From assembly GCA_965649825.1 (NCBI GenBank), contig OZ287706.1:434001-498000 (forward strand): 64,000 bases of DNA, in the 5' to 3' direction. Positions 1 through 64,000 of this stretch are shown one piece after another. This DNA is from Penicillus capitatus (taxonomy: Eukaryota > Plantae > Chlorophyta). Position 1 is the first letter of the stretch. The number at the start of each line of letters is the position of its first letter. The notes below the pieces were generated by a model. The model searched no databases and was not told the DNA's origin. It saw nothing but the letters and a program-made list of their open reading frames with translations. Made by a program: the position numbers and the translations under genes.

Positions 1-739
1 CCAGTTTTGCTGTTTGATGTCGATATTCTCAACGCCGTTCCTTGAGGGAAGCGAGTGCATCTATGTCTGCAAAGCACATGAGTGGAAAGATGATATCGCG
101 CGGAAACCGTGTCAAGCTGTGGAGCGTATTGATGGATGTCCGAAGAAACAGTAGACGCAAATGTGGACGGATCCAATCTGAACGCACAATTAACTCCCAG
201 TCGCCTCCGTTGCGATACAACTTAATCCACTTCGCACGCATCAAGACCGCAGTTCTACGAAGAAGTCTTACCATCACCCCTGAAAGAATTCTCGCTTTGA
301 GGGACGGAAGTACCAGAGGAGGGGCGTTCGCTAGAGACAATCAGGTCCACTTCAAGGAAAGCAACTTAAAAGGATAGAGCATCATCTCGACCGTTCTGGA
401 CGAGAGATTCGGACATTTACGAAGTCCTTGTTCAACGTTTTTGGTGTACAGCCAGTTCGGCAAAAAATCATTAACAGAGTTCAAGAATGGTCAGTCGGTT
501 TAGAGAAGGTTTGTCCGCTTTCACTGCTCTGCGTCGGAGAGCTCGTTGCGACAAACAGAAAAAAAGAATGTGACGATAAACTTTGCGTCGTCAGGAGCAA
601 TAGTAATCTGTCTTCCGCCATCCGCCACATATAGAGAGCTGTTCCTAGACAACAACTGCACGAGAGGATCAAGTTTGTCTCGCAAAAACGTGTCGCGTTT
701 GGCGACACAGTCCTTGTTCGACGTACCTGCGTAGACGCG

Positions 740-3153
740 TTATGTCTTGATTGGTGTCGTCGCTGTAGTCTTGGCCTTGTAGCACCATGTATCCTTCTTG
801 TCTTCTGAAGTCTTCCACCAACAGCAGCCGTGCTCTTCGCACGAGTTTTGGTTGGCGAAATATCCTACAGTGCAAGACAGATAGCGTCTTCAGTCAACGA
901 CGAACTGAAGCGGAGTGGCAGATGCTGACCGCATGGTTCACGGGCGGCCAGGGGAAAGACTTTGCAGGTCTCTGGGTCGAGCTCTGTATTCGGATAGAAG
1001 CAGACCACATCCGAGAATTCGGATCTGTTGTAACAGCAGCCCCTTCTCTGGCATTCTTCTTCCGTTAGACGGCTCGTGCCTGTCCAGATCAGAGTCGAAA
1101 CGTCACATCTTCGGAATACAGACGACCTCATACTCACCGCAGTTACTTCTATGAAGATGATTCGCGCAGTACTTGTAGTGCTTACTAATCACGTAAAAAC
1201 AGGCAACTCCGTTTGATGTATCCAGATCTCTGCTCCAGCAGCAGCCTTTTGCCGCGCACATTTCCGGCGTCTTCTCCTTTCCTAGGTGTTCGAACAACGA
1301 TCGATGAGTGACACTGAGTGGATCGTTTACCGCATTCGTTAATGTAAGAACCTGTCGGTGGAGAACAGCCAAACGAAGTACCCGACGGATGGAGTGTCTC
1401 TGGTAAGACAAATGGACTGGGCTGCGGCGGTGGCTTTGGTGAAGTAACCGGACTAGGCCGCGATGATGACTTAAACCTTCTTGCAAGCTCCGCCATCAAC
1501 GCATCCTGGCCCTCAGCCGTTTGCGGCGACCCAACTTGTTCCGGAAGCTTTGCCGTCAAGCCTTTCTCGCTCGCTGGCGTTTGCCGCGACTTGACCTTTT
1601 CCGCAAGCTTCGCCATCAACGCATCCTGGACTTCAGTCGTTTGTGGCGACCCAATCTTCTTCGCCAGATCCTTCGACGCTTTCTTGCGCTCAGGCGTTTG
1701 CGCCAACCCGGTTTTCTTCGCAGGCTCTGTCTTCGACGCCCTCTTGCGCTCAGGCGTTTGCGGTGGCTGGTACTTGGCCGGTGGCTCCTTTTTCAACACC
1801 ACCTTGATCTTGGGTGTTTTCTCTGGCTTTGCCTTGCACACCTGCGAATACCGTGCGGATGTGAGACATCAAGTGTTGCTCTCGACACAGAATATTCATC
1901 AAGAGCAAATGAATGAAACCAGTTTGCAGATACAACAGCAAGCACTGCATGCGTCGAGAGTACCTCGAGAAATTTTTTGCAGACGGACAGGTCGGGCGGA
2001 GGTAGAGACGGCTTTTCATCTGGGGGCGTCTTGCATTTGCTCCGTTGAACTTTGCCTGCCATCACTTTCATCATCCAGTTCCTGTAGTAGGAAACGCTGG
2101 AGTAAGCAGAACAGGGAGGATCGCCAGATCCACCGCGATTTTCGTTGACATGATCGAACGACAGGACGCCGACCACCAGATCCTCAGACGGATATCCCTT
2201 GTCCAACTCGCAGGGCCAGTCGACCAACGTAAGAGGACTTCCGTCCAGACCTGAACAACAAGACCATCAGCATGGATCCACGCGAATCTCCCATTGGGCT
2301 GCTGGACGCACTCGCCCGTGTGCTTTTGCTATCTTCGCAGAAGCAGATCCAGCTGTCCATCGGGACACTTTTGGGTGGCTTCCGGCATCGATTATGTTTC
2401 TCCCGGTGGACACGCATGTAGCTTTGACCGCTGCACTTTGTCACGCCTTTTTTGAGGCCCCACCCAGGAGTCACCATCTTCGTCTCGTCGTCGTAGACCA
2501 TTCCCTCTCGAAACAGTCTTGGCAGTTCCAGGGGCGCCTGCTTATCGAGCTTGAGCATGGCGATGTCCGATCCCAGTTCGATTTTATGCGTCCAATCTTT
2601 GTGCAGGTATGCCTCTTCGACATGGAATGTCTACAGCACGCTTGCAGTCGGCAAGCCGAGGGCGGAATTGCGAGAACTGCGCCTCACCTTTTCTTCAGAG
2701 ATCGTGTTGATATCGTCGATGCCGCAGTAAATGACCGGATAGCAACCGACCGAGTTCTTCACCATTGGGTCGATGCAGTGTGCCGCCGTCACGACCCAGC
2801 GTCTGCCGACGAGCGTGGCGGTGCACGAATGCTTCCGGCTTCCGGCCATCCGAAGACTGCACAGGTAAGGGAATCTGCCTGGATAGCCCTCCATTTTGTA
2901 GCACATCGCATTCGCATCTTCTCCATCGCCACCGTCCGTCAGGGACAAGGCCTCTCTGACATGGTGACGGACGAGCGAGGTGCACGCGCTGCGTCCTCCG
3001 AGGTCTGGACAGCAGCGAACCCTACAGTCGACCGGAGGTCCTGTCGACAACGACGTCACCTGGGTGGGCGAACGACGGACTCGGCGCAGACAGCGAAAAG
3101 CACAGCAGAAGCGCTGCGAACCCCGAAACCGTTTTGGCCAAACGCAAAGGCAT
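740..3153 (-). CDS. Secreted trypsin-like serine protease homologue (catalytic Ser replaced) fused to a Lys/Pro-rich repeat linker and three trefoil (P-type) domains; multi-exon
   Basis: Signal-peptide-like MPLRLAKTVSGFAALLLCFSLSAP starts at 3153. Trypsin motifs GRFPYLCSLR, VVTAAHC (His) and SDIAMLKL (Asp) are present. After intron 2251-2311 the Ser195 region reads STRASLDGSPL...LVVGVLSF. An in-frame GT-AG splice (KFLE|VCKAK) joins the linker. Three C-C-C-GCC-C trefoil patterns follow (ECGKEKTPEMCAAKGCCW..ACFY; NCGTSRLTEEECQRRGCCY..VCFY; PCGYFANQNSCEEHGCCW..WCY), with TAA at 740-742. The junction of the first exon is uncertain. Confidence 0.75.
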
Positions 3154-4879
3154 CCCAGGCGAACGGAGTGGAAGCATGGATGCCTCGAAATCACGATGCA
3201 GAATCGATTCTGATGGCCTCATGTGAGGGATTCTCGACTCCCGATTCTGCTTCGATCTTGCTACGTCGACCTAGCGAATCGATCTCCTTTTTGGAACGGT
3301 GGCGAGTCGCCGCTCGATCTACAGCTTCAGCCGCAAGAACGAAAATCCGATGCTCTCGATGATCCACGTGGGCGAGATTCGTTCGTCCGGATACGCTTTG
3401 CAGAGAGCACATAGACTCATCGTTTGCACTGCGTTACCCTCCGTCGAACGCGACATACGGTCCTGATGTCTACGGCTCAGGCAGTCAGTCTGGCAGATCG
3501 ATAAACGCGGGCTGCTATGCTTTCGAACCCTTCACGCTTGGTACAGCGTCTTTGCTCTGTGCTCGTGCCTAATCGGTGTTCAACTCCCCTGCTGCGTGCA
3601 AAAATATCAAGTGGTAGAACTGTCAGCCAAGATGCCATCTGTTTGCTGACGAGAAAGCGCTGTCTCTGCAGCATAGGAGGTCCCTCTTCGTTTGGTGAAA
3701 TGCATTGGCACTGATTCATCCGCCTGATAGTCGGCTTGGATGCGTTCAGTCATTCGGCTGGTCTCGTTGCGTTTGTTTCTGCCGTGTAACAGATGAAATC
3801 TCTCCTCGCAGATGATCTGTTTCCCCGTCCACTCTATCACTCTTCTGGCGAACGACTCGCAGCTTCGTCCCTTTTCGTCGACAGCCCGCAGCCGCAGCGT
3901 TTTGCGACGTTCTCCGTTCGGTAAATGCTTCATTTTGGAATAGCAGTGATCTTTGCCCAACGATCGATGCCAAAGTGCTGGACGGCCTCGAATATCGGAA
4001 GAGCCAGTCCAAACGCGTCGGCGACGTAACCACAGCAGGTGTACGAGTCACATCACCCGTATACTTTGTCGTCGTTTAACCGGTCGACCGTTTGTACGCT
4101 TTGCTGACTGACCTTTCGTTGCCCTGCATGGCATAGTTGCACGGCAGAATCTTGCCTTGACTCTTCGACGCTGCATGCTGGACCCAGAAAACAGCAAACG
4201 GTCTTACACAAACGCTGAAATGACGTCGAGTCAGTGGTAGCGAGACTCGGCATGTTCTTCTGCGACACAGCCGCCCACCACAACTGATCCACACTTATGT
4301 CCGGAACGCCAGAGTGTGCTTGAGAACATTCTGACGCAACTGATCGCACACACACCCGCGGGACCCCGATCGAAGGCGTCTTATTGAAGCGCTTTTCGGT
4401 TTATTGTGCGATGAGATCCGATCTTCTGACAAACAGCGACACCCGGGCCTAAGAGTCGCAGGATCCGAGTGCTGCCTCCGTTACAGGTTGGATCACAGGA
4501 TCTCGATCGTGAATGAACCTAGATAGACAGAGCTTTAGCCGAGGAATCCTTCACTGTCCCATCCTTACATAGAAGAACGGTAGTCGCGTCACCCGACAAG
4601 AGGCAGTTTACACCGAGATGCGTTAAGGCTCCTAAACCGTACGAACACTCTTGGTGAAGGACGTGAGAAGAGTCCATTCTCAACCTTGATAATGCCGCAG
4701 GGAAAGGCGGGCCGTAGCCGAGCTGCGACTGCCCCGAATAATGATGTGACGGGGGCAGCGATACGCGGCGGAGCGGTCTTGTCACGTTCATGATTTTCTC
4801 CATCTGTGCATTCTTTGCGTCGTTTTTTGTGTCCCTGTGGTGACGCGACGTTTCTTTCCGCGTCTAGGTCGTACGCTCC

Positions 4880-7790
4880 CTGTCAGAGCGGTCGGCGCGT
4901 GGACGTTGTGTCAACCGCTGGGGGAGTCCTAACGGAAGGTCGATAACGGTTGCAGTCCTGCGGACCGGACAGGCTGTCCGCTTCCTGACATGACAGCGGT
5001 CCGTGGGCGCCGAAGGTATTTAACCGACTGTACGCGCTATGTAAGTAGTCTTGGATTTGACTCCTTACAGTTCCTCCGCCTTTGCTCATGCGTTTGCGCG
5101 CCGCGTGCGCGCAAGTGTCGGACGATTCCCCGTCATCCCCACCAATCGCCATTCCGTTTCTGTCCATGCCTAACACCAGTAGTGTTTGCGGGTAGGTTTT
5201 AATGGCCGAATGACAGCTTCCATTCACTGCAAACACTGCGGTTTCTATCGCTTGAGGCCACTGATTCTAAGAGCCGTTCAGAATTAGTCTGACTCTTTTT
5301 TGCAACGTTTGGATTGTTCTCTCAGCGATGGCGTTCCTCTGATCGTAGTAGCTTGGATACAATCTGATCTCGATTCCTCTGCCATCAACCCATTTCGTAA
5401 AGTATTGCTTTCTACTGAGCTGCATCATCGCCGGAGATTGTCAAAAGAAGACCGATTCGTTAGATCCACGACTGTCCAGCTCTTTTGTCACAACTCTTGC
5501 TGTAGTATCAAATGTTCTTTGAGTGGCCACAAATCTTTTGCACGGCATAAGCCCATTCGGGCCCTTCCCTTCAGGGCAGGGAGTAGTTACGGGTTGTCAC
5601 GACTGAGCTAGCCAAGACTTGTTTACCGCGATCACGATATAACTTCCATCAAAGGTCCTGCGAATTCGATATGTACGCTCTGACCCAGCTCCGTCATCAC
5701 TTCTTTATTTGGACTATCGCTTGCTTGTGGTGTTCTTGAACATGCGCAAGTTGGGCGTCTCTTCACGAGATTTTCAATCTGTTGTCTCACTCAGGGGTGT
5801 GTTCCCCATTCCATCTTGGTATTTTGATGTGTCGTTTCTGCTGGCCGATGTAACAGGTCGTAAAAATTCTCTTAAAATTGATACGGGCTCATCAGCTTCC
5901 TTGTCACAACTCCGAATCCTTGCCATAGCATTAATGAAGATATCTATGCAACTGGTGACCGTGGAAAGGCCCCGTAGTCAGACTCGAACGAGCATTGCGT
6001 ACTGAAAAAACGATGATCTGAGTGTTTATTGCTATCGTAAAAGGTCCTTTCCATGACTCTCGGAAAACTGAAGGCGATACTAGCCTCACGACTAAGACAT
6101 GAGTTCATGTCACGTAACTAGAATTTCCTTTCGCTTTGAAAAATATACAGTATCGTAATCGACTCTCTCTCTTTACTTAGTATACAAAAGCGAAGAATCT
6201 ATCTGTTCGGTCGGAAGGTTGCATATCCGAAAAGCTGCAAACAGTTCTTTCTAATCAGACGACCAAGGACATAACTTGGTCCGATGGAGAATCTCTTGTT
6301 AAGTCAGAAAAACTCATTGAGAGGTGAAACTACAAGGGAAACCCGATGGATGTACTTTCTGACAGTATCAAAAACTCCCAAAACAGAATGCTAATCCCGT
6401 ACACATGTGACGGTCTGACTTATAGGATTCATTCTGGATCGTATGTTCGTCAACAGGTAGTTCTTCCACCGGACAGAACATCCCAGCAAGGGCATTATTG
6501 TTCTCAATGGCTCAGTTTCCAGAACAGTGCTTTTTTATACGCAGACTGTATCGAGTAAAAATCTCAAACAATGTTGTCAACGATTTGTGAGCCCTTCAGT
6601 GCTGTTTGGTAAGCACAAGACATATATATATAAATGGCGATTTTTACATGGGACCCGCACATGAAATACCCCATAAGCACAAGACATATCTCGTGTAATC
6701 TATAGCTACATGATTTCTCAAAAGACACGTCAGTCGTTGATGAAATAAACCATGAGACGCAATAAAACGTTGAGGAGGACGTTCCACATATATCTTGCCT
6801 CCAAAATCAAATCCAAAGAGTTCGTTCTTACATTTCTGGATCTGATGGCAACGAAAAAACCCGTCGGTGATATCCGAGACCGCAAGAATTTCAAGATTTT
6901 GGGATAGTTCGGAGAATCTCTCGTGCCAATACAAAATCTGACCAAGGAAGGACAAAGTGCGAGTTGCGTTGACGAAGGTCATGTAACCATCTGATCGCCT
7001 TTCGTCCTAACCTTGGAAGATAAAGAGATGGGTTTTTGTACGCGCTCTTGCCCTCAGGAATCTCGGGAAAGTGACTAATCTTGAGGATTTTACGAAAAGC
7101 TTCGTCTATCCATCCTTTCGGAGCCGAATGGTCTACCGTAAAATCCACGCCAGAATTGGTATGGAAGGTTACTTCATTCAAACATCTGTCACTGTAAAAG
7201 CTAAGTTTTTTCGTGGCTTTTGGTGGTCACTCTTAATTTGGTTTCGAATGAAGATACTAGATTTGTAGGGTCTCCAAAGATCGAACATGAAGGAGGAAGG
7301 TTCGGGCTGCAATTACCGCAATTCGAGAAAAACAACGAAAGAAACACACAAATCTCTCCTGAAGATGATGAAAAATGTGAGAGGGGTGGATTTCCCTCGC
7401 ATGGCAAGAGTTGACAACGAAAAAAAACCTTTCCTTGAATCAACCAAGATAGCAAAATCGTTGGGTATTCCGTAGTCACCAGAAAGCATGATCTTCCTGC
7501 AGGCAAATGCACATCGTGCTTTCTCTACTCTTTCGAGCGACCGATTTTCCTCACAAAGCCATCTTTAGGTAAGGTAAATCGTGAGTAAAAACTGTGCCGA
7601 TCGTGCCGCATATCGAACGACCTTTCATGGAATCATCTAAACAGAAACCTTTCGAAGGGATTTTATTCTCTCGCAGACAACACAAAACCGAAAGTCGGCC
7701 GTCCAGTTTTTCGTTGATGAAAACGGGAAAAAACTCGAATCGCACTGCTAGATTCAAAAATCCAATATCGATCGAGAAACAGCTTCTATA
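4880..7790 (-). mobile_element. Degraded Ty3/Gypsy pol remnant (RT, RNase H, integrase), copy A
   Basis: The minus strand gives interrupted integrase-core text (IEFAGPL; GIEIRLYPSYYDQRNAIAERTIQTLQKR; WPQAIETAVFAVNGSCHSAIKTYP) and RT-like text. There are many stops and frameshifts. A near-identical second copy lies at 13697-14412 plus 17510-19480. Confidence 0.75.
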
Positions 7791-9718
7791 TGAGTGTCGC
7801 GTCGTTGGTGAACAAGCACACGCATTAGCGGAAGACTTTAAAACAGAATGACGTAAACAACGCAATTGTCCCCCTTTTATAGTGTTAGGGTTTTCATGTG
7901 ACATGTAGTAGGTTCTGATGTGACTTCCCTTATACAGTCGGGATGCCTTCATTGTGCTCATTTAGTCTGACAGCTTCATTGTTAACTCATGTACATTGAC
8001 TGCTCAACAATGTAGACAAGTTCCAAGACTTCTTTCTAAGAAAGGACAAGAGTAAACTTTGACTCTCTAAATGTGACAAACGTGTTCTCGACGCTCATCC
8101 AGCGGAACGCCGGCCTTGTGTTGACAGATCGCAATCGATGTAGCCTGTTGAACGGACATATGACTCGCCATGTCTGTTTTCTCAGATGACGAGTTCCATA
8201 GAAGAAAGAGAGTGCTGCACTTATGTTCGTGGGAGAACTGATAGACGTCGTGTGAATCGTTCTTATTGTGAGCAGAAACGCCCATAGGATGCCTCCGCAT
8301 ACTTCTATCATGTTAACGACACCAACGACGCCATTCCTCCAAAACACGATTCGAGAATGTGGTATTCTGAGCACTCCGCATCTTCAAGCTTAACAGAGGG
8401 GAACTGATACAGAATCCTCATACACACATTGCCATCCAGTAAATCTGCGACATTTGGAAGAAGCGCATAAAAACAAGGCGGGGTCCTCTGTGAGCTATTG
8501 AGGATGACGGTGTTTTGGCGACGACACGCGATTGACTTCTCTTTCCTTCACAAGGGTGGCGGATAGCTTGAAAGGCATGGAGTCATCGCATGTGGCCAAG
8601 GTTCTAATTCCGGCTGCCCGGGATTTCTTCGTCGTACAGGAGAGAAAGCCGTTTTGACGTGCACGCACCGAACGTATCTCTATACCGGTCTTCAGCCACC
8701 AGAATTGTGCGTCTCTCCGGTGTCTCGCTCTGCTCAACGGCAGCTGTCGTCATGTCGCCGATTCTGATTTTGATGTTGCTCACCGCTCACGCAGCCTTCG
8801 GCGTCGAACCGAACATTAAAGAAGATAATCGACACTGCAAGCCTTGCGGTAAAACTTGCTTCACTTCCGCCCTCATTCCATGTTGCGATTAGCATGTCCC
8901 TACATCACTGAGGTGCTTTGTATCCGCATCGGCTGTGTTTGGAAACCCTCGAAAGATCCAGATGTTCATTCTTGCTGCAGACCTGGAAAGCAGTTGAAAG
9001 GAAGCACTTCGTTTGGCGACGGTGAGATGGACTCCATCAACGTTGCTCAAGCTTGTCAGACTTGATGGAAGGATTCTCATCATCCGGTCGGCAGATGTCT
9101 AGCGAGATCTTTTCGTTTATTGACTGTCGGGAAGCGAGAAGCTTTGCTTCTTTAGCCGTATCAAACAAAAACCAATTCCACATACATTTTCTCCAGTGCC
9201 AGGATTTCCAATGTCATGCAGCGAGTCTATTCATCGATCGAAGACGTGGAAATTGCCAGTCGTTAATCCTTAAGCTGTTATCTCTGTCCAGCTCTGTTTG
9301 TGTTCAGATGGACCAATGCGTCTAAGAAATCGACGGATTCCATGTTATTATGTTGTGTTACGTATCTTTAATTTAATCATTTGCAACCGGAGACAGACCC
9401 TGACCTCATGCGATCGAACGGTAACGCTCTGCTTCATTGTCTAATGATGGAATGATCTCGAAAAGGAACCTGTAGCGTCGTTGAGAAGCAGACATCATTA
9501 AACAATAGAACATGTTCATTCCGAAACGATGGAGTATGTGCAGACCACAGAAAAAGATAATGCAGAGGACTGAATCGCCGATGAGTAAATACTTGCCACG
9601 CTTCTCAGGCTGTTCTTGAAGGACGTTGATTTTCATCTTCATGCAGCTGCTGTCTATGACTCATAGCGTTGTCAGATTCGGAAATCCAATATCGATCGAG
9701 AAACAGCTTCTATATGAG
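7750..9718. repeat. 45 bp direct repeats (7750-7794, 9674-9718) flanking a 1.9 kb insert that is absent from the duplicate copy
   Basis: AGATTC(AA/GG)AAATCCAATATCGATCGAGAAACAGCTTCTATATGAG occurs on both sides, but only once (about 19440) in copy B. Confidence 0.85.
8752..9065 (+). CDS. Small secreted Cys-rich protein with a degenerate trefoil-like domain
   Basis: MSPILILMLLTAHAAFG signal peptide. A phase-1 intron follows TGC-G, as in the other trefoil genes. The spliced text is HCKPCACPYITEVLCIRIGCVWKPSKDPDVHSCC. Confidence 0.45.
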
Positions 9719-12014
9719 ATGTCAGTGGCAATCCGCGACAATGCAGCGCCTAAATAACAAGCATCAGAAAACGCCAAGAACAGACAGCGACCACACTTTC
9801 GACACACTCAATCTTCACCTGGCCTAAGGCTATCTCGACAGAAGATAATGATCTTGCGGTTTTCACCACTTTCCTGAATATGATCTACAGTCTAGATGGT
9901 GCCTCGGGGTAGGATCTACGGTCCAGCAGGCCCCTCGTGATTCCTAGCCTTGATCCATGTCGCGGCACCACGGACGATATAGATAGATCCATAGTATGGT
10001 GGGCAGATCGGCTAGCCATCTGGGCAGTGCAGCACAGCCATCTCTTTGGATCTGGAAGCAGCCCTCATGCTGACAACGCGCAGCGACGCGTTCGACGTAT
10101 GGATCGGCGAACGGATCGAAACTGCGAAAGTCGACGCCTGCCATTTTCAGATCCAAATAGGGACTGTCTGCCGGACTTGCATGCAAGTGAAGAACGGAGA
10201 GGCGCGCGGGAGCGACGGCGAAGGACTCGCCGCCGGAATCCCTCCGTGTCGCGCTCCGCTCTGCGTTCGCCCATCCGCGTTCTCGCAACCCGGCGCCGTC
10301 GACCTGTCTTCGAACCGCCGAACGGGTCCCGCCGGAGAAAACGCGAACGAGCTTCCTCGGCCGCTCGAGGCTGACGTCCGAAGGAGGACGCGTAAAACGA
10401 GACCGGTGCAGCGTGATGCTTCGAGCCATGCGGTTTTGGAATCCGCATGCACCAGCCGACTTTGTGTTGCAGGCTGTACGACGCATCGTCGAGAGCTGCG
10501 CCGACACGAGGCGCGCAGGGCACGTGGTCGTCGCGTCGCACAGGACCTCGGCTCTCGGTCGTGAAGCGAATAGGTCGGCGCGGAGACCCGACAACGCCAC
10601 GGCGAGCAGGCGAACCGCGACGGCGCCGTCTGGATGAGATCGGAAGACAAGCTTCCGTCGTCTTCCGGTCCAGCGGTCCGGGAACAGCTGGAGTCTCCTT
10701 CCGAATGCGCCGCCCGAGGCAGTCATCTATGCATCGAAGCCTCGGAGTTCGGTGCAGGGGCAGACGCGGAAGCTCGAAGAAGGCGGCGGGTACATCCGCT
10801 GTTCAGATCGCCTGCACGAAGGTCAGCTCTTGCGTCTCTCGGTCTCCCTTTCGACGTCGTCGCAGATCTCTTTCTTGCCGGCGAGTCTGAATGCGCCGTC
10901 CATCTCGACGGTTCCGCCGCTGGTCGGTCCTGGCCAGGCGAGCACCGAGTTGCGTGGATGCATGGGACAGACAAGCCTCCCATGGCGAGATCTGGCCAGC
11001 TCACCTTCCGAACGCACGGGACTGGGTTTCACGTCCATCGCAGCGGTGACTGCGTTGCGATGAGAGGAAGGTGGGATCCCCATTCTTGCATCGATGCCCA
11101 AGGAGAGTGAGATCTTCTCGCTGCGTGCGCCGCCGCAGCCGATGTTATCTCACGACGATGGACCGAGGAGCCATCTTGTTCCTCGCCGACTGGCGTCGTC
11201 CAAAGCTCCGAGCCTCTGGCCGCGCTCATCGCAGACATGTCGTGGTCACTTCACGCCGTGCAACCGACCGCGCATGGATAACGGCAGTGCCGAGGTCTGT
11301 CTTCCGCGGCGGCGATCGGATGGCCGGCAGAGTGAGACCAGACAGATCGCATGTCGCGGCAGTGAGCAATCGACCGATCCGTGACCGTCGGGCAAAGGGA
11401 CGTCTCATTCCACAGGACCCCGGGCCTCGAGAAGCAACTCAAGGCACTGAGGTCGTCACGCCGCTTCAACAAGGGAGGGACAAGCGATGGCGGCAAGCAC
11501 CCGATGCTGTCATCGCCACGACAGAGTTCGCGGGCAATGGTTGCCGCGGCAAAGCTGCTGATGCCTGTCTGTGTCGCAGGGAATCGCCCTCGACTGCGTA
11601 TGCATGACCGGCTACCCACTCTCGAACGACAGACACAAGAGCTTCCCCGAGTTTCGTCTTTCTTGTGACGGCACGTCAGACGAGAGATTTGCTGCAACTC
11701 TCGGTCAATGGACAGGTAGACATCCGTGTGTCTGTTCGACCTACATCTGAAAAATGGGAACTGGATCTGGCGAACCACATCAGGGGAACTGTGTTGCTCT
11801 TTCACTGACTGAGACTATGCCTTTCCTTTCGAGGACATGGATTACGCAGCAGGCCAGTGCTCTCCGAAGAAACGTCGCCGCCGCCATGTTTTGCCATGAG
11901 CCCTGACGGTTGGCACAAGTTCCTCCGCCTACAATTTCTGCTCCGAATATAGAGGACGCGAATAGTTTCAACGCTGGCGTGGCACCAACGCATCAAAGCC
12001 TGCCAGTCGAGAAC

Positions 12015-12021
12015 TATAAAA
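12015..12021 (+). promoter_or_regulatory. TATA box of the two-trefoil gene (duplicate at 28591-28597)
   Basis: TATAAAA lies about 75 nt upstream of the ATG and is conserved in both copies. Confidence 0.45.
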
Positions 12022-12093
12022 ACAGGTCCGCTGCGAATCCGAGCATCATTCGCTCTGTTTCGTCTCCCCGTTCGACAGCCGTTTGTTGATCCG

Positions 12094-12880
12094 ATGCGTT
12101 TGGTTCTCTTCTTTGCGCTGTTTGCTGCTCATGCAGCCCTGACGGCAGCTCAAAACACCTGCGTCCCTAAAGGGCATCTCAACGACTGCGGTATGCACTT
12201 TAGCCACGACTGTTTTCTCATCGTGCGAGATTTCTAGGATATGTGGGTATCGACAGAAATGAGTGCTTGAGTAAGTGCTGCTGTTGGCATGAATTTCCTG
12301 AAGGCTCAGGAAAGCCTTGGTGCTTCCACCGTAACGGCGGATACAAATATTGCGACAACTCACTCTTCAGAAGTGATTGCGGTGAGTTTTCGATCTTTTT
12401 CCGTGGAGAATGTAACGCTTTGACTTTGTTGTGGTAGGTACTATTAGCACCACACAAAAGGAATGCGAATCTTATGGCTGTTGCTGGGACCGCAATGATC
12501 CCTACCCTGCCTGCTATTACAAGAATTCGCCAAAACCGCCGCTTACTCGAGAAGACGTGTTTGGCGGTAAGTATTTTTACCTCACCTTCGAAGAACGTGT
12601 CGGTCGCCCTTTCGGACGGCCGCGGTTAAACGTTACGTACAGCTGTGGTCTAGGAGAAGTTCGAGGCTATGGCTGTCGCAATGAAGTCACGCGACGCCAT
12701 CGCGCTCGAAGACGCAAAGCCTATTTTATTTCCACTTCCTGTTTCAGTCTTTGTTTTTTCTTACGAGCGACTCTTCGCACGAGAGTCGCGCAGAAGACGG
12801 GAGCTAGGTCAGTGTCGACCATTTCTCAGTCTTCGAAGATTTTTTTCCCTTGTCAAATTGCCAAACACCCCAAACGATGA
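12094..12880 (+). CDS. Small secreted protein with two trefoil domains (TFF2-like architecture), copy A
   Basis: Spliced MRLVLFFALFAAHAALTAAQNTCVPKGHLNDCG|YVGIDRNECLSKCCCWHEFPEGSGKPWCFHRNGGYKYCDNSLFRSDCG|TISTTQKECESYGCCWDRNDPYPACYYK, with canonical GT-AG introns. The 3' end is uncertain. Confidence 0.8.
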
Positions 12881-13696
12881 GTACAAATTATAAGATTGTC
12901 CATCCAGCCATCATTCCGATCCCTTGAGAGGATAGATGTGTATGGCTCTTTAATCTCTTCTTGCAGCTCACTCTAATGTCGTTGACGAATCTCGCAGCTT
13001 GTTTGTATGACGCGAAGCCGCGGAAAGTCCAACGTGGGAATTGACAGGCCGAGTTAGAAACTCTTTAACTAAGCATCTCCGTTAAGATACTTAAGATATA
13101 GTGGTTCTCATCGGACAGGTATCGCGCTCTAGTCAAACAAATAAACGCTCACGCGAACCATCTTACAACCAGAACCAGAGTTCGTAACATGGTCAATTAA
13201 CCCCCATATGTAATGCTGTTGTGTCATAGGCCCACGAACACACGTTCGCTTTGCCAATACGAGAGAACCAACTTTTCCGGCTCTTGTTTGAAAATGAAAA
13301 CAAGCAAAAAAAGAGATGGGAAGGCCACTGGCCATCCCCGAACAATGATGTAGACGAAATAATCTAGCAGTAACTGAGAAAGAAAGAAAGAAACCTCACT
13401 GTGGATAAAACTTTCGAAGTTGAGATCAGTGTGCAGATGTCTGTTGGACTTCCCCTTCTCTCGAGATCCGCCATGGTGTTTGTGACTATCTTCTTCGTAT
13501 AGTGTATGGTCCATTTCGTTTAGATGAGAGCTTCTCCAAAGATCTCGACAACTAGAGTGGATCCTCCCGCAGAATTTGATCTCCTGTCTTGAATGATCGA
13601 GAGGGAAAGGGATATTTGTCGGAACCTGTCCGCTTCCTACTTTTTCAAAGAGGCATGTGTTCTTGAACAGCCTTTTCCCGCAGTCCTATTATTTGC

Positions 13697-14412
13697 TCCC
13701 CACTAATCACCATTCCGTTTCTGTCCGTGCCTAACACCAGTAGTGTTTGCGGGTAAGTTTCAATGGCCGAATGACAGCTTCCATTCACTGCAAACACTGC
13801 GGTTTCTATCGCTTGAGGCCACTGATTCTAAGAGCTGTTCAGAATTAGTCTGACCCTTTTTTGCAACGTTTGGATTGTTCTCTCACCGATGGCGTTCCTC
13901 TGATCGTAGTAGCTTGGATACAATCTGATCTCAATTCCTCTGCCATCAACCCATTTCGTAAAGTATTGCTTTCTACTGAGCTGCATCATCGCCGGAGATT
14001 GTCAAAAGAAGACCGATTCGTTAAATCCACCACTGTCCAGATCTTTTGTCACAACTCTTGCTGTAGTATCAAATGCTCTTTGAGTGGCCACAAATCTTTT
14101 GCACGGCATAAGCGCATTCAGGCCCTTCTCTGTAAAGCAGGGAGTAGTTACGGGTTGTCACGACTGAGCTAGCCGAGACTTGTTTACCGCGATCACGATA
14201 TAACTTCTATCAAAGGTCCTGCGAATTCGATATGTACGCTCTGACCCAGCTCCGTCATCACTTCTTTATTTGGACCATCGCTTGCTTGTGGTGTTCTTGA
14301 ACATGCGCAAGTTGGGCGCCTCCTCACGAAATTTTCAATCTGTTGTCTCACTCAGGGGTGTGTTCCCCATTCCATCTTGATGTTTTGATGTGTCGTTTCT
14401 GCTGGTCGATGT
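13697..14412 (-). mobile_element. Ty3/Gypsy integrase remnant, copy B left part
   Basis: Near-identical to 5140-5850 and ends at the 3.1 kb insertion. Confidence 0.75.
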
Positions 14413-15429
14413 CGATGTCCAAAATGAACATGTTCTGTCCTCTTTCTGTCGCTTTAGCATGGAATCCGCGTCGGCATAAACATGGTGTTCGATTGTCTTC
14501 TTCCTTTCGGTGTTGCTAAGACATTTGCTCCTCGATTGATAGTGCCGGGCACAAACTCATAACGCGCATTCGTTTCATTGTGCAATATGTGTCCAAACAG
14601 CGACACATCTGACGTCATCTTCAATCCAATTTCCCGAAAGTCTCTATTCTATCACTGACCTATTATCCGAGCGAACTTTTGTGTCAAAACATCCCCGGAT
14701 ACCTCGAGTCTTCCGCACTGTCAGGAAAAAAACCCCTTGAGTTCTCCAAGGTAGCTTGACGTTATCTCGAGCATGGTGTGTGATCCGAGATTCAACAGTT
14801 TCCATGACTTACCTTTTGCATCTTCACCGTATAACATGCAGGCCGTGTAAAAATCCGTCCGATTAGTGTACAGCATGAATCTTGAGAATACTTCCCATAC
14901 GAGATTTACTACTTCCCAGCATTCGAGCGCTTGTTCATGGAATAGAACACATCCTCGTCTCAATGATTCCATGCCGACCGATGAAAGAAATACCACGGTC
15001 AGGGTGCACAGGGAAGCACATGGGCGTATGCAAACGTCGCGTCGGACGGTGGGACCGCACGACAATCAACTGCCGCATGTCGCGTTGTCGGTGAACAACG
15101 GCTTAACGACGAAGGCTTATAACTTACAAAGACTGTTGAATCATTATAATCCGGATTATATACGCGTCGAACGTACGCAAACGTCCTATCAACGCGTCTC
15201 CGTTCGTCAGCTGCACGAAGGTGGACAGGTATCCACTGACACCGCATTAGATGCGTCCGACACATTGTAACTATTACAGTAATCGCGCGATTCATTCGTC
15301 CGTCTTGTTCTCCGCAGCGTCGAGCTCCGCGTCATGGACGGTCGACTGACGTGGGCCCAGATATCCATTGAGTTCGAGTATCTAAGTGGACTAATGAACA
15401 CATGCGTCTTGGTAGTCGAAGTGAGCAGA

Positions 15430-16400
15430 ACCTTCATTCCCGAAATACACTTCTTCGGCATGCTGTATATGATCTTTCTCTGTCCGACCTTCAGTCCGTC
15501 TATCATAGCAGGAATCGATCTCTGGATGTCTGCTTTGTAGAACGAGACGAGCTCCTTGTTGACAAATCGGTCTACCTTATCTTCGATTCACTATAATCCA
15601 TAAACTTCTTCTCCGTCATTGGAGCGATCCACTTCTTTCTGTCTTCCACGCGTTTCTTCGAGAATACCATATCGATGGCTTCATCTGCTTCTCCTCCTAG
15701 AAGGATATACACAATGTAGAGTGAGGTTTTGTAGAACTGAGATCTTCTGACCCTCGTATGTGAACTCCTTCCTATGAAACGAAATCGCCTGGAAGCACTC
15801 TAGAGCTTTTCTCCGTGAGAACGCCCAGAGTCCTCTGAAGTATTTGACGTTCCGCTCGTTTTGCCTAAACTCAGCTCCTCTTTCCATCGCCCATACTCAT
15901 TGACGGCGAAGAAAGCTTTTACATCGCCCTTGTGTTTTACATGTGGTAGCAACATGGCCCTTTACCGGAGGTGAGATGGAAGGATTACTTTAACGATTGG
16001 AGTGACGAAGACCTCTATAAATTTGGCAGTTATAGCAGCAATAGATGACAGCGACGAAGGAAGTTAATGGCTAAGCCCTTAATGTGGGCACCATTGGCAT
16101 TCTGATCACACGTCAGAAGTATGCGACCGTATCGCAGACTCGTCAGATCTCCATGCCTCTCGAGACAGATGAGACAGACAACGATATACATTATCAATCT
16201 CGTTGGTCATCAGGTCTTCAGTGTCCGTGGGCTGAGGTGACAAGCCCTGTCTTCCTGTCATTGTAAAACACGAAGGCGTTACCACCTACTCGATCCCGAG
16301 GACAGCCATGAGGTCCCTGTCGGCCTAATGAGCACTAAAGATCATTACAATTAAGGGATTTGGCGCTTCGCTGTGGGGAATTATTCGGATTTAAGATTTC
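15430..16400 (-). pseudogene. TOP2: DNA topoisomerase II (type IIA) fragment: Toprim and start of the WHD region
   Basis: Recognisable motifs in order: SLRYGRILLTCDQNANGAHIKGL, FVTPIVK, NVKYFRGL, EAIDMVFSKKRVEDRKKW, VNKELVSFYKADIQRSIPAMIDGLKVGQRKII. It contains a TAG plus frameshift, a degenerate DxD motif and a GT-AG intron. The catalytic Tyr region is absent. Confidence 0.85.
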
Positions 16401-16439
16401 GCACCACCTTCGTTTCGTTCGTTTCTCCGACGCTGGCGC

Positions 16440-17250
16440 GAGTCCCACAATCCCTGATCTCGTGGTTGCTCTCGGGATCGTCCTCGGATGTCACATTCTT
16501 CATCTACCCCCTGTCGAGTTCACCTGAATCAGGAAAGGAAGACTGAACTTCTCACTTTAGTCCGTAGACCCAGAAGGCCTGACGACCAATGACATTAAGA
16601 ATGCCCATGTGGGTAAACTGCATCCCAGAGTCGCCCTTGGCCAATATGAGGATGCACTCGGCGGATTTCTCTCTTCCTGCCCAGTCGGCATCTAGGTGGC
16701 AGTTGTTCGGTGCCAGCAAAAAGTGAAAACCAGGAGAGGCGAATGACAACTTACGGTAAGTCTTCTTTCCGAAGGTCTCTCTCCTCTGGGGATCTCAACG
16801 ACGAGACAGTGGATCTAACGCCAACTGGCACCAGAAACCAAATCATCGCAATTACCGGTCACGGCATTCATGATACCTTATTTTTATGCAGTATACATAT
16901 ACGCCGTAACCAGAATTCGCGATTATGGCAAGCACGACGACCGGATGGATGATGACGACACGTGTTGTGTGTCATCCTCAATCGAACTTCATGAGCCATT
17001 TATATCCATGACTGCTAGAATATCCGAAAGCAACCTTTTTCTGCAAATGTTCATGAATTCTCGCCGTCTTCCACATTGCTAATAAGATCCCCTTGCGCTC
17101 TCCGAGATAGCTTGATGACATTCTTGGTAAAGTGTGAGAACTGATGTCCACTAGCTTCAATGTTCTATCTCATTTGGCATCTTCTTGACAGTCACATTCT
17201 ATTGTCCAAATATTCTGATGGCCATCATCTTCGCTGGCAAGCAACAGACT
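16440..17250 (-). pseudogene. TOP2: Second, more decayed topoisomerase II fragment (transducer to Toprim start)
   Basis: HLDADWAGREKSAECILILAKGDSG..GILNVIGRQAFWVYGLK resembles the Top2 motif KLDDANxAG...CTLILTEGDSA...GRxxxGVFPLRGK. The upstream part is only weakly recognisable. Confidence 0.55.
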
Positions 17251-17509
17251 CTCTCGCTGACACTGTACAAGTGGAGTTTCAGCATCCCACTTGTCTTCTC
17301 GAGAGATGTTAACAGCAAATCCTTTGGCGAAAAGCCGAGACTATTGCATCCACCTATCAATTCTGCTGCCTATAGTTTAGTTAGTATTTTCCATTCGTAT
17401 TTTCCACTCGTAAGGTTTTAAAAGAAAGTCCTGCCCAAAGATATGCCTATTACGATGAGGCGTAAAAAACCTTCTTCACAAAAACAAGTCGTCCGGTCAT
17501 TTCTTTTTT

Positions 17510-19480
17510 GCCGATGTAACAGGTCATAAAAATTCTCTTAAAATTGACATGGGCTCATCAGCTTCCTTGTCCAAACTCCTAAACCTGGCCATAGGATCAA
17601 TGAAGATATCTATGCAACTGGTGACCGTGGAAAGGCCCCGTAGTCAGACTCGAACGACAATTACGTACGGAAAAAACAATGATCTGAGTGTTTATTGCTC
17701 TCGTAAAAGGTCCTTTCCATGACTCTCGGAAAACTGAAGGCGAAATTAGCCTCACGGCAAAGACATGAGTTCATGTCACGTAACTAGAATTTCCTTTTGC
17801 TTTGAAAAACACACAGTATCGTCATCGACTCTCTTTCTACTTAGTATACAAAAGCGAAGAATCTATCTGTTCGGTCGGAAGGTTGCATATCCGAAAAGAT
17901 GCAAAAAGTTCTTTCCAATCAGACGACCAAGGACATAACTTGGTCCGATGGAGAATCTCTTGTTAAGTCAGAAACTCGCTGAGAAGAGAAACTACAAGGG
18001 AACCCCGAGAGATGTACTTTCTGGCAGTACCAAAAACTCCCAAAAACGAAAGCAAATCCCGCACACATGTGACGGTCCGACTTATAAGGTTTATTATGGA
18101 TCGTATGTTCGTCAACAGGTTGTTCTTCCATTGGACAGAACATCCCAGCAAGGGCATTATTGTTCTCAATGGCTCAGTTTCCAGAACAGTGCTTTTTTAT
18201 ACGCAGACTGTATCGAGTAAAAATCTCAAACAATGATGTCAACGATTTGTGATCCCTTCAGCGCTGTTTGGTAAGAACAAGACATATCTCGTGTAATCTA
18301 TAGCTGCACGATTTCTCAAAAGATACGTTAGTCGTTGATGAAATTAACCATGAGATGCAATAAAACGTTGAGGAGGACGTTCTAGTTATATACCTTGCCG
18401 CCAAAATCGAATTCAAAGAGTCCGTTCGTACATTTCTGCATCCGATGGCAACGAAAAAAACCCAATAAACCCCGTCGGTGATATCCAAGGCCACAAGGAT
18501 TTCAAGATTTTGGGATACTTCGGAGAGTCTCTTGTGCCGATACGAATTCTGACCAGGGAAGGACAAAGTGCGTGTTGAGATGACGAAGGTCATTTAACCA
18601 TCGGATCTGCTTTCGTACTAACTTGGAAGAAAAAGAGATGGGTTTTTGTACGCGCTCTTGCCCTCAGGAATCTCAGGAAAGTGACCAATCTTGAGGATTT
18701 TACGAAAAGCTTCGTCTATCCATTCTTTTGGAGCCGAATGGTCTACCGTAAAATCCACGCCAAAATTGGTATGGAAAGCTATTTGATTCGAACATCTGTC
18801 ATTGTAAAAGCTAAGTTTTTCCATGGCTTTTGGTGGACCCTTTTAATTCGGTTTCGTAAAAATGACAAAACCGTATTTCCCGGTGTTTTGACTCGGGCTA
18901 TTTGCGAGAACGAATGTCCATCTGGAAGAGCATGCTCCGCTTTTACTTCCCTCCGTTTCGGTTTCGAATGAAGATACTGGATTTGTAGGGTCTCCAAAGA
19001 TCGAACATGAAGGAGGAAGGTTCGGGCTGCAATTACCGCAATACGAGAAAAACAACGAAAGAATCACACAAATCTCTCCTGAAGATGATGAAAAATGTGA
19101 GATGGGTGGATTTCCCTCGCATGGCAAGAGTTGACAATGAAAAAACCTTTCCTTAAATCAACCAAGATAGCAAAATCGTTGGGTATTCCGTAGTCACCAG
19201 AAAGCATGATCTTCCTGCAGGCAAATGCACATCGTGCTTTCTCTACTCTTTCGAGCGACCGATTTTCCTCACAAAGCCATCTTTAGGTAAGGTAAATCGT
19301 GAGTAAAAACTGTGCCGATCGTGCCGCATATCGAACGACCTTTCGAAGGGATTTTATTCTCTCGCAGAAAACACAAAACCGAAAGTCGGCCGTCCAGTTT
19401 TTCGTTGATGAAACGGGAAAAACTCGAATCGCACTGCCAGATTCAAAAATCCAAAATCGATCGAGAAACAGCTTCTATGT
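17510..19480 (-). mobile_element. Ty3/Gypsy RT/RNase H remnant, copy B right part
   Basis: Near-identical to 5850-7794. Shows RT-like LDITDGVYWV and thumb-like VRDLLSFLGVFGTARKYI. Confidence 0.7.
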
Positions 19481-19934
19481 GAGATGTCTGTGGTAATCCT
19501 CGAGAATGCAGCACCTAAATAACAAGCATCAGAAAACGCCAAGAACAGACAGCGACCACACTTTCGACACACTCAATCTTCACCTGGCCTAAGGCTATCT
19601 CGACAGAAGATGGATGATCTTGCGGTTTTCACCACTTTCCTGAATATGATCTACAGTCCAGATGGTGGCTCGGGGTAGGATCTACGGTCCAGCAGGCCCC
19701 TCGTGATTCCTAGCCTTGATCCATGTCGCGGCACCACGGACGATATAGATAGATCCATAGTATGGTGGGCAGATCGGCTAGCCATCTTGGCAGTGCAGCA
19801 CAGCCATCTCTCTGGAGCTGGAAGCAGCCCTCATGCTGACAACGCGCAGCGACGCGTTCGACGTATGGATCGGCGAACGGATCGAAACTGCGAAAGTCGA
19901 CGCCCACCACATTCAGGATCTAAATAGGGACTGT

Positions 19935-20238
19935 TGTCGCGTAGGGTTTTAGATGGAAACAATTTAAACGGTGGGCGCACGTAAACCTTTGAAACGTAAA
20001 GTCTTACAAACGAAAGACAAGATCTGTACATCTACAACGCTTTTATAGGGTACTTTATTTTAAGTAACAAAAAGGAATATTCTGCGAAGATTCCGGAATC
20101 TGCTTGGAATCTGTGACGTAGAGCCGCGGGTCTATTTGTGGATGGAAGCTATAGAGAACCTACGACCTGTCACTTGGAGATCGACACAAGTGTAAGTAGA
20201 TGAGCGCATTATCGTGAGCGCTACGCCTTAACACGACA
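19935..20238 (-). repeat. 3' LTR (304 bp)
   Basis: No difference from 26447-26750 seen by eye. Contains minus-strand TATAAAA and AATAAA, and the perfect palindrome GATTCCGGAATC (20089-20100). Confidence 0.97.
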
Positions 20239-20247
20239 TGGGCCCAC

Positions 20248-23200
20248 CTATCTTCTGTCTAATCTCCGAAGGAAGTCACGATGGACATTGTGCAGCGTCG
20301 AACCGTTGGGCATACGGATATCCCAACGGTGGTCACTATGTTCCTTCACTACAACACAAGGAGAGACCCATTTGGAGTATAGTTTGGAGTCGAGGCGGTC
20401 GGCCAACTTTGAGTTGTACCACGAGACCTCTGCTCCCACTTCCATGGGACGGTTCTTGACTTTCTTGTGGTGTCTTGTCTTATTTTGCTGGTGTGCCTTA
20501 ATTATTCGTTGATAAGCTAGTCCTCGGTCGGTGTCCAGCTGTTGTGGACTAGTTATCGTGCCGTTCCGTTGTGTGCCAGTTAGAAGGTATTGTGGACAGA
20601 ACAGAGTCGTACTATGAATCGTTCGGTTGATTTCATGCACGCTCGTGCTCACATGTGTCGTCCAATCACCCCCCTTTTCCGCCCATATCCTCCGAAGTCG
20701 ATTTACGAGGTTTCGGTTGAACGCCTCGACAGTGCCTGCACTTTTGTGGGAATAGGTTGGGGTGTGTAGAATGTCTATTCCGTGCTGTGCGCAGGTACTC
20801 TCGAAGCTCCTGGCAATGAAGGCGCTTCCGTTGTCGCACAGGATCCTCTGTGGAGCCCCAAAGTTTCGTGCCCATTCGAGTACCAGCTTAATAGCCTGTG
20901 CTGCCGAGCACGTCTTACATGGGCGCCCCACGCCGAACTTAGTGAAAGCGTCGATCCCGGTAGCGATATACCGAAACCCATGGCTGCCACGGTTCAGCGG
21001 TCCTATGAAGTCTAGACACAGTGTGTGGTTCGGGGATGGACTGTCAATCATACCCAAGTCCACCTCAGATCGTGGGTTGCGAAACATTTGGCACGTCTCG
21101 CAGTTATTGACGTAATCTCGCACGTCATTGAAGTCGTTCGTCCAGCGGGTACCGTCGGACCGCAGGTTCAGGAATGTCTTCTTGACCCCGAAGTGGCCTG
21201 CATGCGCCTTCTTGATGAGCTCGGTCCGTTCTTCCGGAGTATAGGATACGGAGTTCACTTGATATCCCTGTTGCTTCTTCTTGGTGTGAAATTCGACAGG
21301 TGCGTTGTCTCTCCATCGGCTGAGAAGATCCGCTATCACGTTGTCCTTCCCCTCTACAAAACAGAAGTGGAGACGATCATGGGAAAAGTGGTGCCGGAGC
21401 CAGCAATGCTGTCTCTGGATCCGGAGGTCCTTGAACTTGTGCAGGAATGTCGGCTCCTTGAGCCAATTGACCGTAGCCATGTTGTCGGAGTAAACGAATA
21501 CCTCCGTCTGCTTGATCACAAAGTAACATTCCTTCAAGGCCCGTACTATTCCCATCAATTCTCCCAGAAAACTTCCGACCCTCTGTTTTGTCGTAAAAGA
21601 TCCAAAGAGAACAGGTTGCAAGGTCGAGTTAAGCAAAACGTATCCGAACTGGTTGAGTGGGTTACCACACCAATCCGTATACAGATGGAATGGCCCCTTT
21701 CTTTCCAACGTCAGTCGGTACGTACTGATGCACAGAGATTGAACTGCGTCTTTGTAGATCTCGTCGGCTTTGGTGTAGTCGTTGTGTTCGCGTTTCAGGA
21801 ATGGCTTGAGCCGTGTAACGATCGCGTCGTATTTGTAACAGTACTGTGCCAGTTGCTGGCACAGACCCATGGCCTTCTGAACGTCGTGACGTGACGTGAT
21901 TGTCGGCAACTTCTGGAGTATAGCCTGGGCCCTGTGGTAGGGGTTTAGCGTCCCGCCACTGAGTTCGGTACCCAGAAAGCTCACCGATGTCTCAAACCAG
22001 TCACACTTTTGGCAGTTGATCGTCAGGCCGTATTCGTCAAAACGTTTTAATAAAAGCTTGGTCTTGTCTAGGAGTTCCTCCTCCGTTTCGCCGCCGATAA
22101 GTATGTCATCGAAGTATCGGACCACATCCAATCCTTGTAGGATGTGGGTCATGCGGTTATTGAAAAGCTCCGGACTGACGTTGACGCCTTGCGGCAGTCT
22201 CCGAAAGCCGTACGTCACGCCGTTCCAATGTAGTGCAAAGAAAAGCGAGATATTGTCGTCGATGGGGATGGAGCCGTAGCCGTGAACAATGTCCACGATG
22301 GTGTATACGGTCCACTTGGGATCCACCTTCTGGATGATGTTGGACACCGGAATGATGGTCCCCCCTTGCGTTCCTTCGAGGTACGTGTTGATGTCGCGGA
22401 AGTCAATGGTGGGCCGGATCTTGCCATTCGGTTTGCGTATAAAGTTTAAAGGTGCTACGACAGCGTGTATTGCCTCTGCAACAGACAGCTGTCGTATAAC
22501 ACCCTCCTTGTGTAGCGAATCGATCTCTTTTGAGATCTCTTCGTTGGTGAGATCTGAGACGTAGTTCTCCCTCCAGCATGGCTTAGGCTCACCGTGCCAA
22601 CAAAGATCCCTGTTGCGTACCCTGATGTCCCACAGCCTGCTGGTCGTCGGGCGAATGGTGTCCGAAAAGACCAGGGGAAATTCTTCTCTTAGCCGAGCCA
22701 CTGTTGCATCCTTGTCTACTGGTGTAAGAACGCTAATGTTGTTAACACGCTTGGTCTTCACTTTCAGCGGGTACTCCGTTCCATCGACGTCGGTGATGGA
22801 ATCAATGTTTCCTTTAGCACAGCACAGTCGCATCTTGCTGGTGACATGCTGTGGAACATCGGATTGGTTGAAGATTACCACGCTGATCTGACCATTGGCG
22901 TGTAGCTTGACTTTGCAGAATATACTCTTGTTATGGGTGCAGTCAAAAAATGCCTTCCATTCTGTTGTCTCGGTGAACTGGAAGGGTAGGATGATGCGGC
23001 GGCTCCGAAAAGGTCCCAGCACAAAACTTCTCCCTGCCATAAAGACGATCCAGCCGTTTTGCTTGAACGGGAATAACTCCCGGTCGATCGACTCCGTGAC
23101 TAGGAGTGGTGAAGGTGTCGGTCTTTCTCCCTGTTTCTTGTGCAGCGTCTCGTCGTTCCAGTTCGCTTTTACTAGTGCCAGGCGTTTTATTTGTGGTTCT

Positions 23201-23250
23201 TGTGCGTCGTCGTCTGCCTGCTGAAAAACAGGCGTGTACCTCAGTTTTTT
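20248..23250 (-). CDS. pol: Pol: degenerate dUTPase-like segment, reverse transcriptase, RNase H, integrase (probably expressed by -1 frameshift from ORF1)
   Basis: RT motifs VDIVHGYGSI, LPQG and YFDD (22105-22116). RNase H motifs LYTD, GELMG and VYSDN. Integrase HHCC (HAGH..CETC) and the D-D-E core LDFIGP / CDNGSAF / VEAFNR. The frame stays open upstream of the ATG at 23040 as far as the end of ORF1. Confidence 0.93.
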   Translation of the reverse strand, partial: KKLRYTPVFQQADDDAQEPQIKRLALVKANWNDETLHKKQGERPTPSPLLVTESIDRELFPFKQNGWIVFMAGRSFVLGPFRSRRIILPFQFTETTEWKAFFDCTHNKSIFCKVKLHANGQISVVIFNQSDVPQHVTSKMRLCCAKGNIDSITDVDGTEYPLKVKTKRVNNISVLTPVDKDATVARLREEFPLVFSDTIRPTTSRLWDIRVRNRDLCWHGEPKPCWRENYVSDLTNEEISKEIDSLHKEGVIRQLSVAEAIHAVVAPLNFIRKPNGKIRPTIDFRDINTYLEGTQGGTIIPVSNIIQKVDPKWTVYTIVDIVHGYGSIPIDDNISLFFALHWNGVTYGFRRLPQGVNVSPELFNNRMTHILQGLDVVRYFDDILIGGETEEELLDKTKLLLKRFDEYGLTINCQKCDWFETSVSFLGTELSGGTLNPYHRAQAILQKLPTITSRHDVQKAMGLCQQLAQYCYKYDAIVTRLKPFLKREHNDYTKADEIYKDAVQSLCISTYRLTLERKGPFHLYTDWCGNPLNQFGYVLLNSTLQPVLFGSFTTKQRVGSFLGELMGIVRALKECYFVIKQTEVFVYSDNMATVNWLKEPTFLHKFKDLRIQRQHCWLRHHFSHDRLHFCFVEGKDNVIADLLSRWRDNAPVEFHTKKKQQGYQVNSVSYTPEERTELIKKAHAGHFGVKKTFLNLRSDGTRWTNDFNDVRDYVNNCETCQMFRNPRSEVDLGMIDSPSPNHTLCLDFIGPLNRGSHGFRYIATGIDAFTKFGVGRPCKTCSAAQAIKLVLEWARNFGAPQRILCDNGSAFIARSFESTCAQHGIDILHTPTYSHKSAGTVEAFNRNLVNRLRRIWAEKGGDWTTHVSTSVHEINRTIHSTTLFCPQYLLTGTQRNGTITSPQQLDTDRGLAYQRIIKAHQQNKTRHHKKVKNRPMEVGAEVSWYNSKLADRLDSKLYSKWVSPCVVVKEHSDHRWDIRMPNGSTLHNVHRDFLRRLDRR

Positions 23251-26200
23251 GAAACGGTGACGTTGTGGATCAAGATTTTGTTGCCTTTGTCGTCGTATAC
23301 GCAGTCCTCACTGCAGTCCAGCTGCAGTTTGAACGCTTGGAGGGCCTGGAGTCCCAGAATTGGACGTTGGACACCTTCGCAGACGACAAAGGGTATCTTC
23401 GCGCCTTTGTTTCCTAAGGTACACAGCATGCAGACCTCGCCGCTGGCACTAGTCGTCTGGTTGTTAAAGCTCGTCACGTTATGGACCTTCGTGGACCTGA
23501 GTACCAGATTATGCTTGCGCGCCATCTTGGCCGGAAGGACATTCGTCTCGGCGCCGGTATCCAGCAGACAAGATATTTTCCCAGCGATGTCCTCCATAGC
23601 GAGCATGACGTTGTAGCGTGCCATTCTCGGAGAGGTCTGACCCTGAGTTGGAGATGTCTGGGGTACCTTTTTCGAATCCTGATGTCCGGGAGCTCTTTCG
23701 ATCGATGGGCAGTCCTTTTTAGAATGTCCCTTTCTTCCGCAATTCTCGCAGGTATGACCAACCTCTTGACGTACGTTTTGCTGGCCACTGGCCCTGGCGT
23801 GCCCTCGACTGTTTCGTTCCTGCTGCAGGCACTCGTCGATGATCAGTTGCACGCGTGGCCAATTCGCTGCATCTCCCCACGGCAGCCCACGTAGGCGTGA
23901 TTGGATATGTGTATTCGCGATATTGAAGATCCGCTCAGTCGCTGTAGCATACTTGAGTGGGTCGTGTACCAACTCAAGTAGCTTCGACATCCGTCGTGCG
24001 AACTGAGATAGATTCTCTTTTCGTTTGGGCAACAGCATGTGCACGTCCTTCATAGAGGGTCCCTTCTCGTTTTGTCTTGTGGGTGCGTGATTTCTTGTTG
24101 TGCCGGGGGTTGTGGCATTCTTTCCCTGACGCTTCTGTTCCTCTTGCTGTCGTTGCGTGGCCTTTCGAACGTCAGGTGACAATTCAGGGTGATGCTGCTC
24201 ACAGCTAACCTGCTGAATTCGTGTCCGACCTTCGACTGCTTCTAATCGCTGTCCGAGACTGGTAAAACTCGCCCCAATACTTTCCTCCAACCTCCCTTGT
24301 CTATTGACAAGTCTGCCTTCGAGTTCTTCGGCACGTCTCATGAGCTCCTCTTGCATTGTCTGTATACCTTCCATCAGGGATTGTATTAAGCCTCCTTGTT
24401 CAGTGTCTCGACGGGCCTCCGGTAGCGGATCTGGGTGGATTTCAGTCACTATATTCTGTTGGTTCGCCCGTCGTGGCGACTGCTGAGACGGCGGAGACGG
24501 CGGAGACGGCGGAGACGGCGGAGACGGCGGAGACGGCGGAGACGGCGGCGACTGCTGAGACGGCGGAGACGGCGGCGACTGCTGAGACGGCGGAGACGGC
24601 GGCGACTGCTGAGACGGCGGAGACGGCGGAGATTGCTGCGTGGTCAGTTGTTGAGTCAGCTGCCGTGCCTGATCTTTGTGTCCCCGTAGCAGATTCCAAA
24701 TGATCCTAAGTAGCCACCAAATCCCCTGCGTCACGGCTACGATTTGCATCACCACCTTGCGGATGTTCCTGAATACTTTCAAGATCCACGCGGCAACTTT
24801 GTATAAAAGCATAGCAGCGCCTAGCAACTGCCAGCCGTTTCCTGTAGCCAGGGCGCTACGAATTGCTTTGATTCCAAATTTATCCCATAGTGTGCCCAAC
24901 ACCCATGTAACTGCGTTATCACGGGTACCGGTTAGCCATTTTATAGAGCGGTCGAGGAATGTATCATTCCCGCGACTGCTCTCCCAACCGTTAGCCTGGC
25001 TTTCGCAGATGCAGTCGTCTAGAGCCGTCTTCATGTTGCATGTATGTTCGTTGATCTTGTTTATTGTCTCGCGGATATTACTGAGAGTGTCATTGAGGTG
25101 CTGCCAATCGACGTTAGAACTCTTAGCATGTGACTCTTGCGACGTTTCAGGTCCTTGGCTGTCTGTCGACGAACCATTTACAGTGAGGTTCAGGAACTGG
25201 GTGATGCCGTCCAAGGTCTCTGCGACGTGTCGCACTTCTCCTACGAGAGAGGACTTCCTAGATGGGAAGTTGTTGATGATCGAGACTGTCGCAGTCGTCA
25301 ACAAGCTCGCTGGGGAGAATACGGACAACACACCTCTGTTTGTTGCCCAGTTGATGATCCCATGAGTAGTAAGACCTACGACAGCACTAGTGATCATTGC
25401 GTCAACATATTCTGGCCAAGTGATGTCGATTCCCATTCTGAAGTCCGGAATCATGTACCAAGATTGTTCATCTTCGACAGGTAGAGCATTTCCCATCTCG
25501 TGCAGGTTGAAGACATTTTCTGGGGGGAGTTCTTGTTCTGTCCATTGGTCTTCGGACTCTTCGGACTCTTCGGACTCTTCGGGATCGGATCGCGGAGCCT
25601 CTTCGTCGAATAGATCTTCCGCCAATTCTACCGGAATCTCGTATTCGTCATACTCGAGTTCGTATGCTTCTGCGCTGGGTTCCGTGTCCAGCGGTAAGTC
25701 CGTATTATTCTGCACGTCTTCATGTTCTGCGACGGGGATAGCGAACTCAAAACGCCTGCGGAGGGCTCTCGCCGATCCTGCTATGGTACGTCTGTCTTCT
25801 TCGGCATGTGTGTCTTCGCACACGAGGTCGTGTACCTTCTGTCTAGACGCGTCCAGCAGTGTCTTTTGTTCCCACGTCTGTGAATGAGTGCCAGGGATCA
25901 GTAGAAAGAAGGACATTCCTGTAGCTAGCAACGGTTTTCCTCCCCAATAGACCAGGGAACCTTCGCCGAGAAGCATGATCAGCATATTGGCTTCCTCGTA
26001 CGTAATGCCTTCGCTTGCGTCATAGAAGATGATGCCGTTAGGGCACTCTTTGACGAAGACCGCGATCTCCCTTTGAATTATTCTAGCCTCATCCACAGAT
26101 TTGGATTGCGGTTTAATATACTTGAAACAACTACTCTTTTGCAGACTAGGCTCAGTCTTGATTCCGTTAACCAGCGAGTCGCATGTACTTGTCGTACAGT

Positions 26201-26447
26201 AGAGAATTGTAGACGTCGCTTTATCGTAAAAATTGTTGCCTACCTTGTCGTTTATACTACGGGCAAGGTTATCGACATACTGATCTATCCAGTCTCCGCC
26301 ACCGCGGACGTTTTCCTGGATGCTTGTTAGGGTTTTATTCCGTAACCCTATTATTCCATCCTTCCAGCCAAACCATGAGCCGTGCGTGACGGCGGCAAAG
26401 TGTAGAAGAACCCACAACAGCATTGGGAGCACTCGCTCCGAAACCAT
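23241..26447 (-). CDS. gag-pro: ORF1 polyprotein: signal peptide, degenerate Torsin/ClpB-like AAA+ domain, acidic linker, hydrophobic segments, SPP repeats, coiled coil, Gag with CCHC knuckle, aspartic protease
   Basis: Begins MVSERVLPMLLWVLLHFAAVTHG. Contains CENCGRKGHSKKDC (23709-23750) and LLDTGAETNVL...PILG (DTG at 23553-23561). Single uninterrupted frame. Confidence 0.88.
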   Translation of the reverse strand: MVSERVLPMLLWVLLHFAAVTHGSWFGWKDGIIGLRNKTLTSIQENVRGGGDWIDQYVDNLARSINDKVGNNFYDKATSTILYCTTSTCDSLVNGIKTEPSLQKSSCFKYIKPQSKSVDEARIIQREIAVFVKECPNGIIFYDASEGITYEEANMLIMLLGEGSLVYWGGKPLLATGMSFFLLIPGTHSQTWEQKTLLDASRQKVHDLVCEDTHAEEDRRTIAGSARALRRRFEFAIPVAEHEDVQNNTDLPLDTEPSAEAYELEYDEYEIPVELAEDLFDEEAPRSDPEESEESEESEDQWTEQELPPENVFNLHEMGNALPVEDEQSWYMIPDFRMGIDITWPEYVDAMITSAVVGLTTHGIINWATNRGVLSVFSPASLLTTATVSIINNFPSRKSSLVGEVRHVAETLDGITQFLNLTVNGSSTDSQGPETSQESHAKSSNVDWQHLNDTLSNIRETINKINEHTCNMKTALDDCICESQANGWESSRGNDTFLDRSIKWLTGTRDNAVTWVLGTLWDKFGIKAIRSALATGNGWQLLGAAMLLYKVAAWILKVFRNIRKVVMQIVAVTQGIWWLLRIIWNLLRGHKDQARQLTQQLTTQQSPPSPPSQQSPPSPPSQQSPPSPPSQQSPPSPPSPPSPPSPPSPPSPPSQQSPRRANQQNIVTEIHPDPLPEARRDTEQGGLIQSLMEGIQTMQEELMRRAEELEGRLVNRQGRLEESIGASFTSLGQRLEAVEGRTRIQQVSCEQHHPELSPDVRKATQRQQEEQKRQGKNATTPGTTRNHAPTRQNEKGPSMKDVHMLLPKRKENLSQFARRMSKLLELVHDPLKYATATERIFNIANTHIQSRLRGLPWGDAANWPRVQLIIDECLQQERNSRGHARASGQQNVRQEVGHTCENCGRKGHSKKDCPSIERAPGHQDSKKVPQTSPTQGQTSPRMARYNVMLAMEDIAGKISCLLDTGAETNVLPAKMARKHNLVLRSTKVHNVTSFNNQTTSASGEVCMLCTLGNKGAKIPFVVCEGVQRPILGLQALQAFKLQLDCSEDCVYDDKGNKILIHNVTVSKN
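23244..23250 (-). promoter_or_regulatory. Putative -1 ribosomal frameshift heptamer A AAA AAC
   Basis: Lies immediately before the ORF1 stop, and pol is in the -1 frame. A GCCTG/CAGGC stem starts 10 nt downstream (23216-23233). Confidence 0.7.
24472..24635 (-). repeat. Coding tandem repeat (9 nt units) encoding SPP/SQQ repeats
   Basis: Plus strand (GGCGGAGAC)n interspersed with GGCGGCGACTGCTGAGAC; translates in ORF1 as QQSPPSPPSQQSPPSPP... Confidence 0.9.
26430..26446 (-). promoter_or_regulatory. Primer binding site TGGTTTCGGAGCGAG
   Basis: Directly abuts the 5' LTR. Matches the plant initiator-Met PBS TGGTATCAGAGC at 10 of 12 positions. The priming tRNA is not established. Confidence 0.7.
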
Positions 26448-26750
26448 GTCGCGTAGGGTTTTAGATGGAAACAATTTAAACGGTGGGCGCACGTAAACCT
26501 TTGAAACGTAAAGTCTTACAAACGAAAGACAAGATCTGTACATCTACAACGCTTTTATAGGGTACTTTATTTTAAGTAACAAAAAGGAATATTCTGCGAA
26601 GATTCCGGAATCTGCTTGGAATCTGTGACGTAGAGCCGCGGGTCTATTTGTGGATGGAAGCTATAGAGAACCTACGACCTGTCACTTGGAGATCGACACA
26701 AGTGTAAGTAGATGAGCGCATTATCGTGAGCGCTACGCCTTAACACGACA
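26447..26750 (-). repeat. 5' LTR (304 bp)
   Basis: Direct repeat of 19935-20238. Confidence 0.97.
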
Positions 26751-28669
26751 CTGTCTGCCGGACTTGCATGGAAGTGAAGAACGGAGAGGCGCGCGGGAGC
26801 GACGGCGAAGGACTCGCCGCCGGAATCCCTCCGTGTCGCGCTCCGCTCTGCGTTCTCGCAACCCGGCGCCGTCGACCTGTCTTCGAACCGCCGAACGGGT
26901 CCCGCCGGAGAAAACGCGAACGAGCTTCCTCGGCCGCTCGAGGCTGACGTCCGAAGGAGGAGGCGTAAAACGAGACCGGTGCAGGGTGATGCTTCGAGCC
27001 ATGCGGTTTTGGAATCCGCATGCACCAGCCGACTTTGTGTTGCAGGCTGTACGACGCATCGTCGAGAGCTGCGCCGACACGAGAGGCGCGCAGGGCACGT
27101 GGCCGTCGCGTCGCACAATACCTCGGCTCTCGGTCGTGAAGCGAACCGGTCGCCGCGGAGACCCGACAACGCCACGGCGAGCAGGCGAACCGCGACGGCG
27201 CCGTCTGGATGAGATCGGAAGACAAGCTTCCGTCGTCTTCCGGTCCAGCGGTCCGGGAACAGCTGGAGTCTCCTTCCGAATGCGCCGCCCGAGGCAGTCA
27301 TCTATGCATCGAAGCCTCGGAGTTCGGTGCAGGGGCAGACGCGGAAGCTCGAAGAAGGCGGCGGGTACATCCGCTGTTCAGATCGCCTGCACGAAGGTCA
27401 GCTCTTGCGTCTCTCGGTCTCCCTTTCGACGTCGTCGCAGATCTCTTTCTTGCCGGCGAGTCTGAATGCGCCGTCCATCTCGACGGTTCCGCCGCTGGTC
27501 GGTCCTGGCCAGGCGAGCACCGAGTTGCGTGGATGCATGGGACAGACAAGCCTCCCATGGCGAGATCTGGCCAGCTCACCTTCCGAACGCACGGGACTGG
27601 GTTTCACGTCCTTCGCAGCGGTGACTGCGTTGCGATGAGAGGAAGGTGGGATCCCCATTCTTGCATCGATGCCCAAGGAGAGTGAGATCTTCTCGCTGCG
27701 TGCGCCGCGCCGAAGCCGATGTTATCTCACGACGATGGACCGAGGAGCCATCTTGTTCCTCGCCGACTGGCGTCGTCCAAAGCTCCGAGCTTCTGGCCGC
27801 GCTCATCGCAGACATGTCGTGGTCACTTCACGCCGTGCAACCGACCGCGCATGGATAACGGCAGTGCCGAGGTCTGTCTTCCGCGGCGGCGATCGGATGG
27901 CCGGCAGAGTGAGACCAGACAGATCGCATGTCGCGGCAGTGAGCAATCGACCGATCCGTGACCGTCGGGCAAAGGGACGTCTCATTCCACAGGACCCCGG
28001 GCCTCGAGAAGCAACTCAAGGCACTGAGGTCGTCACGCCGCTTCAACAAGGGAGGGACAAGCGATGGCGGCAAGCACCCGATCTGTCACCGCCACGACAG
28101 AGTTCGCGGGCAATGGTTGCCGCGGCAAAGCTGCTGATGCCTGTCTGTGTCGCAGGGAATCGCCCTCGACTGCGTATGCTTGACCGGCTACCCACTCTCG
28201 AACGGCAGACACAAGAGCTTCCCCGAGTTTCGTCTTTCTTGTGACGGCACGTCAGACGAGAGATTTGCTGCAACTCTCGGTCAATGGACAGGTAGACATC
28301 CGTGTGTCTGTTCGACCTGCATCTGAGAAATGGGAAGTGGACCTGGTGGACGACATCAGGGGAACTGTGTTGCTCTTTCACTGACTGCATCCATGCCTTT
28401 CTTTTCGAGGACATGGATTACGCAGGAGGCCAGTGCTCTCCGAAGAAACGTCGCCGCCGCCATTTTTTGCCATGAGCCCTGACGGTTGGCACAAGTTCCT
28501 CCGCCTACAATTTCTGCTCCGAATATAGAGGACGCGAATAGTTTCAACGCTGGCGTGGCACCAACGCATCAAAGCCTGCCAGTCGAGAACTATAAAAACA
28601 GGTCCGCTGCGAATCCGAGCATCATTCGCTCTGTTTCGTCTCTCCGTTCGACAGCCGTTTGTTGATCCG

Positions 28670-29536
28670 ATGCGTTTGGTTCTCTTCTTTGCGCTGTTCG
28701 CTGCTTATGCAGCCCTGACGGCAGCTCAAAACACGTGCGTTCGTAGTGAGCATCTTAACGATTGCGGTATGCACTTTCGCCACGACCGTTTTCTCATCGT
28801 GCGAGAGTTTTTTAGGATATTCGGGTATTACCAGAGACGAATGCCTGGACAGGTGTTGTTGTTGGCATCAATTTGCTGAAGGTTCAGGAAAGCCTTGGTG
28901 CTTCTACCGTAACGGTGGATACGAATACTGCGACAACTCGCGCTACAGAAGTGATTGCGGTGAGTTTTCGATCTCTTTACGTTGGCATCTATTGCTTCCA
29001 CTTTTTCTGTAGGTACTATTAGCACCACACAAGAGGAGTGCGAATCTTATGGCTGCTGCTGGAACCCCAATGATCCATATCCAGCCTGCTTTTACAGGAA
29101 CGCCCATCATGCCCCCTCTAGTCAGTACAAAATGATGGAAGACATGGTTGACGGTAAGGATCTTTACCCCCCACCTTTGAACGTGTCGCCCTTTCGGATG
29201 GCGGCGGCTCAACCCTTTGTGCAGCTGCGGTCTAGGAAGAGATCGAAGGCTTTGGCAGTCGTAATGAAGTCGCGCGCCGCCATCGCCCTCAAAGACGCAA
29301 AGCCTTCTTCCACTTTCTGTCTCAGTTTCATCTTTTCTTACAATCGACTCTTCTCACGGGAGTCGCGCAGAAGACGGGAACGAGATCCGTATCGGTCGTT
29401 TTCCAGTCCTCGAGAATGTCTTTTCTTTTTGCCAATTTGTCAAACACTCCAAACGTTGGGAGCAGATTCAAACATCGATTGTCTATCCAGCCATCATTCC
29501 GGTCCTTTGAGAGGATGGATGCACATGGCTCTTTAA
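28670..29536 (+). CDS. Small secreted two-trefoil protein, copy B
   Basis: Same exon structure as the gene at 12094: ...NDCG|YSGITRDECLDRCCCWHQFAEGSGKPWCFY...SDCG|TISTTQEECESYGCCWNPNDPYPACFY. The 3' end is uncertain. Confidence 0.8.
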
Positions 29537-30619
29537 ATGCCACTTACAAACCACACTGCTGTCCCCGTCGAGTCCTGCAGCTTATCCTGTCGTACATGGA
29601 GCAGCAGAAAATCCAGAGTGAGCATATACATGTGTGACGTTAGGGGGGCCTCTCTGGGAACATGTATGTCTCTATTCAGATCGTCAAGATCTAGTAATTC
29701 TGATCGTACTTGTAAAATGATTAATCATTACAGATGAAACGCGAGCTTCATTGTTAACTCATATACATTGACTGCCCAACAATGTAGAAAGACTTCTTTT
29801 CAAGAAATGACAAGGGGTAAACTTTGATCTCAAGACCTTTGATAACTGACACCCATTACAGTATAAAACAGAGCCTTTCGCGTTCCGTATCCAAAAGTAT
29901 AACTGTCTGTACAGAAGCGTTTGTACTCCTCCTCCTCCTTAGGCACGGTCCCTAGCAGGTGTAGAATTCTGTCTATGTTGAGTTGCTTTCCTTAATGAAT
30001 ACCAGCTTGCAAACCGACAGCTCCTCAGGTTTCAAGCTGGAGGCAGTTTCGCTCTTCTTCATCCTACCATGACTTCATCATTTAATCGAACTGACTCAAC
30101 GAGATCCGATGGATCTGCACTAAGAGCGACGTCGTCTTGTGCTCGTTTAGTGTCAGCAAGGGTCGATAGTGCTGAACTCTGACCTTGGAACGGCAAAGCT
30201 GGAGAGCAGTGCCGGGCAGAGCCGATGGTGTCCGTCCTTCATCAGAGACGTCATACCTTACGTGTCACGTCGTTACATGGGTCATATCTTGTGAAGGATG
30301 CAGATTTCTAGAAAAGAAGACCATCTCCACCGATGATTGAATCTGGACGAGTTGTATGCCGACGCGCCATCTCTTTCAATGAAGATCCATCCGTCATTCC
30401 TTTCTTGTGGATTGCTTTCAAGCCATGGCATATCGCTGGGTGACTTCCAGAGCCGTCCAACAAAGTCTGATGACTGATTGATGTGACAGCATCTCTCTGC
30501 AGTTCAACATGCTTTTCATGCACCTAGCAAAATGGAAAAGATCGTACTCATCGCGAGCATTGAAGGTAGATAGTAGGTACATACACATCAGAACGATCCT
30601 CTAGGTAATGTCTGAACAC

Positions 30620-32350
30620 ATCCGCTGCCATCCGGCTGCCTCTTTGACTCAGTGGCGCCTCTCTTCGTGTTCGCGCACGAACACGGCCTCAAATTCCGTT
30701 CGCTGAAACGCGACAGTGTCCGTAAATTCTGCTCTAATTCCGGACGCCATTGGTGGACGCAGCCTCGTGGAGAGGTCGAGCGGTTAGCAGATGACGGTGT
30801 ATGAGTCACCTTTCTCTGCCCACCGTCAACTCGGTTTTGAAGCCGTCTTCTAAATCGAAAAGGACCATCCCCGTTGCACCACTTCAGCGACCTCGAGCGA
30901 ACGACCCGGGTTAAGAGAGAGTCCTGTCTGGTAGATCTGGCGAGAATGTCGCGCCTTTTCCTCTTCGTTCTCTTCCTCGCCACGTCGCGCGCTCAGTCGA
31001 CGGAGAGACCTGTAGGTAAGAGATGTCGTCCTCGAGTTCGCCTAGATGCACGGTCGTGGCACCATCTGGGCTTCTTTGACGGTGCATGTGAGAGAATTCT
31101 GTGCAGATCCGGAAGAAGATAGACTTCACTGGACATGCTCTTTCTTCTACATTCCTTGGCCTGTCTGCGGAGAGGATCGTGTTACCTACCTGAACCGCTG
31201 TCTTGCGGAGTTGCATGACACCACAGTCGCTTGTTACAAACCCTGTCTATTTTGCCCCGAGAGTGCGGCTTAACGCAAATGATGCTCAGATCTCGACATC
31301 CAGATCTCTCTCCTTCTAGGTCCTGGGGGACCAATTCCTTTCCCAACCCCTTTCAAATCTCAACCAACACCCGTCGCCACGGCCGCGCAATCAGGAGTGG
31401 ATAGTTCCGGATTCACTTGCGACACGAGCGGATCATCATATCTCAACGATTGCGGTAAGCGCACTTCCTAGAATTGGCATGTGTTGAATGTGTGGAGTTT
31501 CAGGGAGAGGTCCCATTACTGAACCGGAATGCTTGGCCAGAGACTGCTGCTATCATGAATTCGGAGAAGGATCTGAGGAACCTTGGTGTTTCTTCAAGAA
31601 CTCAGGATACGATTACTGTGCCAATCAACTTTACAGAAGCGACTGCGGTGCGCTACGGTCCCGTTGATGTGACAGATCAGATGAGATGCTTTCGACTGTG
31701 GTGTGACAGGCGAGCTCAGTACGACGCAACAGGAGTGCGAGGATCGCGGTTGCTGCTGGGACGAATACATTCCTCTGCCTTCCTGCTTCTTCCAGAACTC
31801 GGACATTGACCAATCCCGTTGTCAAATTCCGGAACCCGATCGCCAGCCCTGCGGTAAACGCCCTGTTTTGTGATCCAGTCATTGACGGAGAGCTTCGTTA
31901 CTCCTGCTGCGCCTTAGGTGACGGCAGCAGCCAAGAAGCGTGCGAAGGATCTGGCTGCTGTTGGTGGCCTCTTGAAGAAGGATCCCAAGAACCGTGGTGC
32001 TACACACCCACGTCCAGTTCGTCGATGAAAAACGTTCTTCGCGGCGACCTGTCAGGTTTGGCATCAAGAATCGAACAATGGACCGCTCTTTCGAGCGGCG
32101 GCGGTCTAAACTTTGGGTACAGCTTTTGTCTAGGGGAAGCTCGAAGGGCTGTGGTGGTCGCAATGAAGTCACGGGCCGCCATCCCGCTCAAAGACGCAAA
32201 GCCTTCTTCCACTTTCTGTCTCAGTTTCATCTTTTCTTACAATCGACTCTTCTCACGGGAGTCGCGCAGAAAACGGGAACGAGATCCGTATCGGTCGTTC
32301 CCAGTTTTCGAGAATGTCTTTTCCTTTTGCCAACTTGTCAAACACTCCAA
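30620..32350. repeat. Left arm of an inverted duplication (partner about 46345-48290)
   Basis: Reverse-complement near-identity across the trefoil exons, introns and upstream region. Confidence 0.9.
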
Positions 32351-32369
32351 ACTTCGACAAAGATTCTAG
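30946..32369 (+). CDS. Secreted Kazal plus three-trefoil fusion protein
   Basis: MSRLFLFVLFLATSRAQ signal peptide. Kazal motif CSFFYIPWPVCGEDRVTYLNRC. A predicted phase-1 intron (gtgcgg...ttctag) skips the stop at 31271-31273 and leads into PGGPIPFP...TCDTSGSSYLNDCG and three trefoils. The 3' end is uncertain. Confidence 0.7.
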
Positions 32370-32618
32370 GATTATTTGTCCAGCCACCATCCCTCTCGCT
32401 TGTGAAGATGGATGTGCATGGATCTTTGAATTCCATTTGCAACACACTCTACTGTTTCCGCGTGTTTCGCAGCTTGTCTTGTCTGACGCGGAGCTACAGA
32501 AAGTTCAAAGTGGACAACGTCATACGACGCCAGAGCTTCGTGTCATCATTCCTTTGTGCAATGTAATCCAACCTTCGACAGAATGCACGTCTACGGAAAT
32601 CAGGTCTTCGTTGTCTTT

Positions 32619-32999
32619 GTAGCGTGAACAGAAATAAGAGGACGTAAACTTGACGCTTAATTTATTTGGCGATCGCACCTAATAATTCATGCAAACTGAA
32701 CATCCACAGCGTTGTCGACTCACACGTTGTGCGATCGACAAATTCTCCCGCTGTGATCAACATTTTAGGCAAATAGAGGCTGATCTGATAGGTTTTGAAA
32801 TTGCTCGAAGAATAGGTTTCAAGAGAAGTCTCGCGATTCTGGTCCCGAACTGTTTTCTGTCGAAACACCGAGCAAAATCGCAAAGTACGAGTAGGAATCG
32901 TGAAAATCATACAGACAACCGGAATGTGTGGTTGAAACTCCGGTAAACTCAGAACAACCGGAATTCGATTTGTGTAGCGAAGTCTTCTGTTCACGCTAC
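32619..32999. mobile_element. MITE-like element (about 380 bp)
   Basis: Perfect 15 bp inverted repeat GTAGCGTGAACAGAA / TTCTGTTCACGCTAC with no ORF inside. May be read as a 12 bp TIR flanked by TA. Confidence 0.55.
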
Positions 33000-35105
33000 G
33001 CGACGGCGGCTAAGGCGACGGGTATGAAAGCAAATCTTTAAAGTTCTGCATTCAGCGGCAAAAAGAATCAAAGGGCAAGAAGACAAAAGTTTTTGTCCGG
33101 GTGGTGACCCTACGTCGGCCCCCGAACTTAGCTCGACGTTGTCCTTTCCCCGCCGTAACCCATCCAACTCGGCGCGGGCTCGCCAGACACAACCGGGTCA
33201 ACTCTGATGGGACGTCCCTCCTCTGTGTCCGGCGCAGGAATCGAACCCCCGCGGTCGTACTTCTCGAACTGGTCCAACTGCACCATCCGCATTCGGGTCG
33301 ATCCCCACGGTCGAGAAGTTGCCGACCCCATCGTATGCCCACCGGTGACGACTTCGCCGACGACTTCTGACGACTTACTTCACTGACCGCTCCTACACTT
33401 GTGACGACTTCGCCGACAACTTTTGACCTACCTTGACGACTCGCTCTTCCTTATTCTTTGCCTTTGCGATGACTTTTGACGATGGACTACTTTGCTCCTA
33501 TGACTACTCTCGACAACGGTCTACCGTGCACTCGAGTTGTTCTTCCTAACGGCTCCTTACAATCTTTTTTCACGTCCGGGCACAGAAGCAAGCGGGTAGT
33601 GCTTTAGACACATATCGCCGAACAACCCTTGTTTGCTGAGAATTTGACCCTCGAACGTAAGAAACCTCTTGATATCCTCCTCGTAAGAAAGCGGGCGGCT
33701 CTATCTGATTTCTCTTTTTGTGCATCGGAGATTTTCGTCCAAATTGCGAAGACAGCTACCAAGTCAACTATGATCTCAAGTGGGTCCATTGCAATTCACA
33801 ACGCATTCCTTAAGGTATGTTGAAAGCTCTTCAGTCTAGATGATAACAATGTGAGTCACCAAAGTCAAACAACCCTTCTAAAGGGAACGGTGCTCTGTTC
33901 GTAGATTCGACCCCTGTTCGCATTCTCACACTTCGAGGCGCGTATGCCATTAACTGTTTTACAGTACAGAAACTACAGACGGTTTCTATTTGCATGCCTT
34001 AAGAGTTCGTCAGAACAGAGAGTTCATCACACAGCCACGAACAAAAAAGTAGAGTTTGCTATCCTTCACTGCTTTAGAGCTTTTGGAGAGACACAAAGAA
34101 AGCGAGCTACTTGGCGAAGATTGATTTCGAAATGTCTGTGACTTCACGTCATCCTTAGTTTCGGCAGAGCGGCAGGTCAGATGTTGGGCGTCGTTTTGTA
34201 TCATTCGTCTTTTACTAAGCTGCATCTGAGCATCCATCTGCTACCGAGAGGCATGCGGACAGAACTTAGGAGAGGGCCGCTGCATGAAAGGGTTCAACAA
34301 CTCTACGTTACTTAGAGGCTGTGTCGTGGACTGGATATCGCCTGATGCGAAACCGAAGGTTTTGAGAAAAAGCACCCCACGATCACACAGATCTGTGTAC
34401 TGTCCATTGGTGACCCCTGTTGTCATGAATAGCCATGCTGAAGGTGCGAGGCAGATTTGCGTGGTAACATCACTGCATGCACGTAATGAGCTGGAATATC
34501 GACCGCTTGCAATACCTAGTCGATCTCATAGCAGATAAGAGGCAGACCTGCAAAGAACATCAACCGTGGTTTGACCCATTGAATCAGAATCGTTCACCCC
34601 GAACAGAATCAAGCCAGCCAGCCAGCCATACACAGATTCTGCAGAGATTAAGATAGGTCAGATGCACGGTCAGGAAAAGAGGTGCCAGTATCTCATCTAT
34701 CAAGGTACCAGACTTGACCGGAAGACACCACCCTGCTCACTCCTTTGAATCTGATTTTACAGATAGATGGACAAAGGAATCTGAGAATTGCGTTCGGGAA
34801 GCGGTTCTCTTGAGGGGATGTGAACGGTTGACTGCATAGCCATTGATTGCCTTGCTTTCACAAAAAAGCGGCAGGCTGAGCTTTTGAAGATAGCCGCCGC
34901 GACTGTTTTGTCTACGAATGCGTTTAGAGGAGATGGCATGACGCTGTCCGCTAGCTGTCACATCCGTCTATTCGGGACGATGCGATTTAGAGGTGTCTCA
35001 GTCCGGCTCGGAATTATTGCGCCGCCTGTGTTCTGTTCCTCTTCCGGTTCCGTGACGAGGCAAAAAAGAGAACTGTGACTTTGACTGATAAACGTCATAC
35101 CAACA

Positions 35106-36787
35106 ATGGACAGCGCGTCTTTCCAGACGTCGAGCAAGAAGGGCGATTCAGGGCTCATGGATGTGGAGGTTATGAAACTCAGAAAACACCAGAAACATCT
35201 GCTTGGCGCTTTGGCCGTTCTTCTGCTCCTGAGTCTCTTCTGCGTCGCCATGGTCATTTGGCTCGCCGTAGAGGTGTCCGAAGACAACGACGACAATGGC
35301 GGCGGCGTCAGAGATGCGTCCAGTGAGAGTGTAATCCCTTCGACGAATCGTGCATCCACGCTGAATGTGTTTATTATCTTGCCCTTAAAGTGATGCGTCA
35401 ACGTGGCATTGGCGATCTAGGCAGAAGATGGACATGTGGTGACCTTGACTTCAACACCAGCCTCTTCGGCCGAAGCCCGGCCATTGCTGGTCGGAACTGG
35501 GTACTGGGCGAGGAGGACGTCTCTTCCCTATCGCCTGTGTAACCACGCTGTACATTTCGTGCTCATGCGATATGGACATCTGACATGGAGTGTCTGTTCT
35601 AGGCAGTGGCTGTCGATGACTTCATTTACATCATTGGCGGCAAAACCGATCAAGGTGATCTGATTGATAACGTAACGATCTATGACACTATCATGGATAC
35701 CTATGAGGATGGACCGGCAATGCCATCTCCACTCTTCAGATTTGCCGCTGCCTATGATGCCGAAAACCGACAGATCTACGTCTTCGGAGGTATGGATGGT
35801 ATGGGTGGTGATGCCATGGATACCGTCTACATACTGAACGTTACTTCCGGGAACTGGACTGAGGGCCCCGAGATGCCGTCCCCTCGTTCGGATCTATGCG
35901 GTGCCTATGTGGATGGTTACGTCTATGCCATCGGTGGTTACAGTACGGGCAAGAATGAGACCCTGGACACAGTGGAAGCGCTGAATATCGAGTCTGGAGA
36001 GTGGGAGAAAATCAAAAGCATGCGAACACCCCGAGGCGATTGCGCTGCGGCCGCGATGGCTGGAGGAGTGATCGTGGTAGGAGGATACTACGACCCTGAG
36101 GGCGAAGGGAATCACGAAGGCTTGCTCGACGAAGTCGAATTCTACTCACCCGTAAGCACTGACTGAGCCACATACCTAATATGCAATCGAGAGAGTATAC
36201 TCTGCAGGATGATGATACCTGGGAAGAGAGAGCTCCGCTGAAGAATGCCGGTGGAGAAAAGGCTGTTATTGTTCTGCCAGGTGAACGTCTCTTGGTCGTC
36301 GGAGGAGAAACACACAACAGAGGTAGATCATCTAGAAAGATAGACATTGGCTTTTCGATGCTGTGTTATCGCAGGTCAGCATAGAGATGTTGCCACGTAT
36401 TATGTCGAAGAGTACAGCATGTCTACAAACACTTGGGTTGATCGTGCTCCTCTGCTGTTCGCCACTTTCAGAACAGCTGGCGCTTATGTGAATGGAGTAG
36501 TCTATGTCTTTGGCGGTGATCCGGTTTGTGGATGCTCTGGACATCACGGGGAAGGAGATCACGAGCACGAACACGAAGAAGATGACGACGAAGATGAGGA
36601 GGGAGAGCACGAGCACGAAGATGAGCATGAGGAGGGAGAGCACGAGCACGAAGATGAGCATGAGGGGCATGCACACGAACACGAAGATGAGCATGAGGGG
36701 CATGTATACGAACACGGACCTTGTGTCGAGTCCAATGTTCTCCAAGTCTATTTCGACACAGCACAACCGAACATATTTATTGCATAA
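35106..36787 (+). CDS. Type II membrane Kelch beta-propeller protein with a His/Glu-rich insertion
   Basis: N-terminal hydrophobic helix LLGALAVLLLLSLFCVAMVIWLAV. About six Kelch repeats (IYIIGG, IYVFGG, VYAIGG, VIVVGG, LLVVGG, VYVFGG with the conserved W). HEHEDEHE tract in the last blade. Confidence 0.88.
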
Positions 36788-39131
36788 CTCATGGGATGCA
36801 TTCGAGTTTTGATGACAAGACATCCGCTGTTCGATATCCATTCTTACTCTAACAAATGAGGAAGGGAGGGGTCTTTTCATCTTTTGCCAATAATTCATCT
36901 CTTAGCTATGATTCGTAAATTGGATCCCCAATCTTATTCAATACAGAACGCACACACAACTGTCTATTTCTATCATCAGCTTATTGCGCCTTATTTTGAG
37001 CCTCTACGCCTCCCGCAAGCGAAATTCGCGGCATCGATGAGACTCTCCTGCGCGTCGAATGCTTTCAAGAGCCACAGCTTCGGGAAGGACAACAGCGGCC
37101 GTTAGACGCCGAGAATGCTCGGGCTCGTGGATAGTGGAACGGGTGCCGCACATGCCTGCAAGGAATGGCGACCTGAATTGGCCGACAAATCGCTAGTGAC
37201 GCTACGGTTCCGAGACCCGCAACTAATAAGGCTCACATGGCGAGAAAAAATAGAAAAAACGAACAAGATATCCAAGCAAAGGAGCACTGTCCAGGGGACA
37301 GCACGCTTCAAGCTCTGTTTCCGTTCTCAATCTACGAAAAGCGATTCGTGCTGCCGTAACGTTGCAGCAAATGGCGAGCTGTGCACAAGAAAAGTTGGCG
37401 ATGCGGAGGAAAACGCACTTCTCCTTAGTCGTCAAGTCTTCGCTTCACGCGAAAGACGCGTAGGAAACCTTGTGCGCGAACGTCGTGTGGGTGCGTCGTA
37501 CTCTCAATTGTCGTCGCTCTACAACGTCTGGCTGGCGATTTCGGCATTCTATGTGCAGTAGGCGTCCCTGTCAGTGACCATCAGGTGTGACGGTTAATGC
37601 AAACATGTTCGCTCTTTGCCTACTGTGGCACAGGCCTGTCCTGTCGGGTTCAAATGACCTAACAAACCAAACGGTAGATTTTGCTGTCTTTCGCACCTCT
37701 GTCGTTGCACACATCATTTGCGTTGAGACATACGCCAAGTCTTGTTTTTACCAAACAACCAAAAAGCATCGTCTCATGGGTTTTCCAACACGAATCGTTC
37801 GTTCCCGATTGCGGATACGATGGAATAACGGGTCTGAAGTACAGATTGTACCAAGGCACACAGCGGAACTGAATCATCCAGCTCTGTTTCGTAGAATACG
37901 GAGCATGAGTTTCCACGTACAAATGAGTTATGGCGGATCGCGTGTTCTCTACACGCCTTTGGACGCCACGTGCCGCGTCATGTTGTCGTGTTATCGCTGA
38001 CACGCGCTAACGAGGAAGGCGTATCGTTTAACAAAGACTGTTGTAACATTCACGAGTTCAGAATTTATACGCGTCAGACGTAAACGTATGTCACATCAAC
38101 GCGTCTCTGTGGCAGCTGCACGAAGGTGGTAAGTGGCTGATATGCGTTATGCACTGCCACTATAATCCCTTTTTAAATGATGATGATGCACGAAGGTGGA
38201 CAGCTGTTCACTGACAATGTTCGCGTCTTTCACAGTTAAGATCCCCACGCCTTCATTTCCCTGCAGGCAGCATCGACAGACGACCGAGAGGAAGATTTGC
38301 GGACGTGAGGCCGAGCGAAAGAAATCCACTCGCCAACGATGAAGTAACCATAGAGTGATTAGTGTGTGTAAGTTCTACGCTGTAAGGCTCCGGCCGGGGC
38401 CGTGCCGACGATGTCCTCCAAAGAAAGAGCGGTCGAGGACTCTCCAGTCCCACTCCTCGAGGGATCGCAGCGACGGCAACATGCCATACGCCAGGTCGTC
38501 ATGCACACAAGAAGCGCGAGAATAGGCAATGGCAACAGATCCGTCGGTGGGCTGAACGGTATAGACGAAGGCTCCTCGCAGAGAGACGCACGCTGTCACA
38601 TCACAAAGTGATCCGCAGTGGCAGGTTCAAACACCAAGTTTCACGGAGCCTTCTTACCGAGACCACTCTATCATTCACCATACCCTCTGCCTCAATTGCA
38701 TGCCGCCGATCTTTTTGAGCAATTCATGGCTCGCGAAGAAGCCGATGACTGTCCGTCTAAGGAATCGCAGTTAACGGCGCCTCAAGGCAAAAGCGTTTTG
38801 CGCGCGGATATCGCTCTTAAACACTCTTAAACGTCTCAGCAAGTTGCTGCTAGTTACTACTGACTTGTCTAGAAAATAGTTCATGAAAGGAAACATGTTT
38901 TTTGAGAGGGTTCATGAGCAAACTTGATCATCGGCTGCTGACTGTCAGCCGTCTTCAGACACCAACCACATAAAAGGGAAACTGCCGTTCCATCAGGTTC
39001 TGGGATCCTGCATCATCTATTCGTCTCGTGGCAAGCCCATTGCACACTCCACACCGGTGGATTCTCTTTAGCTTTATCCCCTCTGCACTATTGCTACATA
39101 GACTCATCATGACTCAAACCATCGTGTTTAG

Positions 39132-42100
39132 CTATTTATGATAACGTCTTCTTGATCTTCGAGAACTTGGATGCTCAGTATTTTCGGATTCGCGTTCACG
39201 TTTCGCCATTCCTCTTGTACGGATGCCATACTGGCCTTCAACTGGAGGCGCTGCATAGGGATTCGATATGGATGATCGTCCCCTATCCAACCCTGCAGAC
39301 AACCATTCATGGGTCTTGGAATTCCTATATATGCGTGATAGACTTCTCAGTTCTTCTTCGGAATCTGGACTCTCAGAAACGTTGTCTGTCAGATGCTCGA
39401 TGCTCAACAAGATGTATCCCTGTAGTGCTTCTGCCTGACAGGCAACAGCAGATGTTGGCTCTGTGAACAGATTGGCGTTGTCCACGATCAACTGGATGTC
39501 TTGCTTGAATCCGTCGACAGAGGTATAGTACGTCGGATTCTGCAAACGTGTTTTCACCAGTTTGAGCGACATGGGTAACGGAACGACGTGATTATAGAAA
39601 AGCGTTCTTGTATCGCGCCGTGTCCGGCCTGGAATCAAAAACGAGGCCTCAGGCGGAAGGGTCTCCCGAAAATGCTCAGCCTCTGGACGATCTTTCGCAT
39701 CGGCGAGTGTTCTGAGCAGCAATCGACGCGCCGTATTGTCAAGACTGTCGTGATGGAGGACGTCCACACGGGAAGGTCCCTGTCCCACCGTTAAGGGTGC
39801 CACCTCCCATGGACTGAAGCATTCAGGATTCGCATCGGCATGATCCGTCCACTGGACAACGTAACGACGATAATGACTGTCACAGCTCCAGACATCTTCC
39901 GTATGGACCTGCAGATTCATATCATCGACGATTTCGCCCTTCCACCACTCGGGGAGATCGCCATAGTAGAAGACTTTGCATTCTTGTCCCGGGATCCATT
40001 CGGCATTCATGCTGTTGACGAAAAGCGTTTGGCTGATGAGAAACTCTTCGTGGCCGAAGGACGGCGGCGGAATGACGATTTCGAAAGTACTGTGATCGCC
40101 ATACCGATCAACATCTGTCAGTTTCAGTGAGACACGAACGACTGTCGGAGCCAAATCGCCGTCACGGAAGATCTCGTAACTGACAGCCGTGACTCGGCAG
40201 GGCTCAGCAAAACGCATTGCTTCGATGAAACCCGAAGGTAGTCGCGTCGCCAGGGCAGGATTCTTTTCGCAGAAGTGCTTGTGCAGAACTCCGAAGAAAA
40301 CGGCGTCGTCGCCAATCTGAGGCACATAGTATCCAAGTGGCCGACGCGATTCCTATAGAGCACTCCATAAACACCCACAGCTTCGAATGGCACTTACTGA
40401 GAGCCATGCATAAGCATGGACATCGCGCCCTTCGGCATAGTTGATTCCGGCATGCTCTGGATCGGGTTCGTGAAGATTCCTGTGCGTCTCCGGCGGCTGT
40501 GAGGACTCAGGAGCTGATACGGTTGGCACAAGATTCGCCGTCTGAGCGGCAGTTTCAGCAGCAGCAGCCCGGCGTGCTGCACGAAGACTTCGCTCAGAAA
40601 CGGCATTTGTGCTTCTCTCTGCCAGCGGTGTGGCCTCAATCGAAGGAGACGCGCAGACCGTGCGGTTCAACCTGCGACGGCGTGTACTGCGTCTAAATCC
40701 CAAACGCCGTCATTCAAGGGCGTCTCAATGGGATGCTCACCTCTCGGGTCGAGGTACACGATGGGGACGGCGGCGTCGACGACGCTGCATTCGAACTGGC
40801 GGTGGCGGTTCGCTATCGGAAGAAGCTGTTTCCACGCCGGAGAAATCAGCCGTATCGATATCTGAGATCAGCCCGTCTGTACCCACCTCTTCTTGGTCTT
40901 CTCCAAGATCCAACGAGTCATCTTCATGCGTCTCGGCGAATTCTTCAATGACAACTTCTGGGTTCTGTCGCGTTGGCATGCGACGTCTGCGAGGAGATGA
41001 ATCTCGACGACCAGCTCGTGTCTGGATGCGTTCACTGCGTCTGCAATAGAACAGATGTCAAGGACAGCAGAATCAGGAGAGAGTACCGTGTGGCTGGAGG
41101 ACTATGTGAATTTGGCTCGACTTCTTCTGGCTCGTACTCACTGCCGTCAGCTTCTTCTTCGCTCTCGGGCTCTGTCTCTGCGATTTCCTCTGCCGCTTCA
41201 GGCGGAAGATAGTCAGCCATGACATCTTGTTCGCCCATCTCTATCATTAACAGTCTTTGACGCATTTGAGCGTTGACAACACGTGTCTCCGTCGCCTGAT
41301 GGCCCAATCCCATTTCATCCGCAAGCCAAGCAGCGGCTGTCATCGTTGCTGGCAAACAGATGAGGGCAGGCGGCACTTCTGCCTGTGCTTCTGGTGACGG
41401 AAGTTGCCATAAGTCCTTTCGGCTGACCAGAATCTCTTGCATCGGTGACTCATATGGTAAACCTGTCACATCAACCATCGTGAACCTGAGCAGCACACAC
41501 AATGGATGCCGACGGAATGGGATCTTTTGGAATACCTTGTTCTGTGAATGTGTTGCGGTTCGCTGCTCTCCGAATCCACTGGATCTCCATTGGTGTCGAT
41601 GATCACATTGTCGTAATCGTATAGAAAGAACTGATCATAAGGCGTTCTGCGAATAATGCCTTCAGATGCATCCAGACCATAAAGGTGGAACTGTCCAGCC
41701 ACATCGGAAACAATAATGCCCATGCCATTCGGATAGAAATGCCCGTCGACAAACTGAAGTGGATCGGCCCAGCGATAACGACCTGGATGCGTGTCCTGAG
41801 ATGACATCCTACATAACACCTATATAAAGAGAATACCGTGCTGATGTGACCCTTACTCGATAATCTTATGCCCATTGAGGATATCCCACACAACAAGCAT
41901 GCCATCGTAACCGGCAGAAAAGCAGAGCTTCGGATCTGTGGGATGGGCATCGAGGACATGGACAGGCGAGTTTGCATGTCCTCCGTAAAGAATGTTCTCC
42001 TCCTCGCCAGTGATGGCATTCCAGACCATGATGACGGAACAGGAGTAGGCTGCCAGGATGTGTCGATCATCACAGGACCATGCAATCTGGTTACACTCTG

Positions 42101-43873
42101 GCGAACGTCTTCGTCTTCTGTTGTTGTAGGAAGGACACGGCAACGGATCGGGGAGCTTCAACGAACAGCAGACGTCCCATTTGTTTGCTTTGTCATCTAA
42201 CGTGCGTCGAATGTTCCGCACCGGCATCCAAATCTGCAGCAGGGAGAGTTCGTTCATCTGATAGTACTTTGCGCGAGCAGGCCATACCTTCACGTCGCCC
42301 TTAGAAGATGCCGTGCACAAAGCGCTTCCGTCGTGATTGAACATAAGCAGCGGGACGAACTCATTGTGTGCTGAGAGCTCGATGGTCTGCGATACATTTG
42401 GCCAGGTCTTCTCTTTTAAGCCGATTCTGTCTTGGGCTGAAAGCACGTCCCAGGACCACAGAAAGCATTTCCCCGATTGCGAACTGACAGCAAAGTGATC
42501 GCCCCGTGGCGAGAAACCACAACATGTCAATGCGCAGTCGACATTATCGGTGTCTGCCGCGAACCGCGCGGCTTGTTGGGCAGCAAGAGCGTCTTTAAGG
42601 GGGATCTCAAAAGCCATGGCATTGTAGAAACGACCAGGCTTGCCAACGGGCTTCAGACGCACCATTTCGATTCCGAGTACGGCGTGCCACAGACGGCAGG
42701 TTCCGTCGAGCGATACGCTGAGCAATGCCGTCTCGACAGTCGGATGGAATGCAATGAACGTCACACCGTTGGTGTGCCCATCCATGGACTTCACGTGCTG
42801 TCCCAAAGTGTCTTCGCGTAGAGACCAGACACGAGTGGTCTTGTCGTTGGAAGAAGAGGCAAAGAGATTTCCACTGCAGTTGATCTTAACGTCGGTAATC
42901 TCCCCGACGTGTCCTCGGCATGTTGCCCGGAGGAGCCCAATCTTGATCTCCCAGATCTTTATGATTCCATCGTCTGCTCCCGTAATGGCGTAGCGTTGCT
43001 TGTTGTCCATCGCGACGCAGTATACGGCCTTTCGATGTCCACGGAGCGTTTTGTTGTGCTGCAGGGCTTTGTACAGATGGGCCGAGATGTTCTCCATCAG
43101 CTGACTGTTGCTGATGGGACGTGTGATGCCATTGCATTCGCGTTGGAGGAGGCGCTGAGTGAAATTGGCATGGCAGGAAGGAGGAGGAACGACAACAGTC
43201 GAAGGCGTCAGCTGCGAGCGCACGCTCGGAATGCTTGAAAGCGACCCCGTCGCTTCAAGAAGTGACACGGCTCCCTACAGGACATCCAGTCAACTGTGCC
43301 ATCCCTTGCAGCGTTTTGCGCGATACGCACCGTGAGCGACGCATTGTGGTCGTCCTTCTGAAGCAAGACGCATTCCTCGACGAGTTCGCGCAGGGCAGAC
43401 GGTGGGACATGTCTGTAGACGCTGCATAGGGCTTCATAGCCACCGACCTCCACAGACGCTACACAAACAAACAAACACACCCTTCAAACCCACCACAGCC
43501 ATAGACAGGCAAATGACAGTCAAACAGTTCGACGGCGGACCAACGGGTCACGATAACGGCATTGGCGTCGGTCGGTCAAAAAACGGATTCTGAGTCGGTT
43601 GGTCGGGCATGGATGAAAAGAGTGAGCGCGGTTGGGTCGCGTACCGAATGAAGGAATGGATGGCAGCAGGCGTCGATCTTGGAGAGTCCTTTGCAGGACA
43701 TCGGCTGCCTCTTGGCACGGACCGGACTTGAGCCAATGCAAAACGAGAAAGTACAGCTCGGAATCTCTGACCTGCACACAACACATAGCGTTGTTCGACG
43801 TTCAGGCAAAGCGTGACGCTATTCGAAGCACAGAAACGACGAGAATGGCTTCGGCGGTTCTTACCTCTGACAT
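39132..43873 (-). CDS. Bromodomain and WD40-repeat protein (PHIP/BRWD family), multi-exon
   Basis: N-terminal ELYFLVLHWLKSGPCQEAADVL. WD40 repeats (LRGHRKAVYC, CRGHVGEITD, GHANSPVHVLDAHP). Bromodomain text YNHVVPLPMSLKLVKTRLQNPTYYTSVDGFKQDIQLIVDNANLF. Confidence 0.9.
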
Positions 43874-46329
43874 GGGGCTGAGAGAACACAGAGTGCGTCA
43901 GTGCGCGTTTCAGCGCTCTAGAGAAGGTCCAACGCGTTCAAGCGTTGAGAAAACGCGTCGCCTAGCGAGACTTGCGTGCACAGGTGTCGCGCGATATAGG
44001 TCGACGGAGGACCTGCACAAACAAACAAAGTCAAATGAGAGACATTCACTTAGAAACGATGACAAAATGAACAGCGAACGAACGCACACGCAAACGCACG
44101 AACATAACGCGCCTGCACGAACGTAACATACATTCCGATTTTGGAGTTGGGCGCGGCGGCGCAAAGGTATAGAAACGCGGATAACGACGCACAGTATTGC
44201 GCAAGAGCATCCTCGGGGTGGTAACGTGACGAACAAAGGCGACAGCAATGTCAGGAGACGACCCACAAACAGCCAGCTCAGGGGAAGTAGTGTGTTATGA
44301 GTGTTCTGCCGGTTCAGCGGTTGGTGATGCGCGATGGCTCGGTGGCGCAGAAGGTGCATCGGTGACGATAGAGCTGTTTCCATGAAGTCGCCCGAAGTGT
44401 CAAACTCCCTTGCACGGCTCCCCATTGTTTGAGGCACTCGAACGCATCGACCGTGTGTTCAAAGCGCGTTTCGGTCAGATGGACGTCAGCGAATCGAAAA
44501 GAAAACGCGATCTCCGAGTCCGCCAGACGCGGATGGCGGAATAGACTGTGTGTTTCCTTTGTTTTTCGGACGTACTTTGTTTTGCGTCGGGTGTTTTTGA
44601 ACGTTGCGTCGGCGTTGCACACGAATGCGAGTATTTCGCGTCCGGTAGGAAAAAGAAGATGAACAGGCGGAGGGCGGAAGCCGCCTTTAATGGCATCTCG
44701 CCGAAACGACAGCTCATTTTGGAAAGATGTCTTCGTCATGGTATTCTCCCTAACCACATGCGGCCACATGCGTCGGCTGATCACATGAGATGCATTTGAG
44801 ATATGGTTCTGCGTAAAAACTCAGAAACACCGAAGGGCTGCCTGCCGCGGCAGATGATAATCCACATGATGGACGGAGGACGCGGCTGTGCACAGAGTGC
44901 GTGCTATAAAAGGATACTCGGCGTCGCATTTAGCGAGGGATTCAGTCAAGAGTGACCTCTTTTACCATCGTTGATGAGAACAGTGCGACTGACGGATGAT
45001 ACAGAAATCGAATGCGCATTGGAAAAGAACGGCACAAACGGCAGATGCCTCATAAGGTAGAGAGCTGTTAAGTTTGAACGCAGCTAATACACTTGTCTTT
45101 GTAGGTTTGCGAAACAATGTGTCTATTGTCGAGGGTATCTTGCAAAGATGCATTCTTAGATCCGTTTTCTGCACAATGCCCTTTGCCTAGTCTAGACAAT
45201 TAAAGACACGATCCTTGTTGTCACGCAAAATCGCTGCGCTTAAGAGACAATTTAGCAGAAAACTTTCAAGCTTACGGAGCAAAGGTATTGATAGGTTCGA
45301 ATCCACATATATACGCGATGTGGCATGACTTCAATAGGCAGGTGAGTCACCCGACTTTAGAGCCAGAGGAATGCGCTTCTACGAAGTCGTAAACCCTTAG
45401 TAAGCGCCTCTTGAAAGACAGGAGCCCGAGAAAACGAGACGGACACGATGTCACAACTATAGAGTCATATATATAAATCCTCGTTTTCATGGCGTTTGAA
45501 TGAACATGTGCCATGCCCAGTCAGGGGAAATAGAAAAAAAAACACCCAACAAGTTCGCGCAGCCAATTGTGTAAAAACCGCCGGAAAAAAACTCTTCGAA
45601 CCAGACCGACATAAGGGCGGGTGGTCTGGACGGGAATAACTTCCGACTGCCTTCGTGCTTAGATGAGTGCTATATTTTCCTCCTACAGCAGGAGTAAGGA
45701 CTTGTTGTCCCGCCCTCAAAAGGAATCTCTCTTCATTGCTTTCGTTTGACGACTCTAGTTCAATGTTGCCTTAATCGTCGACTTAGTTTCATCGCCAGCT
45801 ATCTCCACCTGCACACACAATATCCCTGCACGCCTTCGCTCTGATCGTAGGCCGCCTTCTTCGACGTCGGAGACCCGCTATCCGCTACGGATTGCCAGCG
45901 AACCAAAAAGAGACGGGGTGAGCTGAAGTCGGCCAAGACAACGGGGTCAAAAAGAATCTGCACCACGTCCCATCAGAAAGAAAGATGAACTATTGCTACA
46001 GAGTCATGACAATAGTTAAAGCGTATTCTGACACTTGTAGACAATGGATTTCATTAGAGAAGAGCCGCATCGACTGGCAAAAGATGCGCCTATTCTTCTT
46101 TTGTATTTTGATGAGATCATTGAGACTAGAGTTTTGTCACGCTGGCACGTGGGTGTCACATTCGTCTGTCTCGTTTCTGAGGGTCGTGTCTAAGACTGAC
46201 GTAGACGAGATCGGTCGATCAATTTGATCATTCGGCTTCGGGAGTGACGCACTGAGTAGCGTAGCCGTCTTTTGGAGTGGAGGACTTGACGTGATTGACG
46301 CTTTAGACGGGCATCCGCGTAGAACGAGC

Positions 46330-48046
46330 TCAAAAGGCAAGCAGTTCAGAATCTATTGTTTGACGATTTGGAGTGTTTGACAAGTTGGCAAAAGAAAAAG
46401 ACATTCTCGAAAACTGGGAACGACCGATACGGATCTCGTTCCCGTTTTCTGCGCGACTCCGTGAGAAGAGTCGATTGTAAGAAAAGATGAAACTGAGACA
46501 GAAAGTGGAAGAAGGCTTTGCGTCTTTGAGGGCGATGGCGGCGCGCGACTTCATTGCGACCATTACAGCCCTTCGGGCTTCCCCTAGACAAAAGCTGTAC
46601 CCAAAGTTTAGACCGCCGCCGCTCGAAAGAGCGGTCCATTGTTAGATTCTTGATGCCAAACCTGACAGGTCGCCGCGATGAACGTTCTTCATCGACGAAC
46701 TGGACGTGGGTGTGTAGCACCACGGTTCTTGGGATCCTTCTTCAAGAGGCCACCAACAGCAGCCAGATCCTTCGCACGCTTCTTGGCTGCTGCCGTCACC
46801 TAAGGCGCAGCAGGAGTAACGAAGCTCTCCGTCAATGACTGGATCACAAAACAGGGTGTTTACCGCAGGGCTGGCGATCGGATATCGAGATTTGACAACG
46901 GGATTGGTCGATGTCCGAGTTCTTGAAGAAGCAGGAAGGCAGAGGAATGTATTCGTCCCAGCAGCAACCGCGATCCTCGCACTCCTGTTGCGTCGTACTG
47001 AGCTCGCCTGTCACACCACAGTCGAAAGCATCTCATCCGATCTGTCACATCAACAGGATCGAAGTGCACCGCAGTCGCTTCTGTAAAGTTGATTGGCACA
47101 GTAATCGTATCCTGAGTTCTTGAAGAAACACCAAGGTTCCTCAGATCCTTCTCCGAATTCATGATAGCAGCAGTCTCTGTCCAAGCATTCCGGTTCAGTA
47201 ATGGGACCTCTCCCTGAAACTCCACACATTCAACATATGCCAATTCTAGGAAGTGCGCTTACCGCAATCGTTGAGATATGATGATCCGCTTGTGTCGCAA
47301 GTGAATCCGGAACTATCCACTCCTGATTGCGCGGCCGTGGCGACGGGTGTGGATTCTGTGGCACCTAAAAGAAGAGATTTGGGCGTCATTCTTGCTTAGC
47401 CACATGTCTAGTATTACATGGACATGGACCATCGCAAGCAATTGGTATTTCTTCATATTCGGCCGTGCACTTGTTGTACGTTTTCCCATCTTCTCCGCAA
47501 ACCGGCACATAAGTTATCGGACACGAAGGTCCTGTCCCTGTTTTCGGCAACAAGTGCCCCGGAGGTTCTATCTTTCGCATTGGCTTGTACACTTTTGGAA
47601 GTGCACTCTTTTGCGGGTAAGGTTCGGCGCATGTTGGACATGGACGCCAGAAAGGTACCCAGATTGTCTCGGGTGTTGGAGGCACATCACCTGAAACGCA
47701 AGATCTTCTCTCTAGGATTTAACTTCACAGCTTACATGGACAGCTGCCTTTGCAAGCGATCGTCGCACAATTCATAGTCGCGAAGCAGCTATTGTAGTAC
47801 GTTTGACCATCCGAACCACAGACTGGTGCGCGTAGCCAAGGGAAGATGCATGACCAATCATTCGTGCATCCATTCTTGTCAACACCTGCACAGAATTCTC
47901 TCACATGCACCGTCAAAGAAGCCCAGATGATGTCACGACCGCACATCTAGGCGAACTCGAGGACGACGTCTCTTACCTACAGATCTCCCCGTCGACTGAG
48001 CGCGTGATGCGGCGAGGAAGAGAACGAAGAGAAGAAGGCGTGACAT
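46330..48046 (-). CDS. Secreted two-Kazal plus three-trefoil fusion protein (inverted paralogue of the gene at 30946)
   Basis: MSRLLLFVLFLAASRAQ signal peptide. Kazal motifs APVCGSDGQTYYNSC and CPITYVPVCGEDGKTYNKC, joined by phase-1 introns to trefoil exons nearly identical to 31370-32050. The 3' end is uncertain. Confidence 0.75.
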
Positions 48047-48304
48047 TCTCGCCGGATCTACCAGACAGGACTCTCTCTTTACACGGGTCGTACGCTCGAG
48101 GTCGCTGAAAAGCTGCGACGGGGATGGTCCTTTTCGATTTAGAAGACGGCTTCAGAATCGAGTTGACGGTGGGCAGAGGAAGGTGACTCATGCACCATCA
48201 TCTGCCAACCGTTCGACCTCTCCACGAGGCTGCGTCCACGAGTGGCGTCCGGAATTAGAGCAGAATCCACGGACACCGGTCACGATCCAGGCGCTGTACG
48301 ACAC

Positions 48305-49654
48305 ATGGAAGGGGATGCTGTTTTCGTCGGATGCTACGAGCGGTTTGTCTTTAAGTACATCGTCAGCAGCGTTCCAGAAAAGAAAGGCAGTCAATCCGAA
48401 GCGACGGAATCCGTACAACATCGACACCCGTTTCGCGCCGCCGCCTCGCATGCTGCCCATACGGTAAGTCTCCTTCCCATATCACGCGATCCTAACATGC
48501 CGGGGCCGTTCTTCGGATCTCAGGGCGCTGTCAAATGCATTGCCCTTGGAGGGAGCGCCGTGTTCTCAGGTGGATTCGGTGATATCATCCGTGTATATCA
48601 TGCAGAGGTTAGAGATCCTGTTCAATACTCATGAACACGATGCGGATCGATGACTCTCGGTTTGGTCAGAGTGGACGGGATGAAGATTCTATGACGGTTC
48701 CAGATGCCGGCGCCATATCGTGTCTCGCAGCGTTTTCCCAATCCACTGACGGAACGGCGTCTCTCCTGCTCAATGGATGTACCGACGGCTCGATGCACAT
48801 CTGGAAGAGAAAAGGCCGTTCCTGGCTGCATCATAAGCGTCTGCCCTTTCACAAAGCCGCCGTCAATGCCGTTGACATCCATTCAACTGGAAGAATGGCG
48901 TTTACTGTCGCACGGTCTGCGCCGTCTGTCGACCCTCCCTTGCACTTAGAAGTGATGGTAGAGATCGCGGTTTGGTGCTGTGGGATCTGATCCATCTCAA
49001 AAGAGCCTTCAGCTGTCGGTTGTCGACCGAAGCATCGCACGTCGCTTTCCATCCCTATCAATCTGAGGTCGTCCACTCCATATCTGTCTATTCTGTGGGA
49101 CGCTATTTTGCGCAGTTCTACACGCTCTGTTATCAAAACACGGTTGCTCGTCTGCGCACGGATGACGGTGCTTCGTTCGATTGCTGGAAACAGATGGCTG
49201 ACGTCCAAGGGATGCGTTTCTGGAAGAGACGCCATTTTCTGACGATCGCAGATGATGGAGCTGTGCGACTCTGGGATGAACGGTGCAGAGAGATGTCGAT
49301 GGAACTGGCCGATGCCCATTGTTCCAGAATCAAGGGCATCGATGTGCTCAATTCGCACCACTTTATCACGGGTGCATCCGACGGTAGCGATCGATGTTTA
49401 TCTTGATCTCTCTGACGTGACAGCTGCCGTTCTCAGGCGAGATGAAAATCTGGGATGTCCGGAAAACGAAGAAAAGGTTGGCACCTAACTGCCTGTCACT
49501 GATCTGCATGAGATGTGCCGATGTCAGTCTGAAGTGTGTGTCGTTGGCAAGTGTGGAGACAGAAGCGCGTATCACATGTCTCGTCTGTGTCCCTTGTCGG
49601 AATCTGCACGATGGTTCATCGGCGAAACGCAAACGATCGGACATACAAGCGTGA
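48305..49654 (+). CDS. WD40 protein, PAK1IP1/MAK11-like (60S biogenesis)
   Basis: VGCYERFVF, HAAHT..VKCIA, HKAAVNAVDIHSTGRMAFTV, AHCSRIKGI, ITGASDG, ETEARITCL; multi-exon. Confidence 0.75.
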
Positions 49655-49693
49655 CAGTCGATGATGTTACATAAGAGAGGTGTTGGTTCGTCG

Positions 49694-50083
49694 CTAGAGG
49701 CAGCACCATGGATCGTTTCCTCGAACCATGCTCATTGCTCTTTTTGTTAGGCTTCTAGAGATTTTCGTTTTGGCGGCATCTGGGTCATAGCCATTTCCTC
49801 GTCTGTGCCACACGTGCGGAACTGCTGGAGATTGCCGCCGTCTTTTCGCATCTAAGATATCCGACACCGTGCTGTCATTGTTGACACGGCTCCTCAATAT
49901 TGCCTGCACGTCTCTCTTTCTTTTCCGATCCGTCGAATGTATGGACGGCCCATCGAAGCCAGAGAGAACGAAAAGGAGGATCCCAAACAGCTGATACCAA
50001 AGAACTGCAAAGCGTGCATAAGATAGAGCGTCGAGGTAGAGAAGATCACAAATCCGAGCATCTACATACGTCTGATGTGACAT
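49694..50083 (-). CDS. Hypothetical small protein with one hydrophobic segment
   Basis: 129 aa ORF filling the gap between two genes; no recognised motif. Confidence 0.3.
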   Translation of the reverse strand: MSHQTYVDARICDLLYLDALSYARFAVLWYQLFGILLFVLSGFDGPSIHSTDRKRKRDVQAILRSRVNNDSTVSDILDAKRRRQSPAVPHVWHRRGNGYDPDAAKTKISRSLTKRAMSMVRGNDPWCCL

Positions 50084-50454
50084 GACGACGTCGCGGACGA
50101 GATCCTGGCCACGGACACACCCTTAGCTCTTGGCGAAACAACACTTAGCCGCCATTCGCCTTAGTATGAACGCCTCGGTCTTTAACGATGTGACGTGGCA
50201 AAGCCGTTAGAGAGCGAAGATACAAAGTCCGCCGTTTGCTGTTCCATCAACAAAAGATAGAGAAAGGCACAGTATCGAGCAGCAAGAGCGTATGTCATAC
50301 ATACGCTTGCTTATGTACTTGGCGTTTGAAAGAGAACGCGGCGCGGTCGTGTCATGATGTGACGTAACCTGCTCCGTCCGTCCGACGCGAGGGACGTGTT
50401 GCGTTGCACCGAGGCAAAGAGGGTCAAAACAGAAGTCGTTGCCTGTCCGTTTAC

Positions 50455-51552
50455 TTAATTGATCACATCCACCACCACTCGGCGCGATTTGATCGGCGCC
50501 CATTTCATTCTCTTCCAGTAAACGGCCAACACGAGCATCAGTGAAAGAGCAAACATCCATTTGGCACCCATCAGTTTACGCTCATCGTGCTCTGGCTCGG
50601 CGGCCCACGCCAGAAAAGTGGTGACGTCTTTGGCCTGCTGCGACTCTGTAGCGGGAGTGCCATCTTCGTATTCAACGCCTTCATCGGCTAACATCTTCGG
50701 CATCGCAATGGCACCCCCTGGGAAATATGGATTGTAATAGAGTCCTTCGCGAACGGTGATTCCGGCTGGCGGCTCGCGGTATCCCAGGAGCAAGGAAAAC
50801 ACATAGTTCTGACCGTCGTGTCGCGCTTTAGTGATGAGACTGAGATCGGGAGGATAGGCGCCGCCGTTTGCAAAACGCGCCGCCTCTTCGTTGGCATATG
50901 GACTGGGAAACTTATCGCTTAAGCGACCGGGACGTGTGAACATCTCTCCTTCGTCGTTTGGACCGTCCGTCATTTCGACTTCTGCTGCGATCTCTTTTGC
51001 CTCGTCCTCTGTGTAGGCAACATCCACCAGATTGCGAAAATGAATGAGATTAAGACTGTGACACGCCGCACACACCTGAAGAGAGTGACGCTGAAAAGAG
51101 TGAGGTGTTATGGTGGGGTATCTTGCCTGTGTGTAGACAGCGTGGCCGCGGCGAATCGAGGCGTGGTCGTAAGAGCTGAACCAACCGTTGTGTGACCACG
51201 GATATTTACCTGATGACAGGAGCCTCTGTGTGAGAAGTGTGATAAAGAGTGAGAGGACCGGCTGGGAGTCCATGCTCTGCCTCGTCCTCGGCGCAGGCAG
51301 TGGGGTTGACGAAAGCAGCGGCGGCTGTGGCGAGGCCGACCCATCCCAAAAGCTTTGAAACGCTCTCCGTTCCGTTTCCTGTTCCTTTGTGCGTTTCTGC
51401 CGCGAAGGCCGATGCCAAAAGCGTCTGCGAAACAGATCGGTGCACGATCAAACGGAGGACGTTGGTACGTTCGGTAAAGTGGATGTCCACGACGAGGAGT
51501 TGATGGATAGTCTCAGATGACGCAGAAGGGATCCACCGTTTGTTCGCAGCAT
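50455..51552 (-). CDS. CYC1: Mitochondrial cytochrome c1 heme protein
   Basis: [15 protein letters not shown], heme motif [25 protein letters not shown]-terminal TM helix. The start codon is inferred. Confidence 0.96.
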
Positions 51553-52022
51553 CGTCTGGCGACTTTCCAAAGATCCGTCGAATGCGCGCCCTTCTGCTAA
51601 TGACTTGTGATTTTGGACCAAAAATGAACATCTTGCGATCGACAGCGCTTTCATAATCGGCTTCCACTTTTTCCACACGGTGGCATCCACTGCCAAGGCC
51701 TTGAACACTGTGGCGTCATTAACGGACGGTTGTTCACGGGGAGACGTCGTTTAAGGTACGTTTTGTGCGGCGACACGGATCTGTGACCAAAAGCAATGGG
51801 TCACCGACGGCGCGTCACATCGCTCTGTGCGTCAGCATCTCGGTGGTGATGACGATCGGTTTCACCGTTCGATGTGGAGGCATCACTCGATCACGTGAAA
51901 ATTATGGACGTTAGCGTCTGCGTCAACACACAACATCGACGTTCTTCACTTATCAATTCTATCAGGAAACAGCAGTGGATAACAACAAGCACATATGGTC
52001 TCCTTCATGACGACAGCCTCTC

Positions 52023-53330
52023 TTACAGTGTGATCAAATCTTCAAACGGATCATCAGACTTCTTTGCACTCTGTTGGGGAGGTGGCGGCGGCGGCGGTTG
52101 AGTTGTGGTCGGGGGATGAACGGGTGGTGATGTCTGGGCCGCCAACATATCAAACGGATCTGTCGCCTTTGTCTGCTGCGTGGAAAAGTCTGTCGCCAGT
52201 GCAGCGAAATCGTCGACGGGAGGCGGTGGACGTGGTGGATGAGATGATGTCGATGCACCGCCACCACCACCTGTAGCTTCTTCCGGCACAGCAGCTGTCA
52301 CATCATCATCGAATGCCATCAGAGATGTCTCCACCGTCTTCTCCTCCTCCATGGGCTTCTTCGCATTGGCGGCCTTCTTCAGCATCTCCTCATAGCGAAG
52401 CAAAGCGGCGCCCAATTCGTCGTTCAGCGCAAGTGCCTCGGCCAAGATCGTCTCGTTCGTTGCCCCTTCGATGAGCTTCTTCAATTTGGGCAGCGTCTCT
52501 GTGCACTGCTCACAGAGGTCTTTGATATAATCCTGATGCACCATTTCCGGTTCGTTCAGCGGAATCGAACCCAGAGCATCTTTCAACAGTTCTACACTGT
52601 TGGCCACAAAACGCAGATCCGAGTGCAGTTGCTCGGTATTCCGTCCAGGCTCCTCCATCTGTGGCCGGAACGGCACTCTCTGCTGCACAGGTGGCGGCGC
52701 CGGCTCTCTCGATAGATCCTGCAGCGCCTCTTGGATGGCTCTCTGATCTTCGGCGCTCACATCTGCCATCGCCGTGGCATCGCGCGTCGAGGGGGGAAGA
52801 CTGAATCCAGCACCAATCTCCTCTGGCTGTCTTGTCGGAAAACGCACCCCCGACATCTGCAAGGCATTGTACGAATCTCTAAAACGACTCGTGGGCAAAG
52901 CATGGGCACAATCTTCGACCAAAATCAATACCTTGTCCTGGACCTGCAGATCGGCACGCTTTTTGGGATCGGCCAGACGCAAGACCTCTTCCCAGAAGTC
53001 CGATGTCGCCAGAGCCGTCTGAAATTCCGACCCTGTATTCTTGACACATGTTTCCAGCAATGTCAGTGTCAAAACTTGAATCTTGGGATTGTTGGCCTTC
53101 ATCAAACGGCGGCGCAGGGCTTTGAACACGCGTTCGTAGCAAGCGGCCGTTGGATTGGTATTGATAATATCCACCACCTCCATATTGATACCCCAGTCCG
53201 GATTTATCATCATTTCTGAAGTCGCCCTCTCAACCACCTCCACGACTTGACGTTCTGCGGCGTCGGCCGGGGCGCCAAATCCCCTTAGACGTTCCACATT
53301 CTCTTTCAGACGTTCCTTGAGCGATTGCAT
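52023..53330 (-). CDS. TOM1-like (TOL) VHS-GAT ubiquitin adaptor
   Basis: VHS motif VERATSEMMINPDWGINMEVVD...VLTLTLLETCVKN and GAT motif LAEALALNDEL; intronless. Confidence 0.9.
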   Translation of the reverse strand: MQSLKERLKENVERLRGFGAPADAAERQVVEVVERATSEMMINPDWGINMEVVDIINTNPTAACYERVFKALRRRLMKANNPKIQVLTLTLLETCVKNTGSEFQTALATSDFWEEVLRLADPKKRADLQVQDKVLILVEDCAHALPTSRFRDSYNALQMSGVRFPTRQPEEIGAGFSLPPSTRDATAMADVSAEDQRAIQEALQDLSREPAPPPVQQRVPFRPQMEEPGRNTEQLHSDLRFVANSVELLKDALGSIPLNEPEMVHQDYIKDLCEQCTETLPKLKKLIEGATNETILAEALALNDELGAALLRYEEMLKKAANAKKPMEEEKTVETSLMAFDDDVTAAVPEEATGGGGGASTSSHPPRPPPPVDDFAALATDFSTQQTKATDPFDMLAAQTSPPVHPPTTTQPPPPPPPQQSAKKSDDPFEDLITL

Positions 53331-53384
53331 AATCGATAACAATACAAACTGGCCGCGTGTTTGTCCGTTCGCTTGCGAATATGC

Positions 53385-53476
53385 GTATGTTCGTGCGTGG
53401 GTATGTATGTTCGTGCGTGGGTATGTATGTTCGTGTGTTCGAGGGTATGTTCGTGCGTGGGTGGGTGCGTGTGGGG
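53385..53476. repeat. Short tandem repeat (about 20 bp unit GTATGTATGTTCGTGCGTGG) in the divergent TOL/DnaJ intergenic region
   Basis: About four full or partial copies read directly. Confidence 0.8.
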
Positions 53477-53555
53477 TATCTGCGCCGTCGTCAATTCTGA
53501 CGCATTCATTAACACAAGGCGATAAAGAAGAATCTTTGACATCGTAGTGCTCAAG

Positions 53556-55162
53556 ATGCAAGACGGTCGAGAAGAAACAGAGGACGGACCTCCTGAAGAT
53601 TTCGACTTCAATGATTACTTTTCACTTCGACGTCCGCGTGACGTCGTTGCCGGCCTCTCTTCGGGACTCAAATCTATTGCCAAAGGTGTGACGGGTGGGG
53701 CCGTCTCGCTCTTAGCAGCGCCCGTCGTCTACACTCAGAAAGAAGGGGTCAAAGGCCTCGGCAAAGGCGTTGCGGTTGGCGTCGCCGGTGCCGCAGTGTT
53801 GCCAGTCGTCGGCGTTGCCGTGGGCGTCTCACAATTCGCTCGAGGGCTATGCAACACGCCTGTCGCTGTCTACGAAAGCACACGAGGTCGTTACTGGGAT
53901 GCCTCTCAGCGCGAATGGGTTGATGAACGACCACTGCCACTCGTTGTGGAGGAGGAAGAGGCAGCCATAGGAATTGGAGGTGCGCATACCCGAGATGTTT
54001 ATCGAGGTCACGTCGTAGATGCTTACCAGGTATCGATGACCCATCTGGATACTATGCCATCTTAGAAGTCGACCAGAATTGCACAGCGGACGATATCAAA
54101 CGACAGTACTTCCTGTTGGCGCGGAAATATCACCCAGATAAAAATCCGAACGATCCAGAAGCGAAGGCGAAGTTTCAGGCATTGGGGGAGGCCTATCAGG
54201 TGTTGGCCGATCCTCAGTTGAGGCAGCAGTACAATCGAACTGGAGGGGAGGGTATTGAAGTGGATTTTATGGACGGCGTCGAATTCTTTGGCATGCTCTT
54301 TGGCTGCGAACAGTTTGAGTATCTCATCGGTGAGATGTTTCTGGCGACGACTGTGCGGCTGTCGGGAGACGTGTTCGATTCAACGATGAAGCGATTTCAG
54401 GTGGAACGCGTTGAGAAACTCGCCGTCAATCTCCGAGCCCTGCTCCAACGCTACGAACAGGGAGACGAAGAGGGATTCGTTTTGGCCCAAGAGTCAGAGG
54501 CGCAACGTTTGGCCCAGGTCTCTTTCGGCAAGACCATGCTCTACGCCATCGGAAGGGTGTACGAAGACCAAGCGAACATCTACTTAGGAAATTTCATTCA
54601 GAGCAGTCTGGCGGCGTTTCGACAGAGGGGAGAAGTCATCCGGACACACTTTCAGGCAGTGAAGATGGCCGTCAAGGTACTGAATGCGCGTAAACAGATC
54701 GAGAAAATCGAAGAGAAGACGAAAGCGAACGGAGCACCGCAGGAGCGATCGGGTACATCGGAGGTCGATGGCTTCGCCGATGTGCCGCTTTCGGAAGAGC
54801 CAGGAATGGACCCAGAGACAGAACAGGAAGCTTATGAGGCATTGATGCGACGGGCAGAGCTGGAGGAAGCTGCATTGCCTGTGGTGCTGGAGGCGATGTG
54901 GGCCGCAAACGTGATCGATATCCAAGGGACGATTCGCAAAGTCTGTCGCCGTGTCTTATCGGACGCTCCGCGTGAGGCGTTGAGACGTCGAGCAGAAGGA
55001 TTGCGTATCATGGGCGGTATCTTCTGCCAGAACGGCATGTCGACGATCGGTCGTGGGAACGATGAAACAGCCGATGCAAAACAAGCGTTGGAAGCTGCAA
55101 TGCTGAGAGTGGTTGAGAAACGAAACGCAGCAGACGATGCTATGTATCAAGATCAGCAATAA
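53556..55162 (+). CDS. DnaJ protein with J-domain and DnaJ-X domain, plus an N-terminal amphipathic Gly-rich segment
   Basis: ARKYHPDKNPNDPEAKAKFQALGEAYQVL (HPD motif). X-domain text FGKTMLYAIGRVY and WAANVIDIQGTIRKVCRRVL. One intron at about 54030-54066. Confidence 0.9.
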
Positions 55163-55809
55163 TGTGCACACCCACCACGACGAATGACTATGCCATCACA
55201 TGGACTGAGAATCGAAGGCGGCGGAAGTGGATGCATCTCATCATCTGGACCGAAGAATGCATGCAGTATTTGTTACGCGTTGATGGACGACGCTTGTAAC
55301 GAAGAATCGTTGTTCGAGGGTCTCCCTCGTCTTCGCAACGCATTGCCGTGGCGAGCGACGCGATGAACGCAGAGTGGGTGACCGCTGTCAAGTATAGACG
55401 GCGGCGGCTGTCGCGGCGAGAGTGGTATTACCACGACGTCTGTTGTTCGGGGGTCGTTTTTCAAGTCATGTCGACGGTTTGTGCTTTTCGTCATCGTGTT
55501 CATTCCACTGGCACACAGTTTACACATAGAAAGAGATTTGTTTATTCTGTGAGTTGCCCTCCGTTTGCAATACTTACCAACAACAAGCCGCCACACATTC
55601 CTTTCCACTAAGGTGGTGGTGGTGTATATAATTTGATTATGTTATAGTTCGTCAGTGACTCGGTCAGTCCATCGCTCACTCATTTTCAAAAAAATGAGCA
55701 AACGGCGCAGAAATAAATAGAGGCCGATATGGCGAGGAACGTAAAAGACGTCATGACCATCGATCGGCGTCTGTCAACGCTCAGACGTCATCGTCGTCTT
55801 CATCGTTGT

Positions 55810-57243
55810 TTATGGTACTGGATGTTTTATAATTAAACAGCGTGGCGTCGGTCGAATCGACCTGTGTCCATTCCGCCCTTCACAGCAGAGCCTTGAGCGA
55901 CCATCGTTGTCACAAGGCCATCCATACCTGGTTGGATAGACTCGCCGGCGGGCGCGATTGAGCTCGGTACTCTTGACCTCTTCAATACGCGATTCCAGCC
56001 ATATCAACAGCTCATTCGTCGAGGTATCCAGTCCATGCGAGACGGATGCGGACGTTACGGGAATCGTTCTGTGCAGCAGAGAGGCAAGAGTGTGAGATCG
56101 TGCAAGCATGATGTGACAGGCGGACCTTTGTGGACTCGATGCTGCATTGGCGACAGCGCCACGGTGCTGCGCAGCTTTGCTGAGGATTTCTCTGGGGATG
56201 TCATCCAAATCGAATGTTCCGGATTGATAGCAGCTCTCGAGCCAGCGAAACATTTCGGCTGTTGGAGAAGAGGCATCTTTCGGCGTGGTCGGCAACTGAA
56301 TGGTCGTCTCGTACTGCCACCCGTCTTCGTTTCGCTCGCCGTGTGGTCCGACCGATGTCGAAGGCATCGACGGTTCCACTCCCGGACTGCGCTCGCGATC
56401 GCTGGCGCCGAGGTCCGACGGGACGAAGGAGATTCTGTGGGAACTGGTCGGCGAAGGGGCCACTTGGGAACTCGGTCTGGCCAGAGCAATGCCCCTCTAT
56501 CAGATGCCGACGGAAGAGAATTCCTACCTTCTCTCACTGTAGACGCTTCTGTCCGCTATCGACCGGTTCGTCGACGATCCCGGCTGAACGGAGCTCGCGA
56601 CAGACGGTGTGGGGTGCCTGGTGCGAAGAGAGATCTACGTCCAATCGAAAGGGTATTTTGGCGGCGGATGCACCTCGGAATTCTGGATGCGCGTTTTCTG
56701 GGATCGATCATCGGGCCAGACGGCGGCGTGGTCGAGCGCACTCTCATCACTGCTGTCTGCACATCGGTTGGCGTAGCCGGCGGCTGCATATGCGTTCGAC
56801 ACATCTCAAGTTCCGTTGGCGATCCTAAATGCGATCACATACAGACATGTCTGGAAGAAGACGAAGCGACGAGGGGAGACTTTGGTAGGCACGAGGTGGC
56901 GGCGTTCGTGGAGTACGTGTGGCGACGGCGGGTTGATCATCATAAGATGCCGCCGCCACCGGGACGCTTTGCATCGATCCAAAGGCGGCGGGCGTCCGTA
57001 CGGTGGAGGGCTCGCCATAGGATGGCATAGGCATGTGCTGAAGGACGCGACCCGGTGCGACGGGGGGTGATCCGGAACGGCTTCCTCCTCGACTTCGGCG
57101 CTCAGACGGTGGCGGCGGTCGGGCAGCAGGTGTGGCGTTTCTGGGTCTTGTCCACGACGGTGCTGGATAATAAGGATGCACAGTCTTAGGGACATGCGCA
57201 GCGAGGGGAGGCATTTCATGGCCTGCGGGGAATCTGGAATCAA
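55810..57243 (-). CDS. Hypothetical protein (probably multi-exon)
   Basis: Several consecutive minus-strand ORFs with coding-like composition between flanking genes; no recognised family. Confidence 0.35.
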
Positions 57244-57489
57244 ACAACAACGATGATCGAGATCAGCTTGAAAAGGCGTAGTAACTATTCAAGGTCTATA
57301 CAATAAACAAACACTCGTAAATGTCTCAAACAAGACAATCTTTGCGACACAGACAGAGGCAGGTTGAGAGAGAGCTTCTTTTTCTCATAGTTGAGAATCG
57401 GCCTCCCTAAAACAACGTACACGCTAAGAAGGGAGGCCGCTGGTTTATTACTTATTCAGTCAGGCAGGCAGATAGCATCGGAAGGGAGA

Positions 57490-60400
57490 TCATGCATGGT
57501 TTGTGGTTGTTCTATACCTGTGGGCAGGCGAGTAGCCGGAGCGTCCGCTTCGGGAGCTCATCGATGGCCCGTTATCTGCCAGCGCTTCTAGATTGCCACC
57601 GCTATGCGCATTCATCTCGTTGTTATGTGCCTCTCGATTCTTCGACAGCGATGTGGACATCATCTCCAGCAGCTTGCCACGTTGTTTTTTGCGTTGATAG
57701 CAGCAGCAGCAGAAACAGGAGATCCAGATGAAGAGCGAAATCATGATGAAAACGGAGAGTAGGATAGACACGACGGGGATGGTCCAGGAGGAATCTCCGT
57801 GATGACTACAGGAGTCAAAGAATGTTGAATTATCACTGATCACGGACACACTCTGTGCAAGATCTTTCGGCAGACCTCCACACAGATGCACGTTTTGGGA
57901 GACATTCAGATGCTCGAGTCGCAGCATCTGAGACCATTCCTCAGGGAAGGAGCTGTCAAAATTGTTTCCGGATAGATCCAAGTGCACGAGCGAGACGAGC
58001 GTGCTCCACTCGGAGGGTAGGGTACCCGTTAGGGCATTGGTCGAGAGATTGAGATGGGTCAGTCGAAAAAACTCAGCCCAGGATGGTGGCAACGGACCCG
58101 TGAACTGGTTCTCTCCGAGACGGAGATCTTCGATCATCGAGAGATCGATCAGAAAATCTGGCAACGTGCCACTCAGCTGAAAACCTGTTAGATCCAATGC
58201 CACGACACGACCGTCTTCGCAACGCACTTCCGGCCACGCCTCGCGATTTCCGAGACAGGGCGGTGCGTCCACTTTCCACAGAGTGAGTCTCTGGGAGGGA
58301 TCTTCGACCTCGGCTCGAAACTCGACGAGGAGAATGGCCTCGGTTAAGTAGTCGGCGCAGGGAGTGGACAGCGCTTCGGTCGTCGGGGCGTTCTGAACGG
58401 GAAGCGAAGAGGGGATGCCACCACACAACTCCTCATTCCCTACACCACAACACATCTCACACATCTGTCTGTCCAGCCGCCGATCTTGCGCCCACCTTCG
58501 AGGTTGAGCACTTTGAGTTTTTTCATGCTCTGCCATGCCGCAGGTACCGGGCCCTTGAGTTGGTTTCCGGAAAGGTCGATTTCTCGTAGGACTCGAAATG
58601 TCTTCCACGTCACCGGCAATGCGCCTACAGAGGCATCACGTCTGCATCGTCGTCAGATGCAGCCGCCATACCTGTGAGGATATTATTTTGCAGATGCACG
58701 TGGGTCATGTGGGTCAGGGCAGACCAACTGTACGGTAACTGTCCCTCCAATGTATTATTATATCCGTTCAAAACTCTGGCGAATGCAGACAGAGATCAGA
58801 TCGGATCGTGTGGCAGGCGATCGACATCACCTGAGATTTCTGAGGTTGCTCCATTCAGAAGGCAGCTCCCCGAATAACAGATTGCGTGAAATGTCGAGCT
58901 CTTCCAAGTCCTCCAGACTCTTCCATTCGGGTGGAAGGACACCTGCGTGGGGGAGATGGTCATCCATGGCGTGCAAGGAAATGCGCGATGTGACCTCCGA
59001 TGGCGTTCGAGGAGAGGTTAAGATGTTTGAGCGTCAAGATTTTGCCCCAGCTCTCCGGAAGCGTGCCGTCGAAGGAGTTACCGTCGAGTTTCACCGTTTC
59101 CAGGGCAGACATCTCGGAGAGCTTGTCTGAAAGATACCCCGATAGGCCGAAGCCGCTCAGATCGAGCACCGTCACGCGATCTTTCTCACACTTTACGCCT
59201 GTCCATCCATCTGCGCAAGCAGAATTGCTCTTCCATTTCCAGTCCTCCAACACATCCCCTGCCAAAACCACACACCCTTGGCCAAAAGCGCCAGCTACTC
59301 ATCGACGACGCACCTCCAGTCATGAAGGCCACTTCGGCCTTAAACTGCAGAAGAGCTTGCGTGTCTACGGAACTGAAGGATGGACATCGGCCAGTATTGG
59401 TCCCGATCAGAACCAGCCCCGGACCTTCTTCCTATCACACATTCCTGCATGCGTCATCCTGTAAGATACCGTCGGCGATCGAGACCTTTGCGAGGAGGGC
59501 GCCTTGGGGAGGTAGGTTGCAGACAAAGGGATTATTCGACAAGTCCATACGACACGTCCGACTCAGTCCCGTCCATTTCTCAGGAATAAAGCCGCCAAGA
59601 TTATTATCACGCAGAGACCTACACAAGAGAGGCGCATCAAGACTGAGCCACGAGACAGCGCCATTACATGATGACGGCATTTAGCAGAAAACTCCAGTTG
59701 GGAGGGAGCTCGCCGACCAGATTATTATTCCCCAGTCTCAGATCCTCCATGCCTTCCAGATCACCCCATGTCTCTGGCAACGGACCGTACAATGCGTTAT
59801 CGTTCAGCAGCAGAATCTTCAGTCTTGTCAACGTCGACCATTCCTTCACCGTAGAACACAGCTGAGTCGGGCGTGCCTCTACGAAAGAGTAGCCTTGCCG
59901 CAGGAAGGATGCCTGTCAGGCGGTTGTGTGACAGATCGATCACTTCGATGTGTTCCATGTTCTTCCAGTTGAGCGGAAGAGAACCGCCGATACGATTGTT
60001 TGCCAACGCAAGGACAACGAATTTGCCGAGCCACCACGCTTTGGGCAATGTCCCTTCAATCGCATTGTTGTTGAGATACCTGCCTCGATGTCACCATACA
60101 CACAGATCGAATGTCATCCATGGCTCACATGTTTCGCAGCGAAGGCAGATCCGACCAGGAGGCTGGCAATTCCCCCGAGATGTTGTTCCATCTCAAATCG
60201 ACGGTCTCCAGCAAAGACAGTGTACTCCATTCCTCCGGCAATGGGCCTATAAGGTGCACGATGCCTTAGGTCAGCGATAGAGCGATGCCTGATGACCTGT
60301 CAGGCTATTGTTTGGCATTCGGAATGCCCTCAGTGCGACCAAGTCCAAAAACGCCGGTAACTCGCCTTGCAATCCACGGTCTGGCAGAGGACGTTGCCGT

Positions 60401-60777
60401 GAAGGGGTGGATGGTTGGATGGATGCGATGGCCCACTTGGCAGATGGATTTCCTGAACGCGTTGCGTGGCTGAACACACAATTCCTGGCCAGGCATCTCT
60501 GCACGGGTCGCTTTCACGTATCCACGGTTCCAAAACGCCAGTCGGGTCTTCCAGACCGTGTTTAAAATCTAATAGCGCCTTTTTTTCGACAGTAAGGGTA
60601 TCTGACATCTCATCCTTCCTCCCTCTTCTCGATGCTCGGTTGCCAGTAGACTGGCCAACTGACCAGGCAGCAAAGGGTCATTGCTGAACAGCATATCGTC
60701 GGTGACGTACCCGAATGGGAAACGAGCAGGAGGAGGAGCGGCCAGAGAACGGCTGCCGGCTTCGACGGGCAACGCAT
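57490..60777 (-). CDS. LRR receptor-like protein with three tandem LRRNT-LRR-LRRCT modules, TM helix and short tail, no kinase
   Basis: Signal peptide MRCPSKPAAVLWPLLLLLVSHS. Three caps: ALLDFK..W..DPC..WPGIVC, ALLQFK..W..AC..WTGVKC and LLVEFR..W..PC..WPEVRC. Plant-type LxLxxNxLxGxLPxxW repeats. TM VVSILLSVFIMISLFIWI followed by CFCCCC. Confidence 0.88.
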
Positions 60778-60985
60778 GAATACTTCTACCCTTGAATCCG
60801 CAAAGAGATGAGCGGTAGGGTCGAATGGTATAGCACAAGGCGTCTCTGGCGGAAGCTACGACCGTGGGTATCGTAGCTATCCTCTTTGCAAATACTCAGA
60901 AGGAATCGCAACGACCGTTGGATGCCGATGGAAGACCGTCCGCTGCTCGACATGACGGTTAGGATTTCATCGGTGGTTTTTCCCA

Positions 60986-62263
60986 ATGCGTTCCAAGCGT
61001 CTGCGTCAGAGAGTGGTCATCGTGGGAGGCGGATTCGCGGGACGCGTGGCGCGACGTCTATTGCAAAGAGACTTCGATGTTGTGCTTATCGATGCAAAGG
61101 GTTACTTCGAGTACGTTCCGTCGACGTTGCGCTGCTTCGTCGAGCCGAAGCACGCGAAGAACATCGTGATGGCGCAGCCTGAAGGAACAGTCATCGGAAC
61201 GGTCGTCGCTTTTGACGCCAACAGTTCGATCTGCCACGACTGCCAGGGTTTCAACCGTTTTGTGTTGGCAGAGGTCACATTGGACAGCGGCGAAGACTTG
61301 GCATTCGATTACTGTGTGATGTGTTCCGGGTCACTCTACACGGTACCTATCAAATCCGAGGTCACTCTTTCTGTACGGTCCCATCACCGTGATGAATGGA
61401 CGGTTAAAGAGTGAGATATGCTCAGAGATCCGTGGAGTGGCGGCGCCGCGAGATCGAACAGGAAGCGGTGAGGATGGCAACGGCAGAGCGCATTGTCATC
61501 GTCGGCGGCGGGACAGTGGGTGTCGAACTGGCGGCTGAGATCGTCGGAAAATGGAAAGATCAAACAAAACACGTCACACTTATTACGAAACACACAAAGT
61601 GTGACCATCCATCCCCTTTCCTGCACTTCCCCTGATGGCGTGCCCAGTCTGCTAGAGCGTATGCCGAAGAAGGCACAGAACTATGCGCAGCAGTGGATGG
61701 AACGGCATGAAGTGGAACTCGTTTTCGGCGAGGCCGTTGTTCAGTGGGAGGAGGACCTAGTGGTCACGGAATCCGGTCGAAAATTCGCCGCCGATCTGTG
61801 CTATCGCTGCATCGGATTCCGTCCCTCGACACATTTCTTCTCGCACGATCTCCCTTCCCTGCCGGTCGATCCGGCGACACTTCAGGTCCAGGGGTACGAA
61901 AACGTCTTCGCCTGCGGTGACTGTTCCGATACCCGCGAAGAGAAAACCGCCTTCGCTGCCGATCTCTCGGCGCAACTCGCAGCGCAGAACATCCAGCGTC
62001 ACGTGCTGAATAAACCTCTCCTGCGCTATCCCCGAGATGTCTGTCAAGGCAGAGACGCTCTCCCCGACATCGCCTGCATCTCGCTCTACAAAGATGACGC
62101 GATTCTGCAGATAAACGATTTCGTCATGACGGGCAGTCTTGCCGCTATGGCGAAGTCTCAGATCGAGTTCATGCAACTGGCGGTCGCTCGCGAGCAGACA
62201 TGGGCGTTGTATGTGTGGAATCTCATGGAGCTCTCGAACATATGGATCTCTAAATTTCTCTGA
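60986..62263 (+). CDS. FAD-dependent pyridine nucleotide-disulfide oxidoreductase (AIFM2/FSP1-like)
   Basis: Two Rossmann motifs (VVIVGGGFAG, IVIVGGGTVGVELAAE) and NVFACGD. Confidence 0.85.
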
Positions 62264-62384
62264 ATCTGTCACATCATTTCTGTCTGGGCACTCGCTGTCT
62301 ATCCAGGAATCTCGCTCAATGTATCACACACATAGAGGCAGGGGGCAGAAGCAATGTCTTTCTGTACATGATATCAACCAGTGT

Positions 62385-62882
62385 CTATCTCGAGCGGTCT
62401 TGCTGCATCTGTGCTTGAACTTGATGCTTAAGATGTAAACAGCAACCGAAGGCAAACAGAATTTCGTACCATACAGATAACGGCGCGATAAGAACTTGCT
62501 GAAAAATGGCATCGAATCCAACCGGCTTGCGTTTCTCGTAGATGCCATGACCGAAGTGCCATTGCAGAAACCCCGCCAAGAGGTGCACAGCCAAAGCCCA
62601 CGGCCAGGCTCTCGGAACAGAGAGTCTGTAAAAATTGGCCATCATCCACAAGGGCCATCCAAATCCCAGCAGCCATGAAAAACAGCTCAGAATACCGAAC
62701 GAGGCATAATAGAGTGTATAGACCGCTATCACGAAGAGACTGGGATTGGCAGACCAGACAGACGTCGGCATCTCACTGGAATAGGTACAGAGAACAAGAA
62801 AGGACCACAACAGGAGTGGCACTGTCAAGACATGCAGAATCCTGTTGATAGGATGCTGATGATATCGCGCGTAGGATGCCAT
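62385..62882 (-). CDS. Mpo1/DUF962-like membrane protein
   Basis: YARYHQHPINRILHVLTVP, LQWHFGHGIYEKRKP, hydrophobic helices. The start may extend upstream. Confidence 0.8.
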   Translation of the reverse strand: MASYARYHQHPINRILHVLTVPLLLWSFLVLCTYSSEMPTSVWSANPSLFVIAVYTLYYASFGILSCFSWLLGFGWPLWMMANFYRLSVPRAWPWALAVHLLAGFLQWHFGHGIYEKRKPVGFDAIFQQVLIAPLSVWYEILFAFGCCLHLKHQVQAQMQQDRSR

Positions 62883-63348
62883 CTGCACGGTCAGTCGATC
62901 GGGGGCATCTTTAGAAGACGTCCTGCACACAGACGACATCGTAGACGGACACCCTCACGTGATATGGACGGACTGTTGAAACGATGCCGATGTGGTGAGT
63001 CTTCTCGAAGATGTACTGCGTCCCACAGCGGCAGCCGCACTGCAGAAGGTAACGACGACGGTCGTGGGTGGGAAATGCGTCTTCGGTGTGTTACCCTGTT
63101 AACGTGGCGATGCGTTTGTGATGTTTCATGAATGGCTGGATGGAGTGCCGAATGCGAAGAACTGGCAGCCAGGCAGTGCGTCCGTCAGCAGGGGCGGGCG
63201 TGTCGTGATGTGACGCGTACGAAGACGCTTCCCATTTTACGTCCCTTTGTTTTCTGACTGAGGCACGTCATCGTCGATTTCTTCCTCAACCGATTTTATC
63301 TTCGTCGTGCGTTTCTGCAGTTGTGCAGCGTCGCGTCCTTTTTGCGTG

Positions 63349-64000
63349 ATGCCTCGGAAGCCCGTTCGTGCTTGGAACGCCACGGCTTCGCGTCGAGGTA
63401 ATGGCAGTGGGAGTGGTGCGACGGACAGTCGCAGTCTATCGCCACGGAGTTGCGAGCGCCTCACACCGCCGCTGCCTGAAGCTCCGCCAAAAACAGCGCC
63501 CTATAAACCGGCACTCGTCTTTGCGCTCACGTATTGCGTCGGACACAGTGTCTCTGTACAAGTACGTTTGTTCACACCGACCACCAGAGCGACGCACCGA
63601 AACGTGTCACATCGCTGCAGACACGAAATGGCGATTGCTTTGAAGGGATACTTCATACGCCAGGCCTCGTTCAATCGGATGTGCATTTCGTTTTGAAAAA
63701 GGCGAGAAAAACCATGCAGGAAGGGGGAGAGAAGGATTTTATTGAGAGATTGGTGATTCCATCCACTGAGGTCGTGCAACTCTATGCCAAGGACTTACCC
63801 ATTCATTCAGAACCGCCATCGCGTCCTTCATCCAGCCCTGTGATGATGATTCCTATGAGGATACAGGGAGACAATGTTGTTCCTTATCGATTCGGCGATT
63901 TTGAAGACATTGGATTTCTGGGAGACAAAGATCAGGAACGCTCTGGGGCTGGGTAAGTAAGATCCACAATCGACGATGGATGTGACACGAGCATCTCCAT
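63349..64000 (+). CDS. Ataxin-2/PBP1-like protein, N-terminal Lsm (SM-ATX) domain; truncated by the window end
   Basis: LVFALTYCVGHSVSVQ|TRNGDCFEGILHT...LKKAR...LVIPSTEVVQLYAKD. Confidence 0.75.

What the first reader, a model, noticed from the sequence alone, without database searches (positions are those of the whole stretch)
740..48046. A local family of six secreted trefoil genes forming a possible protease-decoy/inhibitor/lectin surface system
Seen: about 14 trefoil or trefoil-like domains in six signal-peptide genes (740-3153, 8752, 12094, 28670, 30946, 46330-48046). They occur alone or fused to a dead protease or to Kazal inhibitors, and sit among retroelement debris and duplications. 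Inference: an expanding extracellular defence or mucilage/wound-plug module set, convergent with animal mucosal TFF/SPINK biology and diversified by duplication and exon shuffling.
Basis: inference. Interest (0 to 1): 0.72.

Follow-up and report, generated by a model that had tools for sequence, protein, structure and literature searches.

The report
Secreted trefoil-domain gene cluster, green alga
A 47-kb stretch of an uncultured green alga's genome holds six duplicated genes for secreted proteins built from trefoil (P-type) domains, the sugar-binding module of animal mucus peptides, with some copies fused to Kazal protease inhibitors or to a serine protease; the family is real and under selection, but its function has not been tested.

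Summary
The observation largely holds. Hand-spliced gene models give 13 complete six-cysteine trefoil domains in five genes (A, C, D, E, F), all above Pfam's PF00088 threshold. A sixth gene (B) has one degenerate, sub-threshold copy. A motif scan finds 13 sites against 0.04 expected in shuffles. All six genes start with a signal-peptide-like exon.

F carries two Kazal domains and E one borderline Kazal domain. A carries an S1 protease domain whose His/Asp/Ser triad is present, so "dead protease" is not supported.

C/D are tandem segmental duplicates and E/F are inverted duplicates. An intact LTR retrotransposon sits inside the duplication.

The contig is from a green alga in a metagenome. The closest relatives are three adjacent, uncharacterised Caulerpa lentillifera gene models. 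A sister genome keeps the Kazal-trefoil gene next to cytochrome c1, with dN/dS of 0.11-0.19 on the trefoil exons.

Every inter-domain intron is phase 1, but it lies inside the domain, just after Cys2-Gly. Animal trefoil domains are encoded one per exon.

The most likely role is as multivalent glycan-binding modules in the extracellular matrix that also tether inhibitors or a protease. This is inferred, not shown. It is a new variant of a known kind and of moderate interest.

The parts
740..3153 (-). Gene A. Eight exons: 3153-3060, 2953-2688, 2630-2265, 2206-1964, 1841-1331, 1281-1138, 1079-930, 864-740. Order of modules: signal peptide, divergent S1 (trypsin-like) protease domain, Lys/Pro-rich repeat linker, three trefoil domains. 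Stop codon at 740-742.
   Evidence: Hand splicing with GT-AG introns of 49-122 nt. Pfam Trypsin 72.9 bits and Trefoil 57.3 bits in 3 stretches. The triad aligns to trypsin. The intron 3 choice (2264-2207) is the least certain.
1964..2953 (-). Protease domain of gene A (exons 2-4). It has TAAHC, DIAMLKL and GDSRGS, and Ser at position 189. It lacks the IVGG N-terminus, lacks Cys191, and has LSFD in place of SWG.
773..1370 (-). Trefoil domains A1 (1190-1370), A2 (988-1174) and A3 (773-972). Each is split by a phase-1 intron after Cys2-Gly.
   Evidence: Window HMM hits and six-Cys regex.
8752..9021 (+). Gene B. Signal-peptide exon 8752-8848, then an exon from 8893 with one degenerate trefoil-like domain (C-IRIG-CVW). 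Probably a relic. It lies in a 1.9-kb stretch (7798-9670) that is absent from the duplicated copy.
   Evidence: Pfam Trefoil 17.6 bits, below the cut-off of 21. Own HMM gives only 7 bits. Self-BLAST.
12094..12566 (+). Gene C. Exons 12094-12190, 12238-12381 and 12438-12566 or beyond. Signal peptide plus two trefoil domains (12154-12335 and 12345-12526). The 3' end is unresolved.
28670..29154 (+). Gene D, the tandem duplicate of C. Exons 28670-28766, 28816-28959 and 29013-29154 or beyond. Signal peptide plus two trefoil domains (28730-28913 and 28923-29101). The 3' end is unresolved.
   Evidence: dN/dS against C is 0.28.
30946..32070 (+). Gene E. Exons 30946-31015, 31095-31262 (one borderline Kazal-like domain), 31320-31454, 31504-31647, 31710-31853 and 31918 onward. 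Three trefoil domains (31412-31601, 31611-31798, 31817-32009). The stop codon used by F is GAA here (32068-32070), so the ORF runs on into the 3' element.
46642..48046 (-). Gene F, the inverted duplicate of E. Exons 48046-47977, 47897-47736 (Kazal 1), 47690-47418 (linker plus Kazal 2), 47364-47263, 47213-47070, 47007-46864 and 46799-46642. Three trefoil domains (47116-47305, 46919-47106, 46708-46900).
   Evidence: A syntenic ortholog exists in the sister loci L004 and L005, with conserved splice sites and dN/dS of 0.25.
5136..29536 (.). Tandem segmental duplication. Copy 1 is 5136-12953. Copy 2 is 13697-29536, interrupted by a 3.1-kb insertion (14412-17510) and by the LTR retrotransposon.
   Evidence: Self-BLAST. 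Divergence is 3.4% in the 500 bp upstream of C/D and about 10-22% across the genes and downstream.
19935..26750 (-). Intact LTR retrotransposon. Identical 304-bp LTRs (19935-20238 and 26447-26750) with TG..CA ends and a CTGT target-site duplication. ORFs carry zinc knuckle and aspartic protease, and RT and integrase. It is inserted in the GC-rich repeat upstream of gene D.
30716..32367 (+). One arm of the inverted duplication that carries E. The partner arm is 48276-46348 and carries F. Identity is 92-97% and the arms are 14 kb apart, with Kelch and BRWD (WD40 plus bromodomain) genes between them.
29187..29620 (+). Shared non-coding 3' element. Copies lie at 12605-13037 (C), 29187-29620 (D), 32084-32513 (E) and 46633-46363 on the minus strand (F). 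Its nature is unexplained.

Best explanation
Shown: the region encodes a lineage-specific, recently duplicated family of secreted, disulfide-rich proteins of a green alga. All members share a core of two or three P-type trefoil domains (T1 - 'NGGY.YC' linker - T2 - 'N.D...C' linker - T3). Different N-terminal modules have been added upstream of that core on phase-1 exons: nothing in C and D, one or two Kazal domains in E and F, and an S1 protease plus a Lys/Pro-rich linker in A.

Inferred mechanism: the trefoil core is a multivalent carbohydrate-binding (lectin-like) unit. It binds or cross-links glycans of the alga's own wall, mucilage or glycoprotein matrix, as TFF peptides do with mucins. 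In the fusion proteins it anchors protease inhibitors, and one probably active chymotrypsin-like protease, to that matrix. C and D would then be plain cross-linkers, E and F matrix-bound inhibitors, and A a matrix-bound protease. A giant gene about 0.4 Mb away on the same contig is a candidate mucin-like partner. It encodes a signal peptide, at least 11 trefoils, EKPEPSPHEKTKVE repeats, about 550 residues of Ser/Thr/Glu/Lys-rich low complexity, and a terminal trefoil.
For: Domain identity:
- Pfam PF00088 is above threshold in A, C, D, E and F.
- The profile of the 13 domains hits TFF2 at 8e-15, and also TFF3, TFF1, GAA, MGAM and SI, with all six Cys aligned.
- Foldseek's top hits for a low-confidence model are TFF2, TFF3 and TFF1.

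Secretion: all six genes have a signal-peptide-like first exon.

Functional constraint:
- dN/dS of F against its syntenic ortholog in a sister genome is 0.25 overall, 0.11-0.19 on the trefoil exons and 0.41 on Kazal 1. Splice sites are conserved and the trefoil exons have no indels.
- dN/dS is 0.28 for C-D and 0.42 for E-F, and every Cys is retained.

Shared core: same-position domains are the most alike across genes. D1-F1 are 62% identical, D2-F2 61%, A2-D2 47% and A3-F3 44%.

Lectin inference:
- The two sugar-contacting side chains of TFF3, Asp20 before Cys2 and Trp47 before Cys6 (PMC7221086), are both kept in domain 1 of C, D, E and F.
- Among the best multi-trefoil proteins in 1.84 billion representatives, the recurring partners are glycan-active enzymes. 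144 of the top 150 were scanned with Pfam and gave GH15 x6, alpha-amylase, GH71, LPMO and CBM26. GH31 and a glyoxal oxidase come from the source names of the top ten.

The mucin-like trefoil gene on the same contig.

Protease-inhibitor partners occur elsewhere too, as TIL and WAP domains.
Against: - No expression, secretion or binding data exist. The organism is known only from a metagenome contig.
- Only 4 of the 13 domains keep both TFF sugar-contact residues. None of gene A's domains keeps both (E/A, N/V and P/W at the two positions), so sugar binding by most domains, if any, must use other contacts.
- The ligand of TFFs (GlcNAc-alpha-1,4-Gal on mucins) is not known from green algae.
- The structural model is of low confidence (pLDDT 55).
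- The protease domain is very divergent. It has no IVGG, no Cys191-Cys220 pair, Gly196->Arg and SWG->SFD, and its only database relative scores 5e-6. It may be inactive or have an unusual activity even with an intact triad.
- The gene 3' ends are unresolved, so a membrane or GPI anchor cannot be excluded.
Confidence: 0.5

Rival explanations
1. Outward-facing defence set. The trefoil domains recognise glycans of bacteria, fungi, epiphytes or grazers rather than the alga's own matrix. The Kazal fusions neutralise foreign serine proteases, as oomycete EPI1/EPI10 or apicomplexan Kazal inhibitors do. Rapid duplication reflects an arms race.
For: - Turnover is recent and lineage-specific. The E/F duplication is younger than the species split. 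Kazal 2 is present in F but absent from the sister ortholog. The signal-peptide and Kazal exons evolve faster than the trefoil exons (dN/dS 1.16 and 0.41 against 0.11-0.19).
- The predicted P1 residue of Kazal 1, by analogy with canonical Kazal numbering, is Phe. It is conserved between the two genomes (CIFPW and CVFFW), which suits chymotrypsin- or subtilisin-type targets.
Against: - The trefoil domains themselves are under clear purifying selection, not diversifying selection.
- No binding or infection data exist.
- This reading overlaps with the main explanation and cannot be separated from it by sequence alone.
Confidence: 0.2
2. Wound-plug or cytoplasm-aggregation factors of a siphonous (coenocytic) green alga, analogous in function to the Bryopsis lectins (bryohealin/BPL). 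They would be released on injury to agglutinate organelles and seal the cell.
For: - The closest homologues are in Caulerpa lentillifera (Bryopsidales), as three adjacent gene models.
- The proteins are multivalent and lectin-like.
- Lectin-driven aggregation is established for Bryopsis (bioRxiv 10.1101/2023.11.22.568388).
Against: - The organism's class is not established. Cytochrome c1 is 74-78% identical to many green lineages and is no closer to Bryopsis than to the others.
- The Bryopsis genome paper does not mention trefoil or Kazal proteins.
- There is no wounding data.
Confidence: 0.1
3. Cell-cell adhesion or gamete/zygote coat proteins, or peptide signals. Trefoil modules also occur in animal zona pellucida proteins, and TFF peptides have receptor-mediated effects.
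For: The proteins are secreted, small and disulfide-rich (the mature trefoil cores of C and D are about 90 residues), evolve fast and are duplicated. The mosaic use of trefoil modules is documented in PMC7350206.
Against: - The window has no ZP domain and no receptor-like partner apart from an unrelated LRR membrane protein 10 kb away.
- Nothing in the sequences is specific to this reading.
Confidence: 0.08
4. Decaying duplicates in a transposon-rich region with no present function.
For: - Gene B is degenerate and sub-threshold.
- E has lost F's stop codon and has only a borderline Kazal domain.
- The C-terminal tails are not conserved.
- A retrotransposon and indels lie within the duplicated block.
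Against: - The reading frames of A, C, D, E and F are intact across 3-8 exons, and all 78 trefoil cysteines are kept.
- GT-AG sites are conserved.
- dN/dS is 0.11-0.42.
- The ortholog in a sister genome is syntenic.
Confidence: 0.05

Closest known systems
[quoted passage not shown]
   Same: - Homologous P-type domain with the same six-Cys spacing and the signature R..CG..GI(T/S)...C...GCC(W/F)......PWC(F/Y). Per-domain identity is 28-46%.
- Small secreted proteins.
- C and D have two tandem domains, like TFF2.
- Phase-1 introns.
- The lectin contact pair Asp/Asn and Trp is kept in some domains.
   Different: - Found in a green alga, not an animal.
- Trp or Tyr instead of Phe after the Cys-Cys pair.
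- No seventh Cys for dimerisation.
- Introns lie inside each domain after Cys2-Gly, whereas animal TFF domains are one per 1-1 exon (PMC7350206).
- Up to three domains, with fusions to Kazal or protease modules.
- Ligand and function unknown.
Caulerpa lentillifera predicted proteins g6199.t1, g6200.t1 and g6201.t1 (EukProt EP00210)
   Same: - Nearest relatives: 45% identity to F over 142 residues and 44% to D.
- Signal peptide plus two or three trefoils, with the same inter-domain linkers (NGGY.YC).
- Consecutive gene numbers suggest a tandem cluster.
   Different: - No Kazal or protease fusion is seen in these models.
- g6200 and g6201 have lost Cys2 and Cys4 in domain 1, which in the standard trefoil connectivity is one disulfide.
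- They are automatic gene models without annotation or publication.
[quoted passage not shown]
   Same: Trefoil modules are used as shuffled phase 1-1 units next to Ser/Thr-rich repetitive regions (PMC7350206). The L001 gene on the same contig (at least 11 trefoils, repeats, an S/T/E/K-rich region and a terminal trefoil) has this layout.
   Different: - The window's six genes lack mucin-type regions. Gene A has only a Lys/Pro-rich linker.
- The algal low-complexity region is acidic, and whether it is glycosylated is unknown.
Trefoil modules attached to glycan-active enzymes (GH31 acid alpha-glucosidase, maltase-glucoamylase, sucrase-isomaltase; GH15 glucoamylases; chytrid glyoxal oxidase)
   Same: The same domain serves as an accessory module on secreted or lumenal carbohydrate-handling proteins.
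   Different: Here the partners are a protease and protease inhibitors, not glycosidases. Among 144 of the 150 best multi-trefoil representatives, none had Kazal and one had trypsin. That one has the opposite domain order and a canonical animal-type protease.
Kazal-type secreted inhibitors (animal SPINK; oomycete EPI1/EPI10; apicomplexan TgPI)
   Same: F's domains match PF00050 (30.3 bits) and have the PVCG-x-DG-x-TY-N-x-C core. They are secreted and multi-domain.
   Different: - Fused to a trefoil core.
- Cys spacing is atypical: 9 residues between Cys2 and Cys3 in Kazal 1, and extra C-terminal Cys.
- No inhibition data.

Membership tests
Trefoil / P-type domain (Pfam PF00088) | Profile match at or above the curated gathering score | tested here: met
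   A 57.3, C 53.1, D 60.0, E 71.9 and F 59.8 bits against a cut-off of 21. Gene B fails at 17.6 bits.
Trefoil / P-type domain (Pfam PF00088) | Six cysteines with the spacing C-x(8-11)-C-x(8-9)-C-x4-C-C-x(9-12)-C | tested here: met
   All 13 domains of A, C, D, E and F meet it. All six Cys align to TFF2. B does not meet it: CC->CV and only 2 residues between Cys1 and Cys2.
Trefoil / P-type domain (Pfam PF00088) | Fold: short helix plus two-stranded sheet, held by 1-5, 2-4 and 3-6 disulfides | tested here: inconclusive
   The AF2 model of D has pLDDT 54.9, but each domain shows one helix followed by two strands. Foldseek's best hits are 1pos (TFF2, E 8.8e-4), 6v1c (TFF3) and 6v1d (TFF1). Disulfide pairing was not tested.
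Trefoil / P-type domain (Pfam PF00088) | One domain per symmetric phase 1-1 exon (animal genes; PMC7350206) | tested here: not met
   The exons are phase 1-1, but each intron lies after Cys2-Gly. One exon therefore encodes three quarters of a domain, the linker, and the first quarter of the next domain. The same intron position is seen in the related proteins P0179 and P0001 as in-frame read-through.
TFF-type lectins (GlcNAc-alpha-1,4-Gal binding) | Asp/Asn immediately before Cys2 and Trp immediately before Cys6 (PMC7221086) | tested here: inconclusive
   Both residues are present in domain 1 of C, D, E and F, which is 4 of 13 domains. Domain 2 of those genes has Asp but no Trp. Domain 3 of E and F has Trp but Pro in place of Asp/Asn. 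Gene A: A1 has Glu/Ala, A2 Asn/Val and A3 Pro/Trp.
TFF-type lectins (GlcNAc-alpha-1,4-Gal binding) | Measured binding to the disaccharide or to mucins, and co-secretion with mucins | not testable with these tools
   Needs protein and glycan assays.
Kazal serine protease inhibitors (PF00050/PF07648) | Profile match above the gathering score and the C...PVCG.DG.TY.N.C core | tested here: met
   F scores 30.3 bits on PF00050 in two stretches against a cut-off of 21. Kazal 1 has PVCGSDGQTYYNSC and Kazal 2 has PVCGEDGKTYNKC. E is borderline: 21.2 bits on PF07648 against 22.8, and 16.9 on PF00050 against 21.
Kazal serine protease inhibitors (PF00050/PF07648) | Inhibition of a serine protease through the reactive-site loop | not testable with these tools
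   The P1 residue is inferred as Phe in Kazal 1 and Ile in Kazal 2, by position only.
S1 (chymotrypsin-fold) serine peptidases (PF00089) | Profile match above the gathering score | tested here: met
   72.9 bits against 20.6, covering model positions 6-220 of 220. PDB hits to kallikrein, factor XI and elastase at about 1e-11.
S1 (chymotrypsin-fold) serine peptidases (PF00089) | Catalytic triad His57, Asp102, Ser195 | tested here: met
   TAAHC, DIAML and GDS all align with bovine trypsin. This contradicts 'dead protease'. The Ser195 region depends on my choice of intron 3.
S1 (chymotrypsin-fold) serine peptidases (PF00089) | Canonical activation N-terminus (IVGG), GDSGGP motif, Cys191-Cys220 disulfide and the Ser214-Trp215-Gly216 substrate strand | tested here: not met
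   There is no IVGG. The motif reads GDSRGS. Cys191 is replaced by Pro. The substrate strand reads LSFD in place of SWG. Activity therefore remains open.

The most novel reading that the evidence does not exclude
A green alga has assembled, from the same ancient modules, a working counterpart of the animal mucus barrier. Multivalent trefoil lectins (C, D) would cross-link a giant trefoil-bearing, mucin-like glycoprotein (the L001 gene on the same contig). Kazal inhibitors (E, F) and a matched chymotrypsin-like protease (A) would be held in that gel by their own trefoil cores. The match is suggested by Ser189 in A's pocket and a predicted Phe at P1 of the inhibitor. This would be an independently built TFF-mucin-SPINK logic outside animals, possibly underlying mucilage or wound sealing in ulvophyte algae.
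Probability: 0.15. Interest if true: 0.7.

Novelty: new variant of a known kind. Interest (0 to 1): 0.4.

Why it matters
Trefoil (P-type) domains are discussed almost entirely as animal mucosal modules. This region shows a conserved, selected and actively duplicating family of secreted trefoil proteins in green algae. Its exon register differs from the animal one. Its fusions (Kazal x2 + trefoil x3; S1 protease + trefoil x3) did not appear among the best multi-trefoil proteins in a 1.84-billion-protein library.

If the domains bind glycans, they would add a lectin class to green-algal wall, mucilage or wound biology, where only a few lectin families are known. They would also give a non-animal system for asking what the ancestral trefoil function was. 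If they do not bind glycans, this is simply a lineage-specific family of small cysteine-rich secreted proteins.

Tried and rejected
- Word-indexed homology searches with F and with A returned almost nothing. F found only P0001, on the same contig. A found one ant protease at 5e-6. Distribution therefore had to come from the exhaustive profile search.
- The scan of JGI metagenome contigs failed. D exon 2 gave 434 pattern hits, and none was confirmed.
- The AF2 model of D was of low confidence (pLDDT 55), so I use it only as weak support.
- I tested whether the conserved region 3' of C, D, E and F is a final coding exon and rejected it. The four copies differ by 1-, 4- and 5-nt indels and no frame is shared. 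It has no Rfam or tRNA match, no terminal inverted repeats and only weak covariation.
- 'Dead protease' is rejected on the triad alignment.
- Whether E's single Kazal domain is a Kazal 1/Kazal 2 recombinant is unresolved. It aligns to both.
- A pseudogene reading is rejected for A and C-F and kept for B.
- The bacterial promoter/terminator scan is irrelevant for a eukaryote and found nothing.
- The 7.8 kb upstream of the window has no further trefoil genes.
- The window coordinates in the contig record computed from two loci disagree by about 6.8 kb. The window also differs from the stored locus L003 by about 0.07%. I did not pursue this.

Full report
**1. What is in the sequence**

A six-frame motif scan found 13 sites with the C-terminal trefoil signature C-x(3-5)-CC-[FYWH]-x(5-16)-C-[FYWH]. 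One hundred composition-preserving shuffles gave a mean of 0.04 and a maximum of 1. Each site is preceded, across a short GT-AG intron, by a C-x(8-11)-C-G segment.

I spliced six genes by hand.
- A runs 3153->740 on the minus strand in eight exons.
- B starts at 8752.
- C starts at 12094.
- D starts at 28670.
- E starts at 30946.
- F runs 48046->46642 on the minus strand in seven exons.

Pfam results:
- Trefoil (PF00088) is above its gathering score in A (3 domains), C (2), D (2), E (3) and F (3).
- B scores 17.6 bits against a cut-off of 21.
- A has a Trypsin domain at 72.9 bits.
- F has Kazal_1 at 30.3 bits in two stretches.
- E has a borderline Kazal match at 21.2 bits against 22.8.

An HMM built from the 13 domains finds exactly these in the window and only a 7-bit trace in B. 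The same profile hits porcine TFF2 (8e-15), TFF3, TFF1 and the GH31 trefoils in the PDB, with all six cysteines aligned. An AlphaFold model of D is of low confidence (pLDDT 55). It still shows a helix followed by two strands in each domain, and its best Foldseek matches are TFF2, TFF3 and TFF1.

All six N-termini have a hydrophobic core followed by a cleavage-like motif of small residues. I could not run a dedicated signal-peptide predictor.

**2. Corrections to the observation**

The protease in A is not demonstrably dead. TAAHC, DIAML and GDS align with His57, Asp102 and Ser195 of trypsin, and position 189 is Ser as in chymotrypsin.

The domain is nevertheless very divergent. It has no IVGG and no Cys191. 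It reads GDSRGS for GDSGGP and SFD for SWG. Its only database relative scores 5e-6. Activity is therefore open, and the Ser195 region depends on my weakest intron call.

Gene B looks like a relic. The retroelement is not debris. It is an intact LTR retrotransposon at 19935-26750 with identical 304-bp LTRs, TG..CA ends, a CTGT target duplication, and gag/protease and RT/integrase ORFs.

The 3' ends of C, D and E are unresolved. E has GAA where F has its TAA stop codon.

**3. Gene architecture**

Every intron that separates repeat units is phase 1 and 45-65 nt long. Each lies directly after Cys2-Gly, inside the domain. One 144-nt exon therefore encodes the last three quarters of one domain, the linker, and the first quarter of the next domain.

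The signal-peptide exons and both Kazal exons (162 and 273 nt) are also phase 1-1. Animal trefoil domains are described as single 1-1 exons (PMC7350206). The phase class is the same here, but the register differs.

Same-position domains are the most similar across genes: D1-F1 62%, D2-F2 61%, A2-D2 47% and A3-F3 44%. The linkers ('NGGY.YC', 'N.D...C') are shared. A T1-T2(-T3) core therefore predates the gene duplications, and the Kazal and protease modules were added upstream of it.

**4. Duplication history**

Self-BLAST shows a tandem segmental duplication, 5136-12953 against 13697-29536. The second copy is broken by a 3.1-kb insertion and by the LTR element. It also shows an inverted duplication, 30716-32367 against 48276-46348, at 92-97% identity.

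- C-D: dS 0.48, dN/dS 0.28.
- E-F: dS 0.085, dN/dS 0.42.
- The 500 bp upstream of C and D differ by only 3.4%, whereas the genes and downstream sequence differ by 10-22%. The GC-rich upstream repeat is therefore younger than the genes or has been homogenised.

**5. Organism and relatives**

Exact look-ups place the window on ENA metagenome contig ERZ25074695:ctg340479 (954 kb). Its cytochrome c1 is 74-78% identical to green-algal and streptophyte proteins, including Closterium, Myrmecia, Tetraselmis, Bryopsis and Chlorella. The PDB search ranks the plant proteins first. The host is a green alga of unresolved class.

The word-indexed search with F found only P0001, a gene about 0.4 Mb away on the same contig. 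Read in full, that gene has a signal peptide, at least 11 trefoils with the same intron position, EKPEPSPHEKTKVE repeats, about 550 residues of Ser/Thr/Glu/Lys-rich low complexity, and a terminal trefoil.

An exhaustive profile search of 1.84 billion representatives gave 1445 proteins at E<=1e-3 and 31 at E<=1e-30. The highest scorers are multi-trefoil proteins of cnidarians, a newt, tunicates and chytrid fungi (glyoxal oxidase, GH31).

By BLASTP the nearest to the window proteins are Caulerpa lentillifera g6199.t1, with three trefoils and 45% identity to F, and g6200/g6201 with two trefoils each. The consecutive gene numbers suggest a tandem cluster there as well.

I scanned 144 of the 150 best hits with Pfam.
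- The main partners were glycan-active enzymes: GH15 in six proteins, and alpha-amylase, GH71, LPMO and CBM26 in one or two each.
- None had a Kazal domain.
- One each had TIL, WAP and trypsin.
- The trypsin case has the opposite domain order and a canonical animal-type protease.

I found no paper linking trefoil domains to Caulerpa, Bryopsis or other green algae.

**6. Evidence that the genes are functional**

Two contigs from another sample (ERZ26696514; loci L004 and L005) are 80-87% identical to the window at the nucleotide level. They keep the gene order LRR - DnaJ - VHS/GAT - cytochrome c1 - [Kazal + three trefoils] - WD40.

The F ortholog there has the same exon structure and splice sites. 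It has Kazal 1, a Pro-rich linker without Kazal 2, and T1-T3.

dN/dS of F against L004:

| Segment | dN/dS |
|---|---|
| All segments | 0.25 |
| T1 | 0.19 |
| T2 | 0.11 |
| T3 | 0.13 |
| Kazal 1 | 0.41 |
| Signal peptide | 1.16 |

The trefoil exons have no indels, while the introns do. The E/F duplication (dS 0.085) is younger than this species split (dS 0.57).

**7. Likely mechanism**

Shown: this is a secreted-looking, selected, duplicating family built on a trefoil core.

Inferred: the core is a multivalent glycan-binding unit that cross-links, or docks onto, extracellular glycans, and carries inhibitor or protease modules with it. Four things support this.
- Lectin activity is established for TFFs, and its two contact side chains are known (Asp/Asn before Cys2 and Trp before Cys6; PMC7221086).
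- Both are retained in domain 1 of C, D, E and F.
- Across eukaryotes, trefoils repeatedly sit on carbohydrate-handling proteins.
- The same contig carries a mucin-like trefoil gene.

Against it, only 4 of the 13 domains keep both contact residues and none of A's does. The animal ligand is not known from algae, and nothing has been measured. Defence, wound-plug and adhesion readings remain open. A pseudogene reading is excluded for all genes except B.

**8. Verdict**

The finding is real and well delimited. Six genes lie within 47 kb, with no further trefoil domain in the 7.8 kb upstream or the 16 kb downstream.

The 'dead protease/decoy' idea is not. The functional story is untested.

The domain family is known, and multi-trefoil proteins are widespread. 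The algal family, its shifted exon register, and the Kazal-trefoil and protease-trefoil fusions are undescribed variants.

Noticed in passing
window 12605-13037, 29187-29620, 32084-32513, 46363-46633 (-): A non-coding element of about 280-430 bp lies just 3' of genes C, D, E and F. It is 76-94.5% identical between copies, although the C/D and E/F coding regions are too diverged for BLASTN to detect. Its indels are not multiples of three, and it contains a conserved 8-bp-stem hairpin. It is absent from the orthologous F locus of the sister genome and from L001. That suggests recent spread by gene conversion or a small mobile element rather than an old conserved UTR.
   Followed up: partly
L001 about 9630-13272 (same contig as the window, about 0.4 Mb away): A giant gene encoding a signal peptide, at least 11 trefoil domains (introns again after Cys2-Gly), EKPEPSPHEKTKVE tandem repeats, about 550 residues of acidic Ser/Thr/Glu/Lys-rich low complexity, and a final trefoil. 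The layout resembles the frog integumentary mucins.
   Followed up: partly
window 19935-26750: An intact LTR retrotransposon with 100% identical 304-bp LTRs and a CTGT target-site duplication, so the insertion is very recent. Its first ORF (1100 aa) has a long N-terminal part with a hydrophobic start and a (Q)QSPPSPPS repeat, ahead of the zinc knuckle and aspartic protease.
   Followed up: partly
window 9670-12090 and 19435-19934 + 26750-28665: A GC-rich (about 61%) 2.4-kb repeat lies directly upstream of genes C and D. The 500 bp next to the genes differ by only 3.4%, while the genes themselves differ by 10-22%. Its long ORFs have no Pfam match, and its nature is unknown.
   Followed up: partly
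L004 13042-14240 and L005 (sister genome, ENA ERZ26696514): The ortholog of gene F has Kazal 1 but no Kazal 2, with a Pro-rich linker in its place. The second Kazal domain was therefore gained in the window's lineage or lost in the sister lineage.
   Followed up: partly
window 50455-51273 (-): The cytochrome c1 ORF reads through a probable in-frame intron ([17 protein letters not shown], just before the CAACH haem motif). The prokaryote-style gene calls in the database contain such read-through segments.
   Followed up: no
window 1-13361 against L003 7803-21164: The window is 99.93% identical, not 100%, to the stored copy of the same contig, with a 1-base offset beginning between about 7343 and 7427. 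Window-to-record offsets derived from two loci disagree by about 6.8 kb.
   Followed up: no
window 1331-1841 (-): The linker of gene A contains two pairs of tandem repeats (QTPERK(R/K)ASK and GSPQT.E.QDALMA.LA). It is Lys/Pro-rich, with a PKPPPQPSP stretch before the first trefoil.
   Followed up: no

Follow-up and report, generated by a model that had tools for sequence, protein, structure and literature searches.

A recently inserted Ty3/gypsy-type element in a green alga with a predicted LAP1/LULL1-like AAA+ pseudo-ATPase domain fused in frame upstream of gag

The window, the whole 64-kb stretch of DNA that was analysed, holds an intact and recently inserted Ty3/gypsy-type retrotransposon, whose ORF1 encodes, in this order, a predicted signal peptide, a domain of 209 residues, an acidic linker, hydrophobic segments, Gag and protease (Table 1). 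Residues 35-243 are predicted, from a structural model, to form an AAA+ pseudo-ATPase of LAP1/LULL1/ClpB-D2 type. The initial annotation had described a membrane-targeted Gag with an env-like ectodomain. A secretory leader that precedes gag in the same frame and is conserved in the family could indeed be recognized, and would place Gag on a membrane; the env-like identity mostly did not hold, since this region is AAA+-like by predicted fold and has a cellular relative in algae. The likely source of the domain is a host nuclear-envelope protein, from which it would have been captured. We give about even weight to the fuller proposal that, after this capture, the fusion ties the assembly of capsids to the ER/nuclear envelope, with the dead ATPase engaging luminal partners.

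Table 1. Features of the element (positions in the window; residue numbers refer to ORF1)
Feature	Position	Strand	Remarks
Complete LTR retrotransposon	19935..26750	-	6816 bp; Ty3/gypsy domain order; 4-bp TSD CTGT
5' LTR	26447..26750	-	304 bp, TG..CA
PBS (TGG...)	26429..26446	-	Doubles as first codons of ORF1
Predicted cleavable signal peptide, residues 1-23	26379..26447	-	Hydropathy; small residues before conserved Trp
LAP1/LULL1-like AAA+ pseudo-ATPase domain (predicted), residues 35-243	25719..26345	-	Predicted model and profile
Acidic linker, poorly conserved	25533..25718	-	24/61 residues identical to P0004
H1, two moderately hydrophobic G/A/S/T-rich stretches, residues 347-365 and 373-391	25275..25409	-	Hydropathy
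Heptad-pattern segment (445-482), CxC pair, four sequons (420, 424, 452, 494)	24950..25274	-	
H2 (537-560) and H3 (561-588, amphipathic)	24684..24839	-	Trp-rich stretch before, basic residues after
Ser/Pro/Gln spacer, 9-bp repeats	24492..24650	-	Variable between copies
Gag proper: helical from Met692, putative capsid ~796-880 (by position), CCHC knuckle 899-915	23712..24395	-	
Aspartyl protease, within ORF1	23244..23612	-	Pfam E 7.4e-6, under curated cut-off
Slippery heptamer A AAA AAC, directly 5' of ORF1 stop	23244..23250	-	pol in -1 frame
pol, 1019 open codons: RT, RNase H, integrase after about 280 N-terminal residues	20248..23307	-	
3' LTR	19935..20238	-	304/304 bases identical to 5' LTR

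Recent insertion follows from the identical LTRs, the target site duplication and an empty-site allele, which was found in a paralogous segment at about 10160-10170 of the window and also in contigs of sequencing runs X1 and X2. None of the 11 joints listed in contigs (3 runs, one study) had intron-type ends on the minus strand. The LTR ends, TSD and PBS are hallmarks of Ty3/gypsy elements (Metaviridae); the purine tract before the 3' LTR was weak, and a tRNA gene search of the window found none. The order protease, RT, RNase H, integrase is that of Ty3/gypsy, and the best PDB match to pol was Ty3 Pol (E 3.4e-21); no relatives of pol were found in viral or metagenome contigs. Pol stops 10 bases short of the 3' LTR and no separate env ORF follows it. 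The 7-bp hairpin after the slippery heptamer folded no better than shuffles (z 0.53). A resemblance of the N-terminal region of pol to a dUTPase was considered but received no backing from Pfam, PDB, PHROGs or NCBIfam.

The long open frame of more than 1000 codons reported earlier was borne out: 1100 stop-free codons run from 26543 to 23241 on the minus strand, giving 1068 aa from the ATG at 26447. This ATG is made up of the last A of the 5' LTR and the TG of the PBS, has G at −3 and +4 and is the first AUG 3' of the inferred transcription start; a second in-frame ATG lies at 26423. An ATG at 26543 was rejected as start, being located inside the LTR, 10 bases past the TATA box (TATAAAA, starting at 26559), and absent from diverged copies. 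The LTR also contains TGTAA at 26520, which we take to be a chlorophyte-type poly(A) signal and which overlaps a donor-like GTAAG at 26519. All nine family proteins with an intact N terminus begin with MVSER, as does the window copy, and signal-peptide anatomy was present in 10/10 aligned rows. By hydropathy the 11-residue core of the window copy reached KD 2.35, in agreement with the signal peptide of the initial annotation.

The layout of ORF1 is not due to chance, given further full-length open copies of the same layout, P0003 (1086 aa), P0004 and P0019 (1124 aa), including P0004 with only 53% identity in the N-terminal domain (capsid and protease 79-80%). In 3/3 of these proteins the 590-codon leader is in frame with gag. 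The Cys pair, fold motifs and signal peptide were retained at identities down to about 32%, and the terminal ALRRR motif in 6/6 element sequences reaching it (window, P0002, P0003/4/19 group, P0005, P0010). Synonymous changes made up 17 of 33 changed codons in the region, against 28% expected (p 0.004; collapsed contigs from a single study supplied 40/42 sites), no stops occurred, and both indels in the compared copies were of 3 nt. Judging from these codon changes, the region is under purifying selection. Family members all stem from ENA contigs and possibly from one lineage; the alignments (A1-A3) were built from whole proteins, A2 containing no stretch of sufficient conservation for a scan, and a profile search for longer homologues, covering 1270-3625 aa, found none.

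The AF2 model of residues 35-243 had a pLDDT of 81.5 and a pTM of 0.81. VIA-align placed human LAP1 (4tvs_B, Z 14.6, rmsd 3.4, 191 aligned) and human LULL1 (5j1s_B, Z 14.3, rmsd 3.5, 190 aligned) before ClpB D2 (Z 13.1), and LULL1 ranked first in a structure comparison against 48,161 chains. The Foldseek ranking differed, with Skd3/ClpB first. An AF2 model predicted from one sequence alone was of low quality (pLDDT 43), and its structural matches were generic P-loop proteins, all with Z under 7. In the search of the PDB with a shallow sequence profile, 43 of 44 matches were Clp/Hsp100 proteins (best E 3.7e-6); LAP1, LULL1 and torsin were not among these matches, nor was Pfam LAP1_C among the families listed (25 of 32 in one listing). 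A BFVD search returned AAA+/SF3 proteins, with no named fusion protein among the 50 matches listed. LAP1 and LULL1 lead over ClpB D2 by just 1.2-1.5 Z, at 6-9% identity. Their likeness to the element domain may be a convergent decay of a ClpB-type domain.

The motifs are those of a degenerate enzyme: Walker A is absent, the P-loop being replaced by C84-x4-C89, Walker B reads IIFYDA without the glutamate, and the C-terminal helical subdomain is missing. Arginines 230-232 (25752-25760) occupy the arginine-finger position. Judged from the ends of the alignment ranges (model 209 = LAP1 575 = LULL1 461), LAP1 R563 and LULL1 R449 would map to Arg231, provided that no gap occurs in the final 12 residues.

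A search with the domain in 1.84 billion proteins gave ten matches, nine from the retroelement family and one, P0011 (E 1.1e-5), a Chlorella SAP-transmembrane protein with two such domains and a LAP1-like architecture; ClpB was not among them. An HMM built from retroelement sequences only recovered 7/7 Chlorellales proteins with scores of 19-39 bits, and none of 210 shuffles exceeded −0.2. These proteins share with the element domain the Cys pair at the P-loop and the terminal ALRRR motif. Their SAP region and single TM suggest a location at the nuclear envelope. Capture from the host is considered likely since the only cellular match is this Chlorella protein of LAP1-like architecture.

The hydrophobic stretches, acidic linker and SPP repeats that had been noted before were all found, the hydrophobic stretches being moderate (KD 1.25-1.76, compared with 2.26 in the TM of P0011 that served as control). 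H1 may be a hairpin, a single span or a luminal segment. The segment between H1 and H2 is likely luminal; N-glycosylation sequons were modestly enriched there, at 4/14 Asn versus 5/23 in the cytosolic-side Gag-protease. H2, with one central Lys, is likely transmembrane. Two of the four hydrophobic stretches were strongly amphipathic, and the high hydrophobic moments of H2 (1.27) and H3 (1.32; control TM 0.18) make them weak as spans, so that more than one number of membrane passes is conceivable. A trimer prediction for residues 335-590 scored 0.00, with the monomer fold itself uncertain, and bears on a trimer in neither direction. Further downstream, the CCHC knuckle (Pfam E 7.5e-4) and the protease of the initial annotation were both detected, below the Pfam curated cut-offs. 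Its capsid-like region could not be confirmed: residues 666-916 matched no Pfam or PHROGs family besides the knuckle, and the capsid was placed by position.

The initial annotation had also suggested spread from cell to cell. An AAA+ pseudo-ATPase with a cellular algal relative favors the ER lumen or perinuclear space instead. We regard as unlikely an env-Gag fusion serving to spread from cell to cell or from nucleus to nucleus, in which residues 347-590 would be a novel fusogen, the AAA-like domain a surface or receptor-binding subunit, and particles would bud with their own envelope protein. Such a scheme could draw on the predicted signal peptide and downstream TM anchor (hydropathy) and on the order within 347-590, which loosely follows that of the class I fusion subunit in PMC5408684 (hydrophobic G/A/S/T segment, heptads, CxC, Trp-rich stretch, anchor), with hydrophobic residues at 8/10 a/d positions of the heptads; non-canonical fusogens in LTR elements are reported in PMC11952523. 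Residues 347-590 had no database match, however; Pfam, the PDB profile search and PHROGs gave no env, fusion or viral glycoprotein match, and no furin-type site lies directly before H1 (347). Basic sites occur only at 219-232 and 560, and the only polybasic one, which coincides with the arginine-finger motif, lies some 115 residues ahead of H1 and is shared with cellular proteins. The domain itself probably comes from an ER/nuclear-envelope host protein, and algal cell walls would be expected to impede budding and entry.

The initial annotation had every Gag molecule enter the secretory pathway. Membrane-free Gag could also be made, as the sequence motifs suggest, via the donor-like GTAAG, pyrimidine-rich acceptor-like CAG sites at 24609-24480 in the SPP-repeat region, and Met692, 698 and 703, which are shared with P0003 and P0004. 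Soluble Gag-protease from Met692 would then build cytoplasmic particles, and the long form would be an accessory membrane protein like glyco-Gag in MLV, for instance a decoy against a host ER/envelope defence. Residues 692-1068 have the size of an ordinary Gag-protease, and MLV derives two Gag forms from one RNA (PMC3042739). The splice sites, however, are motif matches. Leaky scanning is unlikely because many AUGs precede Met692 and the start at 26447 has a favorable position and context; the leader is also kept in frame in the three other full-length proteins. A two-product scheme seems doubtful to us. Still less probable is a captured host fragment that is merely carried along, its hydrophobic part at most a simple anchor and its AAA-like domain idle. 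Acquisition of host ORFs by LTR elements is known (PMC5408684), the divergence of the domain outpaces that of capsid and protease, and the family may represent one lineage; against this stand the purifying selection and the retention of Cys pair, fold motifs, signal peptide and ALRRR in diverged copies.

Coming back to assembly at the ER/nuclear envelope, translation from AUG 26447 would take the ribosome and the genomic RNA to the ER. The stretch from residue 24 to about residue 535 would be located in the lumen, with H1 as hairpin or luminal segment, and an odd number of spans would leave Gag, protease and frameshifted Pol in the cytosol, where the protease would release the core. The luminal domain might act as LAP1 and LULL1 do, by ring-type contacts and an arginine finger; LAP1 is described as lacking Walker A and the C-terminal domain, with a degenerate Walker B and R563 kept (PMC4358337). 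The partner of the element domain might be a host luminal AAA+ protein or its host paralogue at the inner nuclear membrane. This contact could concentrate particles at the envelope and perhaps co-opt envelope remodelling, helping the element to reach the nucleus. Torsins act in the passage of herpesviruses through the nuclear envelope (PMC7140721); a review, on the other hand, describes torsins as metazoan (PMC7175109), and algae are not known to have a torsin partner. Many chlorophytes, and likely also this host, keep the nuclear envelope closed in mitosis. How LTR elements gain access to a genome behind a closed envelope is an open question, to which the element offers one domain and one arginine motif.

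A bolder variant, to which we assign a clearly lower probability, holds that the SAP-TM-pseudo-AAA proteins of green algae form an unrecognised LAP1/LULL1-like envelope system, and that the retrotransposon family captured its luminal activator domain and wired it to Gag; capsids would then assemble on the envelope and hijack a torsin-like membrane-remodelling machine to cross it. If true, this would be a retroelement route into or between nuclei that dispenses with Env and with nuclear pores. The presence of LAP1/LULL1-like proteins in green algae would bear on the origin of torsin biology, which has been described as metazoan.

No published description of a signal peptide-pseudo-ATPase-Gag architecture was found in the literature. 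Retroelements use membranes by way of Env or of small fusogens; tethering a luminal pseudo-ATPase of host origin to Gag would be a third way. The closest cellular relatives of the domain, the Chlorellales SAP-TM-pseudo-AAA proteins (KAI7844878.1 of Chlorella ohadii; P0011, P0013-P0018), are homologous at about 20-24% identity and are themselves uncharacterised. Unlike ORF1, they start with a SAP/basic region, followed by a single TM and then by one or two of the domains, and carry no retroelement parts. The luminal domains of LAP1 and LULL1 (TOR1AIP1/2; 4TVS, 5J1S chain B) resemble the element domain in predicted fold, in the Walker motifs and missing C-terminal subdomain, in the predicted luminal position and in an arginine that closes the helix preceding the last strand, but no profile match links them to it. 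In LAP1 and LULL1 a nucleoplasmic/cytosolic N terminus and one TM precede the domain, a layout also seen in the Chlorellales relatives, whereas in the element a signal peptide precedes it and the anchors follow, fused to Gag. The second AAA+ domain of ClpB/ClpC/Skd3 gave the best profile match and has a similar fold (Z about 13); these, however, are active ATPases with Walker A/B and a helical subdomain.

As for Gag, that of Ty1 is targeted co-translationally and SRP-dependently to the ER, where its assembly is nucleated, as proposed here (PMC3945221), and IAP Gag is cited there as likewise ER-targeted. Neither has a large luminal folded or captured host domain, and Ty1 Gag lacks a signal sequence. 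MLV glyco-Gag is also an N-terminally extended, ER-targeted Gag, described as having an 88-residue extension from an upstream CUG and a cytosolic N terminus, and as accessory to normal Gag (PMC3042739); the extension of the element has 690 residues and is predicted to be oriented the other way round. Env-bearing Ty3/gypsy elements (errantiviruses, bdelloid elements with env-like ORF3) and MDG1 sORF2 elements similarly combine an LTR element with an added membrane protein. There, it is a separate ORF with fusogen features. In the present element, by contrast, the addition reads in frame into gag, and its folded portion is predicted to be a pseudo-ATPase.

The region that the initial annotation had described as an env-like ectodomain, upstream of and in frame with gag, is by its predicted fold an AAA+ pseudo-ATPase, LAP1/LULL1-like in structure and ClpB/Skd3-like in sequence profiles. 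The AlphaFold model, built from 14 sequences, reached a pLDDT of 81.5. Foldseek placed Skd3 and ClpB on top and TorsinA eighth. VIA-align against 48,161 chains gave LULL1 as top match (Z 14.3, rmsd 3.5, 190 residues aligned; runner-up Z 12.4), and among the Foldseek candidates LAP1 (14.6) and LULL1 (14.3) scored above ClpB D2 (13.1). The P-loop position is occupied by C84-x4-C89, nearly invariant across the alignment. At Walker B the element has IIFYDA; the algal proteins have a VVLRR-like sequence there. Arg230-232 terminate the helix preceding the last strand; LAP1 R563 and LULL1 R449 map to them by the ends of the alignment ranges, a gap-free alignment being assumed. According to PMC4358337, LAP1 shows the same losses of ATPase motifs and keeps the same arginine, which activates torsin. 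As modeled, the added module is a LAP1/LULL1-like pseudo-ATPase, probably host-derived, rather than an Env. It may share descent with LAP1 or may have arisen when a ClpB-type domain decayed in parallel: identity is 6-9% and sequence profiles favor ClpB/Skd3. Among the viral-library matches listed, BFVD entry A0A8J9YIQ9 (553 aa) had the top TM-score to the domain model, 0.65.

Residues 9-599 were searched against 1.84 billion representatives and returned 10 matches in total. Nine resemble the element family (P0004 with knuckle and protease, P0007 with integrase, the rest fragments devoid of context). The remaining one, P0011 (E 1.1e-5), belongs to Chlorella ohadii and combines a SAP domain and a basic region with a single strong hydrophobic helix (KD 2.26) and the pseudo-ATPase domain in two copies. 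Six further proteins of this type came from Chlorella, Micractinium and one more assembly. The cellular proteins nearest to ORF1 are from Chlorellales. An HMM built on element sequences alone scored all seven at 19-39 bits, versus at most −0.2 for 210 shuffles. With the joint profile, 44 PDB sequences were matched at E up to 10, all but one being ClpB, ClpC, ClpA, Skd3 or Hsp104/101 (best E 3.7e-6). These uncharacterised algal SAP-TM-pseudo-AAA proteins (P0011, P0013-P0018), some with two tandem domains, have a LAP1-like architecture and may be what algae have in place of torsin activators.

The module sits in a complete LTR retrotransposon, which by its structure is of Ty3/gypsy type. Its 304-bp LTRs are mutually identical with TG..CA termini. 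The surrounding segment is duplicated, and the second copy lacks the element; CTGT occurs once in this empty copy versus twice at the filled site, indicating a 4-bp target-site duplication. Sequencing runs X1 and X2 gave contigs that bridge the insertion site and could stem from an empty allele or from the paralogous segment. The domains of Pol (1019 open codons) follow the Ty3/gypsy order: RT (E 2.7e-22), then an RNase H-like domain and integrase, with Ty3 as best PDB match. ORF1 ends with the protease, A AAA AAC and a stop. Pol lies in the −1 frame, from which we infer that it is made by −1 frameshifting. The stretch from frameshift to RT gave no family match; a degenerate dUTPase, suggested for part of it by eye, found no support in Pfam, PDB, PHROGs or NCBIfam. 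The LTR contains TGTAA, the poly(A) signal of chlorophytes. A green alga is the likely host, as indicated by this signal, by the Chlorellales relatives of ORF1 and by the cytochrome c1 of the window, which scores 369-394 bits against four plant and Chlamydomonas entries and no more than 307 against the 28 others.

Features of the window (positions in nucleotides)
Feature	Position	Strand
Complete LTR retrotransposon, 6816 bp	19935-26750	-
Other copy of the host segment, without element	about 9670-12950	
TATAAAA of the 5' LTR (start)	26559	
Upstream ATG	26543	
ORF1 ATG	26447	-
ORF1 start codon and primer-binding site	26447-26429	
Frameshift to RT, ~280 residues	23307-22450	-
Interval of the variant test	25719-26447	
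Interval compared for P0003	26447-25533	
Duplicated segments (88-97% identical); also inverted copies	5136-19934; 26750-32500; 46359-48276	
Small secreted-looking genes	about 28530-29100; 31700-32000	
Topoisomerase II-like fragment (presumed)	near 15207-15587	
12-bp repeats	36535-36705	
Kelch-repeat ORF	35603-36166	

The duplicated stretches carry the topoisomerase II-like fragment and the small secreted-looking genes, whose Cys-rich repeats we take to be trefoil-like. Elsewhere, the 12-bp repeats encode a His/Glu-rich tract adjoining the kelch-repeat ORF.

Because of the position of TATAAAA, the upstream ATG likely precedes the transcription start site. In the ORF1 ATG, the A is the last base of the LTR and the TG belongs to the primer-binding site, which is therefore also coding; the primer tRNA would pair across the first ORF1 codons. 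A signal-peptide-like N terminus and hydrophobic stretches, as in the initial annotation, were recovered. The start MVSER is common to the window and all nine stored family proteins that reach the N terminus, followed in each by an 11-residue hydrophobic core (KD 2.3-2.7), small residues and a conserved Trp, a signal-peptide anatomy as predicted from hydropathy. Past the acidic linker, hydropathy peaks four times, at 347-365 (KD 1.25), 373-391 (1.71), 541-559 (1.76) and 565-583 (1.67); the third peak contains a single Lys, and the third and fourth are amphipathic. The stretch between the peaks has a heptad pattern, a CxC pair and four sequons, of which 420 is conserved in 4/4 sequences and 452 and 494 in 3/4. 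The segment H2 (537-560) is followed by 8 K/R and 1 D/E, and its preceding flank is also basic (6 K/R, 2 D/E). On the simplest reading, the chain would be luminal to about residue 535 and span the membrane once at 537-560, so that H3 (561-588) would rest against the cytosolic side of the membrane and Gag would be cytosolic. Gag would also end up there if the chain crossed once at 373-391 with H2 and H3 in-plane, but not if the number of spans were even.

The single open frame of more than 1000 codons was borne out (1100 codons), and further full-length open ORF1 proteins (P0003, P0004, P0019) keep the same order of parts. Identity between window and P0004 is 92/173 in the domain, 84/100 in the membrane-proximal region, 67/85 in the putative capsid and 98/123 in the protease. 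In a subfamily at about 32% identity, signal peptide and domain are kept in P0007 and P0021 and the middle part in P0005. Contigs over the start of ORF1 gave 42 variant sites, and among the 40 listed, 21 were third-position variants, 17 of 33 changed codons were synonymous versus 28% expected (p 0.004), no stops occurred and both indels were of 3 nt. Variant and family data come from one study or ENA contigs. Judging from sequence, both fusion and domain are maintained. P0003 equals the window over residues 1-305 and follows P0004 from SPP spacer to linker, a mosaic that suggests recombination among subfamilies. In P0007/P0020 (ENA, 515 aa) integrase directly follows, in frame, a signal peptide and the greater part of the AAA-like domain; this is likely an internally deleted element, whose product would be a secretory-pathway integrase fusion.

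We consider it probable that Gag is membrane-anchored and carries a luminal pseudo-ATPase. The signal peptide would direct the ribosome, and with it the genomic RNA, to the ER, a targeting role that SRP plays for Ty1 and IAP Gag according to PMC3945221 (IAP only as cited there). Assembly of Gag and Gag-Pol would take place while they are tethered to the membrane, and the protease would then release them. The pseudo-ATPase in the lumen is devoid of canonical ATP-binding motifs and so unable to bind ATP by them. By analogy with LAP1/LULL1, it would use ring-type contacts and its arginine finger to act on a host protein of the ER or perinuclear space. Torsins are reportedly linked to the budding of large RNPs, as the title of one study has it, and they matter in herpesvirus passage across the nuclear envelope (PMC7140721). 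For the full model, nuclear-envelope role included, we regard the chances as even.

A novel fusogen is unlikely. Residues 347-590 resemble a fusion subunit in the order of parts only; Pfam, the PDB profile and PHROGs gave no fusion-subunit match, and a furin-type site is absent before H1. We find it equally doubtful that the long form is an accessory product beside a soluble Gag, and least of all do we expect the AAA-like domain to be a mere passenger.

Within the literature accessible to us, with subscription journals largely outside its scope, we found no description of a signal-peptide/AAA-like Gag fusion and no algal LAP1-like protein in work on torsin/LAP1 in algae or non-metazoans; a review places torsins and their cofactors in all metazoans (PMC7175109). 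There are several known parallels: bdelloid LTR elements have captured enzymatic ORFs and env (PMC5408684), errantiviruses bear env (PMC13524379), sORF2 fusogens occur in LTR elements (PMC11952523), and MLV has glyco-Gag (PMC3042739).
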